From Escherichia phage A4, in the sequence record ON286972: DNA of 64,000 nucleotides. One strand, written 5' to 3'. Positions 1 to 64,000 of this stretch are shown one piece after another. The notes under the pieces were generated by a model, which was not told where the DNA came from, made no database searches, and worked only from the letters and a program-made list of their open reading frames with translations. The translations under genes and the position numbers were made by a program. Position 1 is the stretch's first letter, and every line of letters begins with the position of its first letter.

Positions 1-1
1 G

Positions 2-100
2 TCACTTGTTGTAGATTTCCGTTCAGTAACTTATGACCATATCAAACTAATCAATGAAATGGTTGATATCGTCGCTAAGTTCGAAGAAGAAACCGCATAA
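2..100 (+). CDS. hypothetical protein, 3' fragment (gene starts upstream of window)
   Basis: Frame open from window edge to TAA at 98-100 (...MVDIVAKFEEETA*). Confidence 0.35.
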   Translation, partial: SLVVDFRSVTYDHIKLINEMVDIVAKFEEETA

Positions 101-113
101 TATAAAAAGAAAT

Positions 114-142
114 AAGGCTCTCAATCGGGAGCCTTATATTCA
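114..142 (+). terminator. putative intrinsic terminator
   Basis: AAGGCTC / GAGCCTT 7-bp stem with 8-nt loop, weak T-rich tail. Confidence 0.35.
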
Positions 143-177
143 TTTGTTAAATAAGACAAAGTAAAGGAGTACTTAAT

Positions 178-729
178 ATGATCGAACAAATTCAAAAATT
201 CACGAACCAAATTGTAAATTTCCTAGCAGATAAAGAAGGATTCAGCACTGAAGTTACACATCACGGTGTTAACCTTAACGTTACTGCACCAAGCGGTGAT
301 GTAACGTCATATGACATGTATGAGTTGTTGCTTTATACAATGGCAGTACGCAAAATAGGTTCTGATATAGAGCTAAACATCAATACTGATGACAAAGGGA
401 ACAATATTTTTGCTATTAATACTGATGCTAAACTTGATGTAATTGCAGAAATTCAAAAAATTAACGAGTCATTTATTAATTTCCAACATGATACGATACA
501 ATCCGTTTTTATTGGTCATCAAACATCTGAAAGTGTTTGCCCTTTTTGTGTAATGACTCTCTATAAGAATGGTAATTGGATGCGTCATGATTTGGCTAAA
601 GCTGAAGTTCTTTATGCCATTACACATGGTATGAAACTTGAACTAGATGACAGTGCTTTTGTCTTTAAGAAACTAAGAAAATTAACACTAGATGTTCAGA
701 CGAAATTAAAAGAGCTTAATGATAAATAA
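178..729 (+). CDS. hypothetical protein (183 aa)
   Basis: ORF-track ORF; AAAGGAG RBS 7-13 nt upstream of ATG. Confidence 0.6.
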   Translation: MIEQIQKFTNQIVNFLADKEGFSTEVTHHGVNLNVTAPSGDVTSYDMYELLLYTMAVRKIGSDIELNINTDDKGNNIFAINTDAKLDVIAEIQKINESFINFQHDTIQSVFIGHQTSESVCPFCVMTLYKNGNWMRHDLAKAEVLYAITHGMKLELDDSAFVFKKLRKLTLDVQTKLKELNDK

Positions 730-840
730 TTATGCCAGTAATGGCTAACATATTATTATGTTATTTTTCCTCCCTTCTATAATAAAATTAATTTATTATA
801 TTTTCCATTTCTTATTGTACATTTTATATCTTTTCGTACT

Positions 841-863
841 GCCCCTCCCAGGGGCATTTTTTA
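841..863 (+). terminator. intrinsic terminator
   Basis: GCCCCT-CCC-AGGGGC hairpin followed by TTTTTT. Confidence 0.55.
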
Positions 864-877
864 TATTAGGATAAAGT

Positions 878-1273
878 ATGTTAGGTAGTAGAATAGGCAG
901 CATCGTCACAATTAAACTTTCTTATTATCTAAATGATTTTTCAAAGATCGATTTATCAAAATATCAGCAATCATCATTCTATTATGAATCATCTGAGCAT
1001 GAATTTTCTATCAGCAAAGAAACTGTAAAACTAAAGTATCAGGGGTTTGCAGAAAAGAATGAATTCGTGTATGATTATGGTATGGACAAAATTGTATTCA
1101 CTGAATATACTAAGGGTACAAGACCTACATGGAAAGCGGATTATCATAGAAAATCATTCATCAATATACATAAGTATCTTGACGAAGAGCATTACTTTCA
1201 ACAGTTGCTTTTGGAGGATTTACCATTCACTATTGATGATCTAAAAACATTATTTAAGTACTATGCGATATAG
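878..1273 (+). CDS. FQ-motif paralog family protein
   Basis: ORF track; C-terminal DEEHYFQQLL motif; RBS AGGAT upstream. Confidence 0.55.
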   Translation: MLGSRIGSIVTIKLSYYLNDFSKIDLSKYQQSSFYYESSEHEFSISKETVKLKYQGFAEKNEFVYDYGMDKIVFTEYTKGTRPTWKADYHRKSFINIHKYLDEEHYFQQLLLEDLPFTIDDLKTLFKYYAI

Positions 1274-1290
1274 TACTAAAGGAGATACAT

Positions 1291-1725
1291 ATGAATATAT
1301 CATTCAAAAAAGTACTAAAATATTTCCAAAATAATAAACTTAAAGATATGAAAGTACGTGTCAATTTCTTTGCTAAAAGTGTGTGGTTTTGTACAGAGGA
1401 TGAAATTAAGGTTAATGTAAGATTAACTGATTCATATGAAATAATTCGCCTGTACACAACCATTGATGGCGTGGATACCAAAATATCATACATTTCAACG
1501 AGTGGTACGTTGATCATGAGTACGCGAGAAAATGAAACTGACACATTCAATGAAATTAAGATAGAAAACGTCCATGAAATCACATCTGAAGAGATACTAT
1601 TTCAACGTTCACTTGTTGACAATGTACTAGATTTAACATATGATAATATCATACTAATTCACAAACTACATGATGAGGCAAAAGCGTTTGCTCTAACCAA
1701 ATTCGGAGAATTGGATGATAAGTGA
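1291..1725 (+). CDS. FQ-motif paralog family protein
   Basis: ORF track; AAGGAG RBS; C-terminal SEEILFQRSL. Confidence 0.6.
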   Translation: MNISFKKVLKYFQNNKLKDMKVRVNFFAKSVWFCTEDEIKVNVRLTDSYEIIRLYTTIDGVDTKISYISTSGTLIMSTRENETDTFNEIKIENVHEITSEEILFQRSLVDNVLDLTYDNIILIHKLHDEAKAFALTKFGELDDK

Positions 1726-2140
1726 CCTGTTGAATATTGATATCACTAAACTAAAAATTACCGATTGTGGTATGTGTGTCAATGATAAACGTAAGATTGA
1801 TTATGCTATACTTACTGATGGCAATAAATCTCTTTGGTATGATAAATCTGTAGGAATTCAATTTAGACATAGTTCTAGTATTGAAAAGTATTCAGAGACA
1901 TTAGATTACATAAGTAATGGTAGTATTATCTATGTAAAATATTCAGAATCTGGAAAAATTACAAATACCATTACATTCAATGAAAAGAAGTACTCTGAAG
2001 AAGAATTCTTTATGGTTAGTACTTTGTATGATTTTGGGTGTATCAGGTACTGTGATTATGTTAAAACATTGGACATTTCCAATAAGATCTATTCAATACT
2101 TGAGCAATATGAAAAGGAGATTGTAGATGACAGTAAGTAA
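1715..2140 (+). CDS. hypothetical protein, degenerate FQ-family member
   Basis: ORF track; SEEEFFMVSTL near C-terminus; 11-nt overlap with upstream gene. Confidence 0.5.
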   Translation: MISDLLNIDITKLKITDCGMCVNDKRKIDYAILTDGNKSLWYDKSVGIQFRHSSSIEKYSETLDYISNGSIIYVKYSESGKITNTITFNEKKYSEEEFFMVSTLYDFGCIRYCDYVKTLDISNKIYSILEQYEKEIVDDSK

Positions 2141-2537
2141 ATGTTACATTATCATTCGTGAAGACTTAGATATGCCAGTTGGGAAGCTTGCTGCTCAGGC
2201 GGGTCATGCGGTTGATTCTATCTGGTCCACGATTACAGTTGCTGGTACATCAATTCGTGGTTGTAATGCTGTTGGTGAGAACCCAAGAGATGAAGATGAA
2301 AAGATCCTGAACGATTTCAGTACTTGGGTACAGGACGGTCGCCGCAAGATTATCTTAAAGGCTAAATCTGAAGAACAGATGCTTAATCTATTCGATAAAG
2401 TGAAAGCTGAAGGATTCACTGCAACTAAGATTCATGATTATGGATTCAACCATTTTGATGGTCTAACATTAACTGGATTCGTTGTGTTCCCGTGCACTGA
2501 CGAAGTTAAAGCATTGAAAAGGGTAAGATTATGGTAG
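2127..2537 (+). CDS. peptidyl-tRNA hydrolase, PTH2-like
   Basis: N-terminal CYIIIREDLDMPVGKLAAQAGHA recalls the PTH2 signature (vvRtDLkMgkGKiaAQcaHA); about 136 aa. Confidence 0.55.
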   Translation: MTVSKCYIIIREDLDMPVGKLAAQAGHAVDSIWSTITVAGTSIRGCNAVGENPRDEDEKILNDFSTWVQDGRRKIILKAKSEEQMLNLFDKVKAEGFTATKIHDYGFNHFDGLTLTGFVVFPCTDEVKALKRVRLW

Positions 2538-2911
2538 ATGAATTGGATAGAAAAATTGATGCTTTGTATAAATCAATTGAAACCAATGAGGTTACTGTAT
2601 ATTATGGGAGACAGAGTGTACAACAATCAAATTCATGTTTACGTTTAACCATAACCTTAGATTCAAGAGATAATCCATATACTTGTGTTTTCAAAGAAAG
2701 AAACACCATTGAATGGATTGGTTGGTATATAGATGACCGTCTTTCATACCTTTATGATTTTGAAAATTATGATAGTTCAGAAGTTTACTTGAATTCATCT
2801 GAAGAAGAATTATTTCAACTATCATTAATTGAAAAACATGTAATGTCATATGACAATTTACAAAAAATCAAGTCAATAATGAATTATGCTCTATCTAAGG
2901 TAAAGCAATGA
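2531..2911 (+). CDS. FQ-motif paralog family protein
   Basis: ORF track; SEEELFQLSL motif. Confidence 0.55.
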   Translation: MVDELDRKIDALYKSIETNEVTVYYGRQSVQQSNSCLRLTITLDSRDNPYTCVFKERNTIEWIGWYIDDRLSYLYDFENYDSSEVYLNSSEEELFQLSLIEKHVMSYDNLQKIKSIMNYALSKVKQ

Positions 2912-3348
2912 ACATTAAATTAGTTAAAAAATATATCAGTACTTTTAATAAAATTAAATTTATCAACGATGGTTTGACTGATCCTGAAGAACAAATTAAA
3001 AATACCACATACGTAGGTCAGAATTGCTTTAAGATTATTATTGAAAATAATGTATTATCATTATCAGTTAATAATCTGGTATATGGTGATCAGATGTATA
3101 TCGTGCACAATGTTAATAACAATAACTTAGAAATTATGCTTCGTGATGATAATATTATCAAAATATATCAGGTACAAAATGTAAGTGAATGCACTACTGA
3201 AGAGGGGTATTTCCAGGAATCACTGGTTCAAACATTTAATATTGATTTTAAGGATTTGAAATATCTCATGAACACACTAACAAAAATGCGTTCAGCTATC
3301 TTTAACATCTTTTTTATTGATGAACAGCGACAAATGGATGTAAAATGA
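2908..3348 (+). CDS. FQ-motif paralog family protein
   Basis: ORF track; TEEGYFQESL motif; ATGA start-stop overlap. Confidence 0.55.
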   Translation: MNIKLVKKYISTFNKIKFINDGLTDPEEQIKNTTYVGQNCFKIIIENNVLSLSVNNLVYGDQMYIVHNVNNNNLEIMLRDDNIIKIYQVQNVSECTTEEGYFQESLVQTFNIDFKDLKYLMNTLTKMRSAIFNIFFIDEQRQMDVK

Positions 3349-3767
3349 ACCCAAGAGATTGTTTTGATTTGTTAAAGGGAATGCCTATAGATTCACTAGT
3401 ACCTGATAATAGGTTTGAGCACAATCTTGATTTTCATGGTGAAAATTACAATGTATATATAAGCTACAGTGATGATGAGAGTGAAGAACTAACATTTGTG
3501 TTCATTTATAATGTTTTTGAAGGTGATAAGTTGTTGGATGTTGAAATTGCATCATATACTGTCACAAATCAATACGTTATCGAAGATGAACTTCGCAACA
3601 AATTTGATATAACACTGTACAGTACTGAAGAAGAGTTGTTTCAGTTAAGTACTATCAGTGATGTGTGCACAACTGTCGAAGAGTTAGCAGACGTTAAGAA
3701 AATTATTGACACTGTGTACAACAAGATATACAATACATTCCATATCGAGAAACAATTGAAAGGGTAA
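3345..3767 (+). CDS. FQ-motif paralog family protein
   Basis: ORF track; TEEELFQLST motif. Confidence 0.55.
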   Translation: MNPRDCFDLLKGMPIDSLVPDNRFEHNLDFHGENYNVYISYSDDESEELTFVFIYNVFEGDKLLDVEIASYTVTNQYVIEDELRNKFDITLYSTEEELFQLSTISDVCTTVEELADVKKIIDTVYNKIYNTFHIEKQLKG

Positions 3768-3771
3768 CACA

Positions 3772-4032
3772 GTGACTACAGTAGTTCGTAAACGCCACAT
3801 GATGAACATGGATGAATTCCGTACATTTGACAAATATCGCACTATGTTTCGTATGCTGACACAGGGGCGACCAATTGTCATTGTAACAGAAAATTACATG
3901 TCACCGGAAATCATGTTTGGTAATTATGAAAAGGTTTTCATGTTGTATGTGAAGCGTGGATTATTAACTATCAAGACCTTAGCAGAAGCAACTGATGAAG
4001 ACATGGATGGTGATAACACATTCACTATGTGA
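3772..4032 (+). CDS. hypothetical protein (GTG start)
   Basis: ORF track; start codon is GTG. Confidence 0.4.
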   Translation: MTTVVRKRHMMNMDEFRTFDKYRTMFRMLTQGRPIVIVTENYMSPEIMFGNYEKVFMLYVKRGLLTIKTLAEATDEDMDGDNTFTM

Positions 4033-4108
4033 GGAACTATGAGCGAAAAACCAAAAGAACCATTAGACCGTGATGATGATTACTACGACGAACGTTATGG
4101 TGATAAAG

Positions 4109-4360
4109 ATGAGTGAACATAGTGCAGTACTAAAAAAGATTTTAAATGATATGGGTAGTGAATTTGAAGTTTCAGACGAAGAATATGAATTTTGGAAAAA
4201 GGATTTTGAACAACTGTCCGAGAGTGATAAAGTGTTCAATATGATTGGTGTGGTCAGTCAGTACATATTAGGCGGTGGTCGTGCTAGTGCTTCAATCCTT
4301 GCATCGGCAATCATCTGTACTGCCCGATGGTGTCAAGAAAAAAGTATTGACGATTTCTAA
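4109..4360 (+). CDS. hypothetical protein (83 aa)
   Basis: Same frame as track ORF 4070..4360; first ATG at 4109 (MSEHSAVL...), overlapping the stop of a 25-aa upstream micro-ORF at 4039..4116. Confidence 0.45.
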   Translation: MSEHSAVLKKILNDMGSEFEVSDEEYEFWKKDFEQLSESDKVFNMIGVVSQYILGGGRASASILASAIICTARWCQEKSIDDF

Positions 4361-4418
4361 ATTAGGAGATATAATGTTTGTATCAGAGAGAAAGAATGTA
4401 TAAGGAATTATATTTTGC

Positions 4419-4447
4419 TTGACAATGGAGCAATAATATTATACAAT
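4419..4447 (+). promoter_or_regulatory. sigma70-type promoter
   Basis: TTGACA-N17-TACAAT. Confidence 0.5.
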
Positions 4448-4646
4448 TAATCAATCTTATACAACGAGGAAACTCCAATTGAAATATGTAATGATCCTTA
4501 TCCCAGTGGGGTCATTCCATGAAATTCTACCTACTGATGTACTGGATGGTCTTAAAAAGAGAAATCCACATAAGTTTTAAATAGTATTAAAAAGGACAAT
4601 ACTGGGCGAATATTCGTCCAGTATTTTATTTTATAAAGGATTATAG

Positions 4647-6545
4647 ATGGAACCGATACGTGTACTATCACTATTCAATGGGATGAGTGTTGGGTATATG
4701 GCCTTGCAAAGTGCAGGAATACCAGTTGAAAAGTACTACTCATCTGAAATTGATAAATTTGCTATAGCTGAATCCCAGGCTAACTTTCCTGATATCATCC
4801 AATTGGGTGATGTAACTAGATGGAAAGAATGGGATATCGAATGGGACAAGATAGATCTTCTGATGGGTGGTTTTCCTTGCTTCCCAGCAGGAACCATGAT
4901 CATGACAAATGAAGGTCATAAAGATATAAAAGATATAAAAATTGGTGATATGGTTCTTACACACACTGGACAATACCAAAAAGTATTGAGTATTGGTAGC
5001 AAGATTGCACCAACAAGAATCATCACAGGTCAGGGACATATACCAATTGAATGCACTGATAATCATCCATTTTATGCGAGAAAAATGAGCAAGAAGTGGG
5101 ATAATGAAAAACGACAATATGTTCGTGAATATACAGAACCTACATGGATCGATGCACATGAACTCACAGAAGAACATGCTATATGTAATGTTCGTTGTAA
5201 TGTGAATTTTCAACATAACAAGAGTGAAAGCTTTTGGTATTTCATGGGTAGATTTATGGGTGATGGATGGACTTACAAAGTAAAACGACAAAATAGAAAA
5301 AATAGTTATCAATATCGTGTTTTTATTTGCTGTGCTCATGATGAATTTGATGAATTGGTTTCATGTTTTGATGGTATGAATATGAAATATAATTTTGTTA
5401 AAGAAAGAACATCTTATAAATTCTATATTTGTTCAAAAGAACTAGTTGAATTTTGTGAACAAATGGGTAAGGGTGCTTCAAATAAACAAGTACACCCCAC
5501 ACTTTTCACTGAAAGTATCGCTAATCAGAAAGCATTCATTGATGGTTATTTTGACGCAGATGGTCACCATGACAAGAAAGATGATTGTTTAAAATTTACA
5601 TCAACATCAAAGAATGTTATTCTTGGTATACAACAACTAATTATGAATGTGTATGGTCGTCATTCTAACATAACATACTTTAAACCGTCTGAAACAAAAG
5701 TTATAGAAGAACGTGTTGTTAATCAGAAGCCGTATTACGTATTAACATACAAAAAAGAAAAGCACCGAAAAGATGAAGCATTCTATGATGATGGGTCATA
5801 TTCATGGGTAAAAGGTGTTAAATCGAACACCACAACCGGAGAATGGAAAACCGTTTACAATATTGAAGTTGCAGTAGATAACACATATACGGCGAACAAT
5901 ATTGTAGTTCATAACTGCCAAGCGTGGTCAGTTGCTGGGAAACAAGGCGGTGTGAATGATCCTCGTGGTATGTTATTCCATACAATGGTTGATATTTACC
6001 AGCACATAAAAAGTCTCAATCCTAACTTGAAAGTTCTTTTTGAGAATGTTAAGATGAAGGAAGATTTCAAGGATTATATCAATGGCGTGTTGGAAATGAC
6101 ACCAATTTTGATAAATTCACAAAATTATACAGCACATTATCGCCAACGTTACTACTGGTATAGCTCGGATAAGTTGTTTATTCCAAAACCTCTTATTTTA
6201 GCACCAAAATTACAAGATATACTAACTGGTAATTGGTATACTGATCGTGATAAATCATATTGCATTGACGCAAACTACTTCAAGGGTGGAGATCCGAATC
6301 AGTACTTCAATAAGTCAAGAAGACAAATCGTTTTCAAAGACCCTGATATCAACAGGAACTTCCTGATTGAGAAGGGTAAACGAAATGTGGACTATCGTCA
6401 TTTAACAGTACAAGAGTGTTGCATGTTGCAAGGAATTGATGTAAACTACTTCAAAGTTAGTAGTTCAACACAAGCGTACAAAATGCTTGGTAATGGCTGG
6501 ACAGCACCTGTTATAGAACATTTACTACGTGATATATTCTTTTAA
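4647..6545 (+). CDS. DNA (cytosine-5) methyltransferase, intein-containing precursor
   Basis: Motif I LSLFNGMSVGY, GGFP|C...intein...HN|CQAWS (motif IV PCQ restored after splicing), ENV motif VI, QRYYW, GNGWT. Confidence 0.85.
   Translation: MEPIRVLSLFNGMSVGYMALQSAGIPVEKYYSSEIDKFAIAESQANFPDIIQLGDVTRWKEWDIEWDKIDLLMGGFPCFPAGTMIMTNEGHKDIKDIKIGDMVLTHTGQYQKVLSIGSKIAPTRIITGQGHIPIECTDNHPFYARKMSKKWDNEKRQYVREYTEPTWIDAHELTEEHAICNVRCNVNFQHNKSESFWYFMGRFMGDGWTYKVKRQNRKNSYQYRVFICCAHDEFDELVSCFDGMNMKYNFVKERTSYKFYICSKELVEFCEQMGKGASNKQVHPTLFTESIANQKAFIDGYFDADGHHDKKDDCLKFTSTSKNVILGIQQLIMNVYGRHSNITYFKPSETKVIEERVVNQKPYYVLTYKKEKHRKDEAFYDDGSYSWVKGVKSNTTTGEWKTVYNIEVAVDNTYTANNIVVHNCQAWSVAGKQGGVNDPRGMLFHTMVDIYQHIKSLNPNLKVLFENVKMKEDFKDYINGVLEMTPILINSQNYTAHYRQRYYWYSSDKLFIPKPLILAPKLQDILTGNWYTDRDKSYCIDANYFKGGDPNQYFNKSRRQIVFKDPDINRNFLIEKGKRNVDYRHLTVQECCMLQGIDVNYFKVSSSTQAYKMLGNGWTAPVIEHLLRDIFF
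4878..5915 (+). mobile_element. intein with LAGLIDADG homing-endonuclease domain (346 aa)
   Basis: Begins CFPAGTMIMT (Cys at 4878), two LAGLIDADG-like blocks (FMGRFMGDGW, FIDGYFDADGH), ends IVVHN at 5915 followed by Cys. Confidence 0.8.
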
Positions 6546-6560
6546 CCATCAGAGGCACAA

Positions 6561-7933
<1,373 letters not shown>

Positions 7934-7949
<16 letters not shown>

Positions 7950-8389
7950 CAGTACTGCACCAATTAAAGAAAGTTAAACATCCGGTAGTTTATAATGATT
8001 GGCTACGCCAGAAGGAGATGGGGGACTTTTACTACCCAAAGTCTAAAGTACTGGCAACGTCAAAAACTATATACCTGAAATATAACGATGAAGATTGTTT
8101 GTGTATTCAAATGGGATTCCATCCTAAAGTTGGATTGTTTACATCAAATCAAACATTTTATAAATTTAGAATTCAAAAAGATACATTTAGTATTCACATT
8201 GAAAAGCATGACGTAGAAGATACAATATATCGTGTGGAAAGTGAGCCTTTGAATCTTGTTGGGATTCCGTACAATAATTTAGAAGAAATGTACTTTCAGC
8301 AGTTGACAATACAAGAAGACTTTGGTATGATAGGACTTCAAGAGTTAGAGATGATTAAACAAATTCGTGATATCTACTTTAAGGAGTAA
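7934..8389 (+). CDS. FQ-motif paralog family protein
   Basis: ORF track; LEEMYFQQLT motif. Confidence 0.55.
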
Positions 8390-8391
8390 TT

Positions 8392-8535
8392 ATGCCAGTG
8401 CGTAACAGTACATCACGCTTTACACTTCAACAGAAAGCAGATCTTCTGAATATGGCTAATAAAGATTCTAATTTTTACTATCTAGTACTTGGTGGTTCAG
8501 TTGAAAAGATTGATCTACGCGAGTGTATGAAATAA
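8392..8535 (+). CDS. small hypothetical protein (47 aa)
   Basis: Not in track (under 60 aa); AAGGAG RBS 6 nt upstream of ATG 8392. Confidence 0.35.
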   Translation: MPVRNSTSRFTLQQKADLLNMANKDSNFYYLVLGGSVEKIDLRECMK

Positions 8536-8547
8536 TAAGGGGACAAA

Positions 8548-8718
8548 ATGAGTCTGAGTGAATCCTGGAAACAGTTCAAAGAAGAGATTGGTTATCGTGG
8601 TGTATCGAGTGAACCAATCAATCGTACTGAAAGCATTAAGGCCAGTACTAACGGTACTACCTATGACCGATATGACCCACGTTACGGGTTACATGAAGAA
8701 GTCAAAAAAGAAGATTGA
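8548..8718 (+). CDS. small hypothetical protein (56 aa)
   Basis: ATG 8548 after AGGGGA RBS; competes with track ORF 8558..8758 in another frame. Confidence 0.35.
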   Translation: MSLSESWKQFKEEIGYRGVSSEPINRTESIKASTNGTTYDRYDPRYGLHEEVKKED

Positions 8719-8781
8719 CAATATATCGAGAGTGTGTGATAATACTCTCGTCTTTTAATTAAACAAAAAGGTAAAATAAAA

Positions 8782-9348
8782 ATGGCTGGATGTGAAAAGA
8801 TTTGTGAATACAGTGATGAATATGTTGGACATGAAATGTATCACCATAAACGCAATCATATTCAAGTACTATCTAAGCACAGAAAACATTTCCGTGGTAA
8901 AGAGGCAACTCTTTTTGTTTTTGAAAATGGTTTGAAAGAAGTTTGGAAATCAGGTGGTCAATCCGACGCATCATTGGAATGTGTGAATCCCAATCCAACA
9001 GAAGAGAATTGGGATAATTATGAATACTTCCGCATGTTTAAACGTACACCGTGGGGTAAATCCGAATGCTATGCTGTGTTTTTTGAAAACCTCGATGAAT
9101 ACAAAGCTGCACTGAAACAGTTCCAGCAACGACTGGTAATGGAATATGCATATTACCTGTACGTACCAGATGTACCAGGTAAAGTCGGTGGTATGTATCT
9201 TAACTTCTCAACTGATCTGAGTGCAGTTAAGCGTCGTTTGCGTCGTCTGGTAGGAACACGCAATCTTAAAATCAAATACATGAAAGGTGATTTCTGCGAT
9301 TTCTATAATGAACAGAAATTGATTAGAATCGGTTCAGAGGACATGTAA
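8782..9348 (+). CDS. hypothetical protein (188 aa)
   Basis: ORF track; AAAGG RBS-like upstream. Confidence 0.55.
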   Translation: MAGCEKICEYSDEYVGHEMYHHKRNHIQVLSKHRKHFRGKEATLFVFENGLKEVWKSGGQSDASLECVNPNPTEENWDNYEYFRMFKRTPWGKSECYAVFFENLDEYKAALKQFQQRLVMEYAYYLYVPDVPGKVGGMYLNFSTDLSAVKRRLRRLVGTRNLKIKYMKGDFCDFYNEQKLIRIGSEDM

Positions 9349-9602
9349 TGGAACATCTTAAAACTATATGGGAACAAGTGAAAATCATCGTTGAAGGTGT
9401 TGTATTCGCTCTTATGACCTTAATCACAATTGTAGTTGCTTTGATTCCATCCATCATTTATCAATATAATGGTGGAACTAACACTGATATTGACTTAGCA
9501 TTGCGTATATTAGGTTTTGTGATTTGGTTACTATTTGTTGTTTGGGTGATGAACCGCAAAAGTCCATATGAGCAAGATGAGAAATCGGATAATGAGTATT
9601 GA
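9348..9602 (+). CDS. small membrane protein
   Basis: ORF track; two hydrophobic helices (VVFALMTLITIVVALIPSII, ILGFVIWLLFVVWVM). Confidence 0.5.
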   Translation: MEHLKTIWEQVKIIVEGVVFALMTLITIVVALIPSIIYQYNGGTNTDIDLALRILGFVIWLLFVVWVMNRKSPYEQDEKSDNEY

Positions 9603-10386
9603 AAAGATATTAAAAGATAACTTAACAAAGTACTTGATGAATTGCGACCGTGATGTACGCCGTAAATTTAACGGGTACTTAAAACGTTATCCTTACATCA
9701 TGTTTTGTCCTATTAAAATTAATAACGAGGAAGAACACGATTGTCTTCACATTGGATTCACAAATCGTGTACTGAAAAAAAGTGAATTGTCTGAATCGGA
9801 CGTATGGATTGAAACAGATGCACATGAGACTAATGTTTTCTATCTGTATACTCCATATGCAGAGATTGTACATAACATATGTGATGCTGTATTCATTAGT
9901 ACTGATGAGTTTCCAAAACTTTATATAAAGCCAGCACCACTTAAAGTTGCTATCAATGCACCATCTGTCGGGGAGGATGTATTTGGTACAATACAGTACT
10001 GTGTAGAAGAACATTTGGATCGTGAGATTTCAATTGAAATGGCAGACATGCTTGCTGATGCTGTATCTGAATGTACGGCCCTTGAAAGTTACCTTATATA
10101 TGATAAATCGTATTATAATTTGAATAACATTGTTGAAGGTGAAATCACAGTATGTATCAAATACAACAGTGAAGTTATTGGGTTTGTTCATTGTAAAGGG
10201 CATGATTTGTACCGTAAAAACATATCAGTGGTTGATCTACAGAAATGGAATCAGGTGATGGATTTAATCATTGACAACAGCGGTGTAAATGATATACTCG
10301 TTAAACAATATAGAGTAATCAACCCTAAAGATGACTGTGATTTGTACTTCCCAGTACAAGGTGTAACTGACGAGGATAAGCGATGA
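9568..10386 (+). CDS. hypothetical protein (start uncertain, possibly ATG 9592)
   Basis: ORF track; overlaps upstream gene, alternative in-frame ATGs at 9577 and 9592. Confidence 0.5.
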   Translation: MSKMRNRIMSIEKILKDNLTKYLMNCDRDVRRKFNGYLKRYPYIMFCPIKINNEEEHDCLHIGFTNRVLKKSELSESDVWIETDAHETNVFYLYTPYAEIVHNICDAVFISTDEFPKLYIKPAPLKVAINAPSVGEDVFGTIQYCVEEHLDREISIEMADMLADAVSECTALESYLIYDKSYYNLNNIVEGEITVCIKYNSEVIGFVHCKGHDLYRKNISVVDLQKWNQVMDLIIDNSGVNDILVKQYRVINPKDDCDLYFPVQGVTDEDKR

Positions 10387-10646
10387 AAATTTTAGAATAC
10401 GTATATGGCAGTGAACATCAAAGCACTCTTTATGTTGGTAATGAATTCAGTCCAGACCCTCTGGATATGTTACAACGCATTCAAGGGTTGAAGAAAGATA
10501 TCAGTACTAAGGAACCGTTTGTTAAGCGTGTTGACGTTCAATCACGCAATCCAGAAGAATATATTACCACAGATGCTGATATTAAAAAACTTCTTGCAAA
10601 GAATGGTTATGTTGAGTATAATCCTCACATCGTCAATCTTCAATAA
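10383..10646 (+). CDS. hypothetical protein (87 aa)
   Basis: ORF track; ATGA overlap with upstream gene. Confidence 0.5.
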   Translation: MKILEYVYGSEHQSTLYVGNEFSPDPLDMLQRIQGLKKDISTKEPFVKRVDVQSRNPEEYITTDADIKKLLAKNGYVEYNPHIVNLQ

Positions 10647-10656
10647 GGGAAAGCGA

Positions 10657-10932
10657 ATGACCGAATCAACAGAAGTACTGAAAGAACGCCTATCTAAACT
10701 CCGTGAAGAACGCCGCATTGTTCGTCTGGATTGGGATATTCTTAACCGCAAGGATGAACAATCCTATGCCAACTGGAGTTCAGATAAAGTTCGTAACGAA
10801 CGTTCTAAAGAAGATGCTAAACAATTTTCAGCACTGTCCAAGCGTCTATCATGTCTGAATAGTGAGATTACTGGAATTCAAAAAGAAATCACTGAGCGTT
10901 TACTATCTGAACTGAGATCAATGTATGAATAA
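10657..10932 (+). CDS. hypothetical coiled-coil protein (91 aa)
   Basis: Track ORF 10519..10932 trimmed to ATG 10657 with AAGGGA RBS; charged heptad-like sequence. Confidence 0.5.
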   Translation: MTESTEVLKERLSKLREERRIVRLDWDILNRKDEQSYANWSSDKVRNERSKEDAKQFSALSKRLSCLNSEITGIQKEITERLLSELRSMYE

Positions 10933-11221
10933 ACATGAAGTTCTAGTTTTTGATAATAAGTTCTATGTACCAACATGTGGAAGTACTGAATCATATTATC
11001 TAATTAATAATATCATGTCAGCAACCCAAACGTGTTGCCGTCAACGTCCAGGTGAGTACGAGTTCAGCCAGACTATCGGGTATTACCGTTATACTGAGTT
11101 GGAAAGTTTCACAATTGATTCTAAAAAAGTTATTGACGTTCTTATCAGTAACGGTTACAATGAACAAGAATCAAATAACACTGATTTACCTGTAGTTGAG
11201 ATTGTTCTAAAAAATTCTTAA
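10925..11221 (+). CDS. hypothetical protein (98 aa)
   Basis: ORF track. Confidence 0.5.
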   Translation: MNKHEVLVFDNKFYVPTCGSTESYYLINNIMSATQTCCRQRPGEYEFSQTIGYYRYTELESFTIDSKKVIDVLISNGYNEQESNNTDLPVVEIVLKNS

Positions 11222-11340
11222 GAAGTTGTGGAACAATTTCGAATCCAATGATATAATGTTTTCATCGGCAGATGTTAAAATGCAAATCACTTCCTCAATG
11301 ATTGAGGGTTCTATAAAAAAGAAATAAAAGGGTATTAACA

Positions 11341-11550
11341 ATGGCACAAGAAATTAAAGCACAAGTACTAGACGTAACTGATTTTGACCGCACTGTAAAC
11401 TACATTCAGTTCCAAATTCACCAAGCGGAAGAAGCACTTGCTCAATTCCACGGTACTGGTGCTAAGCCAATCATGTTCGCTCATCTCATCACTTGGAAGA
11501 AAAATCTCCAAGAAGAACTACACGAACTGCGTAAAGCAAATCGTAAGTAA
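11341..11550 (+). CDS. hypothetical protein (69 aa)
   Basis: ORF track; AAAGGG RBS. Confidence 0.5.
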   Translation: MAQEIKAQVLDVTDFDRTVNYIQFQIHQAEEALAQFHGTGAKPIMFAHLITWKKNLQEELHELRKANRK

Positions 11551-11561
11551 TTAGGGTTTAT

Positions 11562-11589
11562 GCCCTGTCCATATGGATGGGGCTTTTTA
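11562..11589 (+). terminator. intrinsic terminator
   Basis: GCCCTGTCCATATGGATGGGGC hairpin then TTTTT. Confidence 0.5.
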
Positions 11590-11615
11590 ATCAAAAGTAT
11601 AGAGGAAAAAAGAAA

Positions 11616-12155
11616 ATGGGTGTAGAATATTATTTTTTATTTGGATGCCTTAGTGTTCTGGTGTTGATAACAGTAGGATTAATTATTAATACATGCATAA
11701 GTGGTTCTAAATATTTTCGTTCTTTCCAGTTTCTTATGTCAGCTATGTCATATAATAAAGAAGCTGATACAGCCATTAATCTATTACTAGATAAGACTGA
11801 AGCTGGAATACTTATTGCGAAATTATCACCATCTGATGACACGATTATGTTTGTCAATCCAAACGATGAAGAAACAACACTTGTAGCAAATCAATATCGC
11901 ACTAGTCATGCAGATCCACGTTATGTTAAAGTTCTTAATTCAGAAGGTGAAATCTGGATTGGTTCTAAATACTATGCTTATGGATACATCCATCGTTACT
12001 ACGGTCAACGAAAGGAAGAATTTTATAAGAAACGTCCAAGTTTAAATACATTTAAACGTATTCTAAAACTTGAACACGAGTTAAAGAAACCAAGTTCAGA
12101 AAACGCAGCACCAAATCATGTGCATAAGCGTGATAGTGATATCGTGGAGTTATAA
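11616..12155 (+). CDS. membrane-anchored hypothetical protein (179 aa)
   Basis: Track ORF 11577..12155 trimmed to ATG 11616 after AGAGGA RBS; N-terminal TM helix. Confidence 0.5.
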   Translation: MGVEYYFLFGCLSVLVLITVGLIINTCISGSKYFRSFQFLMSAMSYNKEADTAINLLLDKTEAGILIAKLSPSDDTIMFVNPNDEETTLVANQYRTSHADPRYVKVLNSEGEIWIGSKYYAYGYIHRYYGQRKEEFYKKRPSLNTFKRILKLEHELKKPSSENAAPNHVHKRDSDIVEL

Positions 12156-12451
12156 TGTCACCAGATGAAGCAAGTAAAGTCCTCGTTGAAGTTCAAAATC
12201 GACTTCTACACGTAATGGACGCAGTAAAAGATTTACCACAAGGATATCAGTATAAGGTTCGCGAAATGCTTTCTTGTGCTGAAACCGTAGTCTCGATGTA
12301 TTGTGATGTTCAACACGGAATTATCCCTGAAGTTCTGAAGAAAGATGTAACAGAAGAACGAGAAATCCCTGAAGAAGTTCAGGTAACACAAGTTGTTAAA
12401 CAAAAAACAATCCTTGATATTAGTGATATCAATCTAGACTTAGGAGATTAA
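12155..12451 (+). CDS. hypothetical protein (98 aa)
   Basis: ORF track. Confidence 0.5.
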   Translation: MSPDEASKVLVEVQNRLLHVMDAVKDLPQGYQYKVREMLSCAETVVSMYCDVQHGIIPEVLKKDVTEEREIPEEVQVTQVVKQKTILDISDINLDLGD

Positions 12452-12453
12452 AA

Positions 12454-12597
12454 ATGAGTTCACAGAAAGTTGATTTGGTTTTAAAACTCCAAGAGATTCA
12501 AGCACTTGCAAAAAATCTCGATGAAAAAAGTACTAAAATGGTAGACGACCTCTGTGCATCTATTTTAGTAGTGTTTGCTGAAGCAGAAAAGAAATAA
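12454..12597 (+). CDS. small hypothetical protein (47 aa)
   Basis: Not in track; TAGGAG RBS upstream of ATG 12454. Confidence 0.35.
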   Translation: MSSQKVDLVLKLQEIQALAKNLDEKSTKMVDDLCASILVVFAEAEKK

Positions 12598-12606
12598 AAT
12601 ATATTA

Positions 12607-12636
12607 CCCAGTACTTAGATACTGGGTATTTTTTTA
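12607..12636 (+). terminator. intrinsic terminator
   Basis: CCCAGTA-CTTAGA-TACTGGG hairpin then TATTTTTTT. Confidence 0.55.
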
Positions 12637-12646
12637 AGGAAAATTC

Positions 12647-13039
12647 ATGACTGATACTGACTTACAAAAACTCATTGATTACATCTATGAAATGGTTCAA
12701 GATAAAAACAATATAAATTACATAGCTTCCGGCTCAAAACCAATTGGAAATGTAATGACATATTCTTTGTCTTTGTGGTTACATCAGTACTATAAGGTTG
12801 ATTGTGTGTATTATCGCCCAGATATCAATGCATTTTATTTTGTGAACCCAGCAGTATTGTTTGACCGAACAAAGAAGCTTCCAGATGATGAATCATTTAT
12901 ACCTAGTCCATTCTATGTATCCGAATCAGACGAAGACGAGTTCCAAAAAAATACTTCTTTAGAGCGTGATGCGGGATGTATCCCTTATAAACTCAAAGAT
13001 AAAATTGATTTCATTGTAGAAGTTATGAAAACATGTTGA
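12647..13039 (+). CDS. hypothetical protein, degenerate FQ-family member
   Basis: ORF track; SESDEDEFQKNT near C-terminus. Confidence 0.5.
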   Translation: MTDTDLQKLIDYIYEMVQDKNNINYIASGSKPIGNVMTYSLSLWLHQYYKVDCVYYRPDINAFYFVNPAVLFDRTKKLPDDESFIPSPFYVSESDEDEFQKNTSLERDAGCIPYKLKDKIDFIVEVMKTC

Positions 13040-13065
13040 TAAGTACAGTGAAACTCTGATATAAT
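13036..13065 (+). promoter_or_regulatory. sigma70-type promoter
   Basis: TTGATA-N18-TATAAT. Confidence 0.4.
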
Positions 13066-13089
13066 ACTATGACTTACTAAGGAGAACAT

Positions 13090-13659
13090 ATGAACTTTAT
13101 TAAATTCAACACATATGAGTCAGAAGCATACTTTAATACAAATAATAAATTTAATATTATTCTTAAAGACGGAACGGTTGTTATCGGAGTATCATTGCTT
13201 TCATTTGATGGCGAAAAACTCAAAACTGTTTATAAATTCACCAATCTTGATGGTGATTACTGGGATACGTCAGATGTATCTAAAATTTGCACACATTATG
13301 TATTTGAATCTATTGAAGTTGGTGATGGCTGGGCATTGACCTGTAATGGTAATAAAGTATTTTCTGGTAACATATTTGGAGTAATTTCCAGTAAAGAAAT
13401 CGTAGACCATCATCTTCATGTTCTCAATAATAACGCCAACACTTATACACCTGATAATATCAAAATTCACGATATTGTAACATACACTGATTATAATGGT
13501 TTCAGACATAAAGCAATCGTAACTGAAGTTAAAAAACCAAAAAATTATTTCGACCACGGTTTAATTGAAGTATATATGGTAGGTGGCGAAAAACAATACT
13601 TTGATCATTTCACTTATACTGGTTGGGATAGATTCCTAACCGTTATTGAGGAATACTAA
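13090..13659 (+). CDS. hypothetical protein (189 aa)
   Basis: ORF track; AAGGAG RBS. Confidence 0.55.
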   Translation: MNFIKFNTYESEAYFNTNNKFNIILKDGTVVIGVSLLSFDGEKLKTVYKFTNLDGDYWDTSDVSKICTHYVFESIEVGDGWALTCNGNKVFSGNIFGVISSKEIVDHHLHVLNNNANTYTPDNIKIHDIVTYTDYNGFRHKAIVTEVKKPKNYFDHGLIEVYMVGGEKQYFDHFTYTGWDRFLTVIEEY

Positions 13660-13660
13660 C

Positions 13661-14137
13661 ATGCCGATTCGTGGTGTGCCAGAACCATTAAGTGAAGTTC
13701 TTAAGAATGTCAATGTTGGAACACGAGAAGTTAATCAGCGACGTGGTAATATATATTACTTTAAAACTACAGGAATGAGTTCTATACAGGTTGTTATTGG
13801 CACATCTATTACGGTCACGCGTGTTCTTGATGGTAGTACTGACTTCGTTGGATACAATGTACTTACTAATAAAGTAACACATACATATAAATGGAGTGGT
13901 TATAAAACCATCACATATGAGTTTGACTTAGCTAGAACTGAAGAAGAACGATTTATGTTGAGTACTATTAATCCAGCAAACTATCCTGACCTTGATGCAT
14001 TTTTGCTAATTTTAAAATTGTATAATGAAGCAAATGAGAAAGCTAAAGAGTATGATAGAATCATGTATGAACGTAGAAAAGAACGTTCTCAAAAAAGTTA
14101 TGATCTGTATGAAAGTTACATTCATAGATCCAAATGA
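13661..14137 (+). CDS. hypothetical protein, degenerate FQ-family member
   Basis: Track ORF 13646..14137 (TTG) trimmed to ATG 13661 after GAGGAA; TEEERFMLST. Confidence 0.5.
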   Translation: MPIRGVPEPLSEVLKNVNVGTREVNQRRGNIYYFKTTGMSSIQVVIGTSITVTRVLDGSTDFVGYNVLTNKVTHTYKWSGYKTITYEFDLARTEEERFMLSTINPANYPDLDAFLLILKLYNEANEKAKEYDRIMYERRKERSQKSYDLYESYIHRSK

Positions 14138-14175
14138 AATAAATAGTTACCTATAGATTAATCTAAGGAGTAACT

Positions 14176-14526
14176 ATGTTTAAAAGTAATCTTAAAGTAG
14201 AATTAATTAATAACGAAGGTCAACGTTGGAAAGTTCTAGAAGATCTAGAATACGAGTATAACGGTATTAAAATTGTTGTTCCCGCAGGTTTCAAAACTGA
14301 TTTTGCAAGCGTCCCACGTATTCGTGGTATATTTGAACTAGTCGGTAATATGGGTCACGCCGCAGCAACAATACATGACTACTTGTATAGTACTGGTATG
14401 CTATCCCGTAAAGATAGTGATAAGGTGCTACTACAGGCTCTACGTGCTACTGAAGTTGGTAAGCCACGTAGTATGATTATGTATGCTGGTGTTCGTGTAT
14501 TCGGTTGGTTGTTTTACAAAAAATAA
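14176..14526 (+). CDS. hypothetical protein (116 aa)
   Basis: ORF track; AAGGAG RBS. Confidence 0.55.
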   Translation: MFKSNLKVELINNEGQRWKVLEDLEYEYNGIKIVVPAGFKTDFASVPRIRGIFELVGNMGHAAATIHDYLYSTGMLSRKDSDKVLLQALRATEVGKPRSMIMYAGVRVFGWLFYKK

Positions 14527-14536
14527 AACTATTTAT

Positions 14537-14565
14537 GAGTACTGCTTGCAGTACTCATATTTTTA
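14537..14565 (+). terminator. intrinsic terminator
   Basis: GAGTACTG-CTTG-CAGTACTC perfect 8-bp hairpin then ATATTTTT. Confidence 0.5.
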
Positions 14566-14578
14566 CTCCGAGGTACAT

Positions 14579-14794
14579 ATGAAAGTTATTATTAATCCAG
14601 CATCAAACTTTTTTGGTGAGGTTTTCGGTGCAGACAGTATTGTGCATAATTTTCCACGAATTGAAATCGACGGAATTGAAGTCCAACGATATGGCAACCT
14701 GTACTATGTAATAGATGAAAATGGTTCTATTGTACACGACAGTGCATTCTTTACTGAAGAAGAGATGAAACACTTGATAGTACTGGACAAATAA
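14579..14794 (+). CDS. hypothetical protein (71 aa)
   Basis: Track ORF 14483..14794 trimmed to ATG 14579 (MKVIINP...). Confidence 0.45.
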   Translation: MKVIINPASNFFGEVFGADSIVHNFPRIEIDGIEVQRYGNLYYVIDENGSIVHDSAFFTEEEMKHLIVLDK

Positions 14795-14795
14795 A

Positions 14796-14981
14796 ATGAC
14801 ACTAGATGAATGGCATAAAAGAAACGATAAACTGTATGAAAATGATATTTTCTTCTTCGCATTCGGTGGTCTTGGAAGTATTTTACGTGATAGTGATGAT
14901 TATTACAATTCGATCATTAGCTATTATGATTGCTATGGGACTATGTACGCTATAGCACGAACAACGGGATGTTACACATGA
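14796..14981 (+). CDS. MTxxEW mini-protein family member
   Basis: ORF track; N-terminus MTLDEWHKRN related to four downstream paralogs. Confidence 0.45.
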   Translation: MTLDEWHKRNDKLYENDIFFFAFGGLGSILRDSDDYYNSIISYYDCYGTMYAIARTTGCYT

Positions 14982-15160
14982 CACATCAAGAATGGTTAGA
15001 TGAATTAAAATTCAAACATGATCATTTTGGCTTTGGTGTACGCCAGGGTCATTATGATATTTTAAAAGATAAGAACAAGTTCAAATCATTTGTCTTGGAT
15101 GAGGATAGTAATCGCTGGTTCATCTATGAGCTTGCGGTTAGAGGTAAAAAAATTGACTAG
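14978..15160 (+). CDS. MTHxEWL mini-protein family member (60 aa)
   Basis: Track ORF 14930..15160 trimmed to ATGACACATCAAGAATGG start; ATGA overlap. Confidence 0.5.
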   Translation: MTHQEWLDELKFKHDHFGFGVRQGHYDILKDKNKFKSFVLDEDSNRWFIYELAVRGKKID

Positions 15161-15205
15161 TACTGATATATATGCTATTCTTTTGTTTTAAACAGGAGTT
15201 CAATA

Positions 15206-15705
15206 ATGCTCATTACGCATGTACCGGAAAGTATTACTGAAATTTTAAATAAAATTAATGTTAATGAGTTTGAACGAACAGTTCGAAAACAGGGTACTTA
15301 TCACTATAAGCACAAAGATGGTGATCATCAAATAAGCTTAGATCAGAATTATCAAACTCTAACAATTAAAATGGTTACTCGTTGGAATTTTGTTCGTAAA
15401 GACACTATTATCTGTGATTTTGGTAAAAGTCTACTTAGAAAATGTTTCTCTGAAACAAATGGTATCTATCCAAACCCGAATAGAATTTTTACATATCGAT
15501 ACATCACAGATGAAGATGCACATTTCCAAGAGAGCTTGGTATGCGATAATAAGTACTTTCCCGCATTTTCTGATAATTTGAAATTAAAAGAACTATATGA
15601 CTATTTCTTGAATGACAATATCCTGTGGGATGAAGAATTAAAAAAACGACAGATAGAACGTGAAAAGAAAAAAGTATGGACTGGCTCACATTGGATGCAA
15701 CGTAA

Positions 15706-15709
<4 letters not shown>
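15206..15709 (+). CDS. FQ-motif paralog family protein
   Basis: ORF track; DEDAHFQESL. Confidence 0.55.
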
Positions 15710-16199
<490 letters not shown>

Positions 16200-16216
16200 T
16201 AATTAAAGGTTAAACC

Positions 16217-16595
<379 letters not shown>

Positions 16596-16596
16596 C

Positions 16597-17611
<1,015 letters not shown>

Positions 17612-17614
17612 TTC

Positions 17615-17770
<156 letters not shown>

Positions 17771-17798
17771 CAAAACGAAATGATAATAGGAAATTAAA

Positions 17799-17984
17799 AT
17801 GCAACTTTTAATTCTTTCAATATTGTATATTATTATAATGGTTCCTATATCAATACGTTTAATTATACTTGAACGATTTTTATCGAAACATGGAAATAGA
17901 TCTATGATATTTGTACCAATCGGGCTTATATTGTTTGGTATATTTGCATTTATAATGGGAATTAACGCTACATTCATTTCATAG
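17799..17984 (+). CDS. small membrane protein (61 aa)
   Basis: ORF track; two hydrophobic helices. Confidence 0.45.
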   Translation: MQLLILSILYIIIMVPISIRLIILERFLSKHGNRSMIFVPIGLILFGIFAFIMGINATFIS

Positions 17985-17993
17985 GAAACAAAT

Positions 17994-18475
<482 letters not shown>

Positions 18476-18482
18476 AAGAACG

Positions 18483-18515
<33 letters not shown>

Positions 18516-18516
18516 C

Positions 18517-18572
<56 letters not shown>

Positions 18573-18573
18573 T

Positions 18574-18780
<207 letters not shown>

Positions 18781-18874
18781 GGTTCAAGAAGAAAACTGGG
18801 GTTTTTAACCTAACGAGGTCAATATGAAAGTAAGTAAAGAAACAGCTAAACAGATTGAAGAACTCTGCACTGCT

Positions 18875-18913
<39 letters not shown>

Positions 18914-18914
18914 A

Positions 18915-18966
<52 letters not shown>

Positions 18967-18967
18967 A

Positions 18968-19098
<131 letters not shown>

Positions 19099-19099
19099 T

Positions 19100-19534
<435 letters not shown>

Positions 19535-19542
<8 letters not shown>

Positions 19543-19906
19543 TCTAATAGTACGTATAATGCAAGATGTTCGAAAGAACCTTTATACAGGCAATTTTGAC
19601 GATTCGAACATTAAACTATTATGTTATGATGGTTTTACCTTGGTACATCCATCTGAATCAAATAATATATACATATCATATACTTCCAAAAATCAATTAT
19701 ATCAATTATATCAATTTGATATATATAGCACAATGGCTAAAATAACTTTGGACGTATCCAAGCAGCCTATCCTTATCGCTGTACCAGAATGCAATTACAC
19801 TGAAGAATCACTGTTTCAGTACTCAATGATAAATGACATTGGCGACTTGACATTAGAAGAGATTAACGCTATACTAGATGTATCACGTTTGATTAATGCC
19901 TACTAA
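19535..19906 (+). CDS. FQ-motif paralog family protein
   Basis: ORF track; TEESLFQYSM. Confidence 0.55.
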
Positions 19907-19919
19907 TTTGGAGATTAAT

Positions 19920-20111
19920 ATGTTCTGGAATTTGTTATGTCTTTTTGGTCGTACCTTTGTTCTTGCAATTATCCATACACCAGGTATTCGTAATTTTGTT
20001 TCTTATGAATTTAAGAAAAATTATCACAACAATACTGAAGTTCGTGCCACTAAAATGTGCAAAGACTTCAATGTAACAGTACCACCATTTAAGAAGTACG
20101 AGGATGAATAA
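19920..20111 (+). CDS. small membrane protein (63 aa)
   Basis: Track ORF 19896..20111 trimmed to ATG 19920 after GGAG RBS. Confidence 0.45.
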   Translation: MFWNLLCLFGRTFVLAIIHTPGIRNFVSYEFKKNYHNNTEVRATKMCKDFNVTVPPFKKYEDE

Positions 20112-20389
20112 TGGAATTCATTGTAGCTCCTGAAGAACTCAAGACCTTTAAGTTCAAAGATAATTATACGTATTCAAATCATTCCTTGAATTCAATTCAT
20201 GTAATTGCAATGGTTGCATCTGAATATAAAGATAACCCGTGTATTGATTTTAAAACCACTGATGGTGAATATACATGGGTGATCCCACGAGATAAATATA
20301 GTTATCAAGGGGCAGTAGAAATTCGTGACTCGATTCTAAAACAAATCGAAGATGGACATACTCATCCTAAACTAAACATTCAGTACTGA
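20111..20389 (+). CDS. hypothetical protein (92 aa)
   Basis: ORF track; ATGA overlap. Confidence 0.5.
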   Translation: MEFIVAPEELKTFKFKDNYTYSNHSLNSIHVIAMVASEYKDNPCIDFKTTDGEYTWVIPRDKYSYQGAVEIRDSILKQIEDGHTHPKLNIQY

Positions 20390-20639
20390 AAATGTTATAC
20401 CGATAGCTTCTGGAGCAGTACTGAATCCTCCTTTTTCTTTCAGAAGCTATCACATATTTTGTCGTAAAATGGTACTGTGAGTGGTTTGTCTTTCCATTCT
20501 CTCCAGGTCCAGTACCTATCATTGTAGTTCTGGAGAGATATAACATGTATAATGTTTTTTACCTCCTGTTTATCATTATATATGTCACTAAACGAGTAAT
20601 AACTACCCTCCCTCTAGGTTATTACTTTTGATTTTGGTA

Positions 20640-20668
20640 TTGACTTTCAATGCCGCAAATGTTATACT
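20640..20668 (+). promoter_or_regulatory. sigma70-type promoter
   Basis: TTGACT-N17-TATACT. Confidence 0.5.
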
Positions 20669-20671
20669 TAA

Positions 20672-20700
20672 GGCTGATTCAAATTGAATCGGCCTTTTTT
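20672..20700 (+). terminator. intrinsic terminator-like hairpin between promoter and gene
   Basis: GGCTGATTCAA-AAT-TTGAATCGGCC 10-bp stem then TTTTTTCTTTTT. Confidence 0.45.
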
Positions 20701-20718
20701 CTTTTTAAGGAGAACACC

Positions 20719-21114
20719 ATGAATTTGGTTGTAGAAGACGATATCTTTTCCGATGCTATTGAGTATATGTACAATCTTGTTAGACTTAATGAATTTGTAC
20801 AACGTCATACATTGACACATAAGGATGGGATTATTACTGTTGGTGCATACATTAATGGATACTTAACCGAGTTTTACAATTGTGATAACATTTTTATAAC
20901 CATTGATAACATCACTACGACTAATGACATATCCATTGATTTATTCAAAGATCATATTGAAATTGATATAGACAAGATGATTGCCATCGATATCGATCCT
21001 GTAATGTATGAGTTACAAGAAGAAATGTATGAGCAATTATGCTTTGTGTATGATTTGAGTAAAATTTCATTCTTTGACTTACGCAGAATCTGTTACGTAG
21101 TAGGTAAGTTATGA
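20719..21114 (+). CDS. hypothetical acidic protein (131 aa)
   Basis: Track ORF 20650..21114 trimmed to ATG 20719 after AAGGAG RBS. Confidence 0.5.
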   Translation: MNLVVEDDIFSDAIEYMYNLVRLNEFVQRHTLTHKDGIITVGAYINGYLTEFYNCDNIFITIDNITTTNDISIDLFKDHIEIDIDKMIAIDIDPVMYELQEEMYEQLCFVYDLSKISFFDLRRICYVVGKL

Positions 21115-21584
21115 CAAATATACGTGATGTATTAATGCAGTACGGTATCAGTGCTGAAATGCTTTCAGATGAAATTATTAAAAACTCTAAGATAGAATTT
21201 ATGTTTAATAGACACCGTTATCCAGGTGTTTATATTAATCGATCCTGTTCATTAATTTACTTTGAATACATGGATGAATATGTTATCATTGAAGAAATCA
21301 AACTCAATGGATGGCACTGTACAATTGAGTTAACGAAACCAAGAACCAAGAACAAAATAGTGATTAGTATTAATATCTATTACGATATTAGTACTGAAGA
21401 TGGAGCCTCACACTTTGTTCGAGTTTTGTCATCTGATGATAATTTAAAGTTAGATTATAAATCAGAAGAAGAATACTTTCAGGAAAGTTTAATCAATGAT
21501 TTAGTTTTTGATTATAACTTTTATAAAGAACTATCAAAAAACTTCGTTGAATGTATCAAACTATATGAGGAAGAGGACGAATGA
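21111..21584 (+). CDS. FQ-motif paralog family protein
   Basis: ORF track; SEEEYFQESL. Confidence 0.55.
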   Translation: MTNIRDVLMQYGISAEMLSDEIIKNSKIEFMFNRHRYPGVYINRSCSLIYFEYMDEYVIIEEIKLNGWHCTIELTKPRTKNKIVISINIYYDISTEDGASHFVRVLSSDDNLKLDYKSEEEYFQESLINDLVFDYNFYKELSKNFVECIKLYEEEDE

Positions 21585-22000
21585 AAAATTATAAGTTAAG
21601 TACAGAATACAATGAAATGATCATCAATGCACTTGATAATCATGGTGAGTTTCGTTATCCAGGTGAAGGATTGAACGTTTACTTCGGAGATGAAAACTGG
21701 TGCTATCTGAATAATGGTGTTCTGACTATCCATATTCAGGATATTAAAAGTGATGTATCATTTGGAATTCACCTAGTTCCCGGTACATTGGTTAATGACG
21801 CACGTATCAATGTTATTGTCAATGAGAACGAATTCTTTCATGATGATTTTGAAGATGTTAAAATGGCAGCTAGTAAGTTGTATACTACTGAAGAAGAGTA
21901 CTTTCAGGATAGCACTGTGAAAGATATGCGAATCCCTTATGAGTTGATGGTTTCAGTACAGAAATTTATTGAGGATTTCAGATGCGATTTGATCAAGTAG
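21581..22000 (+). CDS. FQ-motif paralog family protein
   Basis: ORF track; TEEEYFQDST. Confidence 0.55.
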   Translation: MKNYKLSTEYNEMIINALDNHGEFRYPGEGLNVYFGDENWCYLNNGVLTIHIQDIKSDVSFGIHLVPGTLVNDARINVIVNENEFFHDDFEDVKMAASKLYTTEEEYFQDSTVKDMRIPYELMVSVQKFIEDFRCDLIK

Positions 22001-22449
22001 TTAATCGTGAGTACTTGGGTCGTATGGTGGGTGCTGCAATTGACATGATGGTAAAAAAGATGTGCCGTTATCATCCATCACAATGGAATGCTTCATATAG
22101 CATTGAGATATATGCATATAAACTTCATGGGGCTGCAACTTCATTTGAGAAAATTCACTCATTGAGGCTTCACATGTACAGGGGAACCGAACGTACATAC
22201 ACTGTAATTGTGAATTCCGGTGGTGTTACATTACATTTAACACCATTTAATGCTGTTAATTTGGATTTAAGTTCAGTTATTGAGAGCACAGAAATCTGTC
22301 ACATTGAAGTTGGTGCTAATTATCATCCATTAACCGAAGAACAGTACTTCCAGATTCAAACTCTACATGATATCCATGACTTGACATATGAAGAAATTCG
22401 TGATTTAATAAGATTAAGTGCAATGATTCCAAATAAGGGTACAGTGTGA
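21982..22449 (+). CDS. FQ-motif paralog family protein
   Basis: ORF track; TEEQYFQIQT. Confidence 0.55.
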   Translation: MRFDQVVNREYLGRMVGAAIDMMVKKMCRYHPSQWNASYSIEIYAYKLHGAATSFEKIHSLRLHMYRGTERTYTVIVNSGGVTLHLTPFNAVNLDLSSVIESTEICHIEVGANYHPLTEEQYFQIQTLHDIHDLTYEEIRDLIRLSAMIPNKGTV

Positions 22450-22552
22450 ACGACCACATAACTGTCTGATTTGAATGGGTTGACATTTAACCAATGTAAA
22501 AGAATTGTTTCTATATGTAATCGAATTACATATGAGTACACGGAGATATAAA

Positions 22553-22999
22553 ATGGCATTTGGTAACATTGAAGAAGTACAACTAGTATTTGAAAACTGT
22601 GAAGTTCAAAACTTCAAGTTCACTGACATTCTGTACATGTATGTTGGTGATGAATCGCAACGTGCATATCGTTATGCTAATGGTTTGTCAATTGAATCAG
22701 TACTGAAGAAGTTTGCTATTGTCTTTAAGAAAGACACGGAGGCTGATTTTTACAACGGAACTTCATTGGTAGATCGCCTGTCAGAGCGTGATGTTACTCA
22801 TGTTGTGTTCTTCGGTGCAAATGACAAAATGGCATCATATGTCATTGACTGGGGTGAATATGATTCATGTAATATGCAGTACTCAATCAATCAGAGGTTG
22901 CAATTTACACCTGATGGACATATCATCTTCACAAGCAGTACAGAAGATATGATTAAGATTGATGCAGAAGAGATTGATTCTTTTGCGAGGTACATGTAA
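22553..22999 (+). CDS. hypothetical protein (148 aa)
   Basis: Track ORF 22505..22999 trimmed to ATG 22553 after GGAG RBS. Confidence 0.5.
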   Translation: MAFGNIEEVQLVFENCEVQNFKFTDILYMYVGDESQRAYRYANGLSIESVLKKFAIVFKKDTEADFYNGTSLVDRLSERDVTHVVFFGANDKMASYVIDWGEYDSCNMQYSINQRLQFTPDGHIIFTSSTEDMIKIDAEEIDSFARYM

Positions 23000-23463
23000 T
23001 GCGTCCAGTACTGAAAGATATTAAATCCAGGAAATATTTTCCTGGGTTTATGGAGTACATCATTGGGTTAGCTGAATCCAAGACTGGACAGAAAGTTGAT
23101 ATCCAACTCGGTGATGTACTGATTTGTGCAAGATCTTATCGTAATAATTTCATGGACATTTTTGAAAGATCCAATTCGATTCTTGCCTCTCTTGATTTAG
23201 AGGGCTATTTAAATGCTAAATTCGTATTGGATATATACAGTCATGGGTTTTCAATAAGACCTTATAATTCACATTACAATGATGATCCCAAAAACTTCTT
23301 TGTGCATGTAGAAAATGTTGACCAATTCACTGACCTTAGTGATGAAAGTTACTTTCAGATGCAGGTGGCATATGACCTACAGGACTTGACACGTCAAGAA
23401 ATCAATGCTATCCTCTATGTATGTTCTAAATTGAAAGAAAATGAGGTAAGCGGTCGTGTCTAA
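22999..23463 (+). CDS. FQ-motif paralog family protein
   Basis: ORF track; DESYFQMQVA. Confidence 0.55.
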   Translation: MRPVLKDIKSRKYFPGFMEYIIGLAESKTGQKVDIQLGDVLICARSYRNNFMDIFERSNSILASLDLEGYLNAKFVLDIYSHGFSIRPYNSHYNDDPKNFFVHVENVDQFTDLSDESYFQMQVAYDLQDLTRQEINAILYVCSKLKENEVSGRV

Positions 23464-23884
23464 TACAGCAAAGATTAAAGTTCATTTTCGTGACACATGG
23501 AAAGACGTAGATACTGGTAACGTACTAAATGTAGAATACAGTACAGAAACAGTTCATGCCGATGATATGGGAACGGCTAAAGCTCAAGCACAGAAACTGA
23601 AAGAAACCGAAGGTGTTGCCATTTTTGAAGGTGTTGAGCATACTCGTGAATGTATCAATGTAGATGTGATTACTGAAAATGTCACAGTACTATCAAAGGA
23701 ACAGATGTTTGATTTCATTTTAAATCACACTGTATCTATTACACCAGACAACACACTTTGGACCAAAACTGATGGCACAAAGGTACGTAATAAGTACAAA
23801 GTTATAATTGATGGTATTAACTATCAGGGTTATGACCTGGTAGATGCAATAAATGAACATACTAGTAAGAGTAGAGGTTATTGA
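23456..23884 (+). CDS. hypothetical protein (GTG start)
   Basis: ORF track. Confidence 0.5.
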   Translation: MSNTAKIKVHFRDTWKDVDTGNVLNVEYSTETVHADDMGTAKAQAQKLKETEGVAIFEGVEHTRECINVDVITENVTVLSKEQMFDFILNHTVSITPDNTLWTKTDGTKVRNKYKVIIDGINYQGYDLVDAINEHTSKSRGY

Positions 23885-23887
23885 AAA

Positions 23888-24211
23888 ATGTATGCTATAA
23901 TTATCACTGTAATTTGTTGTGCTACTATAATCATCTGCCGTTGTATTGAAAAGAATGCACACATTCGTGGTATGGAAATTGAAAAAGACCTATATACTGA
24001 AAACATAGCAGAAAAGAAACCACAATCTCCATATAAACTTCAGAGAGATATGCATAATGAGTCAAAAACATGGGGTTATTGCATTACTCAAAACGGTAGT
24101 CGTCTAACATCAAGTTCTGGACATTATCAAATCATCCATAACATTGATGAAGCAAAAGAACTTGTTTGGGAACTAGAGGATCTTGGTGGCTATGAAAGAA
24201 CGAAATTTTGA
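23888..24211 (+). CDS. hypothetical protein with N-terminal TM or signal segment
   Basis: ORF track; hydrophobic N-terminus MYAIIITVICCATIIICRC. Confidence 0.45.
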   Translation: MYAIIITVICCATIIICRCIEKNAHIRGMEIEKDLYTENIAEKKPQSPYKLQRDMHNESKTWGYCITQNGSRLTSSSGHYQIIHNIDEAKELVWELEDLGGYERTKF

Positions 24212-24395
24212 AATTTACAAAACAATTCAGGAATTAAACGTAAAGCATGATATAATGCTAGATGTAGACAATAAGATTGCTTACATGAAAAAAGAAACTG
24301 TTTCAATGCTTCAGAGATTTTCACAAAAAGCATTTTTAATGAAGTTCTGTGCAGATGAGCATCTCACGGGACGAAAACTCTATAACGAGGCATAA
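24183..24395 (+). CDS. hypothetical protein (70 aa)
   Basis: ORF track; overlaps upstream gene by 29 nt. Confidence 0.35.
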   Translation: MVAMKERNFEIYKTIQELNVKHDIMLDVDNKIAYMKKETVSMLQRFSQKAFLMKFCADEHLTGRKLYNEA

Positions 24396-24396
24396 T

Positions 24397-24738
24397 ATGG
24401 ATTTAAGCTCAACAATTAATTTTTTGAGTGATAATTACGAAAAGGTCATATCAAGGGGTGGTATTATTATCCACCCTGTAACAAATGAAATGTTCATGGT
24501 TCGCTTTGATGCAAATTCATATGACCAAGTACTTGTAATATCACAATTTATCGATTATAATGAAGTTGTTCAATTTTGCTGTACTGAATTCGGAATCTAT
24601 CTTAAAGATGCGGAAACTAATGAGATTGGTCATTACTTATATCAAACTCTGATGGTTACTCTAGATTTTGGACTTACTTTCGAAAATCTGGTACAATGTC
24701 ACTATATGTTTAAAAACTTTCCCGCGTCTGGGAATTAA
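24397..24738 (+). CDS. hypothetical protein (113 aa)
   Basis: Track ORF 24349..24738 trimmed to ATG 24397 after GAGG RBS. Confidence 0.45.
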   Translation: MDLSSTINFLSDNYEKVISRGGIIIHPVTNEMFMVRFDANSYDQVLVISQFIDYNEVVQFCCTEFGIYLKDAETNEIGHYLYQTLMVTLDFGLTFENLVQCHYMFKNFPASGN

Positions 24739-24748
24739 TGGAGTTCAA

Positions 24749-25591
24749 ATGTCAAACATTATCGTATTCAAAACTGTATCATTCAATAAAGATCTTTATT
24801 CTCATTCTTATGTGTCTTCCAATAATCTCATCATTGAGTTGACAAATGGGGCAACGTTGGCGGTAGAATTCGATTCTAGTATTGAATCTAACGCTGCACT
24901 AAAAGAACTAGCAATGGTATTAAATGGTGAACCAGTAAACAAATCCAAACCAACTGATGGGTTGGATATGTTGGTCAATAAGATCCTAAATGGCAAATCT
25001 TCTGAAATTGTTGAACTTCTTAAAAATTGTACTGATAAAATCACTGAAACTGTTAGTACTGCAAAATCTAAGGCTGAAGATAAGCTTTATGAAGAAGCAT
25101 TTAAAGTCGTGGGGGCCGCAGCAGAATCTAAGTTAAATGGTATGATTAATAATCTTGACCAAGTGCTGTCTCATATGTTCACAAAAGAATATGAAACTGA
25201 AGAACCTGAATCCCAAGAACAACCTTCCAAAAAAGAAGATGTAAAATCTAAAGTGAAATCCGCATTTACTGGTGCTAAAAAGAAATTTGGTCTATCTGAA
25301 GATATCTTTGGATATTCTGATACCACAGCACAAACCGATGATGATTCACAGTCAGATGATATTCTGATTGGTGATATGCTTGATCGCCAGTTGCGTGCTG
25401 AAATTTCAGCATTCGTTGACAGTGTTGTTAGTTCTGAACGTGCACAAGATATGTTCGAAAGTATCAGTAAGAATTTTGGTGAAGAAGAATCGAAAGCTGC
25501 TATTGATGGATTTAAAAATCTAATTTATTCCGTTGCAGTGCAGCACCAAGATAAAACATTAGAATATGTGATTCGCAATTACTTTATGTAA
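24749..25591 (+). CDS. hypothetical acidic protein (280 aa)
   Basis: Track ORF 24668..25591 trimmed to ATG 24749 after GGAG RBS. Confidence 0.5.
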   Translation: MSNIIVFKTVSFNKDLYSHSYVSSNNLIIELTNGATLAVEFDSSIESNAALKELAMVLNGEPVNKSKPTDGLDMLVNKILNGKSSEIVELLKNCTDKITETVSTAKSKAEDKLYEEAFKVVGAAAESKLNGMINNLDQVLSHMFTKEYETEEPESQEQPSKKEDVKSKVKSAFTGAKKKFGLSEDIFGYSDTTAQTDDDSQSDDILIGDMLDRQLRAEISAFVDSVVSSERAQDMFESISKNFGEEESKAAIDGFKNLIYSVAVQHQDKTLEYVIRNYFM

Positions 25592-25602
25592 TGAGAACGA
25601 AA

Positions 25603-25628
25603 AAGCCTCCATATGGAGGCTTTTTTTA
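25603..25628. terminator. bidirectional intrinsic terminator between convergent genes
   Basis: Palindrome AAGCCTCCATATGGAGGCTT flanked by A-run and T-run. Confidence 0.6.
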
Positions 25629-26783
25629 TTGTTTGTCATAACCAATCACTACAATCTTAGCATCAAATGCTTCGACAGAAGTAATTGTAACATTCTCATC
25701 ATCATCAAGCTGAATTTCACATTGAACTGCATCATTGTTAATATCATATACTTGAACAAAAACAAATTCTTTCAAGTGTCCAGTACTGGATATATTAATT
25801 TCATACATTTCACCATTGCGTGTCCATTCAGAAGAAGAGACATTTTGTACATATGGAGATGTTTGTAATGTACTACCCAATATACTTAGTTTTATAGGTG
25901 TATTATCATATATTGTTACTGTAATATCACCAGTGGAGCTAACATTAATGCCAGCAGATACCAAATTATTATGATTATCATATACCTGAATAGCTAAGTT
26001 ATTACCACGCCCATGTACATCACCAGGGATTCTTGCACTATACACATCACCAGGCCCAGTACTGAATGTAGTTACTGATACAGTAGTGGTAAAGCCGTCA
26101 TCATCACCAACATCTAATATATTAAAATTAACGCTTTTTGTATTATAAAAATCAGACGTAAGAGTTATAGTTGCAGTTCCGGTTGACATAATTTCCGGTA
26201 CTGTTATAATGAATTCATCATTGACTATTGTACTCGTTGAATACTCGGACCCATCTGAAAATTTTACAGTAATTGTCATTCCTGTTGTGTTGATGGTTTG
26301 TCCAGCATTGAACAGTTTACCCGATATTTCAGTATCCCCAACATGAACCGGATTAACTAAAATATTATCTATATCACGATCAATAATTGAACAAGTTGGT
26401 GTGTACATATCAAAAGTAACATCGGAGTTTCCAAATATCGTTTTGTGTAATTGGAATTTAGTTACAAACCCTGTTGGATCTGTAGGTTTCAATTGATTAG
26501 TGTATCCACGAACAAAGAAAGTATTCTTTGCAATAACATCCAATAATTCATCATCGGATTTTTTATAGTTAAGTAAATTTCCTACCTTATCATAAGAAGT
26601 AATTTGTACGCGTCTATATATTTTGTTTGTTACAGGATCTATAATATCAAATAGTTTATAACTACGCTGTCTGTAAATTCTTATATTTTTTAATTTGGTT
26701 CCATCGATTAGTAAAGCACCATCCACGATATAACCACATTCACCGAACTTGTATTCTCCGGCATCAGCTATGGTTCTAGACAT
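25626..26783 (-). CDS. hypothetical beta-rich protein (385 aa), possibly Ig-like or virion-associated
   Basis: ORF track; only long minus-strand gene in the central region; Thr/Ser/Val-rich repeated beta-strand-like segments; GAGGGG RBS. Confidence 0.55.
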   Translation of the reverse strand: MSRTIADAGEYKFGECGYIVDGALLIDGTKLKNIRIYRQRSYKLFDIIDPVTNKIYRRVQITSYDKVGNLLNYKKSDDELLDVIAKNTFFVRGYTNQLKPTDPTGFVTKFQLHKTIFGNSDVTFDMYTPTCSIIDRDIDNILVNPVHVGDTEISGKLFNAGQTINTTGMTITVKFSDGSEYSTSTIVNDEFIITVPEIMSTGTATITLTSDFYNTKSVNFNILDVGDDDGFTTTVSVTTFSTGPGDVYSARIPGDVHGRGNNLAIQVYDNHNNLVSAGINVSSTGDITVTIYDNTPIKLSILGSTLQTSPYVQNVSSSEWTRNGEMYEINISSTGHLKEFVFVQVYDINNDAVQCEIQLDDDENVTITSVEAFDAKIVVIGYDKQ

Positions 26784-26848
26784 AAAACAAACCCCTCATT
26801 GTTGAAATGCTTATAAAATATTTATGATAAGGAGGGTGAAAATCGGCC

Positions 26849-26876
26849 TTGACAGACCTGTATTTTTGAGTATAAT
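26849..26876 (+). promoter_or_regulatory. sigma70-type promoter
   Basis: TTGACA-N16-TATAAT. Confidence 0.55.
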
Positions 26877-26904
26877 GTACATTAATAGTGAAAAGGAGTA
26901 TTTT

Positions 26905-27489
26905 ATGAATGTATTAGAAAATCGTTTAATTGTTAAAAATGGCAAGATGACTGTGAAACTATACTCTGATGAAGCAGATTCTTTCATGGCTAAAGCAATC
27001 GAAAAGTCTGAGCGATATCAAGTTCTTGCACCTGAAAACAAATCACCTTATGGGTTTAATCACGCTCATAGTCATTTTGTTGGAATGGTTTGTGAACACG
27101 CATCGTTTGTATTGTTCTCTGAAATTGAAGCCAGTACTGGTATTAAGTTAAACATTGATCCAGCATTCCAATGTGATGGACGTGATGGTGAATGTGACAT
27201 TAAAGTAAATGGGTTGCGTATAGAAGTAAAAGGTATTAAGTATAAATCATGGAAAGACTTTGGTCCATGTGTCAGTACTCGACAATTGAAAAACATTCAG
27301 AAAAAAGCTGATGTTATTCTGTGGGTCTTGTATAATGAGAAAAAACAAGAATTTACGTTTGAGGGATTCAATTACGTAAAAGACATTAGTTCGATTCCAG
27401 TAGTATTAACAGGTGTACCAGGTCGTCCATTAATTGAGAATCACCCAGTTATTAGTATTCTTAAGCCACTACAGGAGCTACCACTATGA
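26905..27489 (+). CDS. hypothetical protein, possible PD-(D/E)xK nuclease fold
   Basis: Track ORF 26824..27489 trimmed to ATG 26905 after AAGGAG; DGRDGECDIKV...IEVKG resembles a D...(D/E)xK core. Confidence 0.5.
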   Translation: MNVLENRLIVKNGKMTVKLYSDEADSFMAKAIEKSERYQVLAPENKSPYGFNHAHSHFVGMVCEHASFVLFSEIEASTGIKLNIDPAFQCDGRDGECDIKVNGLRIEVKGIKYKSWKDFGPCVSTRQLKNIQKKADVILWVLYNEKKQEFTFEGFNYVKDISSIPVVLTGVPGRPLIENHPVISILKPLQELPL

Positions 27490-27725
27490 TTAAATGTAAT
27501 ATTGAAGTAAATGAATACACTACTAATCAATATAACGGTGAGAAAGAGTTTTCATTTAGTACAGTACAACATGTATTGAATTTCCCAGTACTTCCATCTA
27601 TTGGTTCAGTACTGACAATCACAAATACGTATGATACCCAGTACGAGATCCTTGATATTGAGTACAGAGCAAATCTTAGTTCCAGTGCAGATGTTGAAAT
27701 CTATATCATCGTAGAAGAGGTATAA
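27486..27725 (+). CDS. hypothetical protein (79 aa)
   Basis: ORF track; ATGA overlap. Confidence 0.45.
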   Translation: MIKCNIEVNEYTTNQYNGEKEFSFSTVQHVLNFPVLPSIGSVLTITNTYDTQYEILDIEYRANLSSSADVEIYIIVEEV

Positions 27726-28051
27726 TGATGTTCAAGAACTTCATTGCTATAGTAGCAGTACTATTCTTAACTACGTGCTTCATCAATCCAGTTTATGCTG
27801 ATAAAGTGCGATGGAAGGATGTTAAATCACCATCCTATTGTGCTGGTTATGCTAAGGTAAAGGATGAACAACACAATAAGCAGTACTATAAGGATATGTT
27901 TTCATTTTACAATTCTATGATTTCAGAAACTGACTTGATGGCAAAGAGAGTTGATCGTGAAGATTTCCTTCAAGGCTATGACATGAATGATGATGAAAAA
28001 ACATTAGAATGCGTAGAAGTTTTTAATTACATACGAGGGTTTGATGAATGA
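27725..28051 (+). CDS. secreted hypothetical protein (signal peptide)
   Basis: ORF track; N-terminus MMFKNFIAIVAVLFLTTCFINPVYA. Confidence 0.5.
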   Translation: MMFKNFIAIVAVLFLTTCFINPVYADKVRWKDVKSPSYCAGYAKVKDEQHNKQYYKDMFSFYNSMISETDLMAKRVDREDFLQGYDMNDDEKTLECVEVFNYIRGFDE

Positions 28052-28512
28052 CAGCACTGATATGTATTAGTCTATTTGTTATTGTATATCAATTGATTTT
28101 TTCTATCATTGATGATGTTGAACATATTGCATATAGTAAATCTATATCTAAGTTTGAGGGCAATCTTGCTTTTTTTAAATCATTATTTTGGACATATTTG
28201 TTACCAAAAGAATTTTTAGTTGTGTCTTCATATTATTCATCATATAATCTAAACTATAGTATTAGTGATTTAGCAAACATTGAACTGGTTTGTCGAAATG
28301 CTATCAACAATGTTAATGGATACAAAGTTGTGATGAAAAATCCAGGGGTGATCCATTTTATAGAACCAGGTAACAGCAGTTCTGAACTAAAACTTAGTGA
28401 TATGTATCTTTCATATAACTCAATGGAAAGATTCGTTTTACCACCGTACTATATTCGTTTGATCCTAAAAGCACTACAAAATAAAACTACAGATGTTCTT
28501 GACAGGCTATAG
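28048..28512 (+). CDS. membrane-anchored hypothetical protein
   Basis: ORF track; N-terminal TM helix. Confidence 0.5.
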   Translation: MTALICISLFVIVYQLIFSIIDDVEHIAYSKSISKFEGNLAFFKSLFWTYLLPKEFLVVSSYYSSYNLNYSISDLANIELVCRNAINNVNGYKVVMKNPGVIHFIEPGNSSSELKLSDMYLSYNSMERFVLPPYYIRLILKALQNKTTDVLDRL

Positions 28513-28576
28513 GTGAAGTGATAAGATAGTACCAATGAAACACAACACTAATTTATAATCTAATGAGGAACCAACC

Positions 28577-29035
28577 ATGACAGTATTAGCTACCCAATTT
28601 AAACGAAATACAGAGCAACGTGAAGGTTACTTGAGTATCAGTGAAGTGGTTGAAGGAAACTTCAAACAGTACATTTTCAATGCTTCTATTAAATTAAAAG
28701 CGACAAAATCTGATAAAGATCGTGGCTTTACTAAGTGGGTGGCTTACTGGGAAGATTCACCTGTTGCAATTGAAATGACAGTAATGACAACAGTACTGGA
28801 AACTGGATACATTAAAGCGACCATTGTAGATAAACAAGTACGAACCATTGATGAGATTGGTCCTTACCCAGCACGAAATTCTAAAGTATTTGGTAACTTG
28901 ATTGATGGTAAGTTTATGTTGGATAAAGATGCACAAGTTTATGTGATGGATAAGGTAGAAAAAGCGGCAGCTAAAAAAGAAGTTGTAAATCAAAGTCAAA
29001 TTGACTTAATCAAACAAGCATGGGGTTTAAAATGA
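28577..29035 (+). CDS. hypothetical protein (152 aa)
   Basis: ORF track; GAGGAA RBS. Confidence 0.5.
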   Translation: MTVLATQFKRNTEQREGYLSISEVVEGNFKQYIFNASIKLKATKSDKDRGFTKWVAYWEDSPVAIEMTVMTTVLETGYIKATIVDKQVRTIDEIGPYPARNSKVFGNLIDGKFMLDKDAQVYVMDKVEKAAAKKEVVNQSQIDLIKQAWGLK

Positions 29036-29475
29036 TTTCTATCAAATCCGTAAAATACATTTATCTTCTTGGTATTTTGTCTTGGTTTGCATTACCAGTA
29101 CTGGACTTCTTTCAAGTCACAGATGATAACAAGTACCAAACAGTAGTTTCAGTGTTTTCACTTTTATTTTTTCTTGGTGTCTTTTTTTCTAGTGCTTTTA
29201 TGATCTTTAGTGATGAAGACGATGCAAGACGTTTCTATGCAGTAGTTTTTGAATTTAAACACTATGGGTGGTATCTAACACTCCCGTTCATTCCATGTAT
29301 CATTTATGCTTTCAACTATGAATACTATTCATATATGGGCATGGCAATGATTTTGTTTATTATCCTTGAACGTATGCGAACGGTTCAAAACAAGTTTGCA
29401 CAGGAGTACGAAGACATGCAAACTGCGGAAGAGATACGTAGGAAGTCAATTCCAACAACAAAGGTAGATTTATAA
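29020..29475 (+). CDS. integral membrane protein (start may be ATG 29032)
   Basis: ORF track; several hydrophobic helices. Confidence 0.5.
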   Translation: MGFKMISIKSVKYIYLLGILSWFALPVLDFFQVTDDNKYQTVVSVFSLLFFLGVFFSSAFMIFSDEDDARRFYAVVFEFKHYGWYLTLPFIPCIIYAFNYEYYSYMGMAMILFIILERMRTVQNKFAQEYEDMQTAEEIRRKSIPTTKVDL

Positions 29476-29900
29476 TGAGAACATACTATAAACTATTACT
29501 CGCTCCCTTTTCATTTGGTATTTTATGTCTAATCGACGTATTATGCACAAAGTATTCGATTAGTACAGTACTTAATCCAGCTTGGTTTACTATTGCTATT
29601 GTTGGATACTGCCTGTGTGCGGGTATGGCTGCTCTTATTACGTTACTAACAATTGCAATGGATAATGACGAGAAAGATAAAAACAGCTTTGCGAATGACT
29701 TTGGGTGGAAAACGATCAGTTCAGTAACTATTGTACCATTTGCATTACTGACAGTTTATTTCATTCAAATGGGTGAGATCATTCCTGGTGTTGCATCATC
29801 AATACTTTTGTTAATGACAATAGTTGTTCGTTCACGACAAAATTCAATAATCCAAGAGTTTCTTGAACGAGAGGCAAGGGAAGGAACAAAAACATCTTGA
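29475..29900 (+). CDS. integral membrane protein
   Basis: ORF track; several hydrophobic helices. Confidence 0.5.
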   Translation: MRTYYKLLLAPFSFGILCLIDVLCTKYSISTVLNPAWFTIAIVGYCLCAGMAALITLLTIAMDNDEKDKNSFANDFGWKTISSVTIVPFALLTVYFIQMGEIIPGVASSILLLMTIVVRSRQNSIIQEFLEREAREGTKTS

Positions 29901-29926
29901 CATAAAATGTGTTAAGGGATATAATT
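29898..29926 (+). promoter_or_regulatory. sigma70-type promoter
   Basis: TTGACA-N17-TATAAT; -35 overlaps the TGA stop of the upstream gene. Confidence 0.55.
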
Positions 29927-29954
29927 ATTTTATCAAAACAAAGGAGGGACACAT

Positions 29955-30206
29955 ATGAATCTCGAGGTGGTGAAATCATTAACTGAAGCTTTACAGAAAA
30001 ATGAAGTCCAATGTCAAGAACTACGTGACACTATTAAGGTTGAATACGCACGACTCCAAGGTATGCTTCAAGAATCAGAATGGGTAGTTACTAAAAGCAT
30101 CGAAGGTATCTACAAAGATATCGAATCAATGTTCAATAAGAAAAGTAAGATTGAATCAGATTCTTTTAACAAACGTAAAGAACTAAATGCAGTTTTAGGT
30201 ATCTAA
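29955..30206 (+). CDS. hypothetical protein (83 aa)
   Basis: ORF track; AAGGAGG RBS. Confidence 0.5.
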   Translation: MNLEVVKSLTEALQKNEVQCQELRDTIKVEYARLQGMLQESEWVVTKSIEGIYKDIESMFNKKSKIESDSFNKRKELNAVLGI

Positions 30207-30210
30207 GTAC

Positions 30211-30239
30211 TTGACAGTACTGAAATATAGGAGTACAAT
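30211..30239 (+). promoter_or_regulatory. sigma70-type promoter
   Basis: TTGACA-N17-TACAAT. Confidence 0.5.
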
Positions 30240-30279
30240 GTACTCCTACTTTAATTGAAAACCAAAAAGGAAAAACACA

Positions 30280-30555
30280 ATGAACTCTATTCTAGTAGCA
30301 GTAAACCTGGTTGCTTCTCCGTCTTTTGATTTTAAAAAAGTTATTTCTAATAATCTTAAAAACATTTGCCCTGATACTGAACTTACTTTTTGTGTATTCG
30401 ATTCTGAAAAAGTTACTAAAGTAGATCTTAATTATCTCATGAACGATGTTAAGAGTGTTCAAGGTAAAACTAATTTAGATGTAGTACGTTCTGTTGCTGA
30501 CGACTACGATGATGCTCTGATCATTTCTGAATCTTTTGAAGAGGGTGTACTGTGA
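30280..30555 (+). CDS. hypothetical protein (91 aa)
   Basis: ORF track; AAAGGAAA RBS-like. Confidence 0.5.
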   Translation: MNSILVAVNLVASPSFDFKKVISNNLKNICPDTELTFCVFDSEKVTKVDLNYLMNDVKSVQGKTNLDVVRSVADDYDDALIISESFEEGVL

Positions 30556-31019
30556 ATAAATTAGTTCAATGGGTAGAAAAAACTAAGGTCTATCCACCGT
30601 CTGAATTGTTTTTCCAAGCAGACTCTAAGCAAGCCAAGGCAGAAAAACGCGTTGTAGCCATTTGTGAAGACCTTTATAAACTTGAAGTACATACTCTTAG
30701 TGATATGCATACTGCGTTCACAGTGCTTGCCAACGCAGCTAAACGCGATATTCATAACATGAAGATGAAGTACATTGAAGAACTATGCGGTGTGCTTGCA
30801 TTCCATGTTGAATATTCGGTTAATGCATTAGATGCTATGCATAAGAAAGATCCCATCCTCCAAGCTTATTACAAAGGATGGTCAGTAAAAGCTAAAGAGC
30901 TAAAGGATGAAATCAAAGCATTACTTATTGAATCATTCCCTGATATTGATAAGGCAATGTTACTTTCGGAGATGCAGTACTATTATGATTCTGAAAAAGA
31001 TAAGGTACTTTCTAAGTAA
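30552..31019 (+). CDS. hypothetical protein (155 aa)
   Basis: ORF track; GTG start, ATGA-type overlap. Confidence 0.5.
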   Translation: MNKLVQWVEKTKVYPPSELFFQADSKQAKAEKRVVAICEDLYKLEVHTLSDMHTAFTVLANAAKRDIHNMKMKYIEELCGVLAFHVEYSVNALDAMHKKDPILQAYYKGWSVKAKELKDEIKALLIESFPDIDKAMLLSEMQYYYDSEKDKVLSK

Positions 31020-31416
31020 ACTAATTCTAAGTAAGCCCAAAGTACAAATACAAGCTCAAGAGGCTTTTGATATATACGAGGCATTGAATAATTGTAATTA
31101 TGATTTACTCAATAAGCATTGTAGATCCAAAGTAGCTGTTGATTTGATATGTGAACAAATGGCAGTTAGTAACTTTTCAAAAAATTACAACATTCACTAT
31201 TTTGGATTTGATGGTTCACCTACAAAATTTGATTATAATTATGCTTATGCAGAATTGGTTAAGAGTAAGGAAAACATCAAAATAACTGAATTCATTGCCT
31301 TGTATTTTTTCACAAAACTTGGTATAGTAACTGGATGTAAAGATCCCTTCCCATTTGATAAGGTATTGAAAGGAAGAGAACTTGATATATATTCCGCATT
31401 CTTAGATAAGGTGTAG
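30985..31416 (+). CDS. hypothetical protein (start uncertain)
   Basis: Track ORF 30907..31416; first plausible in-frame ATG 30985 still overlaps upstream gene by 35 nt. Confidence 0.35.
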   Translation: MILKKIRYFLSKLILSKPKVQIQAQEAFDIYEALNNCNYDLLNKHCRSKVAVDLICEQMAVSNFSKNYNIHYFGFDGSPTKFDYNYAYAELVKSKENIKITEFIALYFFTKLGIVTGCKDPFPFDKVLKGRELDIYSAFLDKV

Positions 31417-31417
31417 A

Positions 31418-31915
31418 ATGACTACAGTATATGTTGACAAGCGTGTTGGATTATTGCTCACTGATTCACGAGTAACAACCACTACTGAGAGGTACTTTCT
31501 CGGATTATTCCCGTTAAAACCAAAAAAACAATATGGTGTAGTTACTCAAAAATCATTATACATTCATGATCGTCTGTTTAGTGCCGCAGGTTCAGTGAAT
31601 GAAATCAATAAAGTCTTGATGTATTTGATATATGGTGATATAGTACTGCCCAGTAGAAAAGAGAACTGCCATTGTGTCTTGTTGTCCAAAGATTATTGTA
31701 TTCACTTAGGAACAAAGAACGGGAAGTTTTTTAAGTACCTTGAGTTCATGCATGAGGAATATGTGTTCTTCATGGGGAGTGGTGGAGAGTACATGGTTGA
31801 TGCTGCTGTGCATGAGAACCAAGACACACTACTTCAAAAAATATTCAGTACTTTCAAAGAGGTAAAAAACCACGATGAATATACTGACGACAATATTAAT
31901 GTATACCAATTTTGA
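31418..31915 (+). CDS. hypothetical protein (165 aa)
   Basis: ORF track. Confidence 0.5.
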   Translation: MTTVYVDKRVGLLLTDSRVTTTTERYFLGLFPLKPKKQYGVVTQKSLYIHDRLFSAAGSVNEINKVLMYLIYGDIVLPSRKENCHCVLLSKDYCIHLGTKNGKFFKYLEFMHEEYVFFMGSGGEYMVDAAVHENQDTLLQKIFSTFKEVKNHDEYTDDNINVYQF

Positions 31916-31936
31916 TTTTTTCATTAGGAGAAGTAA

Positions 31937-32899
31937 GTGAAGAAACTAGACTTAAACGCAATTTCCGAAGAAGTACTGGATGAATGTTTTGCGAATGAAG
32001 AAGTCAATCCATTGGAAGCAATTGAACCATCAGAAGTTATTGAAGATGATATTCCACATAAAGTTCGTAGTAAAAGTAACATTAGTCTCAAGCGTCCAGT
32101 AGGTGTGACTAATGAATCCATCATCGAAGAGATTCGTGCTGGAATTAATGTAAAAAAGAACACTGACCTATTACTTCGTTATAACTATGGTATGATCGTT
32201 GATGTTGCTTCAAAGTGTACATGTTATATTCCGTTTGAAGATAAAATTGCATATGGTGTAGAAGGTTTTATGCGAGCACTTAAAACCTTTGATCTTAGTA
32301 AGAATGTCAAATTCATTACATATGCAACAACGTCCGTTTATATGACTATGTATAATGAAAGTTCAGATGCAAATTACATGGTGTACTTACCACGTTATAT
32401 GAGCGTTCATAACATCCAAGTACGTCGATTTAATGAATCATATCAACGTGAACACGGTAAGCGACCTACACCAGAATTAATCTCTGAGAGTACTGGTATC
32501 GAGCTTCAGCACGTTAAGAACTGTTTGTTATACCAGAATGCATATACGACTCTTGATGCACAACTGGGTTCAGATTCAGACGGAACCCTTGGGGATATTC
32601 TGAGTTCATCTGCTCGTGATTATAACCTTAATGTTGATAGCATTTGTAATCCATTACGTTATGCAATCACAGAAATCATTGACGAATTGAGTACTAAAGA
32701 ACGAGAAATTATCATGCGTGTTCATGGTCTTGGGGATTACAAAGCAGAAACCCTTCGTGAAATTTCTGATAATGGATATGTTGATGATAAAGGAAACATT
32801 GTTAAGTCCCGTTCATCTGTGCACCGAAAATATAGTGAAGCTATTCAAAAGCTTAAAAAAATAGTACTTGAAAAAGGGTACGAATACGAAGATTTCTAA
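31937..32899 (+). CDS. phage-encoded sigma70-family RNA polymerase sigma factor
   Basis: GTG start after AGGAG; region-2-like LLLRYNYGMIVDVA...FMRALKTFD...KFITYATTSVYM and region-4-like LSTKEREIIMRVHGL...TLREIS...SRSSVHRKYSEAIQKLKK. Confidence 0.75.
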   Translation: MKKLDLNAISEEVLDECFANEEVNPLEAIEPSEVIEDDIPHKVRSKSNISLKRPVGVTNESIIEEIRAGINVKKNTDLLLRYNYGMIVDVASKCTCYIPFEDKIAYGVEGFMRALKTFDLSKNVKFITYATTSVYMTMYNESSDANYMVYLPRYMSVHNIQVRRFNESYQREHGKRPTPELISESTGIELQHVKNCLLYQNAYTTLDAQLGSDSDGTLGDILSSSARDYNLNVDSICNPLRYAITEIIDELSTKEREIIMRVHGLGDYKAETLREISDNGYVDDKGNIVKSRSSVHRKYSEAIQKLKKIVLEKGYEYEDF

Positions 32900-32906
32900 A
32901 GAAAAA

Positions 32907-32934
32907 GGGTTGACTTAGGTCAGCCCTTTTTTTA
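32907..32934 (+). terminator. intrinsic terminator (GGGTTGAC-TTAG-GTCAGCCC hairpin)
   Basis: Same hairpin family as the downstream terminator/promoter cassettes, followed by TTTTTTT, no good -10. Confidence 0.6.
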
Positions 32935-33457
32935 TGGGACAAAATGGATGTTCATGATACAATGATATTGTACAATTCTGTTGGCATGGATGACATGAAC
33001 CTGATCCACTCGAAAATGTAGAGGGCAGTTGAGCAGTCCAGCAGTGCGAAGTGCAGAAGAAACCCGTCAGATGTGGGCATATTATGAACCCCTCACGGCA
33101 ATGCGGCACTATAAAGAACCACGTTAGGATGGCTGGTGGTTCCTCGATAGACATATAAGGATAACACCTTACGAATTATCTAAGGGAGAGTTATCAAATT
33201 TTGTACAGGAAAGTTGCGTCCAAAATTTGAGTACTCACATTAAGTATTTGATTGCATAGATACTTAATGAAGATACACTATGTTTAAAAGTGTAGACCGT
33301 CATATGAAACTGAAGTAGAGAGAAACAGGATGACCCGCTTTCGTACTCATTAAGAGTAATCTTCAATGCAATAGCTCTGATACCATCAGCGTCAAATTCC
33401 CCTCCCAGCGGGGGGAAGAAAAATCCCTTCCTCAAATCCCGTCAATATTAAAAGTCC

Positions 33458-33486
33458 TTGACAGTTATTAATCATTCGCGTAGAAT
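33458..33486 (+). promoter_or_regulatory. sigma70-type promoter
   Basis: TTGACA-N17-TAGAAT. Confidence 0.5.
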
Positions 33487-33550
33487 ACGTAGTATTAGAA
33501 GCGAACAGACATCTCGAAGAGATGGATGACTAACTATTAAGGAACATTCA

Positions 33551-33760
33551 ATGAATACTACAATCTTTTTAATTGTTGCTCTTTCAATGCAATCCGGTGT
33601 ACAAATTACCCCTATGAATTCATTAAACCAATGTTTTTCTGTACGTGATAGTACATACGAACAAGTAAACAAAAATTCTTGGATGACAGTTAGTGAAGAA
33701 CAAATGTGGTGTTACAAAAGTGATATTAAAGCGAAATTTATTGTAGGACAAACTCAATGA
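33551..33760 (+). CDS. small secreted or membrane protein (69 aa)
   Basis: ORF track; hydrophobic N-terminus; AAGGAA RBS. Confidence 0.45.
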   Translation: MNTTIFLIVALSMQSGVQITPMNSLNQCFSVRDSTYEQVNKNSWMTVSEEQMWCYKSDIKAKFIVGQTQ

Positions 33761-33951
33761 TTTATCGAGTGAGGTTTGAAGTTTGTAAAATTGTTTTCAA
33801 TAGCAAAGGTGAAGCCTCACTAGATGAAACTATGCACATATATAATCTCCAATTTAGGGCAAAAACAGAAGCTGATGCATTAGTAAACATGTTTAATTTC
33901 AACCATAGGTGCGGGTATCATTTAGTAAGAGTTATAGAGGTTAAAAAGTAA
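33757..33951 (+). CDS. hypothetical protein (64 aa)
   Basis: ORF track; ATGA overlap. Confidence 0.45.
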   Translation: MIYRVRFEVCKIVFNSKGEASLDETMHIYNLQFRAKTEADALVNMFNFNHRCGYHLVRVIEVKK

Positions 33952-33981
33952 TCACCGAATGCAGTGAAGAGGAAATCTAAA

Positions 33982-34245
33982 ATGAGTACTATCAATGCAT
34001 TCAAGCACTTAGACAAAGGTATCAAACACTTTGATGTTGAATGTTTAAATTCAGGTATGAATCGTTTAGTACAAATTTACATGAAATCGTTTATAGGTAT
34101 TGACAGTGCACGACTACCAGTATATAATTACTTTATTGAAAGCGTAGAAGGTGAATCACTTCGTGATTATGGTGAAAGATTTAATAAGAAAGTTTTCACT
34201 GCAATAGCAAATGAGATTCATTACTATAAACCCTATGTAATTTAA
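33982..34245 (+). CDS. hypothetical protein (87 aa)
   Basis: Track ORF 33964..34245 trimmed to ATG 33982 after AGAGGAAA. Confidence 0.45.
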   Translation: MSTINAFKHLDKGIKHFDVECLNSGMNRLVQIYMKSFIGIDSARLPVYNYFIESVEGESLRDYGERFNKKVFTAIANEIHYYKPYVI

Positions 34246-34259
34246 TTAGAGGAACTATC

Positions 34260-34427
34260 ATGCAAATCATTATCTTAATCGTTGGTATCGGTTTGGGCAT
34301 CTATGGACATTCATGGGTAACTGAGAAGTTTCCTGACACCCGTCCAGATTACTGTACAACTAAAACAGAAAGTACTGAAAGTATTGGAACTAAGATCGAT
34401 AAAGTAATCGAGGTGATTAAACAATGA
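34260..34427 (+). CDS. small membrane protein (55 aa)
   Basis: Not in track; AGAGGAA RBS; hydrophobic MQIIILIVGIGLGIYG; followed by two 26-27 aa hydrophobic micro-ORFs at 34424..34504 and 34727..34810. Confidence 0.35.
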   Translation: MQIIILIVGIGLGIYGHSWVTEKFPDTRPDYCTTKTESTESIGTKIDKVIEVIKQ

Positions 34428-34515
34428 TGAAACTTAATATATTTCTGGTTGTATTCACTGTCGTTGTTATCGGTATTGGTGCACTGGCATATATCCAACC
34501 TTAAAGGAAAAATAA

Positions 34516-34716
34516 ATGTTTAAATCGAATACAAATGTTGGTAAGCAGGTTCAATTACTTGAAGACGTATCCACTATGAGTGGAACCTTCACTAAAGGTC
34601 ACATCATGACTATTATTGCCGAAACATCCCGTGGCTGGGACTTGGAAGATGCTGATGGTAATCGCATCCTTGAGGCTGGCTTCTATGGTCATCGTGAATA
34701 TAAAATTATCGATTAA
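34516..34716 (+). CDS. hypothetical protein (66 aa)
   Basis: ORF track; AAAGGAAA RBS. Confidence 0.45.
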   Translation: MFKSNTNVGKQVQLLEDVSTMSGTFTKGHIMTIIAETSRGWDLEDADGNRILEAGFYGHREYKIID

Positions 34717-34812
34717 GGATATAACATGATGTTAGAGGCTATCGTTGGTATTATTAGTTTAGTCGTCTGTGTAGGTTGGTTTGGGTATCTGATGATTTTT
34801 GGCGATTAATAC

Positions 34813-34840
34813 TTGACATAAGATATCAGTACTGTATAAT
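34813..34840 (+). promoter_or_regulatory. sigma70-type promoter
   Basis: TTGACA-N16-TATAAT with cagtactg spacer. Confidence 0.55.
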
Positions 34841-34884
34841 GTTTATATCAACGACACCCACTTTAACAAATAATAGGAAATATT

Positions 34885-35163
34885 ATGTCTTTTACCAAAG
34901 AAGAACGTGACCTTATTAAAAAAGCAATCTGGTTTTATGCTAATGAAGGGGAGTGCGATGAAGAAAAAGCACGTGAACTGTGTAATATCCTTGAGCAGAA
35001 ACAAGAACTGAAAGTTTATCGTATCCGTGTTTTGGATGACGGGGATCGTATTGTCCTAGCTGAAACAAAAGAAGAAGCAGAACAAATCTTCACTGATAAA
35101 AACGAAAATCCACATTGGATGGAAGAAGTCTGTGAAGTAAAAAAAGGTACTTATATCGATTGA
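34885..35163 (+). CDS. hypothetical acidic protein (92 aa)
   Basis: ORF track; TGA stop sits inside the next -35 (TTGACT). Confidence 0.5.
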   Translation: MSFTKEERDLIKKAIWFYANEGECDEEKARELCNILEQKQELKVYRIRVLDDGDRIVLAETKEEAEQIFTDKNENPHWMEEVCEVKKGTYID

Positions 35164-35188
35164 CTGTACTGAATAATAGCAGTATAAT
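35160..35188 (+). promoter_or_regulatory. sigma70-type promoter followed by long leader hairpin
   Basis: TTGACT-N17-TATAAT, then 13-bp stem GGGAATGCAGTGA...GTCACTGCGTTCCC at 35200-35250. Confidence 0.5.
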
Positions 35189-35281
35189 GTTTATATCAAA
35201 GGGAATGCAGTGAAAGGAAAGACAGCATAATCGTACTCGTCACTGCGTTCCCGCCCTTTTAAATTAAATGAGGAATTAACT

Positions 35282-35590
35282 ATGTTTCAAACTAACACTC
35301 AAGGTTTTGTAATCATCGATTTGAATCAAAACAGCGGTTATTGGATGAAACCTACTGACGCATGTATGCAGTTTGATTTCTTAGGTTACAGAATTAGTGT
35401 AAGTACTGGTGCTTCTGTACTGCGTGGTGGTTGTATCGTTGAACATCTGGTAACTGATCCAGAAGGTCGTGAGTATGAAATCGCAGGTTCAGTACAAGAT
35501 GCCATTATGTTTGTATGTCAGCGTGAAATGAATGGTTCGAATTCAAATGCACTGACTCATGCTCTTTCTCAAGAAGTGGAGGTTCGTTAA
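35282..35590 (+). CDS. hypothetical protein (102 aa)
   Basis: ORF track; GAGGAA RBS. Confidence 0.5.
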   Translation: MFQTNTQGFVIIDLNQNSGYWMKPTDACMQFDFLGYRISVSTGASVLRGGCIVEHLVTDPEGREYEIAGSVQDAIMFVCQREMNGSNSNALTHALSQEVEVR

Positions 35591-35835
35591 TGAAATATAT
35601 TGTAGCAGTACTAATTGCTTTCCTACTCACTGCATGTGATGCTTCAACAAAAGAACGAACTGGTGAGTTTGTTTTACCAACTGAACTCAAAGAAGCAGGG
35701 TGTAAGATTTATCGTATGCAACAGGAAGGTGCAGGTGCAACTTTGTACACTGTTTACTGTCCTAATGCAAACACTACTACGTCTTATATGAGTGGTAAAG
35801 TTCGCGTGGATACATCTGTGGTTCATGGAGAATAA
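35590..35835 (+). CDS. small lipoprotein (lipobox LLTAC)
   Basis: ORF track; N-terminus MKYIVAVLIAFLLTAC. Confidence 0.5.
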   Translation: MKYIVAVLIAFLLTACDASTKERTGEFVLPTELKEAGCKIYRMQQEGAGATLYTVYCPNANTTTSYMSGKVRVDTSVVHGE

Positions 35836-35837
35836 CA

Positions 35838-36206
35838 ATGAGTCTTGATACTACTCGTTCGGCAAATATCTTGGAACGTTTGAATGATGAAGAATATCTT
35901 GCTAATGCAAAATATCAGCTTGAAAAACTCATTCGAAATGTAAAATATGTTGATATCACTACACAGCTTCCACTAGATGAATATCACAAGTTAAACGAAG
36001 ATATTGTATATCACCCAAATGAAATTTGGATTGAGTGGGAATCATGGACTCATTCGGTTCTCCGTATCGAAGGATATTGTGTGAAATATGAAAGTTCACC
36101 AGGTGATTTTACAAAAAAACTGTCGATATTGTGCACTGACACACATGAAATAGTTGAGGTGAATTTGAATCATATGAAGGGTTGCCGTTGGGGAGATGTT
36201 AAATGA
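35838..36206 (+). CDS. hypothetical protein (122 aa)
   Basis: ORF track. Confidence 0.5.
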   Translation: MSLDTTRSANILERLNDEEYLANAKYQLEKLIRNVKYVDITTQLPLDEYHKLNEDIVYHPNEIWIEWESWTHSVLRIEGYCVKYESSPGDFTKKLSILCTDTHEIVEVNLNHMKGCRWGDVK

Positions 36207-36478
36207 TTAAAAAACTCTTGACGGTGTTTGTTGTATTCTGTACAATGTTTCTTACAGCATGTAATGATGACGGCAGGTTCAGTGCAAAAGACTTAGTTCG
36301 TCAGGATTGTACATTCACAGGTAAGTCTTTTATTAACGAATATGAAATATGTACACAAGCAGGACGTATTTGTGGGGGTTGGGAAAAACGTCAGGAGCGT
36401 CTGTATGTATATGATTGTCCAGGACACCTCAACAAAGTACTAAGCACACACAAACTTGTTTATGATAAGGTTGAATAA
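36203..36478 (+). CDS. small lipoprotein (lipobox FLTAC)
   Basis: ORF track; N-terminus MIKKLLTVFVVFCTMFLTAC. Confidence 0.5.
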   Translation: MIKKLLTVFVVFCTMFLTACNDDGRFSAKDLVRQDCTFTGKSFINEYEICTQAGRICGGWEKRQERLYVYDCPGHLNKVLSTHKLVYDKVE

Positions 36479-36687
36479 TGACTACCAATGAAATGATGCA
36501 GGTTATTTGGAATAAAGGTTGTGATATTAAAATCACTAGTACTGATGTTCGTGTATTCAAAACTGAATACATGGAATACTTGGACCTTGATACTTATAAT
36601 AATATTGTATCAATTGAACACAAAGGTGCAGTACTGGAAACAATTGACGTTGTTCTCAAGAAAGCAACGGATTTATTGGGAGCATAA
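36478..36687 (+). CDS. hypothetical protein (69 aa)
   Basis: ORF track. Confidence 0.45.
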   Translation: MTTNEMMQVIWNKGCDIKITSTDVRVFKTEYMEYLDLDTYNNIVSIEHKGAVLETIDVVLKKATDLLGA

Positions 36688-36688
36688 G

Positions 36689-36835
36689 GTGAACAATAAA
36701 GAATGGGAAGAGTACCGCAAGAAGTGCCGAGAGTTTGATAAAGAACTCACTGGTACTGTGAACGCAGTAATGTGGGTATCTGCAATAATTGCAGTACTGG
36801 GACTGTTTGCAGTTATCATTAATAAGTTTTTTTGA
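36689..36835 (+). CDS. small C-terminally membrane-anchored protein (48 aa)
   Basis: Track ORF 36521..36835 overlaps upstream gene; trimmed to GTG 36689 after GGAG. Confidence 0.35.
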   Translation: MNNKEWEEYRKKCREFDKELTGTVNAVMWVSAIIAVLGLFAVIINKFF

Positions 36836-36844
36836 GGAATACAC

Positions 36845-37045
36845 ATGTTTACTTTATATCTAGCTGTAGTACTAACAAATGGTGAAATCACACGTACATT
36901 CGGTGATGGTGTATATAAAACACCTGAGCAGTGTTATTCTGCGACACACTGGCCTCGTGATGCTGGTGACGAAACTCGTACCGAATACAAATGTATGAAG
37001 GTCAAAGGTGACTTTGTTAACCTTAAGGTCATTGAGGTGAAGTAG
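36845..37045 (+). CDS. hypothetical protein (66 aa)
   Basis: ORF track; GAGGAA RBS. Confidence 0.45.
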   Translation: MFTLYLAVVLTNGEITRTFGDGVYKTPEQCYSATHWPRDAGDETRTEYKCMKVKGDFVNLKVIEVK

Positions 37046-37551
37046 TGAATCTTAGTACTGATAAGTTTGTAAAGTTCATAGAGTTTATCAATTTCAATGA
37101 GAGCTACAATGGTACGTACAATACTATGAATATTGTATCTGATAAAGTATTTGATAGTACAATGTTCTATTTGTATGATACAAACGGTGATAAGCTGTGT
37201 GATGTTACATTCGGTATTGGTGATCTTTTTGAATCTGCGGTTTATCTATCTAAACCAACGGTGCGTGATACATATGAAATTCACTTTCATAATAGACCGA
37301 ATCACAAAAACATTGTAGAATATGATATACCATCATCACACGAACTGTTCATTGTAGATTACAGTACTGAAGAGGGTGTATTTCAAAGTTCATTGCTATA
37401 CAACTTTGAACTACACGATCCTGATATTCCTAAAGTACTGGCAATTTCGAATAAGGTATGTGAATTGCCATATAACATATACATGTCAGTTCCTGGTAAA
37501 AGAGTAGGTAATTTCTGTAAAGCCTTTGACATACAAGCGGATGATAAATGA
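37045..37551 (+). CDS. FQ-motif paralog family protein
   Basis: ORF track (GTG start); TEEGVFQSSL. Confidence 0.55.
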   Translation: MNLSTDKFVKFIEFINFNESYNGTYNTMNIVSDKVFDSTMFYLYDTNGDKLCDVTFGIGDLFESAVYLSKPTVRDTYEIHFHNRPNHKNIVEYDIPSSHELFIVDYSTEEGVFQSSLLYNFELHDPDIPKVLAISNKVCELPYNIYMSVPGKRVGNFCKAFDIQADDK

Positions 37552-37772
37552 ACAGATACGTGATTGAATACGTGGGTATATCTGAATTTGATAACATTCG
37601 TGGCTATGAAAAGGTCATGAGTGAACGCACGATATATGTTAGGGGTCGCGATGAAGCCCATGTTCTCTCTTTACTGTTAAATGACCTGACAAAGTTCAAT
37701 ACAACAAAGACACAACGTTATATTGAAACAATTAAATCTATTAAACTTTTAGACGAGGATGATGAAGAATGA
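37548..37772 (+). CDS. hypothetical protein (74 aa)
   Basis: ORF track; ATGA overlap. Confidence 0.45.
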   Translation: MNRYVIEYVGISEFDNIRGYEKVMSERTIYVRGRDEAHVLSLLLNDLTKFNTTKTQRYIETIKSIKLLDEDDEE

Positions 37773-37981
37773 ATTTATATCTAGTAGAAGGTACAGTGCA
37801 GGTTTTCCGTTTTGATGGTGATCGTGGTATGCGTTTCTCACATGTTGAAGAATTTAAATTTGTCGTACATGCAGAAGGTGAGTACGAAGCTGAGATTAAA
37901 GTATCTGAATCCTTTGATAAGAAAGAAACCGTAGATGTACAGTATCAGCAACTACAATTTAAAGTGTGGCCTACGCTTTAA
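37769..37981 (+). CDS. hypothetical protein (70 aa)
   Basis: ORF track; ATGA overlap. Confidence 0.45.
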   Translation: MNLYLVEGTVQVFRFDGDRGMRFSHVEEFKFVVHAEGEYEAEIKVSESFDKKETVDVQYQQLQFKVWPTL

Positions 37982-37985
37982 AAAC

Positions 37986-38014
37986 TTGACACGCATGTAA
38001 AAAGCGAGTATTAT
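37986..38014 (+). promoter_or_regulatory. sigma70-type promoter
   Basis: TTGACA-N17-TATTAT. Confidence 0.5.
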
Positions 38015-38045
38015 ATCTGTATTATGAATTAACTGAGGAATACGT

Positions 38046-38711
38046 ATGCTCGCCAATTTAAGTTACATTATTAGTGATGATATGGTACAAAGTCGTGGGA
38101 TGTATCTTGAGAAAGTTCCATACGATAGCGATGGTATCAAAGGAACTTTATACGAAAGTCGTTTTGACAGAAAGCATCCATTCTGGGAAAAGGCTAATCT
38201 AACGGAAGAAGATAGTAATCGTTTATTTTGTGCTGTGCAGACACCTACACCTGGTATATTAGCGGGTTATGGTATAGATAAAGTCATTAACTTTATGACA
38301 GACTATGAAGTTATTGAACGTCTTCAATATATTAATACGAACAATGGTGAGTTCTATAATTCTGATGATTTTCTTGCTATGTGTAGTGCTTCATATGAGA
38401 GTGAATTATTGCCAAGTGGTAGACCATTCCCATTGTCAACACATTGTAATTCCCCTTACGGTGTAGCTGACAACTTACAGCAGATCCTTAAGAAACATAA
38501 GAATGTTCTTACATCTGAAATGGAAGTTGTTATTGGATTTCATCCAGTGTACAAGGAAGATCAACCTGAACATGGTGGGTGGCGTTGGCATAAGCACGGC
38601 ACATACATTGGTACTCATAAGAAAAAGCATGAGTACTTGTATGATGAAGAAGGTATTGATGTTGTTTATTGTTACGAACTAATCCCAGTAAAGAAAAAGG
38701 AAACACTATAA
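38046..38711 (+). CDS. hypothetical protein (221 aa)
   Basis: ORF track; GAGGAA RBS. Confidence 0.55.
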   Translation: MLANLSYIISDDMVQSRGMYLEKVPYDSDGIKGTLYESRFDRKHPFWEKANLTEEDSNRLFCAVQTPTPGILAGYGIDKVINFMTDYEVIERLQYINTNNGEFYNSDDFLAMCSASYESELLPSGRPFPLSTHCNSPYGVADNLQQILKKHKNVLTSEMEVVIGFHPVYKEDQPEHGGWRWHKHGTYIGTHKKKHEYLYDEEGIDVVYCYELIPVKKKETL

Positions 38712-38953
38712 TGTTAATTTTATACGTTGTACTGATTTTATTAGTTAACTTTTCTCCAACTATTTTAACTTTAGTATGGGGTAAATTTTATGATGCTGTA
38801 AAAGTATTTCTCTTGAATACTGCATGGGTATTGGTAAGTCTGACTCTTTATTGGTCTACTGATTGGATGATGATTGTGAGTCATATACTACTATATATTT
38901 CATTCCTAATGTTGTTCCAAGAAAAAGAAGTACTTGACAAACTTGAAGGTTAG
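38711..38953 (+). CDS. small integral membrane protein (80 aa)
   Basis: Track ORF 38669..38953 trimmed to ATG 38711 overlapping upstream stop. Confidence 0.45.
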   Translation: MLILYVVLILLVNFSPTILTLVWGKFYDAVKVFLLNTAWVLVSLTLYWSTDWMMIVSHILLYISFLMLFQEKEVLDKLEG

Positions 38954-38962
38954 ACCTATAAT
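38934..38962 (+). promoter_or_regulatory. sigma70-type promoter
   Basis: TTGACA-N17-TATAAT inside the 3' end of the upstream gene. Confidence 0.5.
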
Positions 38963-38985
38963 ATCCTTCTACTAAGGGGGATATT

Positions 38986-39246
38986 ATGGCAGTAGGTTTT
39001 GGTTCACCTGATAACCACCAAGAAACAATACAAGCAACAATTGATAATGCTATTGACTTTGCTCGCTCAAATCTGTATAGTGGTGAGTCTGAAGAGTACT
39101 GCATCGACTGTGACTGTGAGATACCAGAGAAGCGGAGGTTAGTACTGAAGGGTGTAAAACGATGTGTTCAGTGTCAATCAAAGGTTGACAAGGTATATCA
39201 AGAGCGTTATAATAGACGTGGAAGTAAAGACAGCCAACTCCGTTAA
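38986..39246 (+). CDS. TraR/DksA-family C4 zinc-finger protein
   Basis: CIDCDCEIPEKRRLVLKGVKRCVQCQ...YQER matches the TraR signature (CEACGNPIPEARRKIFPGVTLCVECQAYQER). Confidence 0.8.
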   Translation: MAVGFGSPDNHQETIQATIDNAIDFARSNLYSGESEEYCIDCDCEIPEKRRLVLKGVKRCVQCQSKVDKVYQERYNRRGSKDSQLR

Positions 39247-39266
39247 ATTAATATGAGGAACTACTA

Positions 39267-39599
39267 ATGTTATCATTTATTCTTTCTATCCCTTGTTTTG
39301 TTCTTCTTTTTGTATTACTTTTTGAAGCATTCCAGAAAGATGAAGAAGTTAAAAATGACCTACGTAAACTATTCAATCTGGATAGTCCAGTAGTTAGGAT
39401 CTTTTATGTTTTAGTATGTGTGTATGCGGTTGTGTGGCTATTGGGCTTTTTATTACCACTATCTACTGTACTTGCATGGATTTCCGTTGTTGAAAATTTA
39501 GTAGCTATTGTATGGTTTATTCAATGTTTGTTTAGTGGTTTGGTTTCTGATTGGATTTTCTTACTTAAAATGAAGTTTAAATCAAAATCTGATAAGTAA
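39267..39599 (+). CDS. integral membrane protein (110 aa)
   Basis: ORF track; hydrophobic helices. Confidence 0.5.
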   Translation: MLSFILSIPCFVLLFVLLFEAFQKDEEVKNDLRKLFNLDSPVVRIFYVLVCVYAVVWLLGFLLPLSTVLAWISVVENLVAIVWFIQCLFSGLVSDWIFLLKMKFKSKSDK

Positions 39600-39690
39600 T
39601 AACCAAGTACTCATATAAAATACAGAATAGTATTAAATACTTGTGTACTAGTTAAGTACGCAAGTATTTTTTTATTATTTTGAGGTTAAT

Positions 39691-40056
39691 ATGGGAAAGC
39701 TTACAATTATAATAGCCATGATAATGGCACTTAATGTTATGCCAGTTGAAGCTAACGAGGACGTTGCGTGGTTCGATTGCATAGGAAATGATGGACAGTG
39801 GCATACGTTTTCCAGTGATCCATATAATGGTACTGATATACTAATAGATGGTGAAAATTATCGTTTTGTTAGTGAAAGTAAAATTGGCAACAAAAAGGTA
39901 TCGACATTTAGAACTGATTCTGGTATAATTGCTAATGTCATAATGATAGTTGATCCTGAAAATAATACAGGGGATATATATGTAGTGGTTTACCGTGATC
40001 ATTCCAATAAAAGAAGTCTGGATCTTGATAAACTTCATTTACATTGTCAAATATAA
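39691..40056 (+). CDS. secreted hypothetical protein (signal peptide)
   Basis: ORF track; MGKLTIIIAMIMALNVMPVEA; paralog of 40442..40795. Confidence 0.5.
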   Translation: MGKLTIIIAMIMALNVMPVEANEDVAWFDCIGNDGQWHTFSSDPYNGTDILIDGENYRFVSESKIGNKKVSTFRTDSGIIANVIMIVDPENNTGDIYVVVYRDHSNKRSLDLDKLHLHCQI

Positions 40057-40070
40057 TTTAAGGTAAATCT

Positions 40071-40445
40071 ATGTTCAATAGTATCATTGGGTTCTCATTA
40101 GTACTTCCACAAATCATTTTTGGTATTTGTTTTGTAACTTTTATGATGGGGTCAATCTATGGTATATGGTATTACATTTTAAAACAATCAGATGGAATCA
40201 TTTTAAAAATAACAATGCATTTTGATGTGGATTCACCAGCATGGAATTCATCTATTATTACCAATACATTGTATTTTATGATGATCATTTTGGAACAATT
40301 GGGATTTGTATCTAATAGTAATGTTTCTATGACCGCAGGTATGGCAAGTATTTGTTGTTTGTGGTATATTGTTTATAAGATTGATGTGTTGTATAATATG
40401 TATCGTGAAATGGTATTGAACAGAGATATGCAGAGGAAAAAATGA
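40071..40445 (+). CDS. integral membrane protein (124 aa)
   Basis: ORF track. Confidence 0.5.
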   Translation: MFNSIIGFSLVLPQIIFGICFVTFMMGSIYGIWYYILKQSDGIILKITMHFDVDSPAWNSSIITNTLYFMMIILEQLGFVSNSNVSMTAGMASICCLWYIVYKIDVLYNMYREMVLNRDMQRKK

Positions 40446-40795
40446 TGAAAGTTATATTATTTTTTATGTGTATTATTATGTGTGGTGTCTCTTATGCTGC
40501 ACCCTTAGCCGGATTGCTTTGTAAAGAGAATTCTGAACAACACATATTCCAAGGGGATTCAGATGACCTTGATATCATTTACATCGATGGTACTGAATAT
40601 ACATACGTTAAAGACCATACTGTTGGTGATATCAGTTTCACTGAATATGCAAAAACAGGTGACACTGATTATAGAGCCTACCTTCAAGTGAATATGATAG
40701 AGGGTGAAGACGGAACACAAGAAGTCAAACTCGTACTTAAACGTATTGGAGATAAGGAGGCTGATTTTGGAGGTGAGTGTACATATGATGATTGA
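40442..40795 (+). CDS. secreted hypothetical protein, paralog of 39691..40056
   Basis: ORF track; signal peptide; shared DG.EY...G pattern. Confidence 0.5.
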   Translation: MMKVILFFMCIIMCGVSYAAPLAGLLCKENSEQHIFQGDSDDLDIIYIDGTEYTYVKDHTVGDISFTEYAKTGDTDYRAYLQVNMIEGEDGTQEVKLVLKRIGDKEADFGGECTYDD

Positions 40796-40803
40796 TTAAA
40801 AAA

Positions 40804-40836
40804 GGTTGACTAACGTCAGCCTTTTTTGTTATACTG
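40804..40836 (+). promoter_or_regulatory. terminator/promoter cassette (hairpin containing -35, T-tract, -10)
   Basis: GGTTGAC-TAAC-GTCAGCC hairpin, TTTTTT, TATACT; TTGACT -35 lies inside the stem. Confidence 0.55.
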
Positions 40837-40844
40837 ATCCCAAT

Positions 40845-40970
40845 ATGCTTGCATTTCTTCAAGTTGATGTATATGAAGAAAGTAATGGCGAACAGTATGT
40901 TAAACTTGTGATGATGCGTAAGGCAGCAAAACAGGCAACATTCGGTGGCTTGTGTAAATATGAGGACTAA
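40845..40970 (+). pseudogene. truncated copy of the C-terminus of the 40442..40795 gene family (41 aa)
   Basis: LQVDVYEESNGEQYVKLVMMRKAAKQATFGGLCKYED versus LQVNMIEGEDGTQEVKLVLKRIGDKEADFGGECTYDD. Confidence 0.4.
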
Positions 40971-40974
40971 ACAT

Positions 40975-41166
40975 ATGTTGATTTATCAATGTGATAACAT
41001 TCGTGTTATACAGCATCCCTACTTACAAATCTTTGATGTGCAGCAGTATATGGAAGGTGATGACCCAAGAACCTATGGTCGTAAGTATGATTACTTCACT
41101 GTAAAGCAGTGTCGTAACATCAAAGAAGTACGACAATTAGTTCAAGAACTTCAAAATAAAGGTTGA
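40975..41166 (+). CDS. hypothetical protein (63 aa)
   Basis: Track ORF 40945..41166 trimmed to ATG 40975 after GAGGA. Confidence 0.45.
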   Translation: MLIYQCDNIRVIQHPYLQIFDVQQYMEGDDPRTYGRKYDYFTVKQCRNIKEVRQLVQELQNKG

Positions 41167-41193
41167 CTTCGGTCAGCCTTTTTTGTTATAATC
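41161..41193 (+). promoter_or_regulatory. terminator/promoter cassette
   Basis: GGTTGAC-TTCG-GTCAGCC hairpin, TTTTTT, TATAAT; the TGA stop of the upstream gene is inside the hairpin. Confidence 0.6.
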
Positions 41194-41221
41194 ATTTCAT
41201 CTACTACTGGGGATTTTAATT

Positions 41222-41662
41222 ATGTATGTATATCGTTTTGAACTTAAATTCAGTTATATTGAACCTAACTTAGATCCTGCAAAAACAGTAGGACCGTTCG
41301 CACGGTACTCTTCGCGATACAGTACTAAAAATGGATTTGAACGTTTGTGTATGACTACACCTTCGCAATTCCAACCTGAGCCAACTGAAGATGGGATATA
41401 TTCAATCAAACGTGGCTGGGTATTTGGTTGTCAGAGTTTGAATGATTTGTTTAAGTTCTTTACTATGGACTTGGGTAAATTACATCGTGCAGGGTTCGCT
41501 GTATCAGTATATGAAGTTCCTGATAACCATGTAGACATTGGACATAACCAAGTGCAGTACTATTGTGGTAGTGCAAAACTACTTCGTATTATGTCAGTAA
41601 AGGAAGCTAAAGAAGAATTTCGTGCTACAAGATTTAATAAGGAAGAGATGGCATATGAATAA
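41222..41662 (+). CDS. hypothetical protein (146 aa)
   Basis: ORF track. Confidence 0.55.
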   Translation: MYVYRFELKFSYIEPNLDPAKTVGPFARYSSRYSTKNGFERLCMTTPSQFQPEPTEDGIYSIKRGWVFGCQSLNDLFKFFTMDLGKLHRAGFAVSVYEVPDNHVDIGHNQVQYYCGSAKLLRIMSVKEAKEEFRATRFNKEEMAYE

Positions 41663-42011
41663 AACATCAACACGATTTGCAAAGTACTTGAGTTATGAAA
41701 TACCACAAGATCCGTATTTCGACCAACGTGACGATGAAGATTACATAAAGTTAACTCGTGAACTACGAAATAAGTTCCAACAGATTTTAAGTTCATACAC
41801 TAATACACATCCACATTTAAAGTACTTCATTAAGGCAGATATAGATTCAGATGATTCTGAACTATCATTCCTTGAATACACAGTTGAGTGTGTTGGGTAT
41901 GTACCTGATAATAGTGTAATTAATCACAACAAAATAAAGTTCGACTTGTACGTTATTTGTGTTATAATGAACTTAATTGCACAAATGAACAACTATTCAA
42001 TAGGGGATTAA
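41655..42011 (+). CDS. hypothetical protein (118 aa)
   Basis: Track ORF 41622..42011 trimmed to ATG 41655. Confidence 0.5.
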   Translation: MNKTSTRFAKYLSYEIPQDPYFDQRDDEDYIKLTRELRNKFQQILSSYTNTHPHLKYFIKADIDSDDSELSFLEYTVECVGYVPDNSVINHNKIKFDLYVICVIMNLIAQMNNYSIGD

Positions 42012-42275
42012 ATGAAACTGAAATTGAACTATCATGGTTTTCGTCTGCGTGATGATGTGGAGTTCCTTCGTCGCACACCAGGTGCTGAATTGTTTTTAAC
42101 TGAAATGGGTGTCCCATTTAAAGTCGAGCACATTGGTGACAATGACTGCCTGGTATATGATAATCAACCAGATATCAACGTTCCGTGGTATTCTGAACAT
42201 ATGTACATTGATATGGCGGCTCGCTACAACTGTACGTTTGAAATTACATCTAAAGGTATTGCTATTCAATTCTAA
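42012..42275 (+). CDS. hypothetical protein (87 aa)
   Basis: ORF track. Confidence 0.5.
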   Translation: MKLKLNYHGFRLRDDVEFLRRTPGAELFLTEMGVPFKVEHIGDNDCLVYDNQPDINVPWYSEHMYIDMAARYNCTFEITSKGIAIQF

Positions 42276-42296
42276 TAGTCTGATGGACACGAGTAA

Positions 42297-42521
42297 ATGA
42301 AATACATGCTGGTGGCATTAATGTTTGTGAGCACTATAGTACAGGCCAGAATCAAGTACTTTGTGAAGTGTACAAACGTTAGCGGTGGCTACACAGAGAC
42401 ATATCAGGGTAAGTCGGTTAAGATGGCAATACACAATGATAGAGGAACAGTGATTTTCCTTGTGAATGATATAATCATTTTGTACAAACCAGATGTACCA
42501 TGTGAAGTAAAAAGATATTAA
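42297..42521 (+). CDS. small secreted protein (signal peptide)
   Basis: ORF track; MKYMLVALMFVSTIVQA. Confidence 0.45.
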   Translation: MKYMLVALMFVSTIVQARIKYFVKCTNVSGGYTETYQGKSVKMAIHNDRGTVIFLVNDIIILYKPDVPCEVKRY

Positions 42522-42527
42522 ACTACG

Positions 42528-42559
42528 GGGTTGACATAAGTCAGCCCTTTTGTATAATG
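42528..42559 (+). promoter_or_regulatory. terminator/promoter cassette
   Basis: GGGTTGAC-ATAA-GTCAGCCC, TTTT, TATAAT; -10 ends only 8 nt before ATG 42567. Confidence 0.55.
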
Positions 42560-42566
42560 GTGACTT

Positions 42567-43145
42567 ATGAACCGTAAAGGTAAGTTTAAAGTATCAAAGA
42601 AGAATAAAAGTGGAAGGTTCAATGATATATGCTTAGGTTTTATCAAAGCACACAATAAACTTTCTGCCCTGAGTAGAAAGATAGTATCTAACAAGATTGA
42701 TATTAGATATATAAGTACTAACAATAGTACAGGGAAAGATGCACATCCAACTGAAAATATTATTTCAGTATCCTTCGTATACGATGGTCTGGACATTACG
42801 ATAGATGATTACAGACGATACGGTACTGGGTTTATACGTATCTATTGCAGAGATGCATCTGATAAGCCGGAACGTATTCGTATTATCGGTACATTGAGTG
42901 CTGGTATATTTGAGTGGGAGATTGTTCAACTTAAAACTATCGATGAGTACACCACAAGTTCTAATATTATTGAGTTGAATTGCAATGTGAAAGACCTCCC
43001 AAACTTGAGCGAAGAAGAATATTTTCAAGAAAGCTTGCTAACGCCAAATTTGGATGATATAATTAAACAATATAAGACGATGGTGTACTTCTTCAAATGT
43101 ATCAAACCTAAGACTTGTTTGATGAATATTGTCCGTGATCTATAA
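42567..43145 (+). CDS. FQ-motif paralog family protein
   Basis: ORF track; SEEEYFQESL. Confidence 0.55.
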   Translation: MNRKGKFKVSKKNKSGRFNDICLGFIKAHNKLSALSRKIVSNKIDIRYISTNNSTGKDAHPTENIISVSFVYDGLDITIDDYRRYGTGFIRIYCRDASDKPERIRIIGTLSAGIFEWEIVQLKTIDEYTTSSNIIELNCNVKDLPNLSEEEYFQESLLTPNLDDIIKQYKTMVYFFKCIKPKTCLMNIVRDL

Positions 43146-43156
43146 CAGGAAAAAAT

Positions 43157-43588
43157 ATGTGGGTTAACGTTAATAGTACTGAACTTAATGAAATTGATAT
43201 CTTTGCATTTGTTAATCTGGAAACTGATACCTTTGTTCGTGGACGTTTGTTCATGAGTTCTGCCTGTGTTCGCAGTATTGCAGTTATGGATGAACTCGGT
43301 CAGGTAATTGAGTGCCTACCATTACCTGCATGGGCATATAGCAGTACTGAAGAAGATGTAATGCAAAAGATCTTTGAAGGGATCAATAAGCTACCAGGTG
43401 CAGATGTGAAGAATAAGATATTCAACATTGAGAATAAGAACTACAGTGCAGATGTATTGCGTCCTTTAGTGGATTCAGTACTACAAGCTGCATTAGCTAA
43501 ACCTAAGTGCATTATTTTAAAGTACATTCCAGAACTTTCCCTAACTAAAGAGGATATGAAAGGATTTATATTCTCATCGGAGTTGTGA
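43157..43588 (+). CDS. hypothetical protein (143 aa)
   Basis: ORF track. Confidence 0.5.
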   Translation: MWVNVNSTELNEIDIFAFVNLETDTFVRGRLFMSSACVRSIAVMDELGQVIECLPLPAWAYSSTEEDVMQKIFEGINKLPGADVKNKIFNIENKNYSADVLRPLVDSVLQAALAKPKCIILKYIPELSLTKEDMKGFIFSSEL

Positions 43589-43812
43589 TGAAAAGGTATA
43601 AAATTGAATACCTACTTAAAGTAAGAGAGAAAAGTATTAGTAGTGAGAAATACACCAGTGAGATATTCGTCAGAGATGAGTATTACATTGGTGAAAATGA
43701 AGTTGAAGTACTGTTACAATGCATAGAAAATGAATTTCAAGATATGACACGTTATATGTCATTTGAGATATCGTGTGCAAAAGTTACATTCTTGAACAAT
43801 ACTTCATATTAA
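43585..43812 (+). CDS. hypothetical protein (75 aa)
   Basis: ORF track; ATGA overlap. Confidence 0.45.
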   Translation: MMKRYKIEYLLKVREKSISSEKYTSEIFVRDEYYIGENEVEVLLQCIENEFQDMTRYMSFEISCAKVTFLNNTSY

Positions 43813-43816
43813 AAAA

Positions 43817-43856
43817 GGGTTGACTTTTGTTGACCCTTTTTGCTATTCTATAAATA
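43817..43856 (+). promoter_or_regulatory. terminator hairpin with degenerate promoter region (TATAAATA box)
   Basis: GGGTTGAC-TTTT-GTTGACCC hairpin, T-tract, then CTATTCTATAAATATAG. Confidence 0.45.
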
Positions 43857-43902
43857 TAGACATAGAGAATATATAACATGAAATCTATGGAGAGAAATCA
43901 AA

Positions 43903-45441
43903 ATGCCAGGTAAATTCACTGACAAAAACGGCGGCAATATGGCTGGACACTCTGATAAATGGAGTGATGAGAATCGTCGCAAAAATAGTTTCCAAGCGGG
44001 GCAAGGTTCCCGTGGCTCTCGCAACCAAGGAACGGGAGAAGCTGGGAAAGCAAACACAGTTGCATCACAGGGTCTTGATACTTCAAACATGTCCCAGCAT
44101 GAAAAATTGAAGTACTTCAATAGTCTTGGTCTTTTAAATCCGCAGCAGAAGCAACAACTTGCTGCACTGGATAAAGCACAAGAACAACCTAAAGCAGCAC
44201 CAGAAGCACCTGCACAGCCTAAAGCGGCTAATCCGGTAAAAGAACTAAGTGATAAACTTGGGAAGATCTTTGCTAACAAACCACAACTAATTCAAGGTAT
44301 CGTAAAAGCACTTCAAGCGGTTCCTAAAGAACAACTCAAGGATAAAGCACAAGCTGTTCTTGATAGTATGAAAGGGAATACCAGTACTGAACCAACTGAA
44401 GTATTCAGTACTATCATGCGTGCACTTGAAGGTAAGCCACAGGCTGATGATGATATTGAGTTTGATGAACCTGCACAAGAAGTAGCAAATCTTGACTCAA
44501 TCGTTTCTACATTTGGAAAAATTGGTGCAGAAGATAAGACTAATGCACAACAAGTTAAGAATGTACAAGCTAAGTTACAAAATCGTCTTGAAGGTAAAGA
44601 TGAAAAGATTAAACTTGCAGCAGATGCGTTGAAGAAAGCATTAGAATCATATAAACCTGGTGAGAAATCTCGCTTCATTACTGCAATGAATGCAGTATTC
44701 GGTGCAATGAAGAAGTATGAAGCTGAACACGGTGAGAAAGTAACTCCTGATGGATATCTCCTTCGCAAAGATGAAGAAGGTGCTGTTGACCAGAAGGACG
44801 CTGAACCAGACTATGGTAATTTACCAGATACAGTTGATATGGATGGTTACATTCATCGTCCTGATATGCAAGAATTTGGTTCAGACAAAGAAGGTTTTGA
44901 ACATGCTATGGCTGTGTACAAAGCATTAGTCGATAATCCACAATATGCAAATAGTTTTGTAGATGAGTTTGATAGTGCATGGAACAACTACCAAGACAAA
45001 GGATATGATTTCCCAGCAGAAGCAGCATTCTTTGAACTAGGTAAACTTCTTGCTAAAAATGGTATTAATGTTGGTTCTAATGGTGAAGCAAACACTTCAG
45101 AAATGGACGCTGAATTGGCTAAAGATCGTGAAATGACTGATAAGTCAATTCATGAACTACAAAAGCTAATGATGTGGATTGCTGAAATTGGCAAGAAAGC
45201 TGGTGCAGATCCTAAGAGCATTAACAGCAATATTAGTTGGATTAAACATAAGGTTGATAACAATGCCCGTAAATTACAAAAGGCATGGACCGACCTAGTG
45301 AATGGTGCAGACGATGTTGATATCGATTCACCAGAAGCATACGAGTACGCATTGAACACACTTGATAACTCTTTCAAGGATTACGAAAATGGTAACGTAA
45401 CTGATTGGGAAAAGGATATCATGCATAAGTACGGTAAATGA
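43903..45441 (+). CDS. hypothetical Lys/Ala/Glu/Gln-rich protein (512 aa)
   Basis: ORF track; GGAGAG RBS; codon usage richer in GC than neighbours; low-complexity N-terminus. Confidence 0.6.
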   Translation: MPGKFTDKNGGNMAGHSDKWSDENRRKNSFQAGQGSRGSRNQGTGEAGKANTVASQGLDTSNMSQHEKLKYFNSLGLLNPQQKQQLAALDKAQEQPKAAPEAPAQPKAANPVKELSDKLGKIFANKPQLIQGIVKALQAVPKEQLKDKAQAVLDSMKGNTSTEPTEVFSTIMRALEGKPQADDDIEFDEPAQEVANLDSIVSTFGKIGAEDKTNAQQVKNVQAKLQNRLEGKDEKIKLAADALKKALESYKPGEKSRFITAMNAVFGAMKKYEAEHGEKVTPDGYLLRKDEEGAVDQKDAEPDYGNLPDTVDMDGYIHRPDMQEFGSDKEGFEHAMAVYKALVDNPQYANSFVDEFDSAWNNYQDKGYDFPAEAAFFELGKLLAKNGINVGSNGEANTSEMDAELAKDREMTDKSIHELQKLMMWIAEIGKKAGADPKSINSNISWIKHKVDNNARKLQKAWTDLVNGADDVDIDSPEAYEYALNTLDNSFKDYENGNVTDWEKDIMHKYGK

Positions 45442-45450
45442 TAAAAAAAG

Positions 45451-45484
45451 AGGTTGACTTCGGTCAGCCTTTTTTGCTATAATA
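45451..45484 (+). promoter_or_regulatory. terminator/promoter cassette
   Basis: AGGTTGAC-TTCG-GTCAGCCT, TTTTT, TATAAT. Confidence 0.6.
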
Positions 45485-45511
45485 CTCTCATAACCTAAAA
45501 GGAGAAACTCT

Positions 45512-45787
45512 ATGAACACATACGAACGTTTAGTTGGCTCAATGCGTTATGAAGAAATTTTAAGTGATATTGAAGAACTGAAAGACTCTAAAAGTTACAT
45601 CCACTTAGATGAACTTATCGTGAAGTATGGGGAGGTTGGTGCAAAAGAATTAATTTGCTTTATGGTTCATGTTCGAAATTTAAATTACTTTGATCTTTCA
45701 TCGAAGAACGGTGAACCGAATCTTTATTATCTATATTATTTGAAACATAAAGATGCATGTAATAAATTATTCTTAGAACTTTTATAA
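45512..45787 (+). CDS. hypothetical protein (91 aa)
   Basis: ORF track; AAGGAG RBS. Confidence 0.5.
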   Translation: MNTYERLVGSMRYEEILSDIEELKDSKSYIHLDELIVKYGEVGAKELICFMVHVRNLNYFDLSSKNGEPNLYYLYYLKHKDACNKLFLELL

Positions 45788-45800
45788 CTGGAGATATCTA

Positions 45801-46061
45801 ATGCAAAACCCTGAATTGAAAATGTTTACACAAATCCGTCTTGCTCGTGTTGAACATGACACTAACTATGTACTGAACGATGGTCCTCCACAACGCGTTG
45901 AAGTTGGTTATATTGACGTTGATAATTCACAATCTCTTCTGATTACCATTGGTTCTAACTCTTACAGTGTTGCTACACTGGAGAGTGTATTGTCCCTGGC
46001 ACAATCCGCAAGGATTGCCCGTAACGCTCTTATGAACTGTGATGAACCTGATAATGAATGA
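45801..46061 (+). CDS. hypothetical protein (86 aa)
   Basis: ORF track; GGAG RBS. Confidence 0.5.
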   Translation: MQNPELKMFTQIRLARVEHDTNYVLNDGPPQRVEVGYIDVDNSQSLLITIGSNSYSVATLESVLSLAQSARIARNALMNCDEPDNE

Positions 46062-46392
46062 TTATATGTATGAATTAAACCTGGTATCGTTTATCGTATC
46101 AGGACTAGGATGGATGTACTATATGCTTGGGTATATTTTATTATTCTTCCGATACAATACATTCTACAAACGCTATTGGGATGATGCACCAATTCACTTC
46201 TTCGCATTTGTATTCTTAACTATGGCAGTGGGTGAAGTACTGCTAACTGGTATCCAAAGTACTGGTGGAATGATGTGCACACTAACAACATTCTTTGTTG
46301 TTTTTGGGACTGTAGTTTGGTTTTTCGCGTGGGGACTCTTCTCTTTGATTATGAAACTTGAGAAACTCCGAGACAAATTACCAGAGCGTTGA
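46039..46392 (+). CDS. integral membrane protein
   Basis: ORF track; several hydrophobic helices; start uncertain. Confidence 0.45.
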   Translation: MMNLIMNDYMYELNLVSFIVSGLGWMYYMLGYILLFFRYNTFYKRYWDDAPIHFFAFVFLTMAVGEVLLTGIQSTGGMMCTLTTFFVVFGTVVWFFAWGLFSLIMKLEKLRDKLPER

Positions 46393-46402
46393 TGAAAAGT
46401 AT

Positions 46403-46430
46403 TTGACAAACTCAACTAGTACTGTATAAT
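46403..46430 (+). promoter_or_regulatory. sigma70-type promoter
   Basis: TTGACA-N16-TATAAT with tagtactg spacer. Confidence 0.55.
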
Positions 46431-46477
46431 GTTTATCAAGGGGATGAACTTCTCATCCCTACAATCGAGGAACTACC

Positions 46478-47029
46478 ATGATTACTTTTAAGAAAACTGC
46501 CAACCACATCCATGAAATTTACATTAACGGTCACAAAGCTGGCCTTCTTCGTTTACTCGCCCATCATCCTGATGTTACCGTATCTGATAATGAACCTAAA
46601 GATTGGCGTGTATTTTTCTTTGGAAAGTACAGTGATTTTCAAGTATCAAACCTGAAGAACATTCGTTCAGTATGCACGTTAACTGAAATTAAAGAAAAGT
46701 TAACCAAAGCATTGAAAACTAATCCAGATGGTGTTCTTCCACCTGATAACTTTGTAGAGAAAGGATATGCCTTAGCTCATTTCAAAGATGGTACTATTCA
46801 ATCTATCAGTACTGAATATGAATACCAATGGACTGAGTACTTCACTTATGGCTCCCGTAATACTTTGATGGCTTCACGTAGTAAATTGGAAGAAGTACTG
46901 ACTCGTATGAATGAACGCGAGCGTCAGTACTATGAACCAGAAATGTGGAGTTCAACTTACATTGACCGTATTGACTATGTTATGATGACTCCAATCTTTG
47001 ACACTGCTTACTATGATTCTTTGAAATAA
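46478..47029 (+). CDS. hypothetical protein (183 aa)
   Basis: ORF track; GAGGAA RBS. Confidence 0.55.
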   Translation: MITFKKTANHIHEIYINGHKAGLLRLLAHHPDVTVSDNEPKDWRVFFFGKYSDFQVSNLKNIRSVCTLTEIKEKLTKALKTNPDGVLPPDNFVEKGYALAHFKDGTIQSISTEYEYQWTEYFTYGSRNTLMASRSKLEEVLTRMNERERQYYEPEMWSSTYIDRIDYVMMTPIFDTAYYDSLK

Positions 47030-47040
47030 GGATAACTTAT

Positions 47041-47217
47041 ATGAAACTACGTACTCGCAATCGACTGATGGATGCCCTATATCATGAACAGTGTTCATTA
47101 AATGAAGTAAAGCGTCAGTTAATGTACACATATCAGTTACCCGCTCGTGTTGCAAAACAACGTGCTAACGAATTGCTGAAAGAAGCAATCGAGTACTGGG
47201 AATCTGATTCGTACTAA
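47041..47217 (+). CDS. small hypothetical protein (58 aa)
   Basis: Not in track; AAGGAT RBS; clean ATG to TAA frame. Confidence 0.4.
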   Translation: MKLRTRNRLMDALYHEQCSLNEVKRQLMYTYQLPARVAKQRANELLKEAIEYWESDSY

Positions 47218-47256
47218 TATTACGTGATATGTCACGTTAATTAAGTGAGGCGATAA

Positions 47257-47508
47257 ATGAAAATATTATTAGTTCTAATACTACTAATTGTTTTACCATT
47301 TACTTTAGTATCCCCTGAACTTGCATGGAATGTGTTTGTGTACTTAGTATGTACTATTGTAGTAAATGGTATCTTGTTCTTAGTTCTATTCATAAATGGA
47401 ATAGGACACGGTGGAGGATGGACCAGTACTGCTGATATTGTACATAAAACCACTATGTCTTTATTTGTAGTGTGGAATTTATTCTGGACTTGGTTTGTGT
47501 TCTTCTAA
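47257..47508 (+). CDS. small integral membrane protein (83 aa)
   Basis: ORF track; GAGG RBS. Confidence 0.45.
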   Translation: MKILLVLILLIVLPFTLVSPELAWNVFVYLVCTIVVNGILFLVLFINGIGHGGGWTSTADIVHKTTMSLFVVWNLFWTWFVFF

Positions 47509-47517
47509 TTAAAAAAT

Positions 47518-47889
47518 ATGAATATAGATTTGAAAGGTGCAACACGAACTGTCATACTCATTGGGGAATATGCTATCAAGATTCCAACCTTCAAAAGCTG
47601 GAAGTTATTCCTAACTGGAATGATAGCTAACCTCAATGAACGCTCATGGATGCAGTACTCCAAGCGTAGTGACAGTGGGATATGTCCTACTCTGTGGTCA
47701 TCGCGAACTGGCTTAATAACAGTACAGAAACGTTGTAAGCCAGTACAACATAGGGGTTTGTTTTGGGTGGAGTTGAGTGCATTAGCATTGAATTCAGAGT
47801 TGAGTACTGACTTCTTCTATTCAGATGCGAAGCCAGAAAACTTTGGATATTTGAATGGTAAGTTAGTTAAGCTTGATTATGGAGATTAA
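47518..47889 (+). CDS. minimal protein-kinase-like protein (123 aa)
   Basis: YAIKIP (beta3 Lys), DAKPENFGY (D-x-K-P-E-N catalytic loop), KLDYGD (DFG-like); truncated after DFG. Confidence 0.45.
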   Translation: MNIDLKGATRTVILIGEYAIKIPTFKSWKLFLTGMIANLNERSWMQYSKRSDSGICPTLWSSRTGLITVQKRCKPVQHRGLFWVELSALALNSELSTDFFYSDAKPENFGYLNGKLVKLDYGD

Positions 47890-47916
47890 TATGTACGCAT
47901 TGTATAATAAAGAAAA

Positions 47917-47950
47917 GGATTGACTTCAGTCAGCCCTTTTTTCTATAATC
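47917..47950 (+). promoter_or_regulatory. terminator/promoter cassette
   Basis: GGATTGAC-TTCA-GTCAGCCC, TTTTTT, TATAAT, then conserved CATTTCATC. Confidence 0.55.
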
Positions 47951-47977
47951 ATTTCATCGAAACGAGAGGATGAATAC

Positions 47978-48415
47978 ATGACACGCATTAACTTAGTACA
48001 TGTTAAAGAACTTGCTGACCAACATCTGATGGCTGAATATCGTGAACTTCCACGTGTGTTTGGTGCTGTACAAAAACATGTTCAAGCACGTAAGCGTGTA
48101 CGTGATTTCAAAATTAACAGTACTTATCTGTTAGGTTCAGGTCATGTAACATTCTTCTACGACAAGTTACTATACTTACAGAAGCGTCATATTGATATTG
48201 TTAACGAATGTTTGCGTCGTGGTATGAAGATTCAAAACACTGAAGTAAACGACATTAGCGGCTTCCCTGCTGAGTTTTGTAATGACTACGTACCATCGGA
48301 GTCCGAGATTAAAACATCACGCGAGCGTTTGATTGAGAAGCTTCAGATGAAGCCTAAGTGGTATAAGTTTACTGATGTTGAGCTACCTATATATTATGTT
48401 GATATGATACAATGA
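47978..48415 (+). CDS. denV: pyrimidine-dimer DNA glycosylase / endonuclease V
   Basis: Near full-length similarity to T4 endonuclease V as recalled: [30 protein letters not shown]...KRVRDFKI......[11 protein letters not shown]. Confidence 0.9.
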
Positions 48416-48639
48416 ATGATGAAGAATTCAAAAAATATGCGATTGCGAAGCTTGATTCATACAAGTCACGCGAAACGTATAAATTTAATCCTGATAAAAC
48501 AAAAGCATCTATAAGATGGATGATTAATTCACCCAAATATACATTTGACGAAAAATATTCATGGATAGTGCAATGTAGTGATTATGAGGATTTGGTATAT
48601 AATATTAAACTGTGTTGGTATGAATACAACAATAAATGA
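48412..48639 (+). CDS. hypothetical protein (75 aa)
   Basis: ORF track; ATGA overlap. Confidence 0.45.
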
Positions 48640-48645
48640 TATAAG

Positions 48646-48679
48646 GGGTTGACTTCGGTCAGCCCTTTTTGCTATAATC
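48646..48679 (+). promoter_or_regulatory. terminator/promoter cassette
   Basis: GGGTTGAC-TTCG-GTCAGCCC, TTTTT, TATAAT, CATTTCATC. Confidence 0.6.
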
Positions 48680-48704
48680 ATTTCATCAAATTAAGAGGTG
48701 ATAC

Positions 48705-48944
48705 ATGAAACTATCTTTTATACGTTTAGCAGAATTCTTCGGTACTGATATAATTACTTTACAACAAATTGCAGACAATACTTCATTAAGTACACAAGAA
48801 GTACTTGACTTAGATGTGATAGAGTGTGATAATACTTCTATCGATTATAAAGAAGGTCTTGTCGAAAAAGATAAGATTCAGGCTAAGATTAATGGTGCTG
48901 GACGGGTTCAGTACTGGAAAGGAGTTTTAAGTCATGCCAGCTAA
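48705..48944 (+). CDS. hypothetical protein (79 aa)
   Basis: ORF track; AGAGGTGA RBS. Confidence 0.45.
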   Translation: MKLSFIRLAEFFGTDIITLQQIADNTSLSTQEVLDLDVIECDNTSIDYKEGLVEKDKIQAKINGAGRVQYWKGVLSHAS

Positions 48945-50631
48945 ATTAACCCCTAAACAAGCAAAAGAAAAATTCAACAAAAAAGTATTAGAACATAACG
49001 TTCCAATTGAAGCTGATTATAGTAAGTATGAAAATGCCAAATTAAAAAACATCCAAGTAGTTTGCAATGATGTATTAAAACACAAATCAGGCATATCACA
49101 AATATATCTTATGGATCACGCAAACCTCACACACCCATCCAAAAAATTTGGTTGTCCTGAATGTGAAGACTGGTATAATGGTCATGCTAAAAGTTTAGAT
49201 ATTTTAATTGTTAGGGAAAGAATTAATTCTTGGATTAGTACTTATGGCGGGATTATTGATACGGTTAGTGGTGAAGTTGAAGTTTATAAAAATAATTCAT
49301 CCAAAATACCATATATTTGTAAAAATGGAACTAAAAAAACGCTTACTATTTCTTCACTTGGCGATGAAATCGGTTGTAATTGTTCTAAATGTAAAGCTGA
49401 ATTAATATCAGAAATCGAAGATAACAATGAATATACATCCATGACTACTGTTGATGATTGTGTTACAATTTCCCATTTTAAATTTGGGGATGATGTTGCA
49501 TTCTCGTGGATTTCACCATTGGAAATGAAAAAACATGGTTACTGTCTTGCCGAAAAAATGAAAGAAAAAGCATTGTCGGTTGGTAAAAATATTATTGGAT
49601 ATGCAATATCATCTCTTAGTGAATGGAAAAATGAAAAAACTCCTGTAATAACCGAACACGAAGGAGTATTATATCGTATTTCCAAAGCATCATATTTGAT
49701 CAATAATAATATAGTACATAGACCACATTATACAAAAAATAATTTTTTATATTATTTTTACAAATGTTCACCTAACAATCAACTTATTACACCAATCCTA
49801 ATACCTGATGATATTGGTACAAAAAAGAAAATTAAAGTATGTTATAAATCATGTGGGTGTGAATATGATATATCTGTGGACGTTATAATGAACAGAAATT
49901 TAAAAACTTGTGGAAACTGTAAAAATATAGATACTAATAAATTTATAGAACAGTGCTTGGAGTTCACTTCAAGTGGAGATTATATCTATGATAGAGTAAA
50001 CTATATAAATCAAAGTACACCTGTAACTATAGTTCATAAAATTTACGGCGAATTCAAAAGTACACCACAAAATCACTTAATACATTTAAAAAACGGTTTG
50101 AAATATGATACAGCTAACTTTAAAATAAAAAATTTAACTCAATTTAAAATTAAAGCAAATGAAGTTCATAATAACTTATATAATTATGATAAAGTTGATT
50201 ATGTAAATTCTTCAACGAAAGTATTAATAACTCATCCAGTATATGGAGACTTTTGGCAAACTCCAGCAAGTCACCTTGGTGGGTGTGGTCATCCACTTGC
50301 GGCTGGTCATTCTCAGCAATATGCATATATTCATAATATTTTGGATGGTGTTTTATCTGTAGCATTGAAATATGGGATTGAAAAGCAGAAAGGTAAGAGG
50401 GTGATGCAGCAAAATAAAAAATCCATGTTTCAAGTTCAATCTCTGTATACTTATTTTTTTCCATCTGTATACGAATGTAAGCAAGCTGAAAAAGAATGTA
50501 AGAAACTATTTGGTAAAGGTGTTTTAACTAAACAAGAAATGCCAGACGGGTATACTGAAACAACTACACCAAACAACATAGATAAAATTATTGCCATCTA
50601 TGAAAAATGGGGTGGGGTGAAACAAAACTAA
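48934..50631 (+). CDS. Cys-rich protein with three internal repeats (565 aa)
   Basis: ORF track; CPECEDW, CNCSKC, CGCEYD, CGNCKN pairs; repeat Y.YD.V.Y.N.ST.V.I.H..YG.F..TP..HL three times. Confidence 0.6.
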   Translation: MPAKLTPKQAKEKFNKKVLEHNVPIEADYSKYENAKLKNIQVVCNDVLKHKSGISQIYLMDHANLTHPSKKFGCPECEDWYNGHAKSLDILIVRERINSWISTYGGIIDTVSGEVEVYKNNSSKIPYICKNGTKKTLTISSLGDEIGCNCSKCKAELISEIEDNNEYTSMTTVDDCVTISHFKFGDDVAFSWISPLEMKKHGYCLAEKMKEKALSVGKNIIGYAISSLSEWKNEKTPVITEHEGVLYRISKASYLINNNIVHRPHYTKNNFLYYFYKCSPNNQLITPILIPDDIGTKKKIKVCYKSCGCEYDISVDVIMNRNLKTCGNCKNIDTNKFIEQCLEFTSSGDYIYDRVNYINQSTPVTIVHKIYGEFKSTPQNHLIHLKNGLKYDTANFKIKNLTQFKIKANEVHNNLYNYDKVDYVNSSTKVLITHPVYGDFWQTPASHLGGCGHPLAAGHSQQYAYIHNILDGVLSVALKYGIEKQKGKRVMQQNKKSMFQVQSLYTYFFPSVYECKQAEKECKKLFGKGVLTKQEMPDGYTETTTPNNIDKIIAIYEKWGGVKQN

Positions 50632-50637
50632 ACAAAA

Positions 50638-50671
50638 GGGTTGACTTCGGTCAGCCCTTTTTGCTATAATT
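50638..50671 (+). promoter_or_regulatory. terminator/promoter cassette
   Basis: GGGTTGAC-TTCG-GTCAGCCC, TTTTT, TATAAT, TATTTCATC. Confidence 0.6.
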
Positions 50672-50698
50672 ATTTCATCAACTGATGAGGACAACGAA

Positions 50699-51469
50699 AT
50701 GACCAGAGAAGCACGCAGCATTCAAATTCAGAAAAACTTCAACTCCATGATGGTTGCTCTTGAGTGTTTGCTCGATGATAGCAGTACTGTAAAAAGTATG
50801 GTTGTCAGCGGTGCTCCTGGTGTTGGTAAGACTTACACCCTCTCTAAACGCCTCCAGAAAGCACATGACGCGGCAGAATGGAACGTAGCTACCATCAGTG
50901 GTAAAATGACCACTCTGGCTCTGTACGAAGTTCTGTACAAGAATCGTCATAGCACCAACGTGTTAGTACTGGATGATATGGACAGCATCTTTGATTCAGA
51001 AGACGGTATGAACCTGCTCAAAGCAGTACTGGATAGTGGCAAGCGTACTGTTTCTTATATGACTAGCTCGAAGTATCTGAGCAGCAACGGTATCCCTAAC
51101 AGCTTTGATTTTAATGGTCGCATCGTATTCATTACTAACAAAGATTTAGCACTGAATGCTAAAGCTAAAACTAAAATGTCTGCTCACTATGCTGCTCTTA
51201 TGTCTCGCTCTGTATACGTTGACTTACAGATCCAGACCAAAAGCGATATCATGATTCACATTGAGAACGTGATGAACCAGACCAACATTCTGGAATCTAA
51301 GGGTATTAACAGTAATGGTAGTAAAGCAATCCTGAACTGGATGTTGAAGCACGAAGATTCACTTCGTTCACCTTCACTGCGTATGCCACTGTTGATTTCG
51401 GCAGTATATAACAACAACCCATACGATTGGGAAGAGCAATGTGAAAACTTGTTCCTGGAGAAAAATTAA
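50699..51469 (+). CDS. P-loop ATPase (AAA-like)
   Basis: Walker A GAPGVGKT, Walker B VLVLDDMD; GC-richer codon usage than neighbours. Confidence 0.7.
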   Translation: MTREARSIQIQKNFNSMMVALECLLDDSSTVKSMVVSGAPGVGKTYTLSKRLQKAHDAAEWNVATISGKMTTLALYEVLYKNRHSTNVLVLDDMDSIFDSEDGMNLLKAVLDSGKRTVSYMTSSKYLSSNGIPNSFDFNGRIVFITNKDLALNAKAKTKMSAHYAALMSRSVYVDLQIQTKSDIMIHIENVMNQTNILESKGINSNGSKAILNWMLKHEDSLRSPSLRMPLLISAVYNNNPYDWEEQCENLFLEKN

Positions 51470-51688
51470 TTGATAACACATAACATCGATAAGGTCATGT
51501 TATTATATGCATGTATTAACATGATTGTCGTTTTAGTTAAAGTTTATGGATGGTTTCATACACTTGATATTGATACTGAAAAGGAGTATAATCCTCAAGA
51601 AGCATCTCTTGGATTAAAAATTATTGTTTTAATTAGCGTAGTATCCGTATACATGGTATTACTATCAACTATGATTAAGTTCACTTAA
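51470..51688 (+). CDS. small integral membrane protein (72 aa)
   Basis: ORF track; two TM helices. Confidence 0.5.
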   Translation: MITHNIDKVMLLYACINMIVVLVKVYGWFHTLDIDTEKEYNPQEASLGLKIIVLISVVSVYMVLLSTMIKFT

Positions 51689-51698
51689 CGAGGAACAT

Positions 51699-52031
51699 AT
51701 GATTAATTTATTTTCAACTGAGGTTATGATTAAAATTACATTAGTATACATATGTCTATTCGTATACTACCACGCTCTCATCGGAATCTTGTGGTTCTTT
51801 AAGAAAGGTCGTATTCTTGAGAAATTGTACCCAGACTATATGATATTGTATACAATTGTCCAGGGTGTAGGAATAGTACTGGGAATTCTAGTGCACTTGA
51901 TATATTTGTTTGAACCACACCTTCCGTGTATTACACAATACATTGTATTCGGAACTACTATTATGTGGCTTGTAATGATGGGTGTGTATGGTCTGTATTT
52001 GTACAGGAAACGTATAGTGGGAGATTTCTAA
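51699..52031 (+). CDS. small integral membrane protein (110 aa)
   Basis: ORF track; multiple TM helices. Confidence 0.5.
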   Translation: MINLFSTEVMIKITLVYICLFVYYHALIGILWFFKKGRILEKLYPDYMILYTIVQGVGIVLGILVHLIYLFEPHLPCITQYIVFGTTIMWLVMMGVYGLYLYRKRIVGDF

Positions 52032-52384
52032 TGCAAGAGGTTATTAAATGGTTGACAACCAGTGATATTGCTAGTACACTGAACTATGTACTCATTATCT
52101 TATATCCGTTTTTGATGGTTCTAAACTTCATTGGATGGTATTTCAAACGTCCAATTTACTACAAGATTAATAATTCAGAGTACTATGAAAGTGTTGTAAT
52201 TGCAACCTCAATCACGTATACTATGGGTGCGGTTCTTACAGTCATAGGATTAGGTCAAGGTGATAATCTTAACTTTATGCTATGTACCTTTGTTATGATA
52301 TGTATTCCAACACTAATTGTAATTCTATCGAATATTGTGTGGAAAAAAATGTTATTTGCACGCAACAAAATACCGGAGGCATAA
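52031..52384 (+). CDS. small integral membrane protein (117 aa)
   Basis: Track ORF 51926..52384 trimmed to ATG 52031 after GGGAG; contains WYFKRPIYYKI. Confidence 0.5.
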   Translation: MQEVIKWLTTSDIASTLNYVLIILYPFLMVLNFIGWYFKRPIYYKINNSEYYESVVIATSITYTMGAVLTVIGLGQGDNLNFMLCTFVMICIPTLIVILSNIVWKKMLFARNKIPEA

Positions 52385-52719
52385 TGGAGTACTTTATCAG
52401 TTTACTACCGTGGTACTTGAAAGTAAGTACAATTTACTACATCATTTCCGCTGGGTTTTATTTCTTGATGTGGTTCTTTAAACGTCCAATCAGTGAATTC
52501 ATCGATAATCATATGATGAGTTTTAAACTTCACTGCTGGTTTTGGTCATCGTCAGTGATGCCATTCATCCATTACGGAATTATCAGTACTGGTAAACGTT
52601 CTAATGGTGAAATCATTTCCTTGGGTTTTTACTGGATATCGACTATTGTTTACATTGGTGTGCTTTTGTATCCATTTGTAGTTAAACTACGAAACTCTAT
52701 CCCAGATCACAGGAAATAA
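52384..52719 (+). CDS. small integral membrane protein (111 aa), paralog of preceding gene
   Basis: Track ORF 52282..52719 trimmed to ATG 52384 after GGAGG; contains WFFKRPISEFI. Confidence 0.5.
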   Translation: MEYFISLLPWYLKVSTIYYIISAGFYFLMWFFKRPISEFIDNHMMSFKLHCWFWSSSVMPFIHYGIISTGKRSNGEIISLGFYWISTIVYIGVLLYPFVVKLRNSIPDHRK

Positions 52720-52720
52720 T

Positions 52721-53041
52721 ATGAAGATTCAATTTATTCTTTTCACAGTAAGTGCATTCTACTTTTGGGTTTGCTGGATTGGTTTTCTCTTTGCACTAAA
52801 ACCATTTGACTTCTATGCAAAGCAGTGTAAAAATGCTGCTGTTGGTAATGTAGCTTTTACATTGCTTAGTACATTATGGGTAGTACTGATTATATTCAAT
52901 CCACCTGATAATGATTTGGAAATGTCATTGTGTACATTATTTGCAGGACTGTGTGTATTCGCAGCATTCTGTAGTTATATTGGAAAGTTATGTTCTTTGG
53001 TATCAAATTTCCATCGTAAACAAAAAGATAAGAGGGTATAA
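52721..53041 (+). CDS. small integral membrane protein (106 aa)
   Basis: ORF track. Confidence 0.5.
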   Translation: MKIQFILFTVSAFYFWVCWIGFLFALKPFDFYAKQCKNAAVGNVAFTLLSTLWVVLIIFNPPDNDLEMSLCTLFAGLCVFAAFCSYIGKLCSLVSNFHRKQKDKRV

Positions 53042-53424
53042 TGTACACAACAATATATGTTATTCTTAATATCCTAAGTGCATGTCTAACAATAGGTGCA
53101 TTAATATACATTGGAAAGTTCTTTTGTGTAAAGTTCGTCGAAGATGTGTATGAGGATATTGAATCCGACTACGAATCTAAGTGCTTCTTCCATGTTGGAT
53201 ATATCATTTGCTTAGTAACCACTATCTTCACATGGATTGTATACGTATTCGGGATTGGAATCACTTCAATTGGTGAACCAGTACTGTGCATTATTGGATT
53301 AGTGTTTTCTTCAATATTCGGGTTATTGTTCATGATTATTCTTATGTATAATTTAATCTGTACTGCTATTGTTCCTTTCTTTTATGAAATTCACAATAAC
53401 ATTAAACGTAAGAAACGAGGTTAA
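53041..53424 (+). CDS. small integral membrane protein (127 aa)
   Basis: ORF track. Confidence 0.5.
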   Translation: MYTTIYVILNILSACLTIGALIYIGKFFCVKFVEDVYEDIESDYESKCFFHVGYIICLVTTIFTWIVYVFGIGITSIGEPVLCIIGLVFSSIFGLLFMIILMYNLICTAIVPFFYEIHNNIKRKKRG

Positions 53425-53426
53425 TT

Positions 53427-53780
53427 ATGTTTTCTCCTGCTGGACAAGTTATATTCATGGTATGTACACTGGTATTCTTTATGTTGTCTGTACTATTTGT
53501 GATGAAATTCTTTCACATGAAACCATTCAGTACTTGGTATGATAATATTGTGTACTATATTGGTAATGCTATAACACTCTTTTCAGTTGCATACTATTTC
53601 GGTTATTTTGCAATGCTATTTGGGTTATTACTTGAAGCTCGTGCATTGCTTGTAGCTGGTATGGTGGCAGATTTAATGTGTCTAACACTAGCTTGTATTG
53701 GATTTACTGTATGTATGTCGTTAACCATTTTTGACAAATTATGTAAACTACACAAACGTTTAGGTGAGAGGATGAAATAA
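53427..53780 (+). CDS. small integral membrane protein (117 aa)
   Basis: ORF track. Confidence 0.5.
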   Translation: MFSPAGQVIFMVCTLVFFMLSVLFVMKFFHMKPFSTWYDNIVYYIGNAITLFSVAYYFGYFAMLFGLLLEARALLVAGMVADLMCLTLACIGFTVCMSLTIFDKLCKLHKRLGERMK

Positions 53781-54163
53781 TGACTTACCGTGATTACTTT
53801 TGTATTTTTGAAATTGCAGTATTCGCTTTAGGTTCAGTCTGGTTACTTCTATACTACTTCTGTATTAATCCAGTATTCAATTGGGTTCGTCGTGCTGAAC
53901 AAAGTAGTGCTGGACAAATAGCAGTTGTTATGGGTATGACATATTATATGTTCGCCGTGGCTTCTGTTGTTATTGAAGTAATATTTGGTGGCATGAATGG
54001 TGATGATGGGGCAACGTTCTATGGATTCGTAACATTCTTTAGTGTGCTGATTCCGTGTGGTGCTCTTATTATTACTGCGTTCTATTGGCTATATCGTGGT
54101 GTTAAGAAGCTGGAATCAATTCACGTAGATATGCGTTCAAAACGAATGGGGATTGACAAATAA
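53780..54163 (+). CDS. small integral membrane protein (127 aa)
   Basis: ORF track. Confidence 0.5.
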   Translation: MTYRDYFCIFEIAVFALGSVWLLLYYFCINPVFNWVRRAEQSSAGQIAVVMGMTYYMFAVASVVIEVIFGGMNGDDGATFYGFVTFFSVLIPCGALIITAFYWLYRGVKKLESIHVDMRSKRMGIDK

Positions 54164-54714
54164 TGAAACGAAGTTCTAATGTCATTCGCGAACGATTTCG
54201 TAAAGTAAAAACTATTAAGTACGGGACTATTGCTCTTGTACTTAGTAGTACTTTTATTATGACAGGATGTGAACGCTCTGAAGATATTTCTGTATATCAG
54301 AATGTGGACCAATGTAAAAGAAGTGGTAGCAATCCGGTACAGTGTGAAGATGATTATAAAAAAGCACTAACTGAATCGGAAAAGGTAGCACCAAAATATA
54401 GTTCACAAAGTGATTGCTCTAGTGATTTTGGTAATCAGTGTCAACAGCATAGCTCTGGATTCTTTTGGATGCCAATTATGAGTGGATTCCATAGTAGTGG
54501 TAATGGGTTTGCTAGTCAACCACTATACAACTCTAAAGGGAACTACTATGATGCTGGTGGTAACTCCTACGGTAGCAGTACTGCAAAAGGTACAACACGT
54601 ACTGTATCAAGTTCCGCATTAGCTCCAAAACCTCCTACAACGACCACAATCACCCGCAATGGGTTTGGGTCTTCAGTAGCCAGAAGTGCCGCTCACACGA
54701 GTTCTGGTGGATAA
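54163..54714 (+). CDS. lipoprotein (lipobox IMTGC), Ser/Gly/Thr-rich C-terminus
   Basis: N-terminus MKRSSNVIRERFRKVKTIKYGTIALVLSSTFIMTGC; ATGA overlap with upstream gene. Confidence 0.6.
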   Translation: MKRSSNVIRERFRKVKTIKYGTIALVLSSTFIMTGCERSEDISVYQNVDQCKRSGSNPVQCEDDYKKALTESEKVAPKYSSQSDCSSDFGNQCQQHSSGFFWMPIMSGFHSSGNGFASQPLYNSKGNYYDAGGNSYGSSTAKGTTRTVSSSALAPKPPTTTTITRNGFGSSVARSAAHTSSGG

Positions 54715-54715
54715 T

Positions 54716-54745
54716 AAAAAAGCCCACATTAAGTGGGCTTTTTGT
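54716..54745. terminator. bidirectional intrinsic terminator between convergent gene blocks
   Basis: AGCCCAC-ATTAA-GTGGGCT hairpin flanked by AAAAA and TTTTGTT. Confidence 0.6.
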
Positions 54746-56769
54746 TATTTGTGTTTTATGTGTAAAGTGTCTAATATTGTATTGAACAATGATTTAGCAG
54801 AAATCATGATTACTTGATCAAAATCTTTAGTATAAGAAATATTAGCAGTACTGGAAGAATCTTTCACCTCATCCGGTAATGCATCAAACTCTTCTTTTTC
54901 CATAATCTTTTCAAGTTCTTCACGAGAAATGGCTTTTACGTTTTCAATAGTCCTTAGTTGTATATTATAATCTTTATAATACGAAACTAAGTTCGTTGCG
55001 TATGAACCATCTTTAGATGCTGTTCCAGTAAAATCATAACATCCTGTATCAGTACTAACCCAATCGATTTTCCCTGAACTACCACTATATACACCTTTGT
55101 TGAACTTAATGTTAACAACATCACCAATAGTTTTCAATATACCACCTTTACATTCATTAAATGCGTTTAATTGATAACTTGTAGTCATATAGAATTTCGG
55201 TTCTAATGTAACAGTATCACCTACAGTTGCTTTCATATCAGAAACACTTAAGAACAATTCATTAAATCCTTTTGAATAAGTCTTGGTAATTGTTGTTCCA
55301 TCCCTGTTAGTTACTGTGTATTCTAAGTCCAATTCACAAATACTATTCAATGATAAGTAAGGGATATCAAATTTATCAGTACTAGCATCATAAGGACATC
55401 TTGAGGATGGTAGTATACCAGTAGGGTTTGGTACGTATTGAACTTTTGTTAACTCATACCCGCTTGCATTCGCTGGTGTAACTGTAATAGACGGTGTAGA
55501 TATTCCTTTCATTCCACAGAAGTATATGTTATCTGGAAAATCATTTATTACGAAGTCAGTGACAGGAATATCATAAGTATCTTTATCAGTCCAATTAAGA
55601 ACAACATTAGAACTGGTTGGATCAACAATATGTTCACTAGAACCACAGAAATATACTGATTTGGTATTAGTAATCATTAGTAATGTTTTGGATGATGAGT
55701 TCAATTCAAGAACATCTTTCACTTCAAGACCAGATGGTAATGTCAATGGTAACTTCGTAAATGATGTTAAATCTTGTTCATCTTTAACACCACTAGTCCC
55801 CGCCGGAAACTTACCTGAACCATAGAAAACACCTTTATTCGTCATGAAATACATGAACGGGGTTGATGTTCCTTTGTCAAATAGTTGAATGTCATCACAT
55901 GTTAAACCATCAGGTAAATCCACTTTAGATGGAGTTCTATAAACACCAGGCTTAATACCACCTTCACCATTACTTACATCACCTAGTACATATAAATCTT
56001 TACCTAGTTTCAAGAACATTGATTTATTTTTAGCACACAAGAATGTATCATATGATTTATCATCAATTGGTAGCTTGGTATATTCGGTGTATGTAGGCAT
56101 TGAATCATCAATCCACGAACTATCACCACTAATGTAAATGTGATTGTTTCTGTCAATATAATATGAATACACATCAGTACTGTTCATATATAAAGCATTT
56201 AGTGCATTTGTTTTCACTAAGTGATTGAACTTAAGAACTTGTTTTCCATCGTACTTATGGGAGTTGACACCAATATCACCATTTAGGCTACTACCAATTG
56301 AATATATATGACCACGTGGTAATAGAACTTGAACACCACTTTTGGTTAAATTATATTTGGAGTGCAAGAGATCGTTATATACAACTCTAACTTTCTTAAA
56401 GATATCAGTACATTCAATCCACGATTTAGATGGTGTACCATCCATTCCTATTATTGCCGGATCACCATAATAATAAGCTTTATTTTCATATGATATTTTA
56501 AAAGATGATTTACCATCTTTTGTATTAGCACTGAAGTACACATCTTTACTATCTTTAATTGGATAAGTACTATTCTCTACAAAAGTATTATATGAGATAT
56601 CGTTGTTAGCACTATTAAGAACAAAAGAAGTAGATGTACTATTGGACTTATAGACTGCTACGGAAGATGTATCACTGAAATCAATTTTAGTGAACGTATC
56701 TTTGTATGTTTCGTTTAATAATCCTACATAAAAAACATCAGTGCCATCCATCAGTAACGAATATAGCAT
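54745..56769 (-). CDS. RCC1-like repeat protein, possibly the C-terminal part of a frameshifted gene continuing from 56738..57682
   Basis: ORF track; no RBS before its ATG; frame opens 29 nt upstream of the stop of the preceding minus-strand ORF. Confidence 0.55.
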   Translation of the reverse strand: MLYSLLMDGTDVFYVGLLNETYKDTFTKIDFSDTSSVAVYKSNSTSTSFVLNSANNDISYNTFVENSTYPIKDSKDVYFSANTKDGKSSFKISYENKAYYYGDPAIIGMDGTPSKSWIECTDIFKKVRVVYNDLLHSKYNLTKSGVQVLLPRGHIYSIGSSLNGDIGVNSHKYDGKQVLKFNHLVKTNALNALYMNSTDVYSYYIDRNNHIYISGDSSWIDDSMPTYTEYTKLPIDDKSYDTFLCAKNKSMFLKLGKDLYVLGDVSNGEGGIKPGVYRTPSKVDLPDGLTCDDIQLFDKGTSTPFMYFMTNKGVFYGSGKFPAGTSGVKDEQDLTSFTKLPLTLPSGLEVKDVLELNSSSKTLLMITNTKSVYFCGSSEHIVDPTSSNVVLNWTDKDTYDIPVTDFVINDFPDNIYFCGMKGISTPSITVTPANASGYELTKVQYVPNPTGILPSSRCPYDASTDKFDIPYLSLNSICELDLEYTVTNRDGTTITKTYSKGFNELFLSVSDMKATVGDTVTLEPKFYMTTSYQLNAFNECKGGILKTIGDVVNIKFNKGVYSGSSGKIDWVSTDTGCYDFTGTASKDGSYATNLVSYYKDYNIQLRTIENVKAISREELEKIMEKEEFDALPDEVKDSSSTANISYTKDFDQVIMISAKSLFNTILDTLHIKHK

Positions 56770-57682
56770 TTCTATTATTACATAAAGAAGTAATATTTTT
56801 TACTACTTTATTTGAATTATAGTTTGGTAACTTCTTTAATCCACGAACAAAATTATCACAAATAATACCAGTACCATAGAAGTTATAATCTTTATCACAG
56901 TATATAAATGCTGTATCATATGGTGAAGTACTTAAATTCTTATAGAATGGGAATGGAGTGAATGTGAATTGTAGAACCTTACGCAATTCCCCTACTGTCT
57001 CTGTTGGGAATTGTCTGTTTTTATTATTACCAATAAAAACAACTCTATCTGTTAGGAATGTGTACATAATTCCATATGGTTTTACGTACAAATCATTATA
57101 TCCCAATGATAATTTAGTTGGTGATGTTAGTGGTCCTGAGTTTATTTTGGTTTGATTAATTGAAAACTCATTAGAATTATAACCAGCCCCATATGTATTA
57201 CCATTAGTACTTAAATAATATACAGTAGCTTCCCCTGCTCCAAGAAAAGTCTTTACATCAGTTGCTAACGTTTTTTGGAAAGTTGGATAAAATTTATTAT
57301 ATGTTCCCGTTCCCATCATCAGTTCACCATTGCGGTTATGACCACGAGCATATAGAATACCTTTGTCTGTATCTAAGAAGAACATACCATTATATGTTTT
57401 GTAAATCTTACCTTTTGTAATATCGAAATTGGAAAAATCATCACTAATATCAATGAATATTGTCTCAAGATTATCTTCAAGGGAGTTTAGAGATTTACCA
57501 CAATACCATACTGAGTTATCTTTTTTAACAGCAACACAACCACACGGACTGGCATCAAAATATGTTACATCGGAAAGAACCAGAGATAAGTTCTTTGTAC
57601 TGCAATAGTTATCCATTGCATATAAATCGGAATCTTTAAGTATATATACGGAATTCCCAACCGCTTTAATCGAATTTATCAT
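56738..57682 (-). CDS. RCC1-like repeat protein (N-terminal part or separate gene)
   Basis: Track ORF 56738..57772 trimmed to ATG 57682 (MINSIK...) after GAGGA RBS; G.N..GELMMGTG-type repeats. Confidence 0.55.
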   Translation of the reverse strand: MINSIKAVGNSVYILKDSDLYAMDNYCSTKNLSLVLSDVTYFDASPCGCVAVKKDNSVWYCGKSLNSLEDNLETIFIDISDDFSNFDITKGKIYKTYNGMFFLDTDKGILYARGHNRNGELMMGTGTYNKFYPTFQKTLATDVKTFLGAGEATVYYLSTNGNTYGAGYNSNEFSINQTKINSGPLTSPTKLSLGYNDLYVKPYGIMYTFLTDRVVFIGNNKNRQFPTETVGELRKVLQFTFTPFPFYKNLSTSPYDTAFIYCDKDYNFYGTGIICDNFVRGLKKLPNYNSNKVVKNITSLCNNRNAIFVTDGWH

Positions 57683-57901
57683 GTTTATATCCTCATAAAT
57701 TGATACCAATTCTAATGTATTTACCCACTTAAAGTACAAAAAATGATCAATTAAATGGGGAATCTTTAACAAATGAATTCATGATGTACTTGATGAATTG
57801 CCCATACCAACGGATTCCTCAGTCCCAGCATACCACATGGTATTATCGAACTTTTTATCATTGTAGTATCATAACCACACCAAACATCATCAACATTAGT
57901 A

Positions 57902-59254
57902 TTACAACAATTGTATTTCTGTGAGTGTTTGATATGTTGTACCGTTGTACACACCTCTCCAATATACCCTACCTTCAGTACTAACCACTAATAATCCATA
58001 TGTTGTAAACCCAAGAGTACCACCAACATACATAGCATCTTTAATTCGAATACCAATGTCTTCATATGTAAATGAAGCGACTGCTCCCGCTTGCCACGAA
58101 GGACTAGCGTAGTAATCACTATAAACACCATGTGCTTTATATATTGATGTTGTTCCTGGTTCAAAAATTACAGTTCCACAGTAGTTCATTCGTATTTTAG
58201 TACTGGATGAAGTCGGTACATTTATACCTATGCCATCTTTTATCCCTGTAGTTAGGACGTTAAAACCACCCGCCACACGGTTGACGTCATTCTCACCGAT
58301 TAAAAACATACCAACGTTGTAGCCCATATAATATACACTGCTACTGCCATTCCAGAAAGAAAAACCACCACCATTACCACAGCGATATAGTTGTGAATTT
58401 GAGCAGTACATCATACCTTCGTTTGTCGCATCAAATTCATCTGCTGTTCCTATTGTAGCTACAGTAGTCCACGTTTTAATCACTTGGTTTGTACTAGCTG
58501 GTGTTTGTATACCATATCGTATATTATATCCCTTACCAACGATTGTACCATCTTCTAATTTAGCATAAAGTACAGGTCTATTACCAACAAAATACATATT
58601 ATTGTGTGACATGTCTATTGTGCATCTTAATGAAACTACTTTTTGTGTCAATTGATTATCTTTAGTAAAAGAAGTAAAGTAGTAATCCGATGTTGAGTTG
58701 TTTATTAAACCTTGTATTGACAATCCCATATACCAGATTTCACCATTGCTGTTTAATGCTGCCAAAATACAACTATATTTTGAAGTGTATGCTGGTGATG
58801 TTGTTGAAGTTGCTGGTCCTTTATCATATCCACCACAGAATACCATCTCCACAACTTCACCTACGTTCGAAAAATAAGAAGATACATTGATAAAACCATT
58901 TGTTATAAAAGGTGCTGTATTCATACTTGAATGTGTGAATATCCCATTTGCATATACACCACAAAAATGATATGAACCATCATTATCTTGGACTATTATT
59001 CCATTTGATAGTAACCAAAAATTGTTTACATTTTTTCTTACTAATTCAACTCCTGCACCATTGGTTGGTGTTATACCAAAAGAAACATATTTTGTTTGAC
59101 CAATACCATATAAATTTCCATTAGTTGCTAGTATTGCACCAAACCAGTTCCCACCACCATTCCTATCATGACCCATACCAATGGAGTCAAATTTCTTCAC
59201 AGTAGGGACTTCAACTTTATTCCCATACTCTAGCATTCTAACAAAAGGTAACAT
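57902..59254 (-). CDS. RCC1-like beta-propeller repeat protein (putative receptor-binding or tail-fibre-like), paralog E
   Basis: Track ORF 57902..59320 trimmed to ATG 59254 (MLPFVRMLEYGN) after AGGAGG; track N-extension reads through the terminator hairpin. Confidence 0.65.
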   Translation of the reverse strand: MLPFVRMLEYGNKVEVPTVKKFDSIGMGHDRNGGGNWFGAILATNGNLYGIGQTKYVSFGITPTNGAGVELVRKNVNNFWLLSNGIIVQDNDGSYHFCGVYANGIFTHSSMNTAPFITNGFINVSSYFSNVGEVVEMVFCGGYDKGPATSTTSPAYTSKYSCILAALNSNGEIWYMGLSIQGLINNSTSDYYFTSFTKDNQLTQKVVSLRCTIDMSHNNMYFVGNRPVLYAKLEDGTIVGKGYNIRYGIQTPASTNQVIKTWTTVATIGTADEFDATNEGMMYCSNSQLYRCGNGGGFSFWNGSSSVYYMGYNVGMFLIGENDVNRVAGGFNVLTTGIKDGIGINVPTSSSTKIRMNYCGTVIFEPGTTSIYKAHGVYSDYYASPSWQAGAVASFTYEDIGIRIKDAMYVGGTLGFTTYGLLVVSTEGRVYWRGVYNGTTYQTLTEIQLL

Positions 59255-59318
59255 ATATCCTCCTTTATTCATTATATTATATTTAATCAAAAAAGAAAAG
59301 CCAGTACAGAGTACTGGC
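59255..59318 (-). promoter_or_regulatory. repeated intergenic cassette: terminator hairpin, TATAAT box, AGGAGG RBS
   Basis: Minus-strand read: GCCAGTACTCTGTACTGGC, T-tract, GATTAAATATAATATAATGAATAAAGGAGG, ATG; near-identical at four sites. Confidence 0.5.
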
Positions 59319-59329
59319 ATTTAAAATAA

Positions 59330-60505
59330 TCAAAATGTAGGAAGTTTGAATTCTCTCATAACAGATGAACTGCTTGCAGATACATTATCTGGTGATTTCC
59401 CTGCGTAGTATAATTTATTATCAATGAACATATACAATGTTGCATCATTTCCTGCTACAAGTGATTCACTTTTCTTAAATTTAACACCACTAGGTAAAAT
59501 TGCTTCAACAAATGAACCTGATTCTCTTGTAGTATTATTTGCCAATTGACCATTGTTATTATAACCAGTACTATAAATTTTACCTGAACTATAATATACG
59601 AGTCCACGAGTACTAGTGTTTTCTATTCGAATGAATTCACTATCATCTGGGACTGTAGTTGATAGAACTGGGTTTAACTTATAAGCAGATGATACATTAT
59701 TATTACCCAATTGACCATAACCTTGAAAGCCTAGTGTATACATAGGACATGATTCTGGTGTGCCTTTTGTTATAATACCAATATAATTCACACTACAAAA
59801 AATGTCTATTGCTTCTGTAATAGGTGTACCCTTATATTGAACCCAAGGGAATACATACGATTGTTGCTTACCATTTCCCAAAGTACCGGAAGTTGTTGTC
59901 CCAGTACGCCACATTGTATCATCAAGTTTAATAATCCAGTTAGCTGTCGTTATCGATGAACAGAATTTTTTAACATTATCCACTAAAAATGTAAATTGAT
60001 TATAATATGATGCAGTGTTTATACCAAACTTAGCACCAGTATTATCACCTAACAAATATAAACTATTATCTGTACCTAAAATCAAAGCATAATCATAACC
60101 CACGTATATATCTTTAATTCTTGAAATTCCAAATTGTGTAAAATAGCTTGTACATTCTGTGAATGTTGTTATATTATTGGTTGTATTATTACCTAGCCAT
60201 TTATCTAAACCACTATAAAAGAATCTATCATCATTTGTGCGTATTAGACAAAAAGCGTTCATTGTACTGCACCAAAAATCTTTAACATTGCTATATATTT
60301 TTGTCCATTCAGTTACTGCATTAGTATGACCTAAACCAAAAATTCCACCATTCTGAAGACCAATAGCCCATATTGAACCATTTTTATCAAGCATCATTGT
60401 ACATGTATGTGAATAACCACCCGATGGTGTAACTAATTTAACAAAATTGGGAATATATGGTAAAACTTTATTTCCATAATCCAACATTCTAACAAAAGGT
60501 AACAT
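59330..60505 (-). CDS. RCC1-like beta-propeller repeat protein, paralog D
   Basis: Trimmed to ATG 60505 (MLPFVRMLDYGN); repeats such as GIFGLGHTNAVTEW, GYGQLGNNNVSSAY. Confidence 0.65.
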   Translation of the reverse strand: MLPFVRMLDYGNKVLPYIPNFVKLVTPSGGYSHTCTMMLDKNGSIWAIGLQNGGIFGLGHTNAVTEWTKIYSNVKDFWCSTMNAFCLIRTNDDRFFYSGLDKWLGNNTTNNITTFTECTSYFTQFGISRIKDIYVGYDYALILGTDNSLYLLGDNTGAKFGINTASYYNQFTFLVDNVKKFCSSITTANWIIKLDDTMWRTGTTTSGTLGNGKQQSYVFPWVQYKGTPITEAIDIFCSVNYIGIITKGTPESCPMYTLGFQGYGQLGNNNVSSAYKLNPVLSTTVPDDSEFIRIENTSTRGLVYYSSGKIYSTGYNNNGQLANNTTRESGSFVEAILPSGVKFKKSESLVAGNDATLYMFIDNKLYYAGKSPDNVSASSSSVMREFKLPTF

Positions 60506-60569
60506 AATTCCTCCTTTATTCATTATACTATATTTAATCAAAAAAGAAATGCCAGCATCAAGTACTGGC
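60506..60569 (-). promoter_or_regulatory. repeated intergenic cassette (terminator, TATAAT, RBS)
   Basis: Hairpin GCCAGTACTTGATGCTGGC, T-tract, TATAGTATAATGAATAAAGGAGG. Confidence 0.5.
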
Positions 60570-60576
60570 ATTATTG

Positions 60577-61767
60577 TTATAGTTGTCTTGGTGTATCAAG
60601 TACATATCTATTTGTACTAGGACCACCATCATCATACGTTCCGGTTGAATATATATTTTTCATATCAGCAGTTAGAAAAGTACGATACGAACCGCGATAT
60701 ATTTTTATTTTATCATACATAGAATATGATATTTCTGCTGGCATTGGACATATAGTAAATCTACCAATAGTAACATTAGAACCAACACCCAACGAACCAG
60801 CATAACTACTCGCATTTAAACCAGTTGCATATACACCAGTACTCGTAACTAGTATACTAGATTGTGTTGGGTATCCTGTATGAATTGAATACAAAGTTCC
60901 AGTTGGTAATGTCGTACTATTGCTCCCTAATACAGCAAGTGCCGAACTGGTTGTGGTATTGTTACCCCATGCACCATTACTCGCTAAACCACCAACTAGA
61001 AACTGACGTGCACCAGTACTTGGATTCTCAACCAAAGCACTGACTGCACCACTTGAGCATCCAGTGTATTGTAACGTTTTTGTGTATGTTGTACTTGGTT
61101 TATATAAAGTATATTCATTAAATGGTGTCCATGTGGTACTGGTACTTATACCTGACGTACCACCACCAATATATAAATTATTTTGTGTATCAAAAAACAT
61201 TACACAGTTATTTGTTGACTGTATTTGTGCAATATCAACATTAGGCGTGACAGCTTTTACAAATGATCCATCTGTTATTTGTTGAGTACTACCAGTACCA
61301 TCAGCGAATTGTCTAGCCCCACTCCAACCAGTACTCCATATTGTATTATTATCCATTAATACCGTAAACCACGTAGTACCTCCATACATCTGTTTAATTG
61401 AAGTACTTGAACTTTGCGTGTACAAATTTTCAATATATTGGTTATAACTTAAAAACGTAGTAGTACTAGTTGGTAAACCAATATGATCACCATATCCACA
61501 ATAAAAATAATTTGAGTCATTATCTTGTACTAACAAAGTTCCTTGTGACACCCAGAAATCTTTAACATTTTCTCTAATTAAGGTCCATGACTTTACTGCA
61601 TTACTATTTCCTATACCAAACTTCCCAAAACTATTATTTCCACGTGCGTATAGTTGACCATCCGTATAAAGAACGACAACATCTAAATCAGTTGGTGTTA
61701 TTTTCTTAATTTGAATAGGGACTGGTGTTATATTCCCATAATCAAACATTCTAACAAAAGGTAACAT
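60577..61767 (-). CDS. RCC1-like beta-propeller repeat protein, paralog C
   Basis: ORF track; starts MLPFVRMFDYGN; GKFGIGNSNAVKSW repeats. Confidence 0.65.
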   Translation of the reverse strand: MLPFVRMFDYGNITPVPIQIKKITPTDLDVVVLYTDGQLYARGNNSFGKFGIGNSNAVKSWTLIRENVKDFWVSQGTLLVQDNDSNYFYCGYGDHIGLPTSTTTFLSYNQYIENLYTQSSSTSIKQMYGGTTWFTVLMDNNTIWSTGWSGARQFADGTGSTQQITDGSFVKAVTPNVDIAQIQSTNNCVMFFDTQNNLYIGGGTSGISTSTTWTPFNEYTLYKPSTTYTKTLQYTGCSSGAVSALVENPSTGARQFLVGGLASNGAWGNNTTTSSALAVLGSNSTTLPTGTLYSIHTGYPTQSSILVTSTGVYATGLNASSYAGSLGVGSNVTIGRFTICPMPAEISYSMYDKIKIYRGSYRTFLTADMKNIYSTGTYDDGGPSTNRYVLDTPRQL

Positions 61768-61832
61768 ATTTCCCTCCTTTATTCATTATACTATATTTAA
61801 TCAAAAAAGAAAAGCCAGTATCAAGTACTGGC
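61768..61832 (-). promoter_or_regulatory. repeated intergenic cassette (terminator, TATAAT, RBS)
   Basis: Hairpin GCCAGTACTTGATACTGGC, T-tract, TATAGTATAATGAATAAAGGAGGG. Confidence 0.5.
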
Positions 61833-61838
61833 CTATAT

Positions 61839-63008
61839 TTAAACTGGTGAATCTAATACAAATTCTAAACTACTAATGCCACCATATGTGACATTTGTCC
61901 CTGTGCTATATACAAAATTACCATCAGTTATATAAGTTCGGTTATACCCACCTGCCATCTGCGACTTACTATAATCAAACCCATCAGGAACGATTGCTTT
62001 GGTATATACTAATGCATTATTAGATGTACCAATACCTAACATACCAGCTCCTGAAGATTTATTGTAGCCGCAACAATATATACCATCTGTTGTAGCAATA
62101 ACTTGGTTATAATATGAAGTAATGTTAGCAATGCTTACTACATCACCGGGTGGCATTAGTGAAGCAGTTTGAACCTCAAATGCTCTATAATCACTGAGAG
62201 AACCATTTATCCCATCTGCTTGTGCACCAAATATTCTCGAACCGCCATTTGCGATGATGGTTTTACCAGTGGGATCAGTACCAATTGCCATTGCCATTGA
62301 AGTACTATTCTCCATATAGTACTTGATATTAATTGTATTTCTTAAGCTGGTAGGAGCACCATAATATATAGTATATAACTTACCTCCTGAACTTGTAACT
62401 GCATTTACTCTTCCTGTATAAAATAGCCATCCTTGGTTTGTAACATAACCGTGCATTAAATTACTTGCAAACAATTTAACAGGTAATTGATCTGCTGCGG
62501 TCGGAACAGTACTTTTGACGAATTTTCTAGCAACATTGTTAGTTGTTGTCCCATCACCCAACTGACCATCACCCCCTGCTCCAGTACTCCATATTGTTTG
62601 GTCTGTTAGTAATACACTTGTAGTCTGATAACTAACTGCTATATCTAATATTGGTAATGTTAACGTATCGAATGTTGGCATAGCAGAAGTCCATATTGAT
62701 ACTGCTGCCCCTGGCATACCAACAGTTGTTGAACTTCCACTGTACCATATTTCATCATTGCTTTTCTTAATAACTATCGACGTGGCTCCCATCCAAAAAT
62801 CTTGAACATCAGAAGTGCTAAAAGTCCATGTAGTAACAATATTTTTGTGACCTAAACCCAAAAGACCATTTGTATTCTCACCACGCACATATAAATCACC
62901 ACTGTTTGTTAAAACAGCAACATTATAGTTGTTAGCTAGTATTTTTTTAATATTTGGTTTAGCAGGTGCAATATTCCCATACTCTAACATTCTTACAAAA
63001 GGTAACAT
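61839..63008 (-). CDS. RCC1-like beta-propeller repeat protein, paralog B
   Basis: Track ORF 61839..63170 trimmed to ATG 63008 (MLPFVRMLEYGN); GLLGLGHKNIVTTW, GQLGDGTTTNN repeats. Confidence 0.65.
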   Translation of the reverse strand: MLPFVRMLEYGNIAPAKPNIKKILANNYNVAVLTNSGDLYVRGENTNGLLGLGHKNIVTTWTFSTSDVQDFWMGATSIVIKKSNDEIWYSGSSTTVGMPGAAVSIWTSAMPTFDTLTLPILDIAVSYQTTSVLLTDQTIWSTGAGGDGQLGDGTTTNNVARKFVKSTVPTAADQLPVKLFASNLMHGYVTNQGWLFYTGRVNAVTSSGGKLYTIYYGAPTSLRNTINIKYYMENSTSMAMAIGTDPTGKTIIANGGSRIFGAQADGINGSLSDYRAFEVQTASLMPPGDVVSIANITSYYNQVIATTDGIYCCGYNKSSGAGMLGIGTSNNALVYTKAIVPDGFDYSKSQMAGGYNRTYITDGNFVYSTGTNVTYGGISSLEFVLDSPV

Positions 63009-63072
63009 AATTCCTCCTTTATTCATTATATTATATTTAATCCAAATAAGAAAGCCAGTATCAAGTACTGGC
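63009..63072 (-). promoter_or_regulatory. repeated intergenic cassette (terminator, TATAAT, RBS)
   Basis: Hairpin GCCAGTACTTGATACTGGC, T-tract, TATAATATAATGAATAAAGGAGG. Confidence 0.5.
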
Positions 63073-63078
63073 ATTGTG

Positions 63079-64000
63079 TTATTTCGGTAAATCAATTTTA
63101 GTAAAGACTGCAACATCCTCGCTTGCACCGGGAATGGCGTAATACGTTCCAGTACTATATACATCTCCATTTTTGGTTAATATTGAAGTCAAACCATCAC
63201 TAAAAAGAACATCCCTAATCTCACTAACTTCAACGGGTAATTGTAAATTTGTAGCACTATATATAGCACCAGTTTGAGAATTGTTTAATCCCAAACCACG
63301 GTTCGCCCCAACACCCTTCTGATATGTACTGGTAATTACCATTTGTGTAGCAGTATTTAATGCAGGTGAATTCGTCATAAACAACGGAGAACTATTAGGC
63401 AAAGTACTTACAGGAACTGCACGGAATGTAGTCGTACCTGAACTAAGAAAGTTTGGAGTTTGACCACATACGAAATATGATGTACCATTATAGTAATTAA
63501 ATGCATTACCACCAATCGCTGCATCGATTACACCAGAACTACGTAATCCCCAAGTGTTAATTTGTGTTTGGTCCCCTGTACCATGCTGCCCACTGCTATT
63601 CCATCCAGAACTATATAGCTTATTATCTAATGTAATATACATACTATCATTTGCATTAGTCATTACTTTACGCACGTTAGTAGCACATTGAGTTAATGTG
63701 TAAATCGATGATGAGCCAATACCTAAAGAACCACGATATCCATTATCTCCTGCACCATAGAGTACTGAACTAGTGCTAAGTACAAATATTAAACCATTTG
63801 TACATACAATATTAGCAATTTCACTCACTGGTATAGCATTGGTAAACCAATTAGTCCTTTCAACTAATATAGTACTGTAAGAAGTAGTTGTAGAAGATGA
63901 GAACCAGTACGTTTCACCCGATGTCCATATCGTATTATCATTTTTAATAATAACAAGTGTACGACCACCCACGAAAAAATTAGAAACATCTGAACTTACT
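63079..64000 (-). CDS. RCC1-like repeat protein, paralog A, 5'-truncated by window edge
   Basis: Frame stays open upstream of the track start (GTG 63972) to the window end; GYRGSLGIGSSS, GQHGTGDQTQINTW repeats. Confidence 0.55.
   Translation of the reverse strand, partial: VSSDVSNFFVGGRTLVIIKNDNTIWTSGETYWFSSSTTTSYSTILVERTNWFTNAIPVSEIANIVCTNGLIFVLSTSSVLYGAGDNGYRGSLGIGSSSIYTLTQCATNVRKVMTNANDSMYITLDNKLYSSGWNSSGQHGTGDQTQINTWGLRSSGVIDAAIGGNAFNYYNGTSYFVCGQTPNFLSSGTTTFRAVPVSTLPNSSPLFMTNSPALNTATQMVITSTYQKGVGANRGLGLNNSQTGAIYSATNLQLPVEVSEIRDVLFSDGLTSILTKNGDVYSTGTYYAIPGASEDVAVFTKIDLPK

What the first reader, a model, noticed from the sequence alone, without database searches (positions are those of the whole stretch)
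26905..27489. Possible PD-(D/E)xK nuclease downstream of a consensus promoter
The segment FQCDGRDGECDIKVNGLRIEVKGIKY has the D...(E)CD...EVK spacing reminiscent of restriction-endonuclease-like catalytic cores, preceded by a His-rich region (HAHSHFVGMVCEH). This is weak, motif-level evidence only.
Basis: inference. Interest (0 to 1): 0.35.

Follow-up and report, generated by a model that had tools for sequence, protein, structure and literature searches.

The report
Early jumbo-phage PD-(D/E)xK nuclease gene

Summary
The ORF at 26905..27489 (+, 194 aa) is real. It has an AAGGAG ribosome-binding site and a perfect sigma-70 promoter (TTGACA-16-TATAAT, 26849..26876), and dN/dS against orthologues is 0.06-0.075. 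The window is the early-gene region of a divergent RaK2/121Q-like jumbo phage. The gene appears to be in every phage of that clade in the collection, at the same position, and is better conserved than the phage sigma factor nearby. It matches PHROG 16175 (unknown function) and no Pfam, NCBIfam, PADLOC or PDB sequence.

It is a stand-alone, probably Mg-dependent endonuclease made early in infection. I think a DNA-directed role in host takeover is most likely, and a Hjc-like branched-DNA role is the main rival. A homing endonuclease, a classical restriction-modification pair, a nuclease-inhibitor pair and a zinc site were tested and not supported. Novelty is modest: a new member of a known kind.

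The parts
26849..26876 (+). Sigma-70-type early promoter: TTGACA (26849..26854), 16-nt spacer, TATAAT (26871..26876). The -10 element ends 28 nt before the ATG.
   Evidence: 12/12 consensus match. A promoter of 10-12/12 sits at the same distance upstream of the orthologues in fEgEco12, RaK2 and GAP32. It is one of 37 near-consensus promoters in the window, all on the + strand.
26893..26898 (+). Ribosome-binding site AAGGAG, 6 nt upstream of the start codon.
   Evidence: Read directly from the sequence.
26905..27489 (+). Coding sequence for a 194-aa (22 kDa, pI 7.7) stand-alone PD-(D/E)xK-fold nuclease, PHROG 16175.
27058..27096 (+). Motif I at the start of helix 1: N52-x4-H57-x2-G60-x3-E64 (NHAHSHFVGMVCE). 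E64 is the helix-1 acidic residue of the active site. The distant subfamily has GxxGE here, as in Hjc/YraN.
   Evidence: Across 100 relatives: N52 91%, H57 93%, G60 99%, E64 96%. Helix 54-78 in the model. E64 aligns with the GDAWE glutamate of YraN in hhalign.
27196..27198 (+). D98, the 'D' of PD-(D/E)xK, at the N-terminal edge of strand 2 (ECD-IKV).
   Evidence: 99% conserved. Strand 99-101 in the model. Aligns with the EIDLI aspartate of YraN.
27223..27231 (+). E107-V108-K109, the '(D/E)xK' of the active site, in strand 3 (RIEVKG).
   Evidence: E 81% plus D 16%, V 88%, K 97%. Strand 104-112 in the model. Aligns with VEVR of YraN.
27250..27324 (+). Family-specific conserved block after strand 3: W116, G120, C122, Q127 (on helix 125-134), K134-A-D136 and W140 at the start of strand 137-144.
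   Evidence: W116 92%, G120 97%, C122 82%, Q127 95%, K134 81%, D136 75%, W140 92%. Secondary structure. The role of these residues is not established.
27486..27725 (+). Downstream 79-aa, very acidic (pI 4.1) ORF whose ATG overlaps the nuclease stop codon (ATGA). It is co-transcribed and probably translationally coupled. It is lineage-restricted, so it is not an obligate partner.
   Evidence: ORF list; PHROG 24428, unknown function; pI. Homologues follow the nuclease in fEgEco12 and RaK2 but not in GAP32 or XaC1.

Best explanation
The gene encodes a small stand-alone PD-(D/E)xK (restriction-endonuclease-fold) nuclease. It belongs to an uncharacterised, mainly viral family whose core most resembles the Hjc / YraN / I-Ssp6803I group.

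Shown here:
- The ORF is real and under strong purifying selection.
- It sits behind a perfect host-type sigma-70 promoter, inside a 50-kb block of + strand early promoters.
- It appears to be present in every RaK2/121Q-like jumbo phage in the collection, at the same position.
- The predicted fold is PD-(D/E)xK, with E64 (helix 1), D98 (strand 2) and E107-x-K109 (strand 3) near-invariant.

Inferred:
- D98, E107 and E64 bind one or two Mg2+ ions, and K109 positions the attacking water, giving hydrolytic cleavage of phosphodiester bonds as in other enzymes of this fold.
- Host RNA polymerase transcribes the gene in the first minutes of infection.
- The enzyme acts on DNA as part of host takeover, by cutting the host chromosome or other non-phage DNA. 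The phage genome would be spared by its own methylation or by substrate specificity.

I put about 0.85 on the fold and enzymatic class. The biological target is a best guess at about 0.4. The confidence below is for the whole statement.
For: Gene reality: translation, promoter and RBS; dN/dS 0.06-0.075.

Family: PHROG 16175, full length, E 6e-114. 71 phage records carry it. The nearby phage sigma factor is found in 70 records with the same genus breakdown. The nuclease is 52-89% identical across the clade, against 33-74% for the sigma factor.

Active site: conservation table over 100 relatives.

Early expression: 37 near-consensus sigma-70 promoters, all on the + strand. The promoter is conserved in position in fEgEco12, RaK2 and GAP32. 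The CBB paper places RpoD-like promoters and presumed early host-takeover genes in the equivalent region around the sigma factor (PMC5259590).

Not injected with the virion: the phAPEC6 virion proteome lists the two neighbouring gene products, gp077 and gp078c, but not the orthologue gp076c.

Possible self-protection: these phages encode DNA methyltransferases and RaK2 DNA is methylated (PMC3622015; PMC11895373). A C5-methyltransferase gene lies at 4647..6545 in this window.

A separate junction resolvase exists: RaK2 and CBB encode an endonuclease VII homologue.
Confidence: 0.6

Rival explanations
1. It is a structure-specific nuclease, like the Hjc junction resolvase or a fork- or flap-processing enzyme, serving the phage's own recombination-dependent replication rather than attacking host DNA.
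Against: RaK2 and CBB already encode an endonuclease VII homologue and gp46/47. The gene lies in the early small-ORF block, not in the replication and recombination module. No Pfam Hjc hit appears even at E <= 10. It could not be checked whether the example cited by Iyer et al. (APU01428.1) belongs to this family, because no supplement is held.
Confidence: 0.2
2. It is a sequence-specific, restriction-like endonuclease paired in trans with a phage DNA methyltransferase. It would cut unmethylated or differently methylated host or competitor-phage DNA at defined sites.
Against: No methyltransferase lies next to the gene in the window, fEgEco12, RaK2, GAP32 or XaC1. The nearest one in the window is 20 kb away. 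The other sampled contexts have no methyltransferase next to the gene; in L011 two methylases lie 3-6 kb upstream. At 194 aa there is no obvious separate recognition domain.
Confidence: 0.1
3. It is an RNA-directed nuclease of the PD-(D/E)xK fold, which would degrade host transcripts or process RNA early in infection.
Against: The best matches are all DNA enzymes. Nothing in the sequence or context points to RNA.
Confidence: 0.06
4. It is a free-standing homing endonuclease, a selfish mobile gene like the top structural match I-Ssp6803I.
Against: It appears to be in every clade member, at a fixed position about 4-7 kb upstream of the sigma factor. It is more conserved than that sigma factor, with dN/dS 0.06-0.075. 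Homing endonuclease genes are typically sporadic and decay quickly (own knowledge).
Confidence: 0.03

Closest known systems
Archaeal Holliday-junction resolvase Hjc/Hje (PDB 1gef, 2wcw, 1ob8, 1hh1) and the bacterial YraN/UPF0102 family (PF02021)
   Different: There is no Pfam Hjc or UPF0102 match for the query. The protein is 60-70 residues longer. It has a clade-specific N-terminal beta-hairpin plus helix (residues 8-41) and a conserved C-terminal beta region (T169-G170, N179). It also has family-specific N52/H57, W116, G120, C122, Q127 and K134-A-D136. Junction specificity and dimerisation are untested.
I-Ssp6803I (PDB 2ost), a PD-(D/E)xK homing endonuclease from a cyanobacterial tRNA intron
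   Different: Sequence identity is only 13%. The phage gene is not intron-encoded or sporadic; it is a fixed, syntenic core gene of its clade.
D212 of Sulfolobus spindle-shaped virus (PDB 2w8m) and other small viral PD-(D/E)xK nucleases of unknown role
   Different: No detectable sequence relationship.
Phage nucleases expressed before the late genes that attack host DNA: T7 endonuclease I (gp3, PD-(D/E)xK) and T4 endonucleases II and IV (own knowledge)
   Same: This is the proposed way of working: a small phage nuclease made before late genes that cuts DNA. T7 gp3 shares the fold class.
   Different: No homology was shown here. T4 spares its own DNA through hydroxymethylcytosine, which RaK2-like phages lack (PMC3622015). 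Host-DNA breakdown by RaK2-like phages has not been shown in the papers read.
PHROG 16175 and GenBank/UniRef orthologues (fEgEco12 g508 'putative endonuclease', RaK2 ORF234, 121Q gene 156, GAP32_476, XaC1_541)
   Same: These are true orthologues, full length, 52-89% identical, in the same genomic position.
   Different: They have no assigned function. Apart from the fEgEco12 record and one UniRef cluster named 'Endonuclease', the records and sources seen call them hypothetical or uncharacterised proteins. The window's copy is a new allele from a phage about 73% identical in DNA to its nearest relatives.

Membership tests
PD-(D/E)xK (restriction-endonuclease-like) superfamily | Alpha-beta-beta-beta-alpha-beta core fold | tested here: met
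PD-(D/E)xK (restriction-endonuclease-like) superfamily | Aspartate at strand 2 and (D/E)-x-K in strand 3, usually with an acidic residue on helix 1 | tested here: met
   D98 99%, E/D107 97%, K109 97% and E64 96% conserved over 100 relatives. They lie on strand 99-101, strand 104-112 and helix 54-78 of the model.
PD-(D/E)xK (restriction-endonuclease-like) superfamily | Divalent-metal-dependent phosphodiester hydrolysis | not testable with these tools
   Needs purified protein and D98A/E107A/K109A controls.
Hjc archaeal Holliday-junction resolvase family | Sequence membership (match to the Pfam Hjc model) | tested here: not met
Hjc archaeal Holliday-junction resolvase family | Homodimer that cuts four-way junctions symmetrically | not testable with these tools
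   No multimer modelling or assay was available.
YraN / UPF0102 (PF02021) | Match to the family profile | tested here: inconclusive
   The query has no hit. Two of 100 relatives hit at E about 0.002, and curated cut-offs were not reported for that scan. hhalign against a shallow YraN alignment gives probability 17%, E 0.0015, with catalytic motifs in register.
Homing endonucleases (I-Ssp6803I-like) | Mobile: sporadic presence or absence among close relatives, or a location inside an intron or intein | tested here: not met
   71 records carry it, against 70 for the sigma factor, with the same genus breakdown. The position is fixed. dN/dS is 0.06-0.075.
Type II restriction-modification system | Cognate DNA methyltransferase gene adjacent to the nuclease gene | tested here: not met
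   No adjacent methyltransferase in the window or in fEgEco12, RaK2, GAP32 or XaC1. Only one sampled distant context has one directly adjacent (L008); L011 has two methylases 3-6 kb upstream.
Cas4 / RecB-like nucleases | Four-cysteine Fe-S cluster and RecB motifs | tested here: not met
   Only C122 is broadly conserved (82%). C97 is 47% and position 63 is glycine in 92% of relatives. No PDDEXK_1 or Cas4 Pfam hit.
PHROG 16175 | Full-length profile match | tested here: met
   E 6.3e-114, residues 1-194 on profile positions 1-194 of 194. The family has no annotated function.

The most novel reading that the evidence does not exclude
The protein could be the prototype of a widespread, so far uncurated virus-specific clade of PD-(D/E)xK nucleases. 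The clade has 214 clusters at 50% identity and is found in jumbo phages, in smaller freshwater and marine phages, and on a contig with archaeal- or eukaryote-type genes. It carries its own signature: N-x4-H-x2-G-x2-G-E ... D ... E-V-K-T-W ... W-x3-G-R-C ... Q ... K-A-D. In RaK2-like phages it would be a core early weapon that cuts host or rival DNA while the phage's own methylated genome is spared. That would be a trans-acting 'restriction without a linked methylase' strategy.
Probability: 0.15. Interest if true: 0.5.

Novelty: new member of a known kind. Interest (0 to 1): 0.27.

Why it matters
Most genes of RaK2/121Q-like jumbo phages have no assigned function; 83% of phAPEC6 gene products are of unknown function. 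Here a clade-wide early gene, better conserved than the phage sigma factor nearby, gets a confident fold and enzyme-class assignment. It also gets a precise list of residues to mutate. If the enzyme attacks host DNA, it would explain part of how these phages, some considered for therapy, supply the nucleotides for a burst that needs several host-genome equivalents of DNA (the Sharanji authors' speculation). If it is a resolvase, it adds a second junction nuclease to their replication toolkit. Either way it defines an uncurated viral PD-(D/E)xK family that annotation pipelines currently call 'hypothetical protein'. It does not reveal a new kind of system.

Tried and rejected
1. Zinc site. H55, H57, C97 and C122 are invariant in the RaK2 clade, which suggested a Cys2His2 site. 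Across the wider family H55 is 11% and C97 47% conserved, so I rejected it. The model's coordinates could not be inspected.

2. Nuclease plus inhibitor or immunity pair. The downstream 79-aa ORF overlaps the stop codon and has pI 4.1. Homologues follow the nuclease only in the Escherichia and Klebsiella lineages. GAP32 and XaC1 have unrelated genes there, and pEa_SNUABM_50 has only a doubtful relative. The freshwater lineage has an unrelated small ORF. I rejected it as an obligate partner.

3. Restriction-modification pair. There is no adjacent methyltransferase in the phages, and only one of the sampled distant contexts has one directly adjacent.

4. Homing endonuclease. Rejected on distribution and selection.

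5. Virion-delivered nuclease. The orthologue gp076c is absent from the phAPEC6 virion proteome, while both upstream neighbours are present.

6. Sequence searches that found nothing useful: Pfam, NCBIfam and PADLOC; PDB by sequence with the single protein and with two profiles, giving only chance-level hits; megablast against phages.

7. Tools that failed. It returned 60 loci, all true family members but mostly from one freshwater lineage.

8. Literature. No paper was found that characterises this protein. The fEgEco12 paper does not discuss g508. Iyer et al. 2021 mention a 'novel REase family' in group 2 jumbo phages, but I could not establish whether their example is this family.

Full report
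**What is in the sequence.** AAGGAG lies 6 nt upstream of the ATG. A perfect TTGACA-16-TATAAT promoter lies at 26849..26876. The mechanical ORF list offers an earlier start at 26824. That start is upstream of the promoter, and none of 30 aligned homologues extends that far. Against its orthologues in phages fEgEco12 and phAPEC6 the gene has dS of 1.0-1.5 and dN of 0.075-0.087, so dN/dS is 0.06-0.075.

**Where the window comes from.** The window is AT-rich (31-38% G+C). The protein has full-length orthologues in 71 phage records. All but one (a Vibrio record that I did not examine) are ~310-390-kb jumbo phages of the RaK2 / 121Q / GAP32 / CBB group, plus one 22-kb partial Klebsiella phage record. 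Their hosts are Escherichia, Klebsiella, Salmonella, Erwinia, Yersinia, Xanthomonas and others. The best identity is 89% at the protein level and about 73% at the DNA level over the surrounding 4 kb. Megablast finds nothing. The window is therefore from a divergent, unsequenced relative of the 121Q-like coliphages.

Synteny is conserved. In fEgEco12, RaK2 and XaC1 the gene lies about 3.5-4.6 kb upstream of the phage RpoD-like sigma factor, and about 7 kb upstream in GAP32. In the window the sigma factor is at 31937..32899.

**Early-gene setting.** A scan of the whole window finds 37 promoters matching TTGACA-N16-18-TATAAT at 11 or 12 of 12 positions. All are on the + strand and none on the - strand. 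This fits the description of the equivalent region of phage CBB as the presumed early, host-takeover block driven by RpoD-like promoters (PMC5259590). A consensus-like promoter sits at the same distance upstream of the orthologue in fEgEco12 (10/12), RaK2 (12/12, just after a terminator hairpin) and GAP32 (11/12). One is not evident in the Xanthomonas phage XaC1. Early transcription by host RNA polymerase is thus well supported by sequence, but it is not shown by expression data.

**Distribution.** The nearby sigma factor is found in 70 phage records with the same genus breakdown as the 71 records carrying the nuclease gene. The gene therefore appears to be a core gene of the clade. It is also better conserved than the sigma factor. 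It is 52% identical to the Xanthomonas phage XaC1 copy, against about 33% for sigma. Against the closest coliphages it is 89% identical, against 74% for sigma.

An exhaustive profile search of 1.84 billion cluster representatives finds 214 relatives at E <= 0.001. Most are about 160-200 residues long. They come almost entirely from metagenomes, and the contexts sampled were mainly viral:
- a 135-kb marine phage-like contig;
- a contig with TBP and DNA polymerase epsilon subunit B genes;
- a 60-locus freshwater viral lineage, where the gene lies between a CHAP peptidoglycan hydrolase and glycosyltransferase and epimerase genes.

The BFVD library of viral structures holds 47 matches at E <= 0.001, nearly all unnamed.

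**What the protein is.** It matches PHROG 16175, which has no annotated function (E 6e-114). It matches nothing in Pfam, NCBIfam or PADLOC, even at E <= 10. By sequence it matches nothing credible in the PDB.

- the restriction enzymes DpnI, NhoI, Eco15I and ThaI.

Foldseek against the PDB is not significant (best E 0.024), but it lists mostly the same class of enzyme.

The model's elements place the conserved residues where the fold requires them. E64 is on helix 54-78, D98 is at the edge of strand 99-101, and E107-V-K109 is in strand 104-112. Over 100 diverse relatives these positions are 96%, 99%, 97% (E or D) and 97% conserved.

Some distant relatives give weak Pfam hits to UPF0102/YraN, DUF4420 (a putative PD-(D/E)xK family) and NERD. 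A profile-profile comparison with E. coli YraN and its relatives aligns all three motifs in register. The statistics are weak (probability 17%, E 0.0015), partly because the YraN alignment is shallow.

The specific residues it named (D98, E107, K109) are the right ones.

**Family-specific features.** Beyond the generic motifs, the family has near-invariant N52, H57 and G60 before the helix-1 glutamate. It also has W116, G120, C122, Q127, K134-A-D136, W140, G154, T169-G170 and N179. The first ~45 residues, a beta-hairpin and a helix, are specific to the jumbo-phage clade.

**How it most likely works.** By analogy with every characterised enzyme of this fold, D98, E107 and E64 would hold one or two Mg2+ ions and K109 would position the nucleophilic water. 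The result is hydrolysis of a phosphodiester bond. This step is inference. For the biological role, the evidence narrows the field but does not settle it.

- *Homing endonuclease.* Unlikely, given apparently universal presence, fixed position and strong purifying selection.
- *Classical restriction-modification pair.* Not supported. No methyltransferase is adjacent in any of the phages, and only one of the sampled distant contexts has one directly adjacent.
- *Virion-borne nuclease.* Unlikely. The phAPEC6 virion proteome contains the products of both upstream neighbours but not this protein.
- *Hjc-like resolvase.* This is the main rival. However, these phages already encode an endonuclease VII homologue and gp46/47, and the gene is not in the replication module.
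- *Early DNA endonuclease for host takeover.* I favour this reading, with the enzyme cutting host or other non-phage DNA. The reasons are the dedicated consensus early promoter, the location among host-takeover genes, and the presence of phage methyltransferases that could mark self DNA. Against it, no paper read here reports host-DNA breakdown for these phages, and fEgEco12 DNA is cut normally by ten restriction enzymes.
- *RNA target.* This cannot be excluded.

**Ideas tested and dropped.** A Cys2His2 zinc site fails on family-wide conservation. A nuclease-inhibitor pair with the overlapping downstream acidic 79-aa ORF fails because that ORF is confined to the Escherichia and Klebsiella lineages.

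**Novelty and verdict.** The enzyme class is well known. Orthologues are already in public databases. One GenBank record calls its copy a 'putative endonuclease' and a UniRef cluster is named 'Endonuclease'. A comparative study has noted unnamed REase-fold families in this group of jumbo phages (PMC7824862). The family itself is uncurated and uncharacterised, and no paper found here describes it.

I rate it a new member of a known kind, with modest interest. The useful outputs are a confident fold assignment, the residue list for mutagenesis, and the finding that this is a clade-wide early gene rather than a mobile element.

Noticed in passing
window 1..54200 (+ strand): There are 37 sigma-70-type promoters matching TTGACA-N16-18-TATAAT at 11 or 12 of 12 positions. 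All are on the + strand and none on the - strand. Nine are perfect, starting at 26183, 26849, 29897, 34100, 34813, 38934, 39185, 42531 and 46403. This marks the window as a dense early-gene block read by host RNA polymerase.
   Followed up: partly
window 26183..26210 (+): A perfect TTGACA-16-TATAAT promoter with a TG extension lies inside, and antisense to, the minus-strand virion-structural-protein gene 25626..26783. It could drive an antisense or read-through early transcript. This is unexplained.
   Followed up: no
window 25599..25626: A 12-bp G+C-rich hairpin flanked by A and T runs acts as a bidirectional terminator. It lies between the convergent genes 24668..25591 (+) and 25626..26783 (-). 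Orthologues of both genes are virion proteins in phAPEC6 (gp078c and gp077), so late structural genes are embedded in the early region.
   Followed up: partly
window 4647..6545 (+): This 632-aa ORF is a C5-cytosine DNA methyltransferase (PF00145; residues 4-79 and about 424-630). It is interrupted by an intein with Hint (residues 77-133) and LAGLIDADG (residues 294-360) domains.
   Followed up: partly
window 48934..50631 (+): This 565-aa ORF matches the PHROG endonuclease and HNH-endonuclease families (phrog_681, phrog_559) but has no Pfam hit. It may be a large free-standing homing-type nuclease in the early region.
   Followed up: no
window 54745..63170 (-): Four of the five large minus-strand ORFs here, the ones scanned, are paralogous RCC1-repeat proteins (phrog_4219, 'regulator of chromosome condensation'). 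The coding strand and the sign of the GC skew both switch at about 54 kb, which marks the end of the early block.
   Followed up: partly
window 27486..27725 (+): A 79-aa, very acidic (pI 4.1) ORF has its ATG overlapping the nuclease stop codon (ATGA). It matches PHROG 24428 (unknown function). It is conserved after the nuclease in fEgEco12 and RaK2 but not in GAP32 or XaC1.
   Followed up: yes
loci L014-L073 (IMG/VR freshwater viral contigs): A distant subfamily of the nuclease has conserved motifs GHYxN..SH..GKLGE, RIEVKTW, GRCVA and KAD. It sits in a conserved block: CHAP hydrolase, small ORF, nuclease, an ~85-92-aa ORF (in about half of the loci), glycosyltransferase, NAD-epimerase. That small downstream ORF is unrelated to the one in the window.
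   Followed up: partly
locus L013 (protein P0228, 936 aa): One relative of the nuclease is part of a 936-aa protein that also carries family-B DNA polymerase exonuclease and polymerase domains. It could be a fusion or an insertion. Three other relatives of 625-654 aa end in a weak PcrA/UvrD tudor-like match.
   Followed up: no
locus L011 (ENA contig k141_1749968, 51 kb): A family member lies on a contig that encodes a TATA-binding protein, DNA polymerase epsilon subunit B, Dam and C5 methylases and an Fpg glycosylase. That means an archaeal or eukaryote-type virus or genome, so the family reaches beyond tailed phages of bacteria.
   Followed up: no

What the first reader, a model, noticed from the sequence alone, without database searches (positions are those of the whole stretch)
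31937..39246. Phage-encoded sigma70-family sigma factor together with a TraR/DksA zinc-finger protein
ORF 31937..32899 has recognisable sigma region 2 and region 4 segments, and ORF 38986..39246 carries the CxxC-N17-CxxC TraR signature. Both are RNA-polymerase-targeting factors, suggesting a host-RNAP reprogramming toolkit. The propeller-gene cassettes have a TATAAT-like box without a -35 and are candidate targets of the phage sigma.
Basis: partly seen in the sequence, partly recalled or inferred. Interest (0 to 1): 0.6.

Follow-up and report, generated by a model that had tools for sequence, protein, structure and literature searches.

The report
Jumbo-phage early sigma and YbiI-like genes
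A giant E. coli phage carries, in its early gene block, a divergent sigma factor and a YbiI-type (DksA/TraR-family) zinc-finger protein; both were already annotated in related phages, the propeller genes look like late genes read by a different phage sigma, and a previously undescribed 460-nt structured RNA sits right after the sigma gene.

Summary
Both ORFs are real and the family assignments hold. ORF 31937-32899 is a sigma70-family protein with regions 2, 3 and 4. ORF 38986-39246 is a C4 zinc-finger protein of the DksA/TraR family. The window is a 121Q/RaK2-like jumbo myophage. RpoD-like sigma genes are routinely annotated in this clade and already discussed as host-takeover genes, so the core finding is known.

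Refinements:
- The zinc-finger protein is YbiI-type, not TraR-type. It lacks the DxxDxA motif needed for TraR activity and carries an invariant C-terminal tail that TraR lacks.
- The sigma lacks the W433/W434 pair and has an 8-residue insertion in its region 4.2 helix-turn-helix. It should not read sigma70 promoters.
- Both genes lie in an early block packed with host sigma70 consensus promoters.
- The propeller-cassette TATAAT is the downstream half of a bipartite late-type element (TAAATA-N3-GTATA). Capsid, sheath and baseplate genes of a relative share this element. The clade also encodes a conserved T4 gp55-like late sigma, which is the likelier reader.

The RpoD-like sigma's own promoters were not found.

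Unexpected: a ~460-nt structured RNA lies directly downstream of the sigma gene. It has strong covariation, 3-5 copies per genome, is restricted to this clade and has no Rfam match.

The parts
30211..30239 (+). Host sigma70-type promoter (TTGACA-17-TACAAT), nearest promoter upstream of the five-ORF run that ends with the sigma gene
   Evidence: No other 11/12 or better promoter and no listed terminator lies between it and the sigma gene. Use of this promoter for the sigma gene is inferred.
31937..32899 (+). Divergent sigma70-family sigma factor (conserved acidic N-terminal segment plus regions 2, 3 and 4)
   Evidence: The N-terminus MKKLDLN..EVLDECF is conserved across the clade, which supports the GTG start.
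32907..32933 (+). Intrinsic terminator after the sigma gene (GGGTTGAC-TTAG-GTCAGCCC followed by a T run)
   Evidence: Sequence read. The equivalent hairpin is annotated as a terminator in phage G17.
32955..32963 (+). Extended -10 promoter (TGATACAAT, no -35) in front of the structured RNA
   Evidence: All four paralogs in the relative have TGATATAAT or TGCTATAAT at the same relative place.
32998..33455 (+). Large structured non-coding RNA of a family restricted to this jumbo-phage clade, with no Rfam match
   Evidence: covariation and distribution; no Rfam family.
38934..38962 (+). Perfect sigma70 consensus promoter (TTGACA-17-TATAAT), 24 nt upstream of the YbiI-like start codon
38986..39246 (+). 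YbiI-type DksA/TraR-family C4 zinc-finger protein
59259..59284 (-). Propeller-cassette upstream element (TAAATA-N3-TATAAT plus RBS), assigned here to the late-type promoter class
60510..60535 (-). Propeller-cassette upstream element, second copy
61773..61798 (-). Propeller-cassette upstream element, third copy, preceded by a terminator hairpin
63013..63038 (-). Propeller-cassette upstream element, fourth copy
43849..43856 (+). T4-late-type TATAAATA, 46 nt upstream of the virion structural protein gene 43903-45441. It is the only exact TATAAATA in the window.

Best explanation
The interval is part of the early, host-sigma70-driven region of a 121Q/RaK2-like jumbo myophage that relies on host RNA polymerase. 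It encodes two proteins expected to act on that polymerase. (1) A divergent sigma70-family sigma, the last gene in a run of five ORFs between promoter 30211 and terminator 32907-32933. Made early, it should bind host core RNAP and direct it to phage promoters that host sigma70 does not read, most likely a post-early (middle) class. This is inferred from its altered region 2.3/2.4 and region 4.2; the target promoters were not identified. (2) A YbiI-type DksA/TraR-family zinc-finger protein with its own perfect sigma70 promoter. It has the TraR fold and keeps the globular-domain motif that in TraR contacts the rim of the RNAP secondary channel and Si3. It probably binds RNAP there and modulates initiation, but with a different N-terminal tip, so its effect need not be TraR's. 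The propeller (RCC1-like) cassettes are not this sigma's likely targets. They carry the late-type bipartite element and are most likely read by the clade's gp55-type late sigma. Shown: the family and fold assignments, the early-promoter context, the synteny and the promoter-class membership. Inferred: RNAP binding, timing and targets.
For: Sigma family. Sigma residue anatomy: across the clade sigma70 W433/W434 is replaced by T/S/A (TYATTSVYMTM against TYATWWIRQAI); an 8-residue insertion sits inside the region 4.2 HTH; the recognition helix reads RSSVHR instead of RERIRQ. Early context: 37 promoters matching at least 11 of 12 sigma70 consensus positions on the + strand, 0 on the - strand, about 3.5 expected per strand; 9 perfect sites against 0.13 expected. 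YbiI-type assignment: NF008243 99.8 bits against cutoff 96; PDB 2kgo 2e-16. Alignment A1 shows IPExRR..GV..CxxCQ conserved with TraR, including E48 and R51, which correspond to TraR E46 and R49 (residue roles from PMC6970531). The AlphaFold model (pLDDT 74) superimposes on RNAP-bound TraR with TM 0.69-0.72 and rmsd 2.1-2.4 A. YbiI overexpression was reported to rescue dksA auxotrophy, though as data not shown (PMC2613031). Five phage TraR homologs bind RNAP and reprogram transcription (PMC9239242). Conserved linkage: the YbiI-like gene lies 0.7-7 kb downstream of the sigma gene, on the same strand, in RaK2, K64-1, BF, Yen9-04 and Erwinia phages. Cassettes are late-type: TAAATA-N3-5-TATA is found at 14 of 42 oriented intergenic TAAATA sites against 4% of sites in coding DNA (p about 1e-9). 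It sits upstream of tail fiber, baseplate wedge, sheath, major head and other virion genes. 12 cassette copies fall in an array free of sigma70 promoters. A gp55-type sigma is present in a T4-like 55-47-46 gene order.
Against: There is no experimental evidence for any member of this sigma clade. Pfam region 2 and region 4 scores fall just under or under their cutoffs. Loss of the Trp pair could impair promoter melting. No distinct promoter class attributable to this sigma was found. The YbiI-type protein lacks DxxDxA, and DksA-family proteins without it have been reported inactive (PMC9239242, section 18). E. coli YbiI was suggested to be linked to iron metabolism (PMC2613031). The model's N-terminal helix is shorter than TraR's (residues 10-28 against 2-27). 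The closest relatives do without a YbiI-like gene at this locus. The gp55-like gene was shown only in relatives; it lies outside this window.
Confidence: 0.68

Rival explanations
1. One reading: the RpoD-like phage sigma recognises -10-only (TATAAT, no -35) promoters, and the propeller-gene cassettes are its regulon.
For: The cassettes have an exact TATAAT and no -35. The sigma's region 4.2 is aberrant, which fits -35-independent recognition. No other promoter class could be assigned to it.
Against: The same TAAATA-N3-(G)TATA arrangement precedes capsid, sheath, baseplate and fiber genes. T4 gp55 reads TATAAATA-type promoters (established knowledge; cited in PMC5259590), and a conserved gp55-type sigma is present in the clade. 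The sigma's region 2.3/2.4 is too divergent to assume TATAAT recognition. The identity of the cassette boxes to one another is explained by tandem duplication.
Confidence: 0.13
2. The YbiI-type protein is not an RNAP secondary-channel regulator. Its conserved MAxGF N-terminus and invariant YNRRGSKDSQLR tail serve another target, for example metal or iron homeostasis or another nucleic-acid enzyme. Its proximity to the sigma gene is only shared residence in the early block.
For: DxxDxA is absent; the family-specific N-terminus and C-terminal tail are absent from TraR. The TraR subfamily models score below cutoff (TIGR02419 50.2 against 59.7; NF010268 23 against 108). YbiI was thought more likely to be linked to iron metabolism (PMC2613031). 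DksA-family proteins lacking the key motifs are inactive (PMC9239242). Homologs are widespread in T4-like phages that do not appear among the sigma matches.
Against: The TraR-like fold and the conserved G-domain motif, including the Si3-contact residues (PMC6970531). The reported multicopy rescue of dksA auxotrophy by YbiI (PMC2613031).
Confidence: 0.3
3. The RpoD-like protein acts mainly as a competitor or decoy: it occupies core RNAP, or titrates a host factor, to shut down host sigma70 transcription rather than directing a dedicated promoter class.
For: No dedicated promoter class was found. The melting residues W433/W434 are lost and the -35 reading head is altered. It evolves quickly (33-73% identity within the clade), as expected for a host-interaction protein.
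Against: All three DNA-reading domains are retained, along with many conserved region 2 positions (F..TYA). CBB shows a divergent RpoD-like promoter class upstream of DNA-synthesis genes (PMC5259590). Known phage sigmas direct transcription.
Confidence: 0.1

Closest known systems
RpoD-like sigma factors annotated in Rak2-like ('Group 2') jumbo phages: 121Q gp167, G17_00146, RaK2 ORF244, CBB_513, Sharanji WNN14470
   Same: Orthologous gene in the same syntenic position in the early region (73% identity to 121Q, 42% to RaK2, 33% to CBB). [quoted passage not shown]
   Different: Only 73% identical to the nearest described genus. No member of this group has been characterised experimentally.
E. 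coli YbiI (PDB 2kgo; NCBIfam NF008243) and the phage 'DksA-like zinc-finger protein' family (PHROG 54)
   Same: Full-length match above the curated cutoff. Shares the MAxG(F/W) N-terminus, the C4 finger and the YNRRGSKDSQLR tail. tblastn matches in 703 phage records.
   Different: Encoded by a phage and driven by a perfect early promoter. 45% identical to E. coli YbiI. The bacterial members keep a D-x-A remnant of the TraR motif, whereas the jumbo-phage members have D-N-(H/F).
F-plasmid TraR and lambda Orf73
   Same: Same Pfam family and the same three-part fold (TM about 0.7 to RNAP-bound TraR). Conserved IPExRR..GV..CxxCQ. A mobile-element protein expressed early to retune host transcription (PMC9239242).
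   Different: No DxxDxA. The N-terminal helix is about 7 residues shorter and preceded by a Gly/Pro-rich tip. An extra 13-residue invariant tail. Below the TraR model cutoffs. Sits in a strictly lytic jumbo phage.
T4 transcription programme (host sigma70 for early genes; gp55 with gp33 and the clamp for late TATAAATA promoters)
   Same: Early block with sigma70 consensus promoters. Late TAAATA-type promoters in front of structural genes. gp55-type sigma in a 55-47-46 gene order.
   Different: T4 has no RpoD-like sigma; its middle transcription uses MotA/AsiA (established knowledge). Here the late element is bipartite (TAAATA-N3-(G/C)TATA), and an additional full-length sigma70-family protein is present.

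Membership tests
sigma70 family | Region 2 (core binding, -10 recognition and melting) | tested here: met
   Pfam r2 23.4 bits (cutoff 24, marginal), but TIGR02393 2.3e-26 over residues 79-283 and SigA chains at 3e-18. F126, T128, Y129 and A130 are invariant in alignment A2.
sigma70 family | Region 3 | tested here: met
   Pfam Sigma70_r3 43.7 bits against cutoff 25.3.
sigma70 family | Region 4.2 helix-turn-helix that reads the -35 element | tested here: inconclusive
   Pfam r4 17.8 bits against cutoff 24.1, covering only the first half. Alignment A2 shows an 8-residue insertion in the HTH turn and changed contact residues, conserved across the clade.
sigma70 family | Binds core RNAP and confers promoter-specific initiation | not testable with these tools
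   Requires biochemistry. No experimental report was found.
Primary (group 1, RpoD) sigma | Equivalog-level similarity, region 1.1/1.2, and the W433/W434 melting pair | tested here: not met
   RpoD_Cterm 92.8 bits against cutoff 354. WW is replaced by TS. The N-terminus is a clade-specific acidic segment.
DksA/TraR C4 zinc-finger family (PF01258) | CxxC-N17-CxxC zinc finger scoring above the curated cutoff | tested here: met
   C39, C42, C60 and C63. 31.7 bits against cutoff 24.9.
TraR subfamily | N-terminal DxxDxA motif (D3, D6, A8), critical for function | tested here: not met
   The window has ..GSPDNH.. in that position; only one Asp (D9) is conserved. Motif requirement from PMC9239242.
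TraR subfamily | Scores above the TraR model cutoffs | tested here: not met
   TIGR02419 50.2 against 59.7; NF010268 23 against 108.
TraR subfamily | Three-element fold (N-terminal helix, Zn globular domain, C-terminal helix) | tested here: met
   AF2 model has helices at 10-28, 48-53 and 61-69. Foldseek to 6n57_M and 5w1s_M gives TM 0.69-0.72 and rmsd 2.1-2.4 A. The model has moderate confidence (pLDDT 74).
YbiI type (NF008243) | Full-length match above cutoff; MAxG(F/W) N-terminus; YNRRGSKDSQLR C-terminus | tested here: met
   99.8 bits against cutoff 96 over residues 1-86. 2kgo 2e-16. Nearly invariant columns in alignment A1.
T4-type late promoter class (for the propeller cassettes) | TAAATA core 30-55 nt upstream of the start codon, no -35, shared with structural genes; a gp55-type sigma encoded by the phage | tested here: met
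   Cassette TTAAATATAG against ATAAATATAG at 43850. Class defined in a relative. gp55-type gene found in the relative and in CBB. Not testable for this phage itself, because the gene would lie outside the window.
Any Rfam family (for the RNA at 32998-33455) | Covariance-model match | tested here: not met
   Nothing at gathering threshold. Nothing relevant at E up to 1-3 on the window copy or on eight further copies.

The most novel reading that the evidence does not exclude
The ~460-nt structured RNA immediately downstream of the sigma gene is a functional partner in transcription takeover, for example an RNAP- or sigma-binding regulatory RNA. It has its own -35-independent extended -10 promoter, and a paralog lies about 5 kb from the gp55-like late-sigma gene in two genera. 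On this reading the sigma, the YbiI-type factor and the RNA together form a three-component module that reprograms host RNA polymerase. Separately from that functional guess, the RNA is very probably (about 0.85) a new class of large structured ncRNA specific to this jumbo-phage clade.
Probability: 0.08. Interest if true: 0.85.

Novelty: new member of a known kind. Interest (0 to 1): 0.35.

Why it matters
The sigma plus DksA-like pairing adds little on its own. Both genes are routinely annotated in this clade, and the takeover idea has been in print since 2017.

What this analysis adds:
- The zinc-finger protein belongs to the uncharacterised YbiI branch, which lacks the TraR catalytic-site motif. 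It is also widespread in large lytic phages (tblastn matches in 703 records). Testing one member would settle the function of E. coli YbiI and of a common phage gene at once.
- The clade has two sigmas. The sequence-based assignment gives late and propeller genes to the gp55-like one and leaves the RpoD-like one without known promoters. That is a well-defined experiment for jumbo-phage transcription.
- A covariation-supported, multi-copy 460-nt RNA family with no known relatives was found next to the sigma gene. It may be the most interesting object in this interval.

Tried and rejected
- tblastn with T4 gp55 against the Asteriusvirus genome and the window found nothing. Using CBB_244 as an intermediate probe solved this.
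- The CBB 'TGAAACG...TATA' middle-promoter motif is not enriched here: one TGAAACG per strand in the window and no consistent arrangement in the relative.
- K-mer and gapped-dyad searches for a third promoter class found no class I could assign to the RpoD-like sigma. They recovered two things. One was the TGnTATAAT boxes that belong to the ncRNA genes. The other was a uniform AAAAAGTACTTGCA-N16-GTATAATGTTTTACAT class, confined to a small-ORF block at 301-321 kb of the relative, outside this window's span.
- CBB_511, the 'transcriptional regulator' next to the CBB sigma, is an HTH_37 protein and not a TraR homolog.
- For the RNA: Rfam found nothing at either gathering or permissive thresholds. 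The single-sequence MFE z-scores are unremarkable (-1.5 and -2.2), so the evidence rests on covariation and not on stability.
- The four PA5oct lncRNAs are not detectably related to the RNA family (best E 0.03 at 2.3 bits).
- My first IMG/VR pattern had the wrong gap length and returned zero hits. It was corrected after a local check.
- I considered hammerhead, RNase P and group I intron identities from motif resemblance and dropped them, because no model supports them.
- I did not run a deep homolog search or a structure prediction for the sigma. Neither would change the verdict.

Full report
**What the window is.** The window has 31-38% GC. Over 31.4-37.0 kb it is about 85% identical in nucleotide sequence to Asteriusvirus jumbo myophages such as 121Q, PBECO4, G17 and SHEFM2K. 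No record in the phage collection reaches 90% identity. A near-identical sibling sits as a 357,761-bp contig in an E. coli assembly (GCA_012813795.2); its YbiI-like protein is 99% identical and its sigma 99.4% identical. The literature places this clade ('Group 2' jumbo phages) among phages that encode no RNA polymerase but do encode sigma factors (PMC7824862).

**Observation check.** Both ORFs exist as described.
- ORF 31937-32899 (320 aa, GTG start behind an AGGAG RBS) matches Pfam Sigma70_r3 above its cutoff, Sigma70_r2 just below and Sigma70_r4 below. It also matches PHROG 351 at 2e-50, NCBIfam RpoD_Cterm at 2e-26 and solved SigA/RpoD/RpoS chains down to 3e-18.
- ORF 38986-39246 (86 aa) has CxxC-N17-CxxC at C39/C42/C60/C63. 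It passes Pfam zf-dskA_traR and matches PHROG 54.
- The cassette box is real: four copies, with none in shuffled sequence.

**The sigma.** I aligned it with clade orthologs and with E. coli RpoD and RpoS taken from MG1655.
- It has a sigma2-sigma3-sigma4 architecture behind a clade-specific acidic N-terminus (MKKLDLN..EVLDECF).
- In every clade member the region 2.3 tryptophan pair (sigma70 W433/W434) is replaced by small residues. The window reads TYATTSVYMTM where sigma70 reads TYATWWIRQAI; one search shows the same against SigA.
- An 8-residue insertion, conserved across the clade, splits the region 4.2 helix-turn-helix. The recognition helix reads RSSVHR instead of RERIRQ.
- It is far below every RpoD or RpoS equivalog cutoff.

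It is therefore a divergent alternative sigma, not a primary sigma, and should not read TTGACA/TATAAT promoters as sigma70 does (inference). The gene is the last in a run of five ORFs between a sigma70-type promoter at 30211-30239 and a terminator at 32907-32933. G17 annotates the equivalent terminator.

**The zinc-finger protein.**
- It scores above the curated cutoff of NF008243, the YbiI model, and below both TraR models. Among solved structures it matches YbiI (2kgo) at 2e-16 and TraR only at 1e-3.
- An alignment of 26 homologs plus YbiI and TraR shows the family traits: a conserved MAxG(F/W) N-terminus, a single conserved Asp where TraR has DxxDxA, the shared IPExRR..GV..CxxCQ core, and a nearly invariant C-terminal YNRRGSKDSQLR that TraR lacks.
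- DxxDxA is critical for TraR and lambda Orf73 (PMC9239242), and family members without it have been found inactive (same paper, section 18).
- In favour of RNAP binding, E48 and R51 correspond to TraR E46 and R49, which contact beta' Si3 (PMC6970531). An AlphaFold model (pLDDT 74; helices at 10-28, 48-53 and 61-69) superimposes on RNAP-bound TraR with TM 0.69-0.72.
- YbiI overexpression reportedly rescues dksA auxotrophy, but as data not shown (PMC2613031).

My judgement is that binding at the RNAP secondary channel is likely and TraR-like output is unproven.

**Genomic context.**
- The + strand of the window carries 37 promoters matching at least 11 of 12 sigma70 consensus positions, against 0 on the - strand and about 3.5 expected per strand. 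Nine are perfect, against 0.13 expected.
- One perfect promoter (38934-38962) lies 24 nt before the YbiI-like ATG. Both genes are therefore early genes read by host sigma70 (inference from sequence).

**Linkage of the two genes.**
- The YbiI-like gene lies 0.7-7 kb downstream of the sigma gene, on the same strand, in RaK2 (where it is unannotated), K64-1, BF, Yen9-04 and Erwinia phages.
- It is missing from the syntenic slot in 121Q and G17. It is also missing within 6-9 kb of the sigma gene in Turkey3, CBB and XaC1.
- The Asteriusvirus genome encodes only a 40%-identical relative elsewhere, with a different C-terminus.
- Many T4-like phages appear to have the gene without the RpoD-like sigma, judging from the organism lists of the two searches. 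The pairing is conserved synteny within an early block, not an obligate module.

**The propeller cassettes.**
- The minus-strand ORFs at 54.7-64 kb are RCC1-like paralogs. Each cassette has the order terminator hairpin, TTAAATATA(G/A)TATAAT, RBS, ATG(MLPFV).
- I assembled a complete Asteriusvirus genome (OR844650.1). The element occurs 12 times there, only in its RCC1 array. That array has no sigma70-type promoters, whereas 113 such promoters follow the coding strand elsewhere.
- De novo k-mer analysis of oriented intergenic regions gave N-TAAATA as the main non-sigma70 signal.
- These sites are often followed 3-5 nt later by TATA, usually preceded by G or C: 14 of 42 sites against 4% in coding DNA, p about 1e-9.
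- They precede tail fiber, baseplate wedge, tail sheath, major head and other virion genes. The 536-aa fiber gene has TAAATA-TAG-TATATA, almost the cassette sequence.
- The window's own two structural genes carry TATAAATA or ATAAATA upstream.
- The clade also encodes a gp55-type late sigma. CBB_244 is followed by gp47- and gp46-like genes, as in T4. Its Asteriusvirus ortholog is 74% identical. Both hit T4 gp55's own PHROG at 1e-18.

The cassette 'TATAAT' is therefore best read as the downstream half of a late promoter, and the gp55-like factor is the likelier reader. This rests on analogy with T4 and has not been shown.

**The sigma's own promoters.** I could not find them. CBB's divergent -35 class (PMC5259590) has no counterpart here.

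**Unexpected finding.**
- The 650-nt ORF-free stretch after the sigma terminator is almost invariant among the window, 121Q and Turkey3, although the sigma protein is only 62-73% identical among the same phages. The few differences fall in hairpin loops.
- It matches 70 phage records, all from this clade, at 3-5 places per genome and about 70% identity between genera.
- The complete relative has four copies, all on the transcribed strand.
- RNAalifold on nine diverged copies gives 60 pairs, 26 of them with compensatory double changes.
- Controls: 95% of cells paired against 34-45% when partners are slid, and 0 of 500 shuffles reach the observed values.
- With 34 distinct copies: 95.8% paired, 34 of 56 pairs with double changes, and 198 G.U against 23 A.C cells, which fixes the strand.
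- Each paralog has an extended -10 promoter with no -35.
- One paralog lies about 5 kb from the gp55-like gene in both Asteriusvirus and CBB.
- No Rfam family matches, and the PA5oct lncRNAs are unrelated. Its function is unknown.

**Verdict.** The 'TraR' label should be changed to YbiI-type. The link between the cassettes and this sigma is not supported. As a sigma plus DksA-like pair this is a new member of a known, already annotated kind. The adjacent RNA family is the novel object.

Noticed in passing
window 32998-33455 (+), with promoter 32955-32963: A ~460-nt structured non-coding RNA family with no Rfam match. It has 3-5 paralogs per genome, is restricted to RaK2/121Q/CBB/BF-type jumbo phages, shows strong covariation (34 copies: 95.8% paired, 34 of 56 pairs with double changes, 198 G.U against 23 A.C cells), and each copy has its own TGnTATAAT extended -10 promoter. 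Function unknown.
   Followed up: yes
L015:28317-28786 (Asteriusvirus OR844650.1, 128.3 kb) and L022:24464-24969 (CBB): One paralog of the RNA lies about 5 kb from the gp55-like late sigma gene in two genera. HNH or homing endonuclease genes lie within about 1 kb of three of the four copies in the Asteriusvirus genome. The significance is unknown.
   Followed up: partly
window 4647-6545 (+): A C5 cytosine DNA methyltransferase gene interrupted by an intein (Hint plus LAGLIDADG domains between the methylase halves).
   Followed up: no
window 16019-19088 (+): A cluster of six tRNA genes (Ser-tga, Gly-tcc, Ser-gct, Met-cat, Asn-gtt, Thr-tgt).
   Followed up: no
window 42527-42558, 41158-41192, 43812-43841, 32907-32933: Terminator hairpins whose stem contains the TTGAC -35 hexamer. 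In at least 42527-42558 and 41158-41192 this hexamer is the -35 of the promoter that starts the next transcription unit, giving compact terminator-promoter junctions throughout the early block.
   Followed up: no
window 37055-40850: A segment at most about 70% identical in nucleotide sequence to Asteriusvirus, while both flanks are about 87% identical. It is a mosaic early segment and contains the YbiI-like gene.
   Followed up: partly
window 33964-34245 (+): A 93-aa ORF that is the C-terminal remnant of an HNH endonuclease (47% identical to 121Q gp170 residues 181-258). The gene is full length in 121Q, and a 264-aa gene occupies the same position in the sibling contig.
   Followed up: yes
L018-L019 (OR844650.1, 301-321 kb), outside the window's span; one example in the window at 10594: About 20 copies of a very uniform promoter-like element, AAAAAGTACTTGCA-N16-GTATAATGTTTTACAT, in front of small ORFs. 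It is a second early-type class distinct from the TTGACA class.
   Followed up: partly
OR844650.1 309495-309713 (-): Asteriusvirus phages lack the YbiI-like gene next to the sigma gene but encode a 40%-identical DksA/TraR-type protein elsewhere. It has the MAVGF N-terminus but a different C-terminus.
   Followed up: partly
window 57902-63170 (-): The mechanically listed ORFs of three RCC1-like cassettes are over-extended at the 5' end, into the terminator hairpin. The real starts are the ATG(MLPFV) codons behind the AAAGGAGG RBS.
   Followed up: yes
window 39691-40056, 40442-40795, 40806-40970 (+): Small paralogous ORFs. The first two have signal-peptide or lipoprotein-like N-termini, and they share motifs just downstream of the YbiI-like gene.
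   Followed up: no
L003 (GCA_012813795.2, contig AATHYQ020000001.1, 357,761 bp): A near-identical sibling of this phage is deposited as a contig of an E. coli genome assembly, with its proteins labelled as E. coli proteins.
   Followed up: partly

What the first reader, a model, noticed from the sequence alone, without database searches (positions are those of the whole stretch)
32907..50671. Nine copies of a compact terminator/promoter cassette whose UUCG-type hairpin embeds the -35 box
At 32907, 40804, 41161, 42528, 43817, 45451, 47917, 48646 and 50638 the consensus is GGGTTGAC-TTCG-GTCAGCCC, then TTTTT, then gCTATAAT, often followed by CATTTCATC. The hairpin with T-tract is an intrinsic terminator for the upstream gene, while the TTGACT inside the 5' arm plus the TATAAT 17 nt downstream form a consensus sigma70 promoter for the next gene. 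In several copies the upstream gene's TGA stop codon is part of TTGAC. These resemble the mobile PeSL (promoter-early stem-loop) cassettes described in T4-type phages as far as I recall; the 32907 copy lacks a good -10 and may be a decayed cassette.
Basis: partly seen in the sequence, partly recalled or inferred. Interest (0 to 1): 0.7.

Follow-up and report, generated by a model that had tools for sequence, protein, structure and literature searches.

The report
Terminator-promoter cassettes (PeSLs) in jumbo phage
Nine copies of a ~50-base signal that both ends the upstream transcript and restarts transcription for the next gene sit between small early genes of a giant E. coli phage. They are the same kind of promoter/stem-loop cassette (PeSL) already described in T4-like phages, so this is a known device in a phage group where it had not been pointed out.

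Summary
All nine copies are on the + strand at the stated positions; shuffles give none. Consensus: A-tract, GGGTTGAC-UUCG-GTCAGCCC, T5, G(C/T), TATAAT.

Corrections:
- The -35/-10 spacer is 18 nt, not 17, and usually includes a TGn extended -10.
- Only one copy (41161) has the upstream TGA stop inside TTGAC.
- Copy 32907 is terminator-only.
- Copies 42528 and 43817 have atypical promoter halves.

The window comes from a divergent 121Q/PBECO4/RaK2-like (Asteriusvirus-type) jumbo coliphage.

The hairpin appears to be selected at the RNA level. 3'-arm variants are U-A to U.G switches. Loops in relatives are mostly UNCG or GNRA. The antisense fold is much weaker.

In public viral contigs, 88% of 113 such hairpins carry a -10 box at 16-18 nt, against 9% for shuffled tails.

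Vibrio phage nt-1, where PeSLs were formally described, has the same cassette with the -35 inside the 5' arm.

Between relatives, sequence identity starts or stops abruptly at the cassette edge. Multi-allelic gene slots lie just upstream of cassettes, as the PeSL linker model predicts, though the statistics are modest (p about 0.02-0.1).

Verdict: a new member of a known kind. Function is inferred, not measured.

The parts
32902..32933 (+). Cassette copy 1, terminator-only. A-tract, hairpin GGGTTGAC-TTAG-GTCAGCCC (32907-32926), T7. No -10 box. Lies 7 nt after the stop of the phage RpoD-like sigma gene (31937-32899).
   Evidence: -12.9 kcal/mol; Sigma70_r2/r3/r4. Same position in Turkey3, BF17 and G17.
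40797..40835 (+). Cassette copy 2. Hairpin AGGTTGAC-TAAC-GTCAGCCT (40803-40822), T-tract, -10 TATACT (40830-40835). This copy was not found at the corresponding position in the five relatives compared.
   Evidence: (-10.5). Similarity to relatives starts at 40831-40851.
41154..41201 (+). Cassette copy 3. Hairpin AGGTTGAC-TTCG-GTCAGCCT (41160-41179), T6, TGT, TATAAT (41187-41192), CATTTCATC. The stop TGA of ORF 40945-41166 lies inside TTGAC. ATG of the next gene is at 41222.
   Evidence: Orthologous copy in all five relatives.
42527..42558 (+). Cassette copy 4. Hairpin GGGTTGAC-ATAA-GTCAGCCC (42528-42547), T4, G, TATAAT (42553-42558), spacer 16. The ATG is only 8 nt after the -10, so the promoter half is doubtful. 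Mainly a terminator or attenuator.
   Evidence: (-12.3).
43811..43856 (+). Cassette copy 5. Hairpin GGGTTGAC-TTTT-GTTGACCC (43817-43836) with two wobble pairs, T5, GC, weak -10 TATTCT (43844-43849) overlapping TATAAATA (43849-43856). TATAAATA is the T4 late-promoter consensus. Upstream of a 512-aa gene whose 121Q counterpart is annotated as virion structural protein.
   Evidence: (-9.8). The T4 late consensus is quoted.
45445..45483 (+). Cassette copy 6. Hairpin AGGTTGAC-TTCG-GTCAGCCT (45451-45470), T6, GC, TATAAT (45478-45483). ATG at 45512.
   Evidence: In relatives the hairpin is kept but the -10 is absent. Identity to slurp01 and G17 stops right after the T-tract.
47911..47958 (+). Cassette copy 7. 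Hairpin GGATTGAC-TTCA-GTCAGCCC (47917-47936) with one mismatch, T6, C, TATAAT (47944-47949), CATTTCATC. Upstream of the denV-like pyrimidine-dimer glycosylase gene (47978-48415).
   Evidence: (-5.5). Relatives have 1-2 extra ~270-nt ORFs exactly upstream.
48640..48687 (+). Cassette copy 8, perfect consensus. GGGTTGAC-TTCG-GTCAGCCC (48646-48665), T5, GC, TATAAT (48673-48678), CATTTCATC. ATG at 48705.
   Evidence: (-12.7). Right edge of a gene slot with five different contents in six phages.
50632..50679 (+). Cassette copy 9, perfect consensus. GGGTTGAC-TTCG-GTCAGCCC (50638-50657), T5, GC, TATAAT (50665-50670), TATTTCATC. ATG at 50699 (P-loop NTPase-like gene).
   Evidence: Right edge of a gene slot with four different contents in six phages. 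Shares a 33-nt exact match with copy 8.

Best explanation
These are PeSL-type (promoter-early / stem-loop) composite regulatory cassettes, in the early, small-ORF region of a 121Q/RaK2-like jumbo coliphage.

How a cassette works:
- Transcription arriving from upstream copies the 8-bp GC-clamped hairpin, usually with a C(UUCG)G tetraloop, followed by a U-tract. This ends or attenuates the transcript a few bases after the stop codon of the upstream gene.
- On the DNA, the 5' arm of the same hairpin is the -35 hexamer TTGACT.
- The upstream A-tract is an AT-rich, UP-like element.
- The T-tract plus 'GC' forms the 18-nt spacer, ending in a TGn extended -10.
- TATAAT is the -10. Host sigma-70 RNA polymerase therefore restarts about 7 nt downstream, probably at the A of CATTTC-A-TC, giving a 26-29 nt leader with a GAGG ribosome-binding site.

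Each gene or short operon thus becomes an insulated, self-expressed module.

Because 33-45 nt of near-identical sequence is repeated at many gene junctions, within the genome and in related phages, the cassettes also serve as homology patches (linkers). Recombination there swaps, inserts or deletes the neighbouring genes.

Shown here: the anatomy, its non-random recurrence, RNA-type conservation of the hairpin, coupling of hairpin and -10, sequence identity with cassettes in the PeSL phages nt-1 and KVP40, and mosaic boundaries at cassette edges.

Inferred: actual termination, actual initiation, and recombination at the cassette as the cause of the boundaries.
For: Recurrence
- Nine copies against 0 expected by shuffling.

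Hairpin selected as RNA on the + strand
- + strand RNA folds at -9.8 to -12.9 kcal/mol in 8 of 9 copies, against -5 to -8.6 for the antisense.
- Among 44 copies retrieved by synteny, the pairs opposite the fixed TTGAC change only between U-A and U.G.
- The outer pair shows G-C, A-U, U-A and C-G.
- Among 113 unique IMG/VR instances, the loops are UNCG in 48 and GNRA in 20.
- Copies that have lost the -10 still keep the hairpin: 32907, and slurp01 L001:17361.

Promoter half
- TTGACT, 18 nt, TATAAT scores 11/12 with TG in four copies (41163, 45454, 48649, 50641); 47920 scores 11/12 without the TG.
- 99 of 113 hairpins in viral contigs have a -10 matching at least 5 of 6 positions at 16-18 nt. The shuffled-tail expectation is 8.8%.

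Independent terminator calls
- G17 GenBank annotation gives -13 to -17 kcal/mol by ARNold.
- The CBB paper's supplement lists Torf515, 518 and 520.

Membership in PeSLs
- The definition and five subclasses, including stem-loops overlapping the -35, and lacZ assays showing promoter and terminator activity of RB49/phi1 PeSLs, are in PMC2839356.
- The nt-1 stem-loop consensus A3-4 G3-loop-C3 T3-4 is in PMC4122927.
- nt-1 intergenic regions at 44629, 54920 and 55533 contain the same design. They also share the transcribed start ATCGAAACGA with window copy 47917.
- KVP40 has 6 exact-pattern copies.

Linker role
- Upstream of copies 47917, 48646 and 50638, six phages carry unrelated sequence. Identity begins 5-8 nt before the hairpin.
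- At 45451 identity runs through the hairpin and stops at the -10.
- The two slots just upstream of copies 48646 and 50638 hold 5 and 4 different gene contents.
- In Turkey3, 5 of 12 variation boundaries lie at cassettes, against 10 of 66 junctions (p=0.025).

Clustering
- All nine copies lie within 18 kb of small ORFs; none elsewhere in the 64 kb.
- Exact-pattern copies in 121Q lie in two retrieved stretches (L005, L006) that correspond to the syntenic region fetched as L002.
Against: - No transcript 5' or 3' ends, reporter assays or in vitro transcription exist for this phage or any Asteriusvirus in the searchable literature.
- The U-tract is short (4-6 U, then G), so termination may be partial.
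- An 18-nt spacer is suboptimal for sigma-70.
- Copy 42528 leaves only 8 nt between the -10 and the ATG. Copy 43817 has a poor -10. Copy 47917 has a weak stem.
- The breakpoint association is only modest when tested against gene junctions: p=0.11 for the window at >=80% identity HSPs, and 0.02 when the 75-77% HSPs are included. Hot slots are not independent events.
- Several variation boundaries lie at junctions without cassettes, and one lies at a plain promoter (46403).
- The host phage is not a member of Straboviridae, the family in which PeSLs were defined.
Confidence: 0.78

Rival explanations
1. The cassettes are real terminator/promoter signals, but they play no special part in recombination. 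Mosaic boundaries fall there only because they are gene boundaries kept conserved by functional constraint. The variable slots are variable because of selection on accessory genes.
For: - The window-only Fisher test is not significant at the strict threshold (p=0.11).
- Boundaries also occur at cassette-free junctions (34514, 37054, 41622, 48408, 48936, 51471) and at a plain promoter (46403).
- The left edges of the variable slots lie at ends of conserved genes, not at cassettes.
Against: - Identity switches on within 5-8 nt of the hairpin in three multi-allelic slots, and off inside the cassette at 45451.
- In 121Q and G17, the 5'UTR of the denV cassette is a chimera of its paralogues and its orthologue. 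That pattern suggests exchange inside cassettes.
- Mini-circles formed by PeSL-PeSL recombination were demonstrated in RB49/phi1 (PMC2839356).
Confidence: 0.25
2. The inverted repeat TTGAC-N4-GTCA is a DNA operator for a dimeric phage or host regulator that sits on the -35 of a subset of early promoters. On this reading the RNA hairpin is a by-product.
For: - Inverted repeats overlapping a -35 are typical operators.
- Arbiol et al. speculated that the GGGG...CCCC motif might be a protein target.
- The cassettes form a distinct subset among about 45 TTGAC-type promoters in the window.
Against: - The repeat is imperfect on DNA, with a conserved T:G position (86 of 100 unique copies, 36 of 44 in the synteny-retrieved set), yet perfect as RNA.
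- Loop sequences vary freely but favour stable RNA tetraloops.
- The repeat is always followed by a T-run and preceded by a stop codon.
- Copies without any -10 persist at gene ends.
Confidence: 0.06
3. They are plain intrinsic terminators. The TTGAC in the stem and the downstream TATAAT-like sequence are accidents of an AT-rich genome and of copying one terminator sequence around.
For: - Annotators of G17 and CBB listed them only as terminators.
- Copy 32907 and several copies in relatives are terminator-only.
- AT-rich DNA gives many -10-like hexamers: 109 promoter-like hits against 88 expected.
Against: - 88% of 113 independent instances have a -10 at 16-18 nt, against 9% expected.
- TTGAC was present in every copy retrieved by synteny rather than by the search pattern (window and five relatives), while the loop and outer stem vary.
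- Leader length and ribosome-binding-site geometry are constant in five window copies.
- Other terminator-like hairpins in the window (e.g. 39635-39669) lack TTGAC.
Confidence: 0.05

Closest known systems
nt-1/KVP40-type PeSLs of Vibrio T4-like phages (Comeau, Arbiol & Krisch 2014, PMC4122927)
   Same: - Same architecture and nearly the same sequence: A3-5, GGG, TTG(A/C)..., loop, ...CCC, T4-6, G, TAT(A/T/C)AT, with the -35 inside the 5' arm.
- Same transcribed start ...CATCGAAACGA in some copies.
- Intergenic position between small ORFs.
- Clustered in a hyperplastic early region.
- Found next to indels and replacements between close relatives.
   Different: - The host phage is a ~350-kb RaK2/121Q-like jumbo myovirus that encodes its own RpoD-like sigma, not a Straboviridae member.
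- The -35 is the full TTGAC, whereas the nt-1 consensus is TTGYVH, mostly TTGCA.
- The -10 is the perfect TATAAT.
- The UUCG loop predominates.
RB49/phi1 PeSLs (Arbiol et al. 2010, PMC2839356)
   Same: - Near-consensus sigma-70 promoter plus a G-run/C-run stem-loop plus an AT-rich upstream region.
- One of the five described subclasses has the stem-loop overlapping the -35.
- Promoter and terminator activities were shown by lacZ fusions, and recombination between copies yields mini-circles.
   Different: - In RB49/phi1 the commonest position of the stem-loop is between the -35 and -10, or over the -10. Here it is always over the -35.
- No experimental data exist for the present cassettes.
- Sequence-level identity to RB49 copies was not tested.
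Ordinary Rho-independent terminators as annotated in Asteriusvirus and Mimasvirus genomes (G17 record MK327931; CBB, PMC5259590 supplement)
   Same: These are the very same hairpins (GGGTTGACTTCGGTCAGCCC plus a T-run), predicted by ARNold at -13 to -17 kcal/mol.
   Different: Those annotations treat them as terminators only. The embedded -35, the coupled -10 and the link to gene-content variation are not mentioned in the main texts I could read.
Lambdoid-phage 'morons' (ORF flanked by its own promoter and terminator)
   Same: Both are self-contained expression modules that can be added to a genome without disturbing neighbours. The concept is cited.
   Different: - Morons differ in GC content from their surroundings and are thought to arise by non-homologous acquisition.
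- Here the promoter and terminator are fused into one repeated linker, and the composition is uniform at 32-38% GC.

Membership tests
PeSL (promoter-early stem-loop) cassettes | Sigma-70-type early promoter (-35, ~17-nt spacer, -10) in the orientation of the downstream gene | tested here: met
   Five copies (41163, 45454, 47920, 48649, 50641) have TTGACT, 18 nt, TATAAT (11/12), four of them with TGn. One (42531) has TTGACA, 16 nt, TATAAT (12/12). 40806 has TATACT (10/12) and 43820 has TATTCT. One copy has no -10.
PeSL (promoter-early stem-loop) cassettes | Stable stem-loop (often G-run ... C-run) within or next to the promoter. One described subclass overlaps the -35. | tested here: met
   All nine copies have an 8-bp stem GGGTTGAC/GTCAGCCC with the -35 in the 5' arm. 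Eight fold at -9.8 to -12.9 kcal/mol and one at -5.5.
PeSL (promoter-early stem-loop) cassettes | AT-rich tract upstream of the -35, intergenic position from upstream stop codon to downstream Shine-Dalgarno/ATG | tested here: met
   An A-rich run precedes the stem in every copy. Stop-to-hairpin distance is 4-9 nt in 7 copies, 27 nt in one, and overlapping in one. Five copies have 26-29 nt from the -10 to the ATG, with GAGG/GGGG before it.
PeSL (promoter-early stem-loop) cassettes | Many copies concentrated in hyperplastic regions rich in small ORFs of unknown function | tested here: met
   Nine copies lie in 32.9-50.7 kb among ORFs mostly under 150 aa; none elsewhere in the 64 kb. Relatives have 8-10 copies in the syntenic stretch. 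The whole genome of this phage was not available.
PeSL (promoter-early stem-loop) cassettes | Located at insertion, deletion or replacement boundaries between closely related phages | tested here: met
   Identity begins or ends at the cassette edge at 43817, 45451, 47917, 48646 and 50638, and near 40804. Multi-allelic slots lie upstream of 48646 and 50638. Enrichment over other junctions is modest: p=0.025 in Turkey3, and 0.02-0.11 in the window.
PeSL (promoter-early stem-loop) cassettes | Sequence resemblance to published PeSLs | tested here: met
   nt-1 at 44629 reads AAAAAGGGTTGACAGATGTCAGCCCTTTTTTGTATCAT. nt-1 at 54920 and 55533 has the same design with TTGC. KVP40 has 6 matches to GGTTGAC-N4-GTCAGCC-Y-TTT. 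This fits the published consensus A3-4 G3-loop-C3 T3-4.
PeSL (promoter-early stem-loop) cassettes | Demonstrated promoter and terminator activity; formation of mini-circles by recombination between copies | not testable with these tools
   Shown only for RB49/phi1. No transcriptomic or PCR data were found for Asteriusvirus-type phages.
PeSL (promoter-early stem-loop) cassettes | Host genome is a T4-like myovirus (as in the original descriptions) | tested here: not met
   The window matches Asteriusvirus (121Q, PBECO4, slurp01) at 85-91% over 40-57% of its length. This is a genus of RaK2-like jumbo phages outside Straboviridae (taxonomy lines). This feature reflects where PeSLs were first found, not how they work.
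Rfam RNA families | Match to any curated covariance model at gathering score | tested here: not met
   Only six tRNAs reach threshold in the window. Around copy 32907 there are only sub-threshold matches to the terminator ends of sRNA models.

The most novel reading that the evidence does not exclude
The ~35-55 nt cassette may itself be a horizontally travelling unit shared across unrelated families of large virulent myoviruses.

The same string, GGGTTGAC-UUCG-GTCAGCCC-T4-5-G(C/T)-TAT(A/T)AT, occurs in:
- RaK2/121Q/CBB/GAP32-like jumbo phages;
- Vibrio KVP40/nt-1 and Aeromonas phage 65 (Straboviridae);
- ~150-kb Cronobacter/Pectobacterium phage records (CR9, PBES 02, PcCB7V);
- a 127,065-bp IMG/VR contig carrying two copies, and the 127,819-bp Brochothrix phage ADU4 (phage of a Gram-positive host).

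These copies include the thermodynamically suboptimal but conserved U.G pair. That pair makes the element one-directional: there is no -35 and only a weak hairpin on the other strand.

If this is true homology rather than convergence on a tightly constrained design, PeSLs would be a pan-myovirus plug-in linker that allows gene exchange between otherwise non-homologous phages.

A second untested possibility is that placing the release site of the terminating polymerase on top of the next promoter promotes polymerase recycling, that is, termination-coupled re-initiation.
Probability: 0.2. Interest if true: 0.6.

Novelty: new member of a known kind. Interest (0 to 1): 0.35.

Why it matters
**Annotation.** In 121Q/RaK2-type jumbo phages these hairpins are currently annotated, if at all, as plain terminators. 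Recognising them as combined terminator/promoter cassettes defines the early transcription units: each is a one- to four-gene insulated module.

**Gene-content variation.** The reading predicts where gene content will differ between isolates, namely in the slots just upstream of cassettes. That is useful when comparing therapeutic jumbo coliphages.

**Reach of the PeSL concept.** It extends PeSLs beyond Straboviridae. It also shows that the 'minus-35 inside a UUCG or GNRA hairpin' design recurs in many large virulent phages.

**Engineering.** The design is a compact part of about 45 nt that ends one transcript and starts the next.

Tried and rejected
- **Rfam, whole window at gathering threshold, and permissive scan around copy 1.** No family matched. 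Only terminator-like tails of sRNA models appeared below threshold.
- **E. coli complete genomes, blastn with a 60-nt cassette.** No match, so the cassette is not host-derived.
- **The consensus terminator scanner.** It flagged only 3 of the 9 copies. It extends the stem into the A/T tracts and then finds too few T's. It was therefore not used as evidence for or against.
- **Literature on RaK2, Sharanji, CBB, PA5oct and N1M2.** No description of composite cassettes in RaK2-like phages. CBB lists the hairpins as terminators.
- **The KVP40 genome paper (PMC180978).** Not held. I could not check whether the -35-in-hairpin arrangement was already noted there.
- **Breakpoint enrichment using the window alone at >=80% identity.** Not significant (p=0.11). 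The window is too divergent from its relatives over 37-46 kb to be informative there.
- **Wobble (GTCAG) versus fully palindromic (GTCAA) versions in IMG/VR.** This was meant to test the 'directionality' idea. Results were 113 versus 62 unique instances, with 88% versus 50% followed by a -10. The palindromic class is counted on both strands, so the contrast is not conclusive.
- **A DNA-operator or cruciform reading.** Rejected because of the conserved T:G position and the RNA-tetraloop bias.

Full report
**1. The observation**

A search for GGGTTGACTTCGGTCAGCCC with up to three mismatches finds seven + strand hits and none in 100 dinucleotide-preserving shuffles. Nothing comparable occurs elsewhere in the 64 kb.

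The consensus is: A-rich run, GGGTTGAC, TTCG, GTCAGCCC, T5, G(C/T), TATAAT, (C/T)ATTTCATC.

Small corrections:
- The 20-nt hairpins of copies 2 and 3 start one base earlier, at 40803 and 41160.
- The -35/-10 spacer is 18 nt (16 nt at 42528), not 17. Its last bases form a TGn extended -10 in five copies.
- Only ORF 40945-41166 uses the TGA inside TTGAC as its stop.
- CATTTCATC is exact in three copies.
- Copy 32907 has no -10. Copy 40804 has TATACT. Copy 43817 has TATTCT.

**2. Where we are**

The window is AT-rich (31-38% GC) and is transcribed left to right up to about 53 kb. It matches Asteriusvirus jumbo coliphages (slurp01, 121Q, PBECO4, G17, Turkey3, BF17) at 85-91% identity over only 40-57% of the query. 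It is therefore a divergent relative of that genus.

The cassettes lie in a run of small ORFs of unknown function, downstream of a phage RpoD-like sigma gene at 31937-32899 (Sigma70_r2/r3/r4). Copy 1 sits directly behind that gene.

The same strand carries about 40 further TTGAC...TATAAT promoters without a hairpin. The hairpin is therefore not needed for a promoter as such.

**3. Is the hairpin real, and at what level?**

As + strand RNA, eight of nine hairpins fold at -9.8 to -12.9 kcal/mol (copy 47917: -5.5). The antisense RNA reaches only -5 to -8.6, because a conserved U.G pair becomes a C.A mismatch.

Among 44 unique copies retrieved by synteny from the window, five relatives and nt-1:
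- The bases opposite the fixed TTGAC change only A<->G, that is U-A <-> U.G.
- The outermost pair shows G-C, A-U, U-A and C-G.

I scanned IMG/VR for GGTTGAC-N4-GTCAGCC-Y-TTT, leaving the loop free. This returned 113 unique instances. Loops are UNCG in 48 and GNRA in 20, about 60% against roughly 5% expected.

Copies that have lost the -10 still keep the hairpin and T-run at the gene end. Examples are 32907 and the slurp01/121Q/G17 orthologues of copy 45451.

Other annotators independently called the identical hairpins Rho-independent terminators (G17 record; CBB supplement). Together this argues for an RNA hairpin working in the sense orientation, that is an intrinsic terminator or attenuator.

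**4. Is the promoter half real?**

Five window copies score 11/12 against the sigma-70 consensus and one scores 12/12. More telling, 99 of the 113 IMG/VR hairpins (88%) are followed by a -10 matching at least 5 of 6 positions at a 16-18 nt spacing. Shuffling the downstream sequence gives 8.8%.

Five window copies share a constant geometry: the -10, then 26-29 nt, then the ATG, with GAGG or GGGG before it.

Exceptions:
- Copy 42528 leaves only 8 nt before the ATG. It is probably mainly a terminator.
- Copy 43817 has a weak -10 that overlaps TATAAATA, the T4 late-promoter consensus quoted. It precedes a gene annotated as virion structural protein in 121Q. It may be a terminator plus late promoter.

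**5. Comparison with PeSLs**

Arbiol et al. 2010 (PMC2839356) define PeSLs as an AT-rich tract plus a near-consensus sigma-70 promoter plus a G-run/C-run stem-loop. They lie between a stop codon and the next Shine-Dalgarno sequence. There are five subclasses by stem-loop position, one of which overlaps the -35.

That paper showed promoter and terminator activity with lacZ fusions. It also showed mini-circles formed by recombination between neighbouring PeSLs.

Comeau et al. 2014 (PMC4122927) give the nt-1/KVP40 stem-loop consensus as A3-4 G3-loop-C3 T3-4. I fetched nt-1 (HQ317393) and read its intergenic regions:
- 44629: AAAAAGGGTTGACAGATGTCAGCCCTTTTTTGTATCAT
- 54920: AAAAGGGTTGCTTCGGCAGCCCTTTTTTGTTATTCT
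- 55533: AAAAGGGTTGCACTATGCAGCCCTTTTTAGTATTAT

The downstream ...CATCGAAACGA also follows window copy 47917 and copies in other jumbo contigs. KVP40 itself has six exact-pattern copies.

The window's cassettes are therefore the nt-1/KVP40 type of PeSL.

**6. Do they mark gene shuffling here?**

I aligned the window with the syntenic regions of slurp01, 121Q, Turkey3, G17 and BF17 and printed the junctions in register.

- Upstream of copies 47917, 48646 and 50638, the six phages carry unrelated sequences. Identity switches on 5-8 nt before the hairpin and continues into the downstream gene.
- At copy 45451 the opposite happens. Identity to slurp01 and G17 runs through the upstream gene, hairpin and T-tract, and stops where the -10 begins.
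- The slot before 48646 holds five different contents in six phages. One of these, in Turkey3, is an extra cassette plus a DUF4379 gene.
- The slot before 50638 holds four different contents.
- The slot before 47917 holds zero, one or two ~270-nt ORFs.
- Copy 40804 has no counterpart at that position in the five relatives compared, and with 41161 it brackets a single small ORF.
- In 121Q and G17 the leader of the denV cassette looks like a chimera of its paralogues and its orthologue.

Copies 48646 and 50638 share a 33-nt exact match and 49 of 57 identical positions. That is short, but within the range the PeSL authors consider usable by T4-type recombination.

Tested against gene junctions as the null, the enrichment is modest. 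In Turkey3, 5 of 12 boundaries lie at cassettes against 10 of 66 junctions (p=0.025). For the window, p=0.11 at the strict threshold and 0.02 at the looser one.

I therefore regard the linker role as likely but not proven. A rival reading, that conserved signals simply happen to sit at gene boundaries, keeps about a quarter of the probability.

**7. Distribution**

A 60-nt cassette finds 157 phage records:
- All RaK2-like genera, on Escherichia, Klebsiella, Salmonella, Cronobacter, Pectobacterium, Erwinia, Serratia and Yersinia hosts, with 4-11 BLAST places each among the records listed.
- Vibrio KVP40-like phages.
- Aeromonas 65-like phages.
- ~150-kb Cronobacter/Pectobacterium phage records (CR9, CR8, PBES 02, PcCB7V).
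- Brochothrix phage ADU4.

In IMG/VR, a 127,065-bp contig carries two copies. No E. coli genome contains the cassette, and no Rfam family covers it.

The design is so constrained that convergence can explain much of the identity. The -35 fixes five stem bases, C-G closes a UUCG loop, a GC clamp precedes the U-tract, and the spacer length fixes the T-run and TGn. True horizontal spread is not excluded.

The conserved U.G pair is present in 86 of the 100 unique copies collected (36 of 44 in the synteny-retrieved set). It is not explained by stability. A plausible but untested reason is that it removes a -35 and a strong hairpin from the opposite strand.

**8. Verdict**

It belongs to a known kind (PeSL), here in a phage group where the literature I could search describes the hairpins only as terminators.

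Function (termination, initiation, recombination) is inferred from sequence, comparative patterns, and experiments on RB49/phi1. It has not been measured for this phage. Interest is moderate to low for a specialist. The cross-family recurrence and the directional wobble pair are the only mildly surprising points.

Noticed in passing
window 16019-19087: Cluster of six tRNA genes on the + strand (16019, 16999, 17521, 17615, 17698, 19015), interleaved with sigma-70-type promoters.
   Followed up: partly
window 16553, 16962, 17486, 26183, 34813, 35160, 46403: A second repeated promoter family without a terminator hairpin: TTGAC(T/A)...CAGTACTGTATAATGTTT. The spacer ends in the 8-bp palindrome CAGTACTG, overlapping a TGn extended -10. 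The copy at 46403 is also the exact start of a 94%-identity block shared with relatives.
   Followed up: partly
window 32927-33550: About 620 nt after the sigma-gene terminator with no + strand ORF over 35 aa. Relatives also annotate no CDS there (e.g. slurp01 locus 3848-4498), yet the DNA aligns at about 77%. A permissive Rfam scan found nothing meaningful. Could be a long leader, a small-protein region or an unknown RNA.
   Followed up: partly
window 43849-43856: TATAAATA, the T4 late-promoter consensus, directly follows the weak -10 of cassette copy 5. It is conserved in relatives (…TATACTATAAATATAGACATAGAGA). It lies upstream of a gene annotated as virion structural protein in 121Q. This suggests a terminator plus late-promoter variant of the cassette.
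   Followed up: partly
window 59218-59321, 60469-60574, 61730-61835, 62965-63080: Four copies of a ~105-nt sequence spaced about 1.25 kb apart in the - strand block (GC skew reverses after ~54 kb). They match the intergenic spacers between tandem paralogous genes annotated as RCC1-like / 'regulator of chromosome condensation' in 121Q.
   Followed up: no
window 47950-47970; L032 (nt-1) 41028, 48079, 55533, 59017 regions; L021/L022/L025: The start of the predicted transcripts, ...(T/A)CATCGAAACGA..., is shared between this jumbo coliphage, other RaK2-like contigs and Vibrio phage nt-1. In nt-1 it occurs at promoters both with and without the hairpin. It contains GAAACG, which resembles the TGAAACG element reported as a second promoter class in CBB and GAP32.
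   Followed up: no
window 39635-39669: A different, long AT-rich hairpin followed by a T-run (AAATACTTGTGTACTAGTTAAGTACGCAAGTATTT TTTTATTATT). A terminator-like site without TTGAC.
   Followed up: no
all cassette copies (e.g. window 48649/48662): The stem pair formed by the first T of TTGAC is a U.G wobble in 86% of the 100 unique copies collected across phage families (36 of 44 in the synteny-retrieved set), rather than the more stable U-A. The fully palindromic GTCAA version exists (62 unique instances in IMG/VR) but is less often followed by a -10 box.
   Followed up: partly
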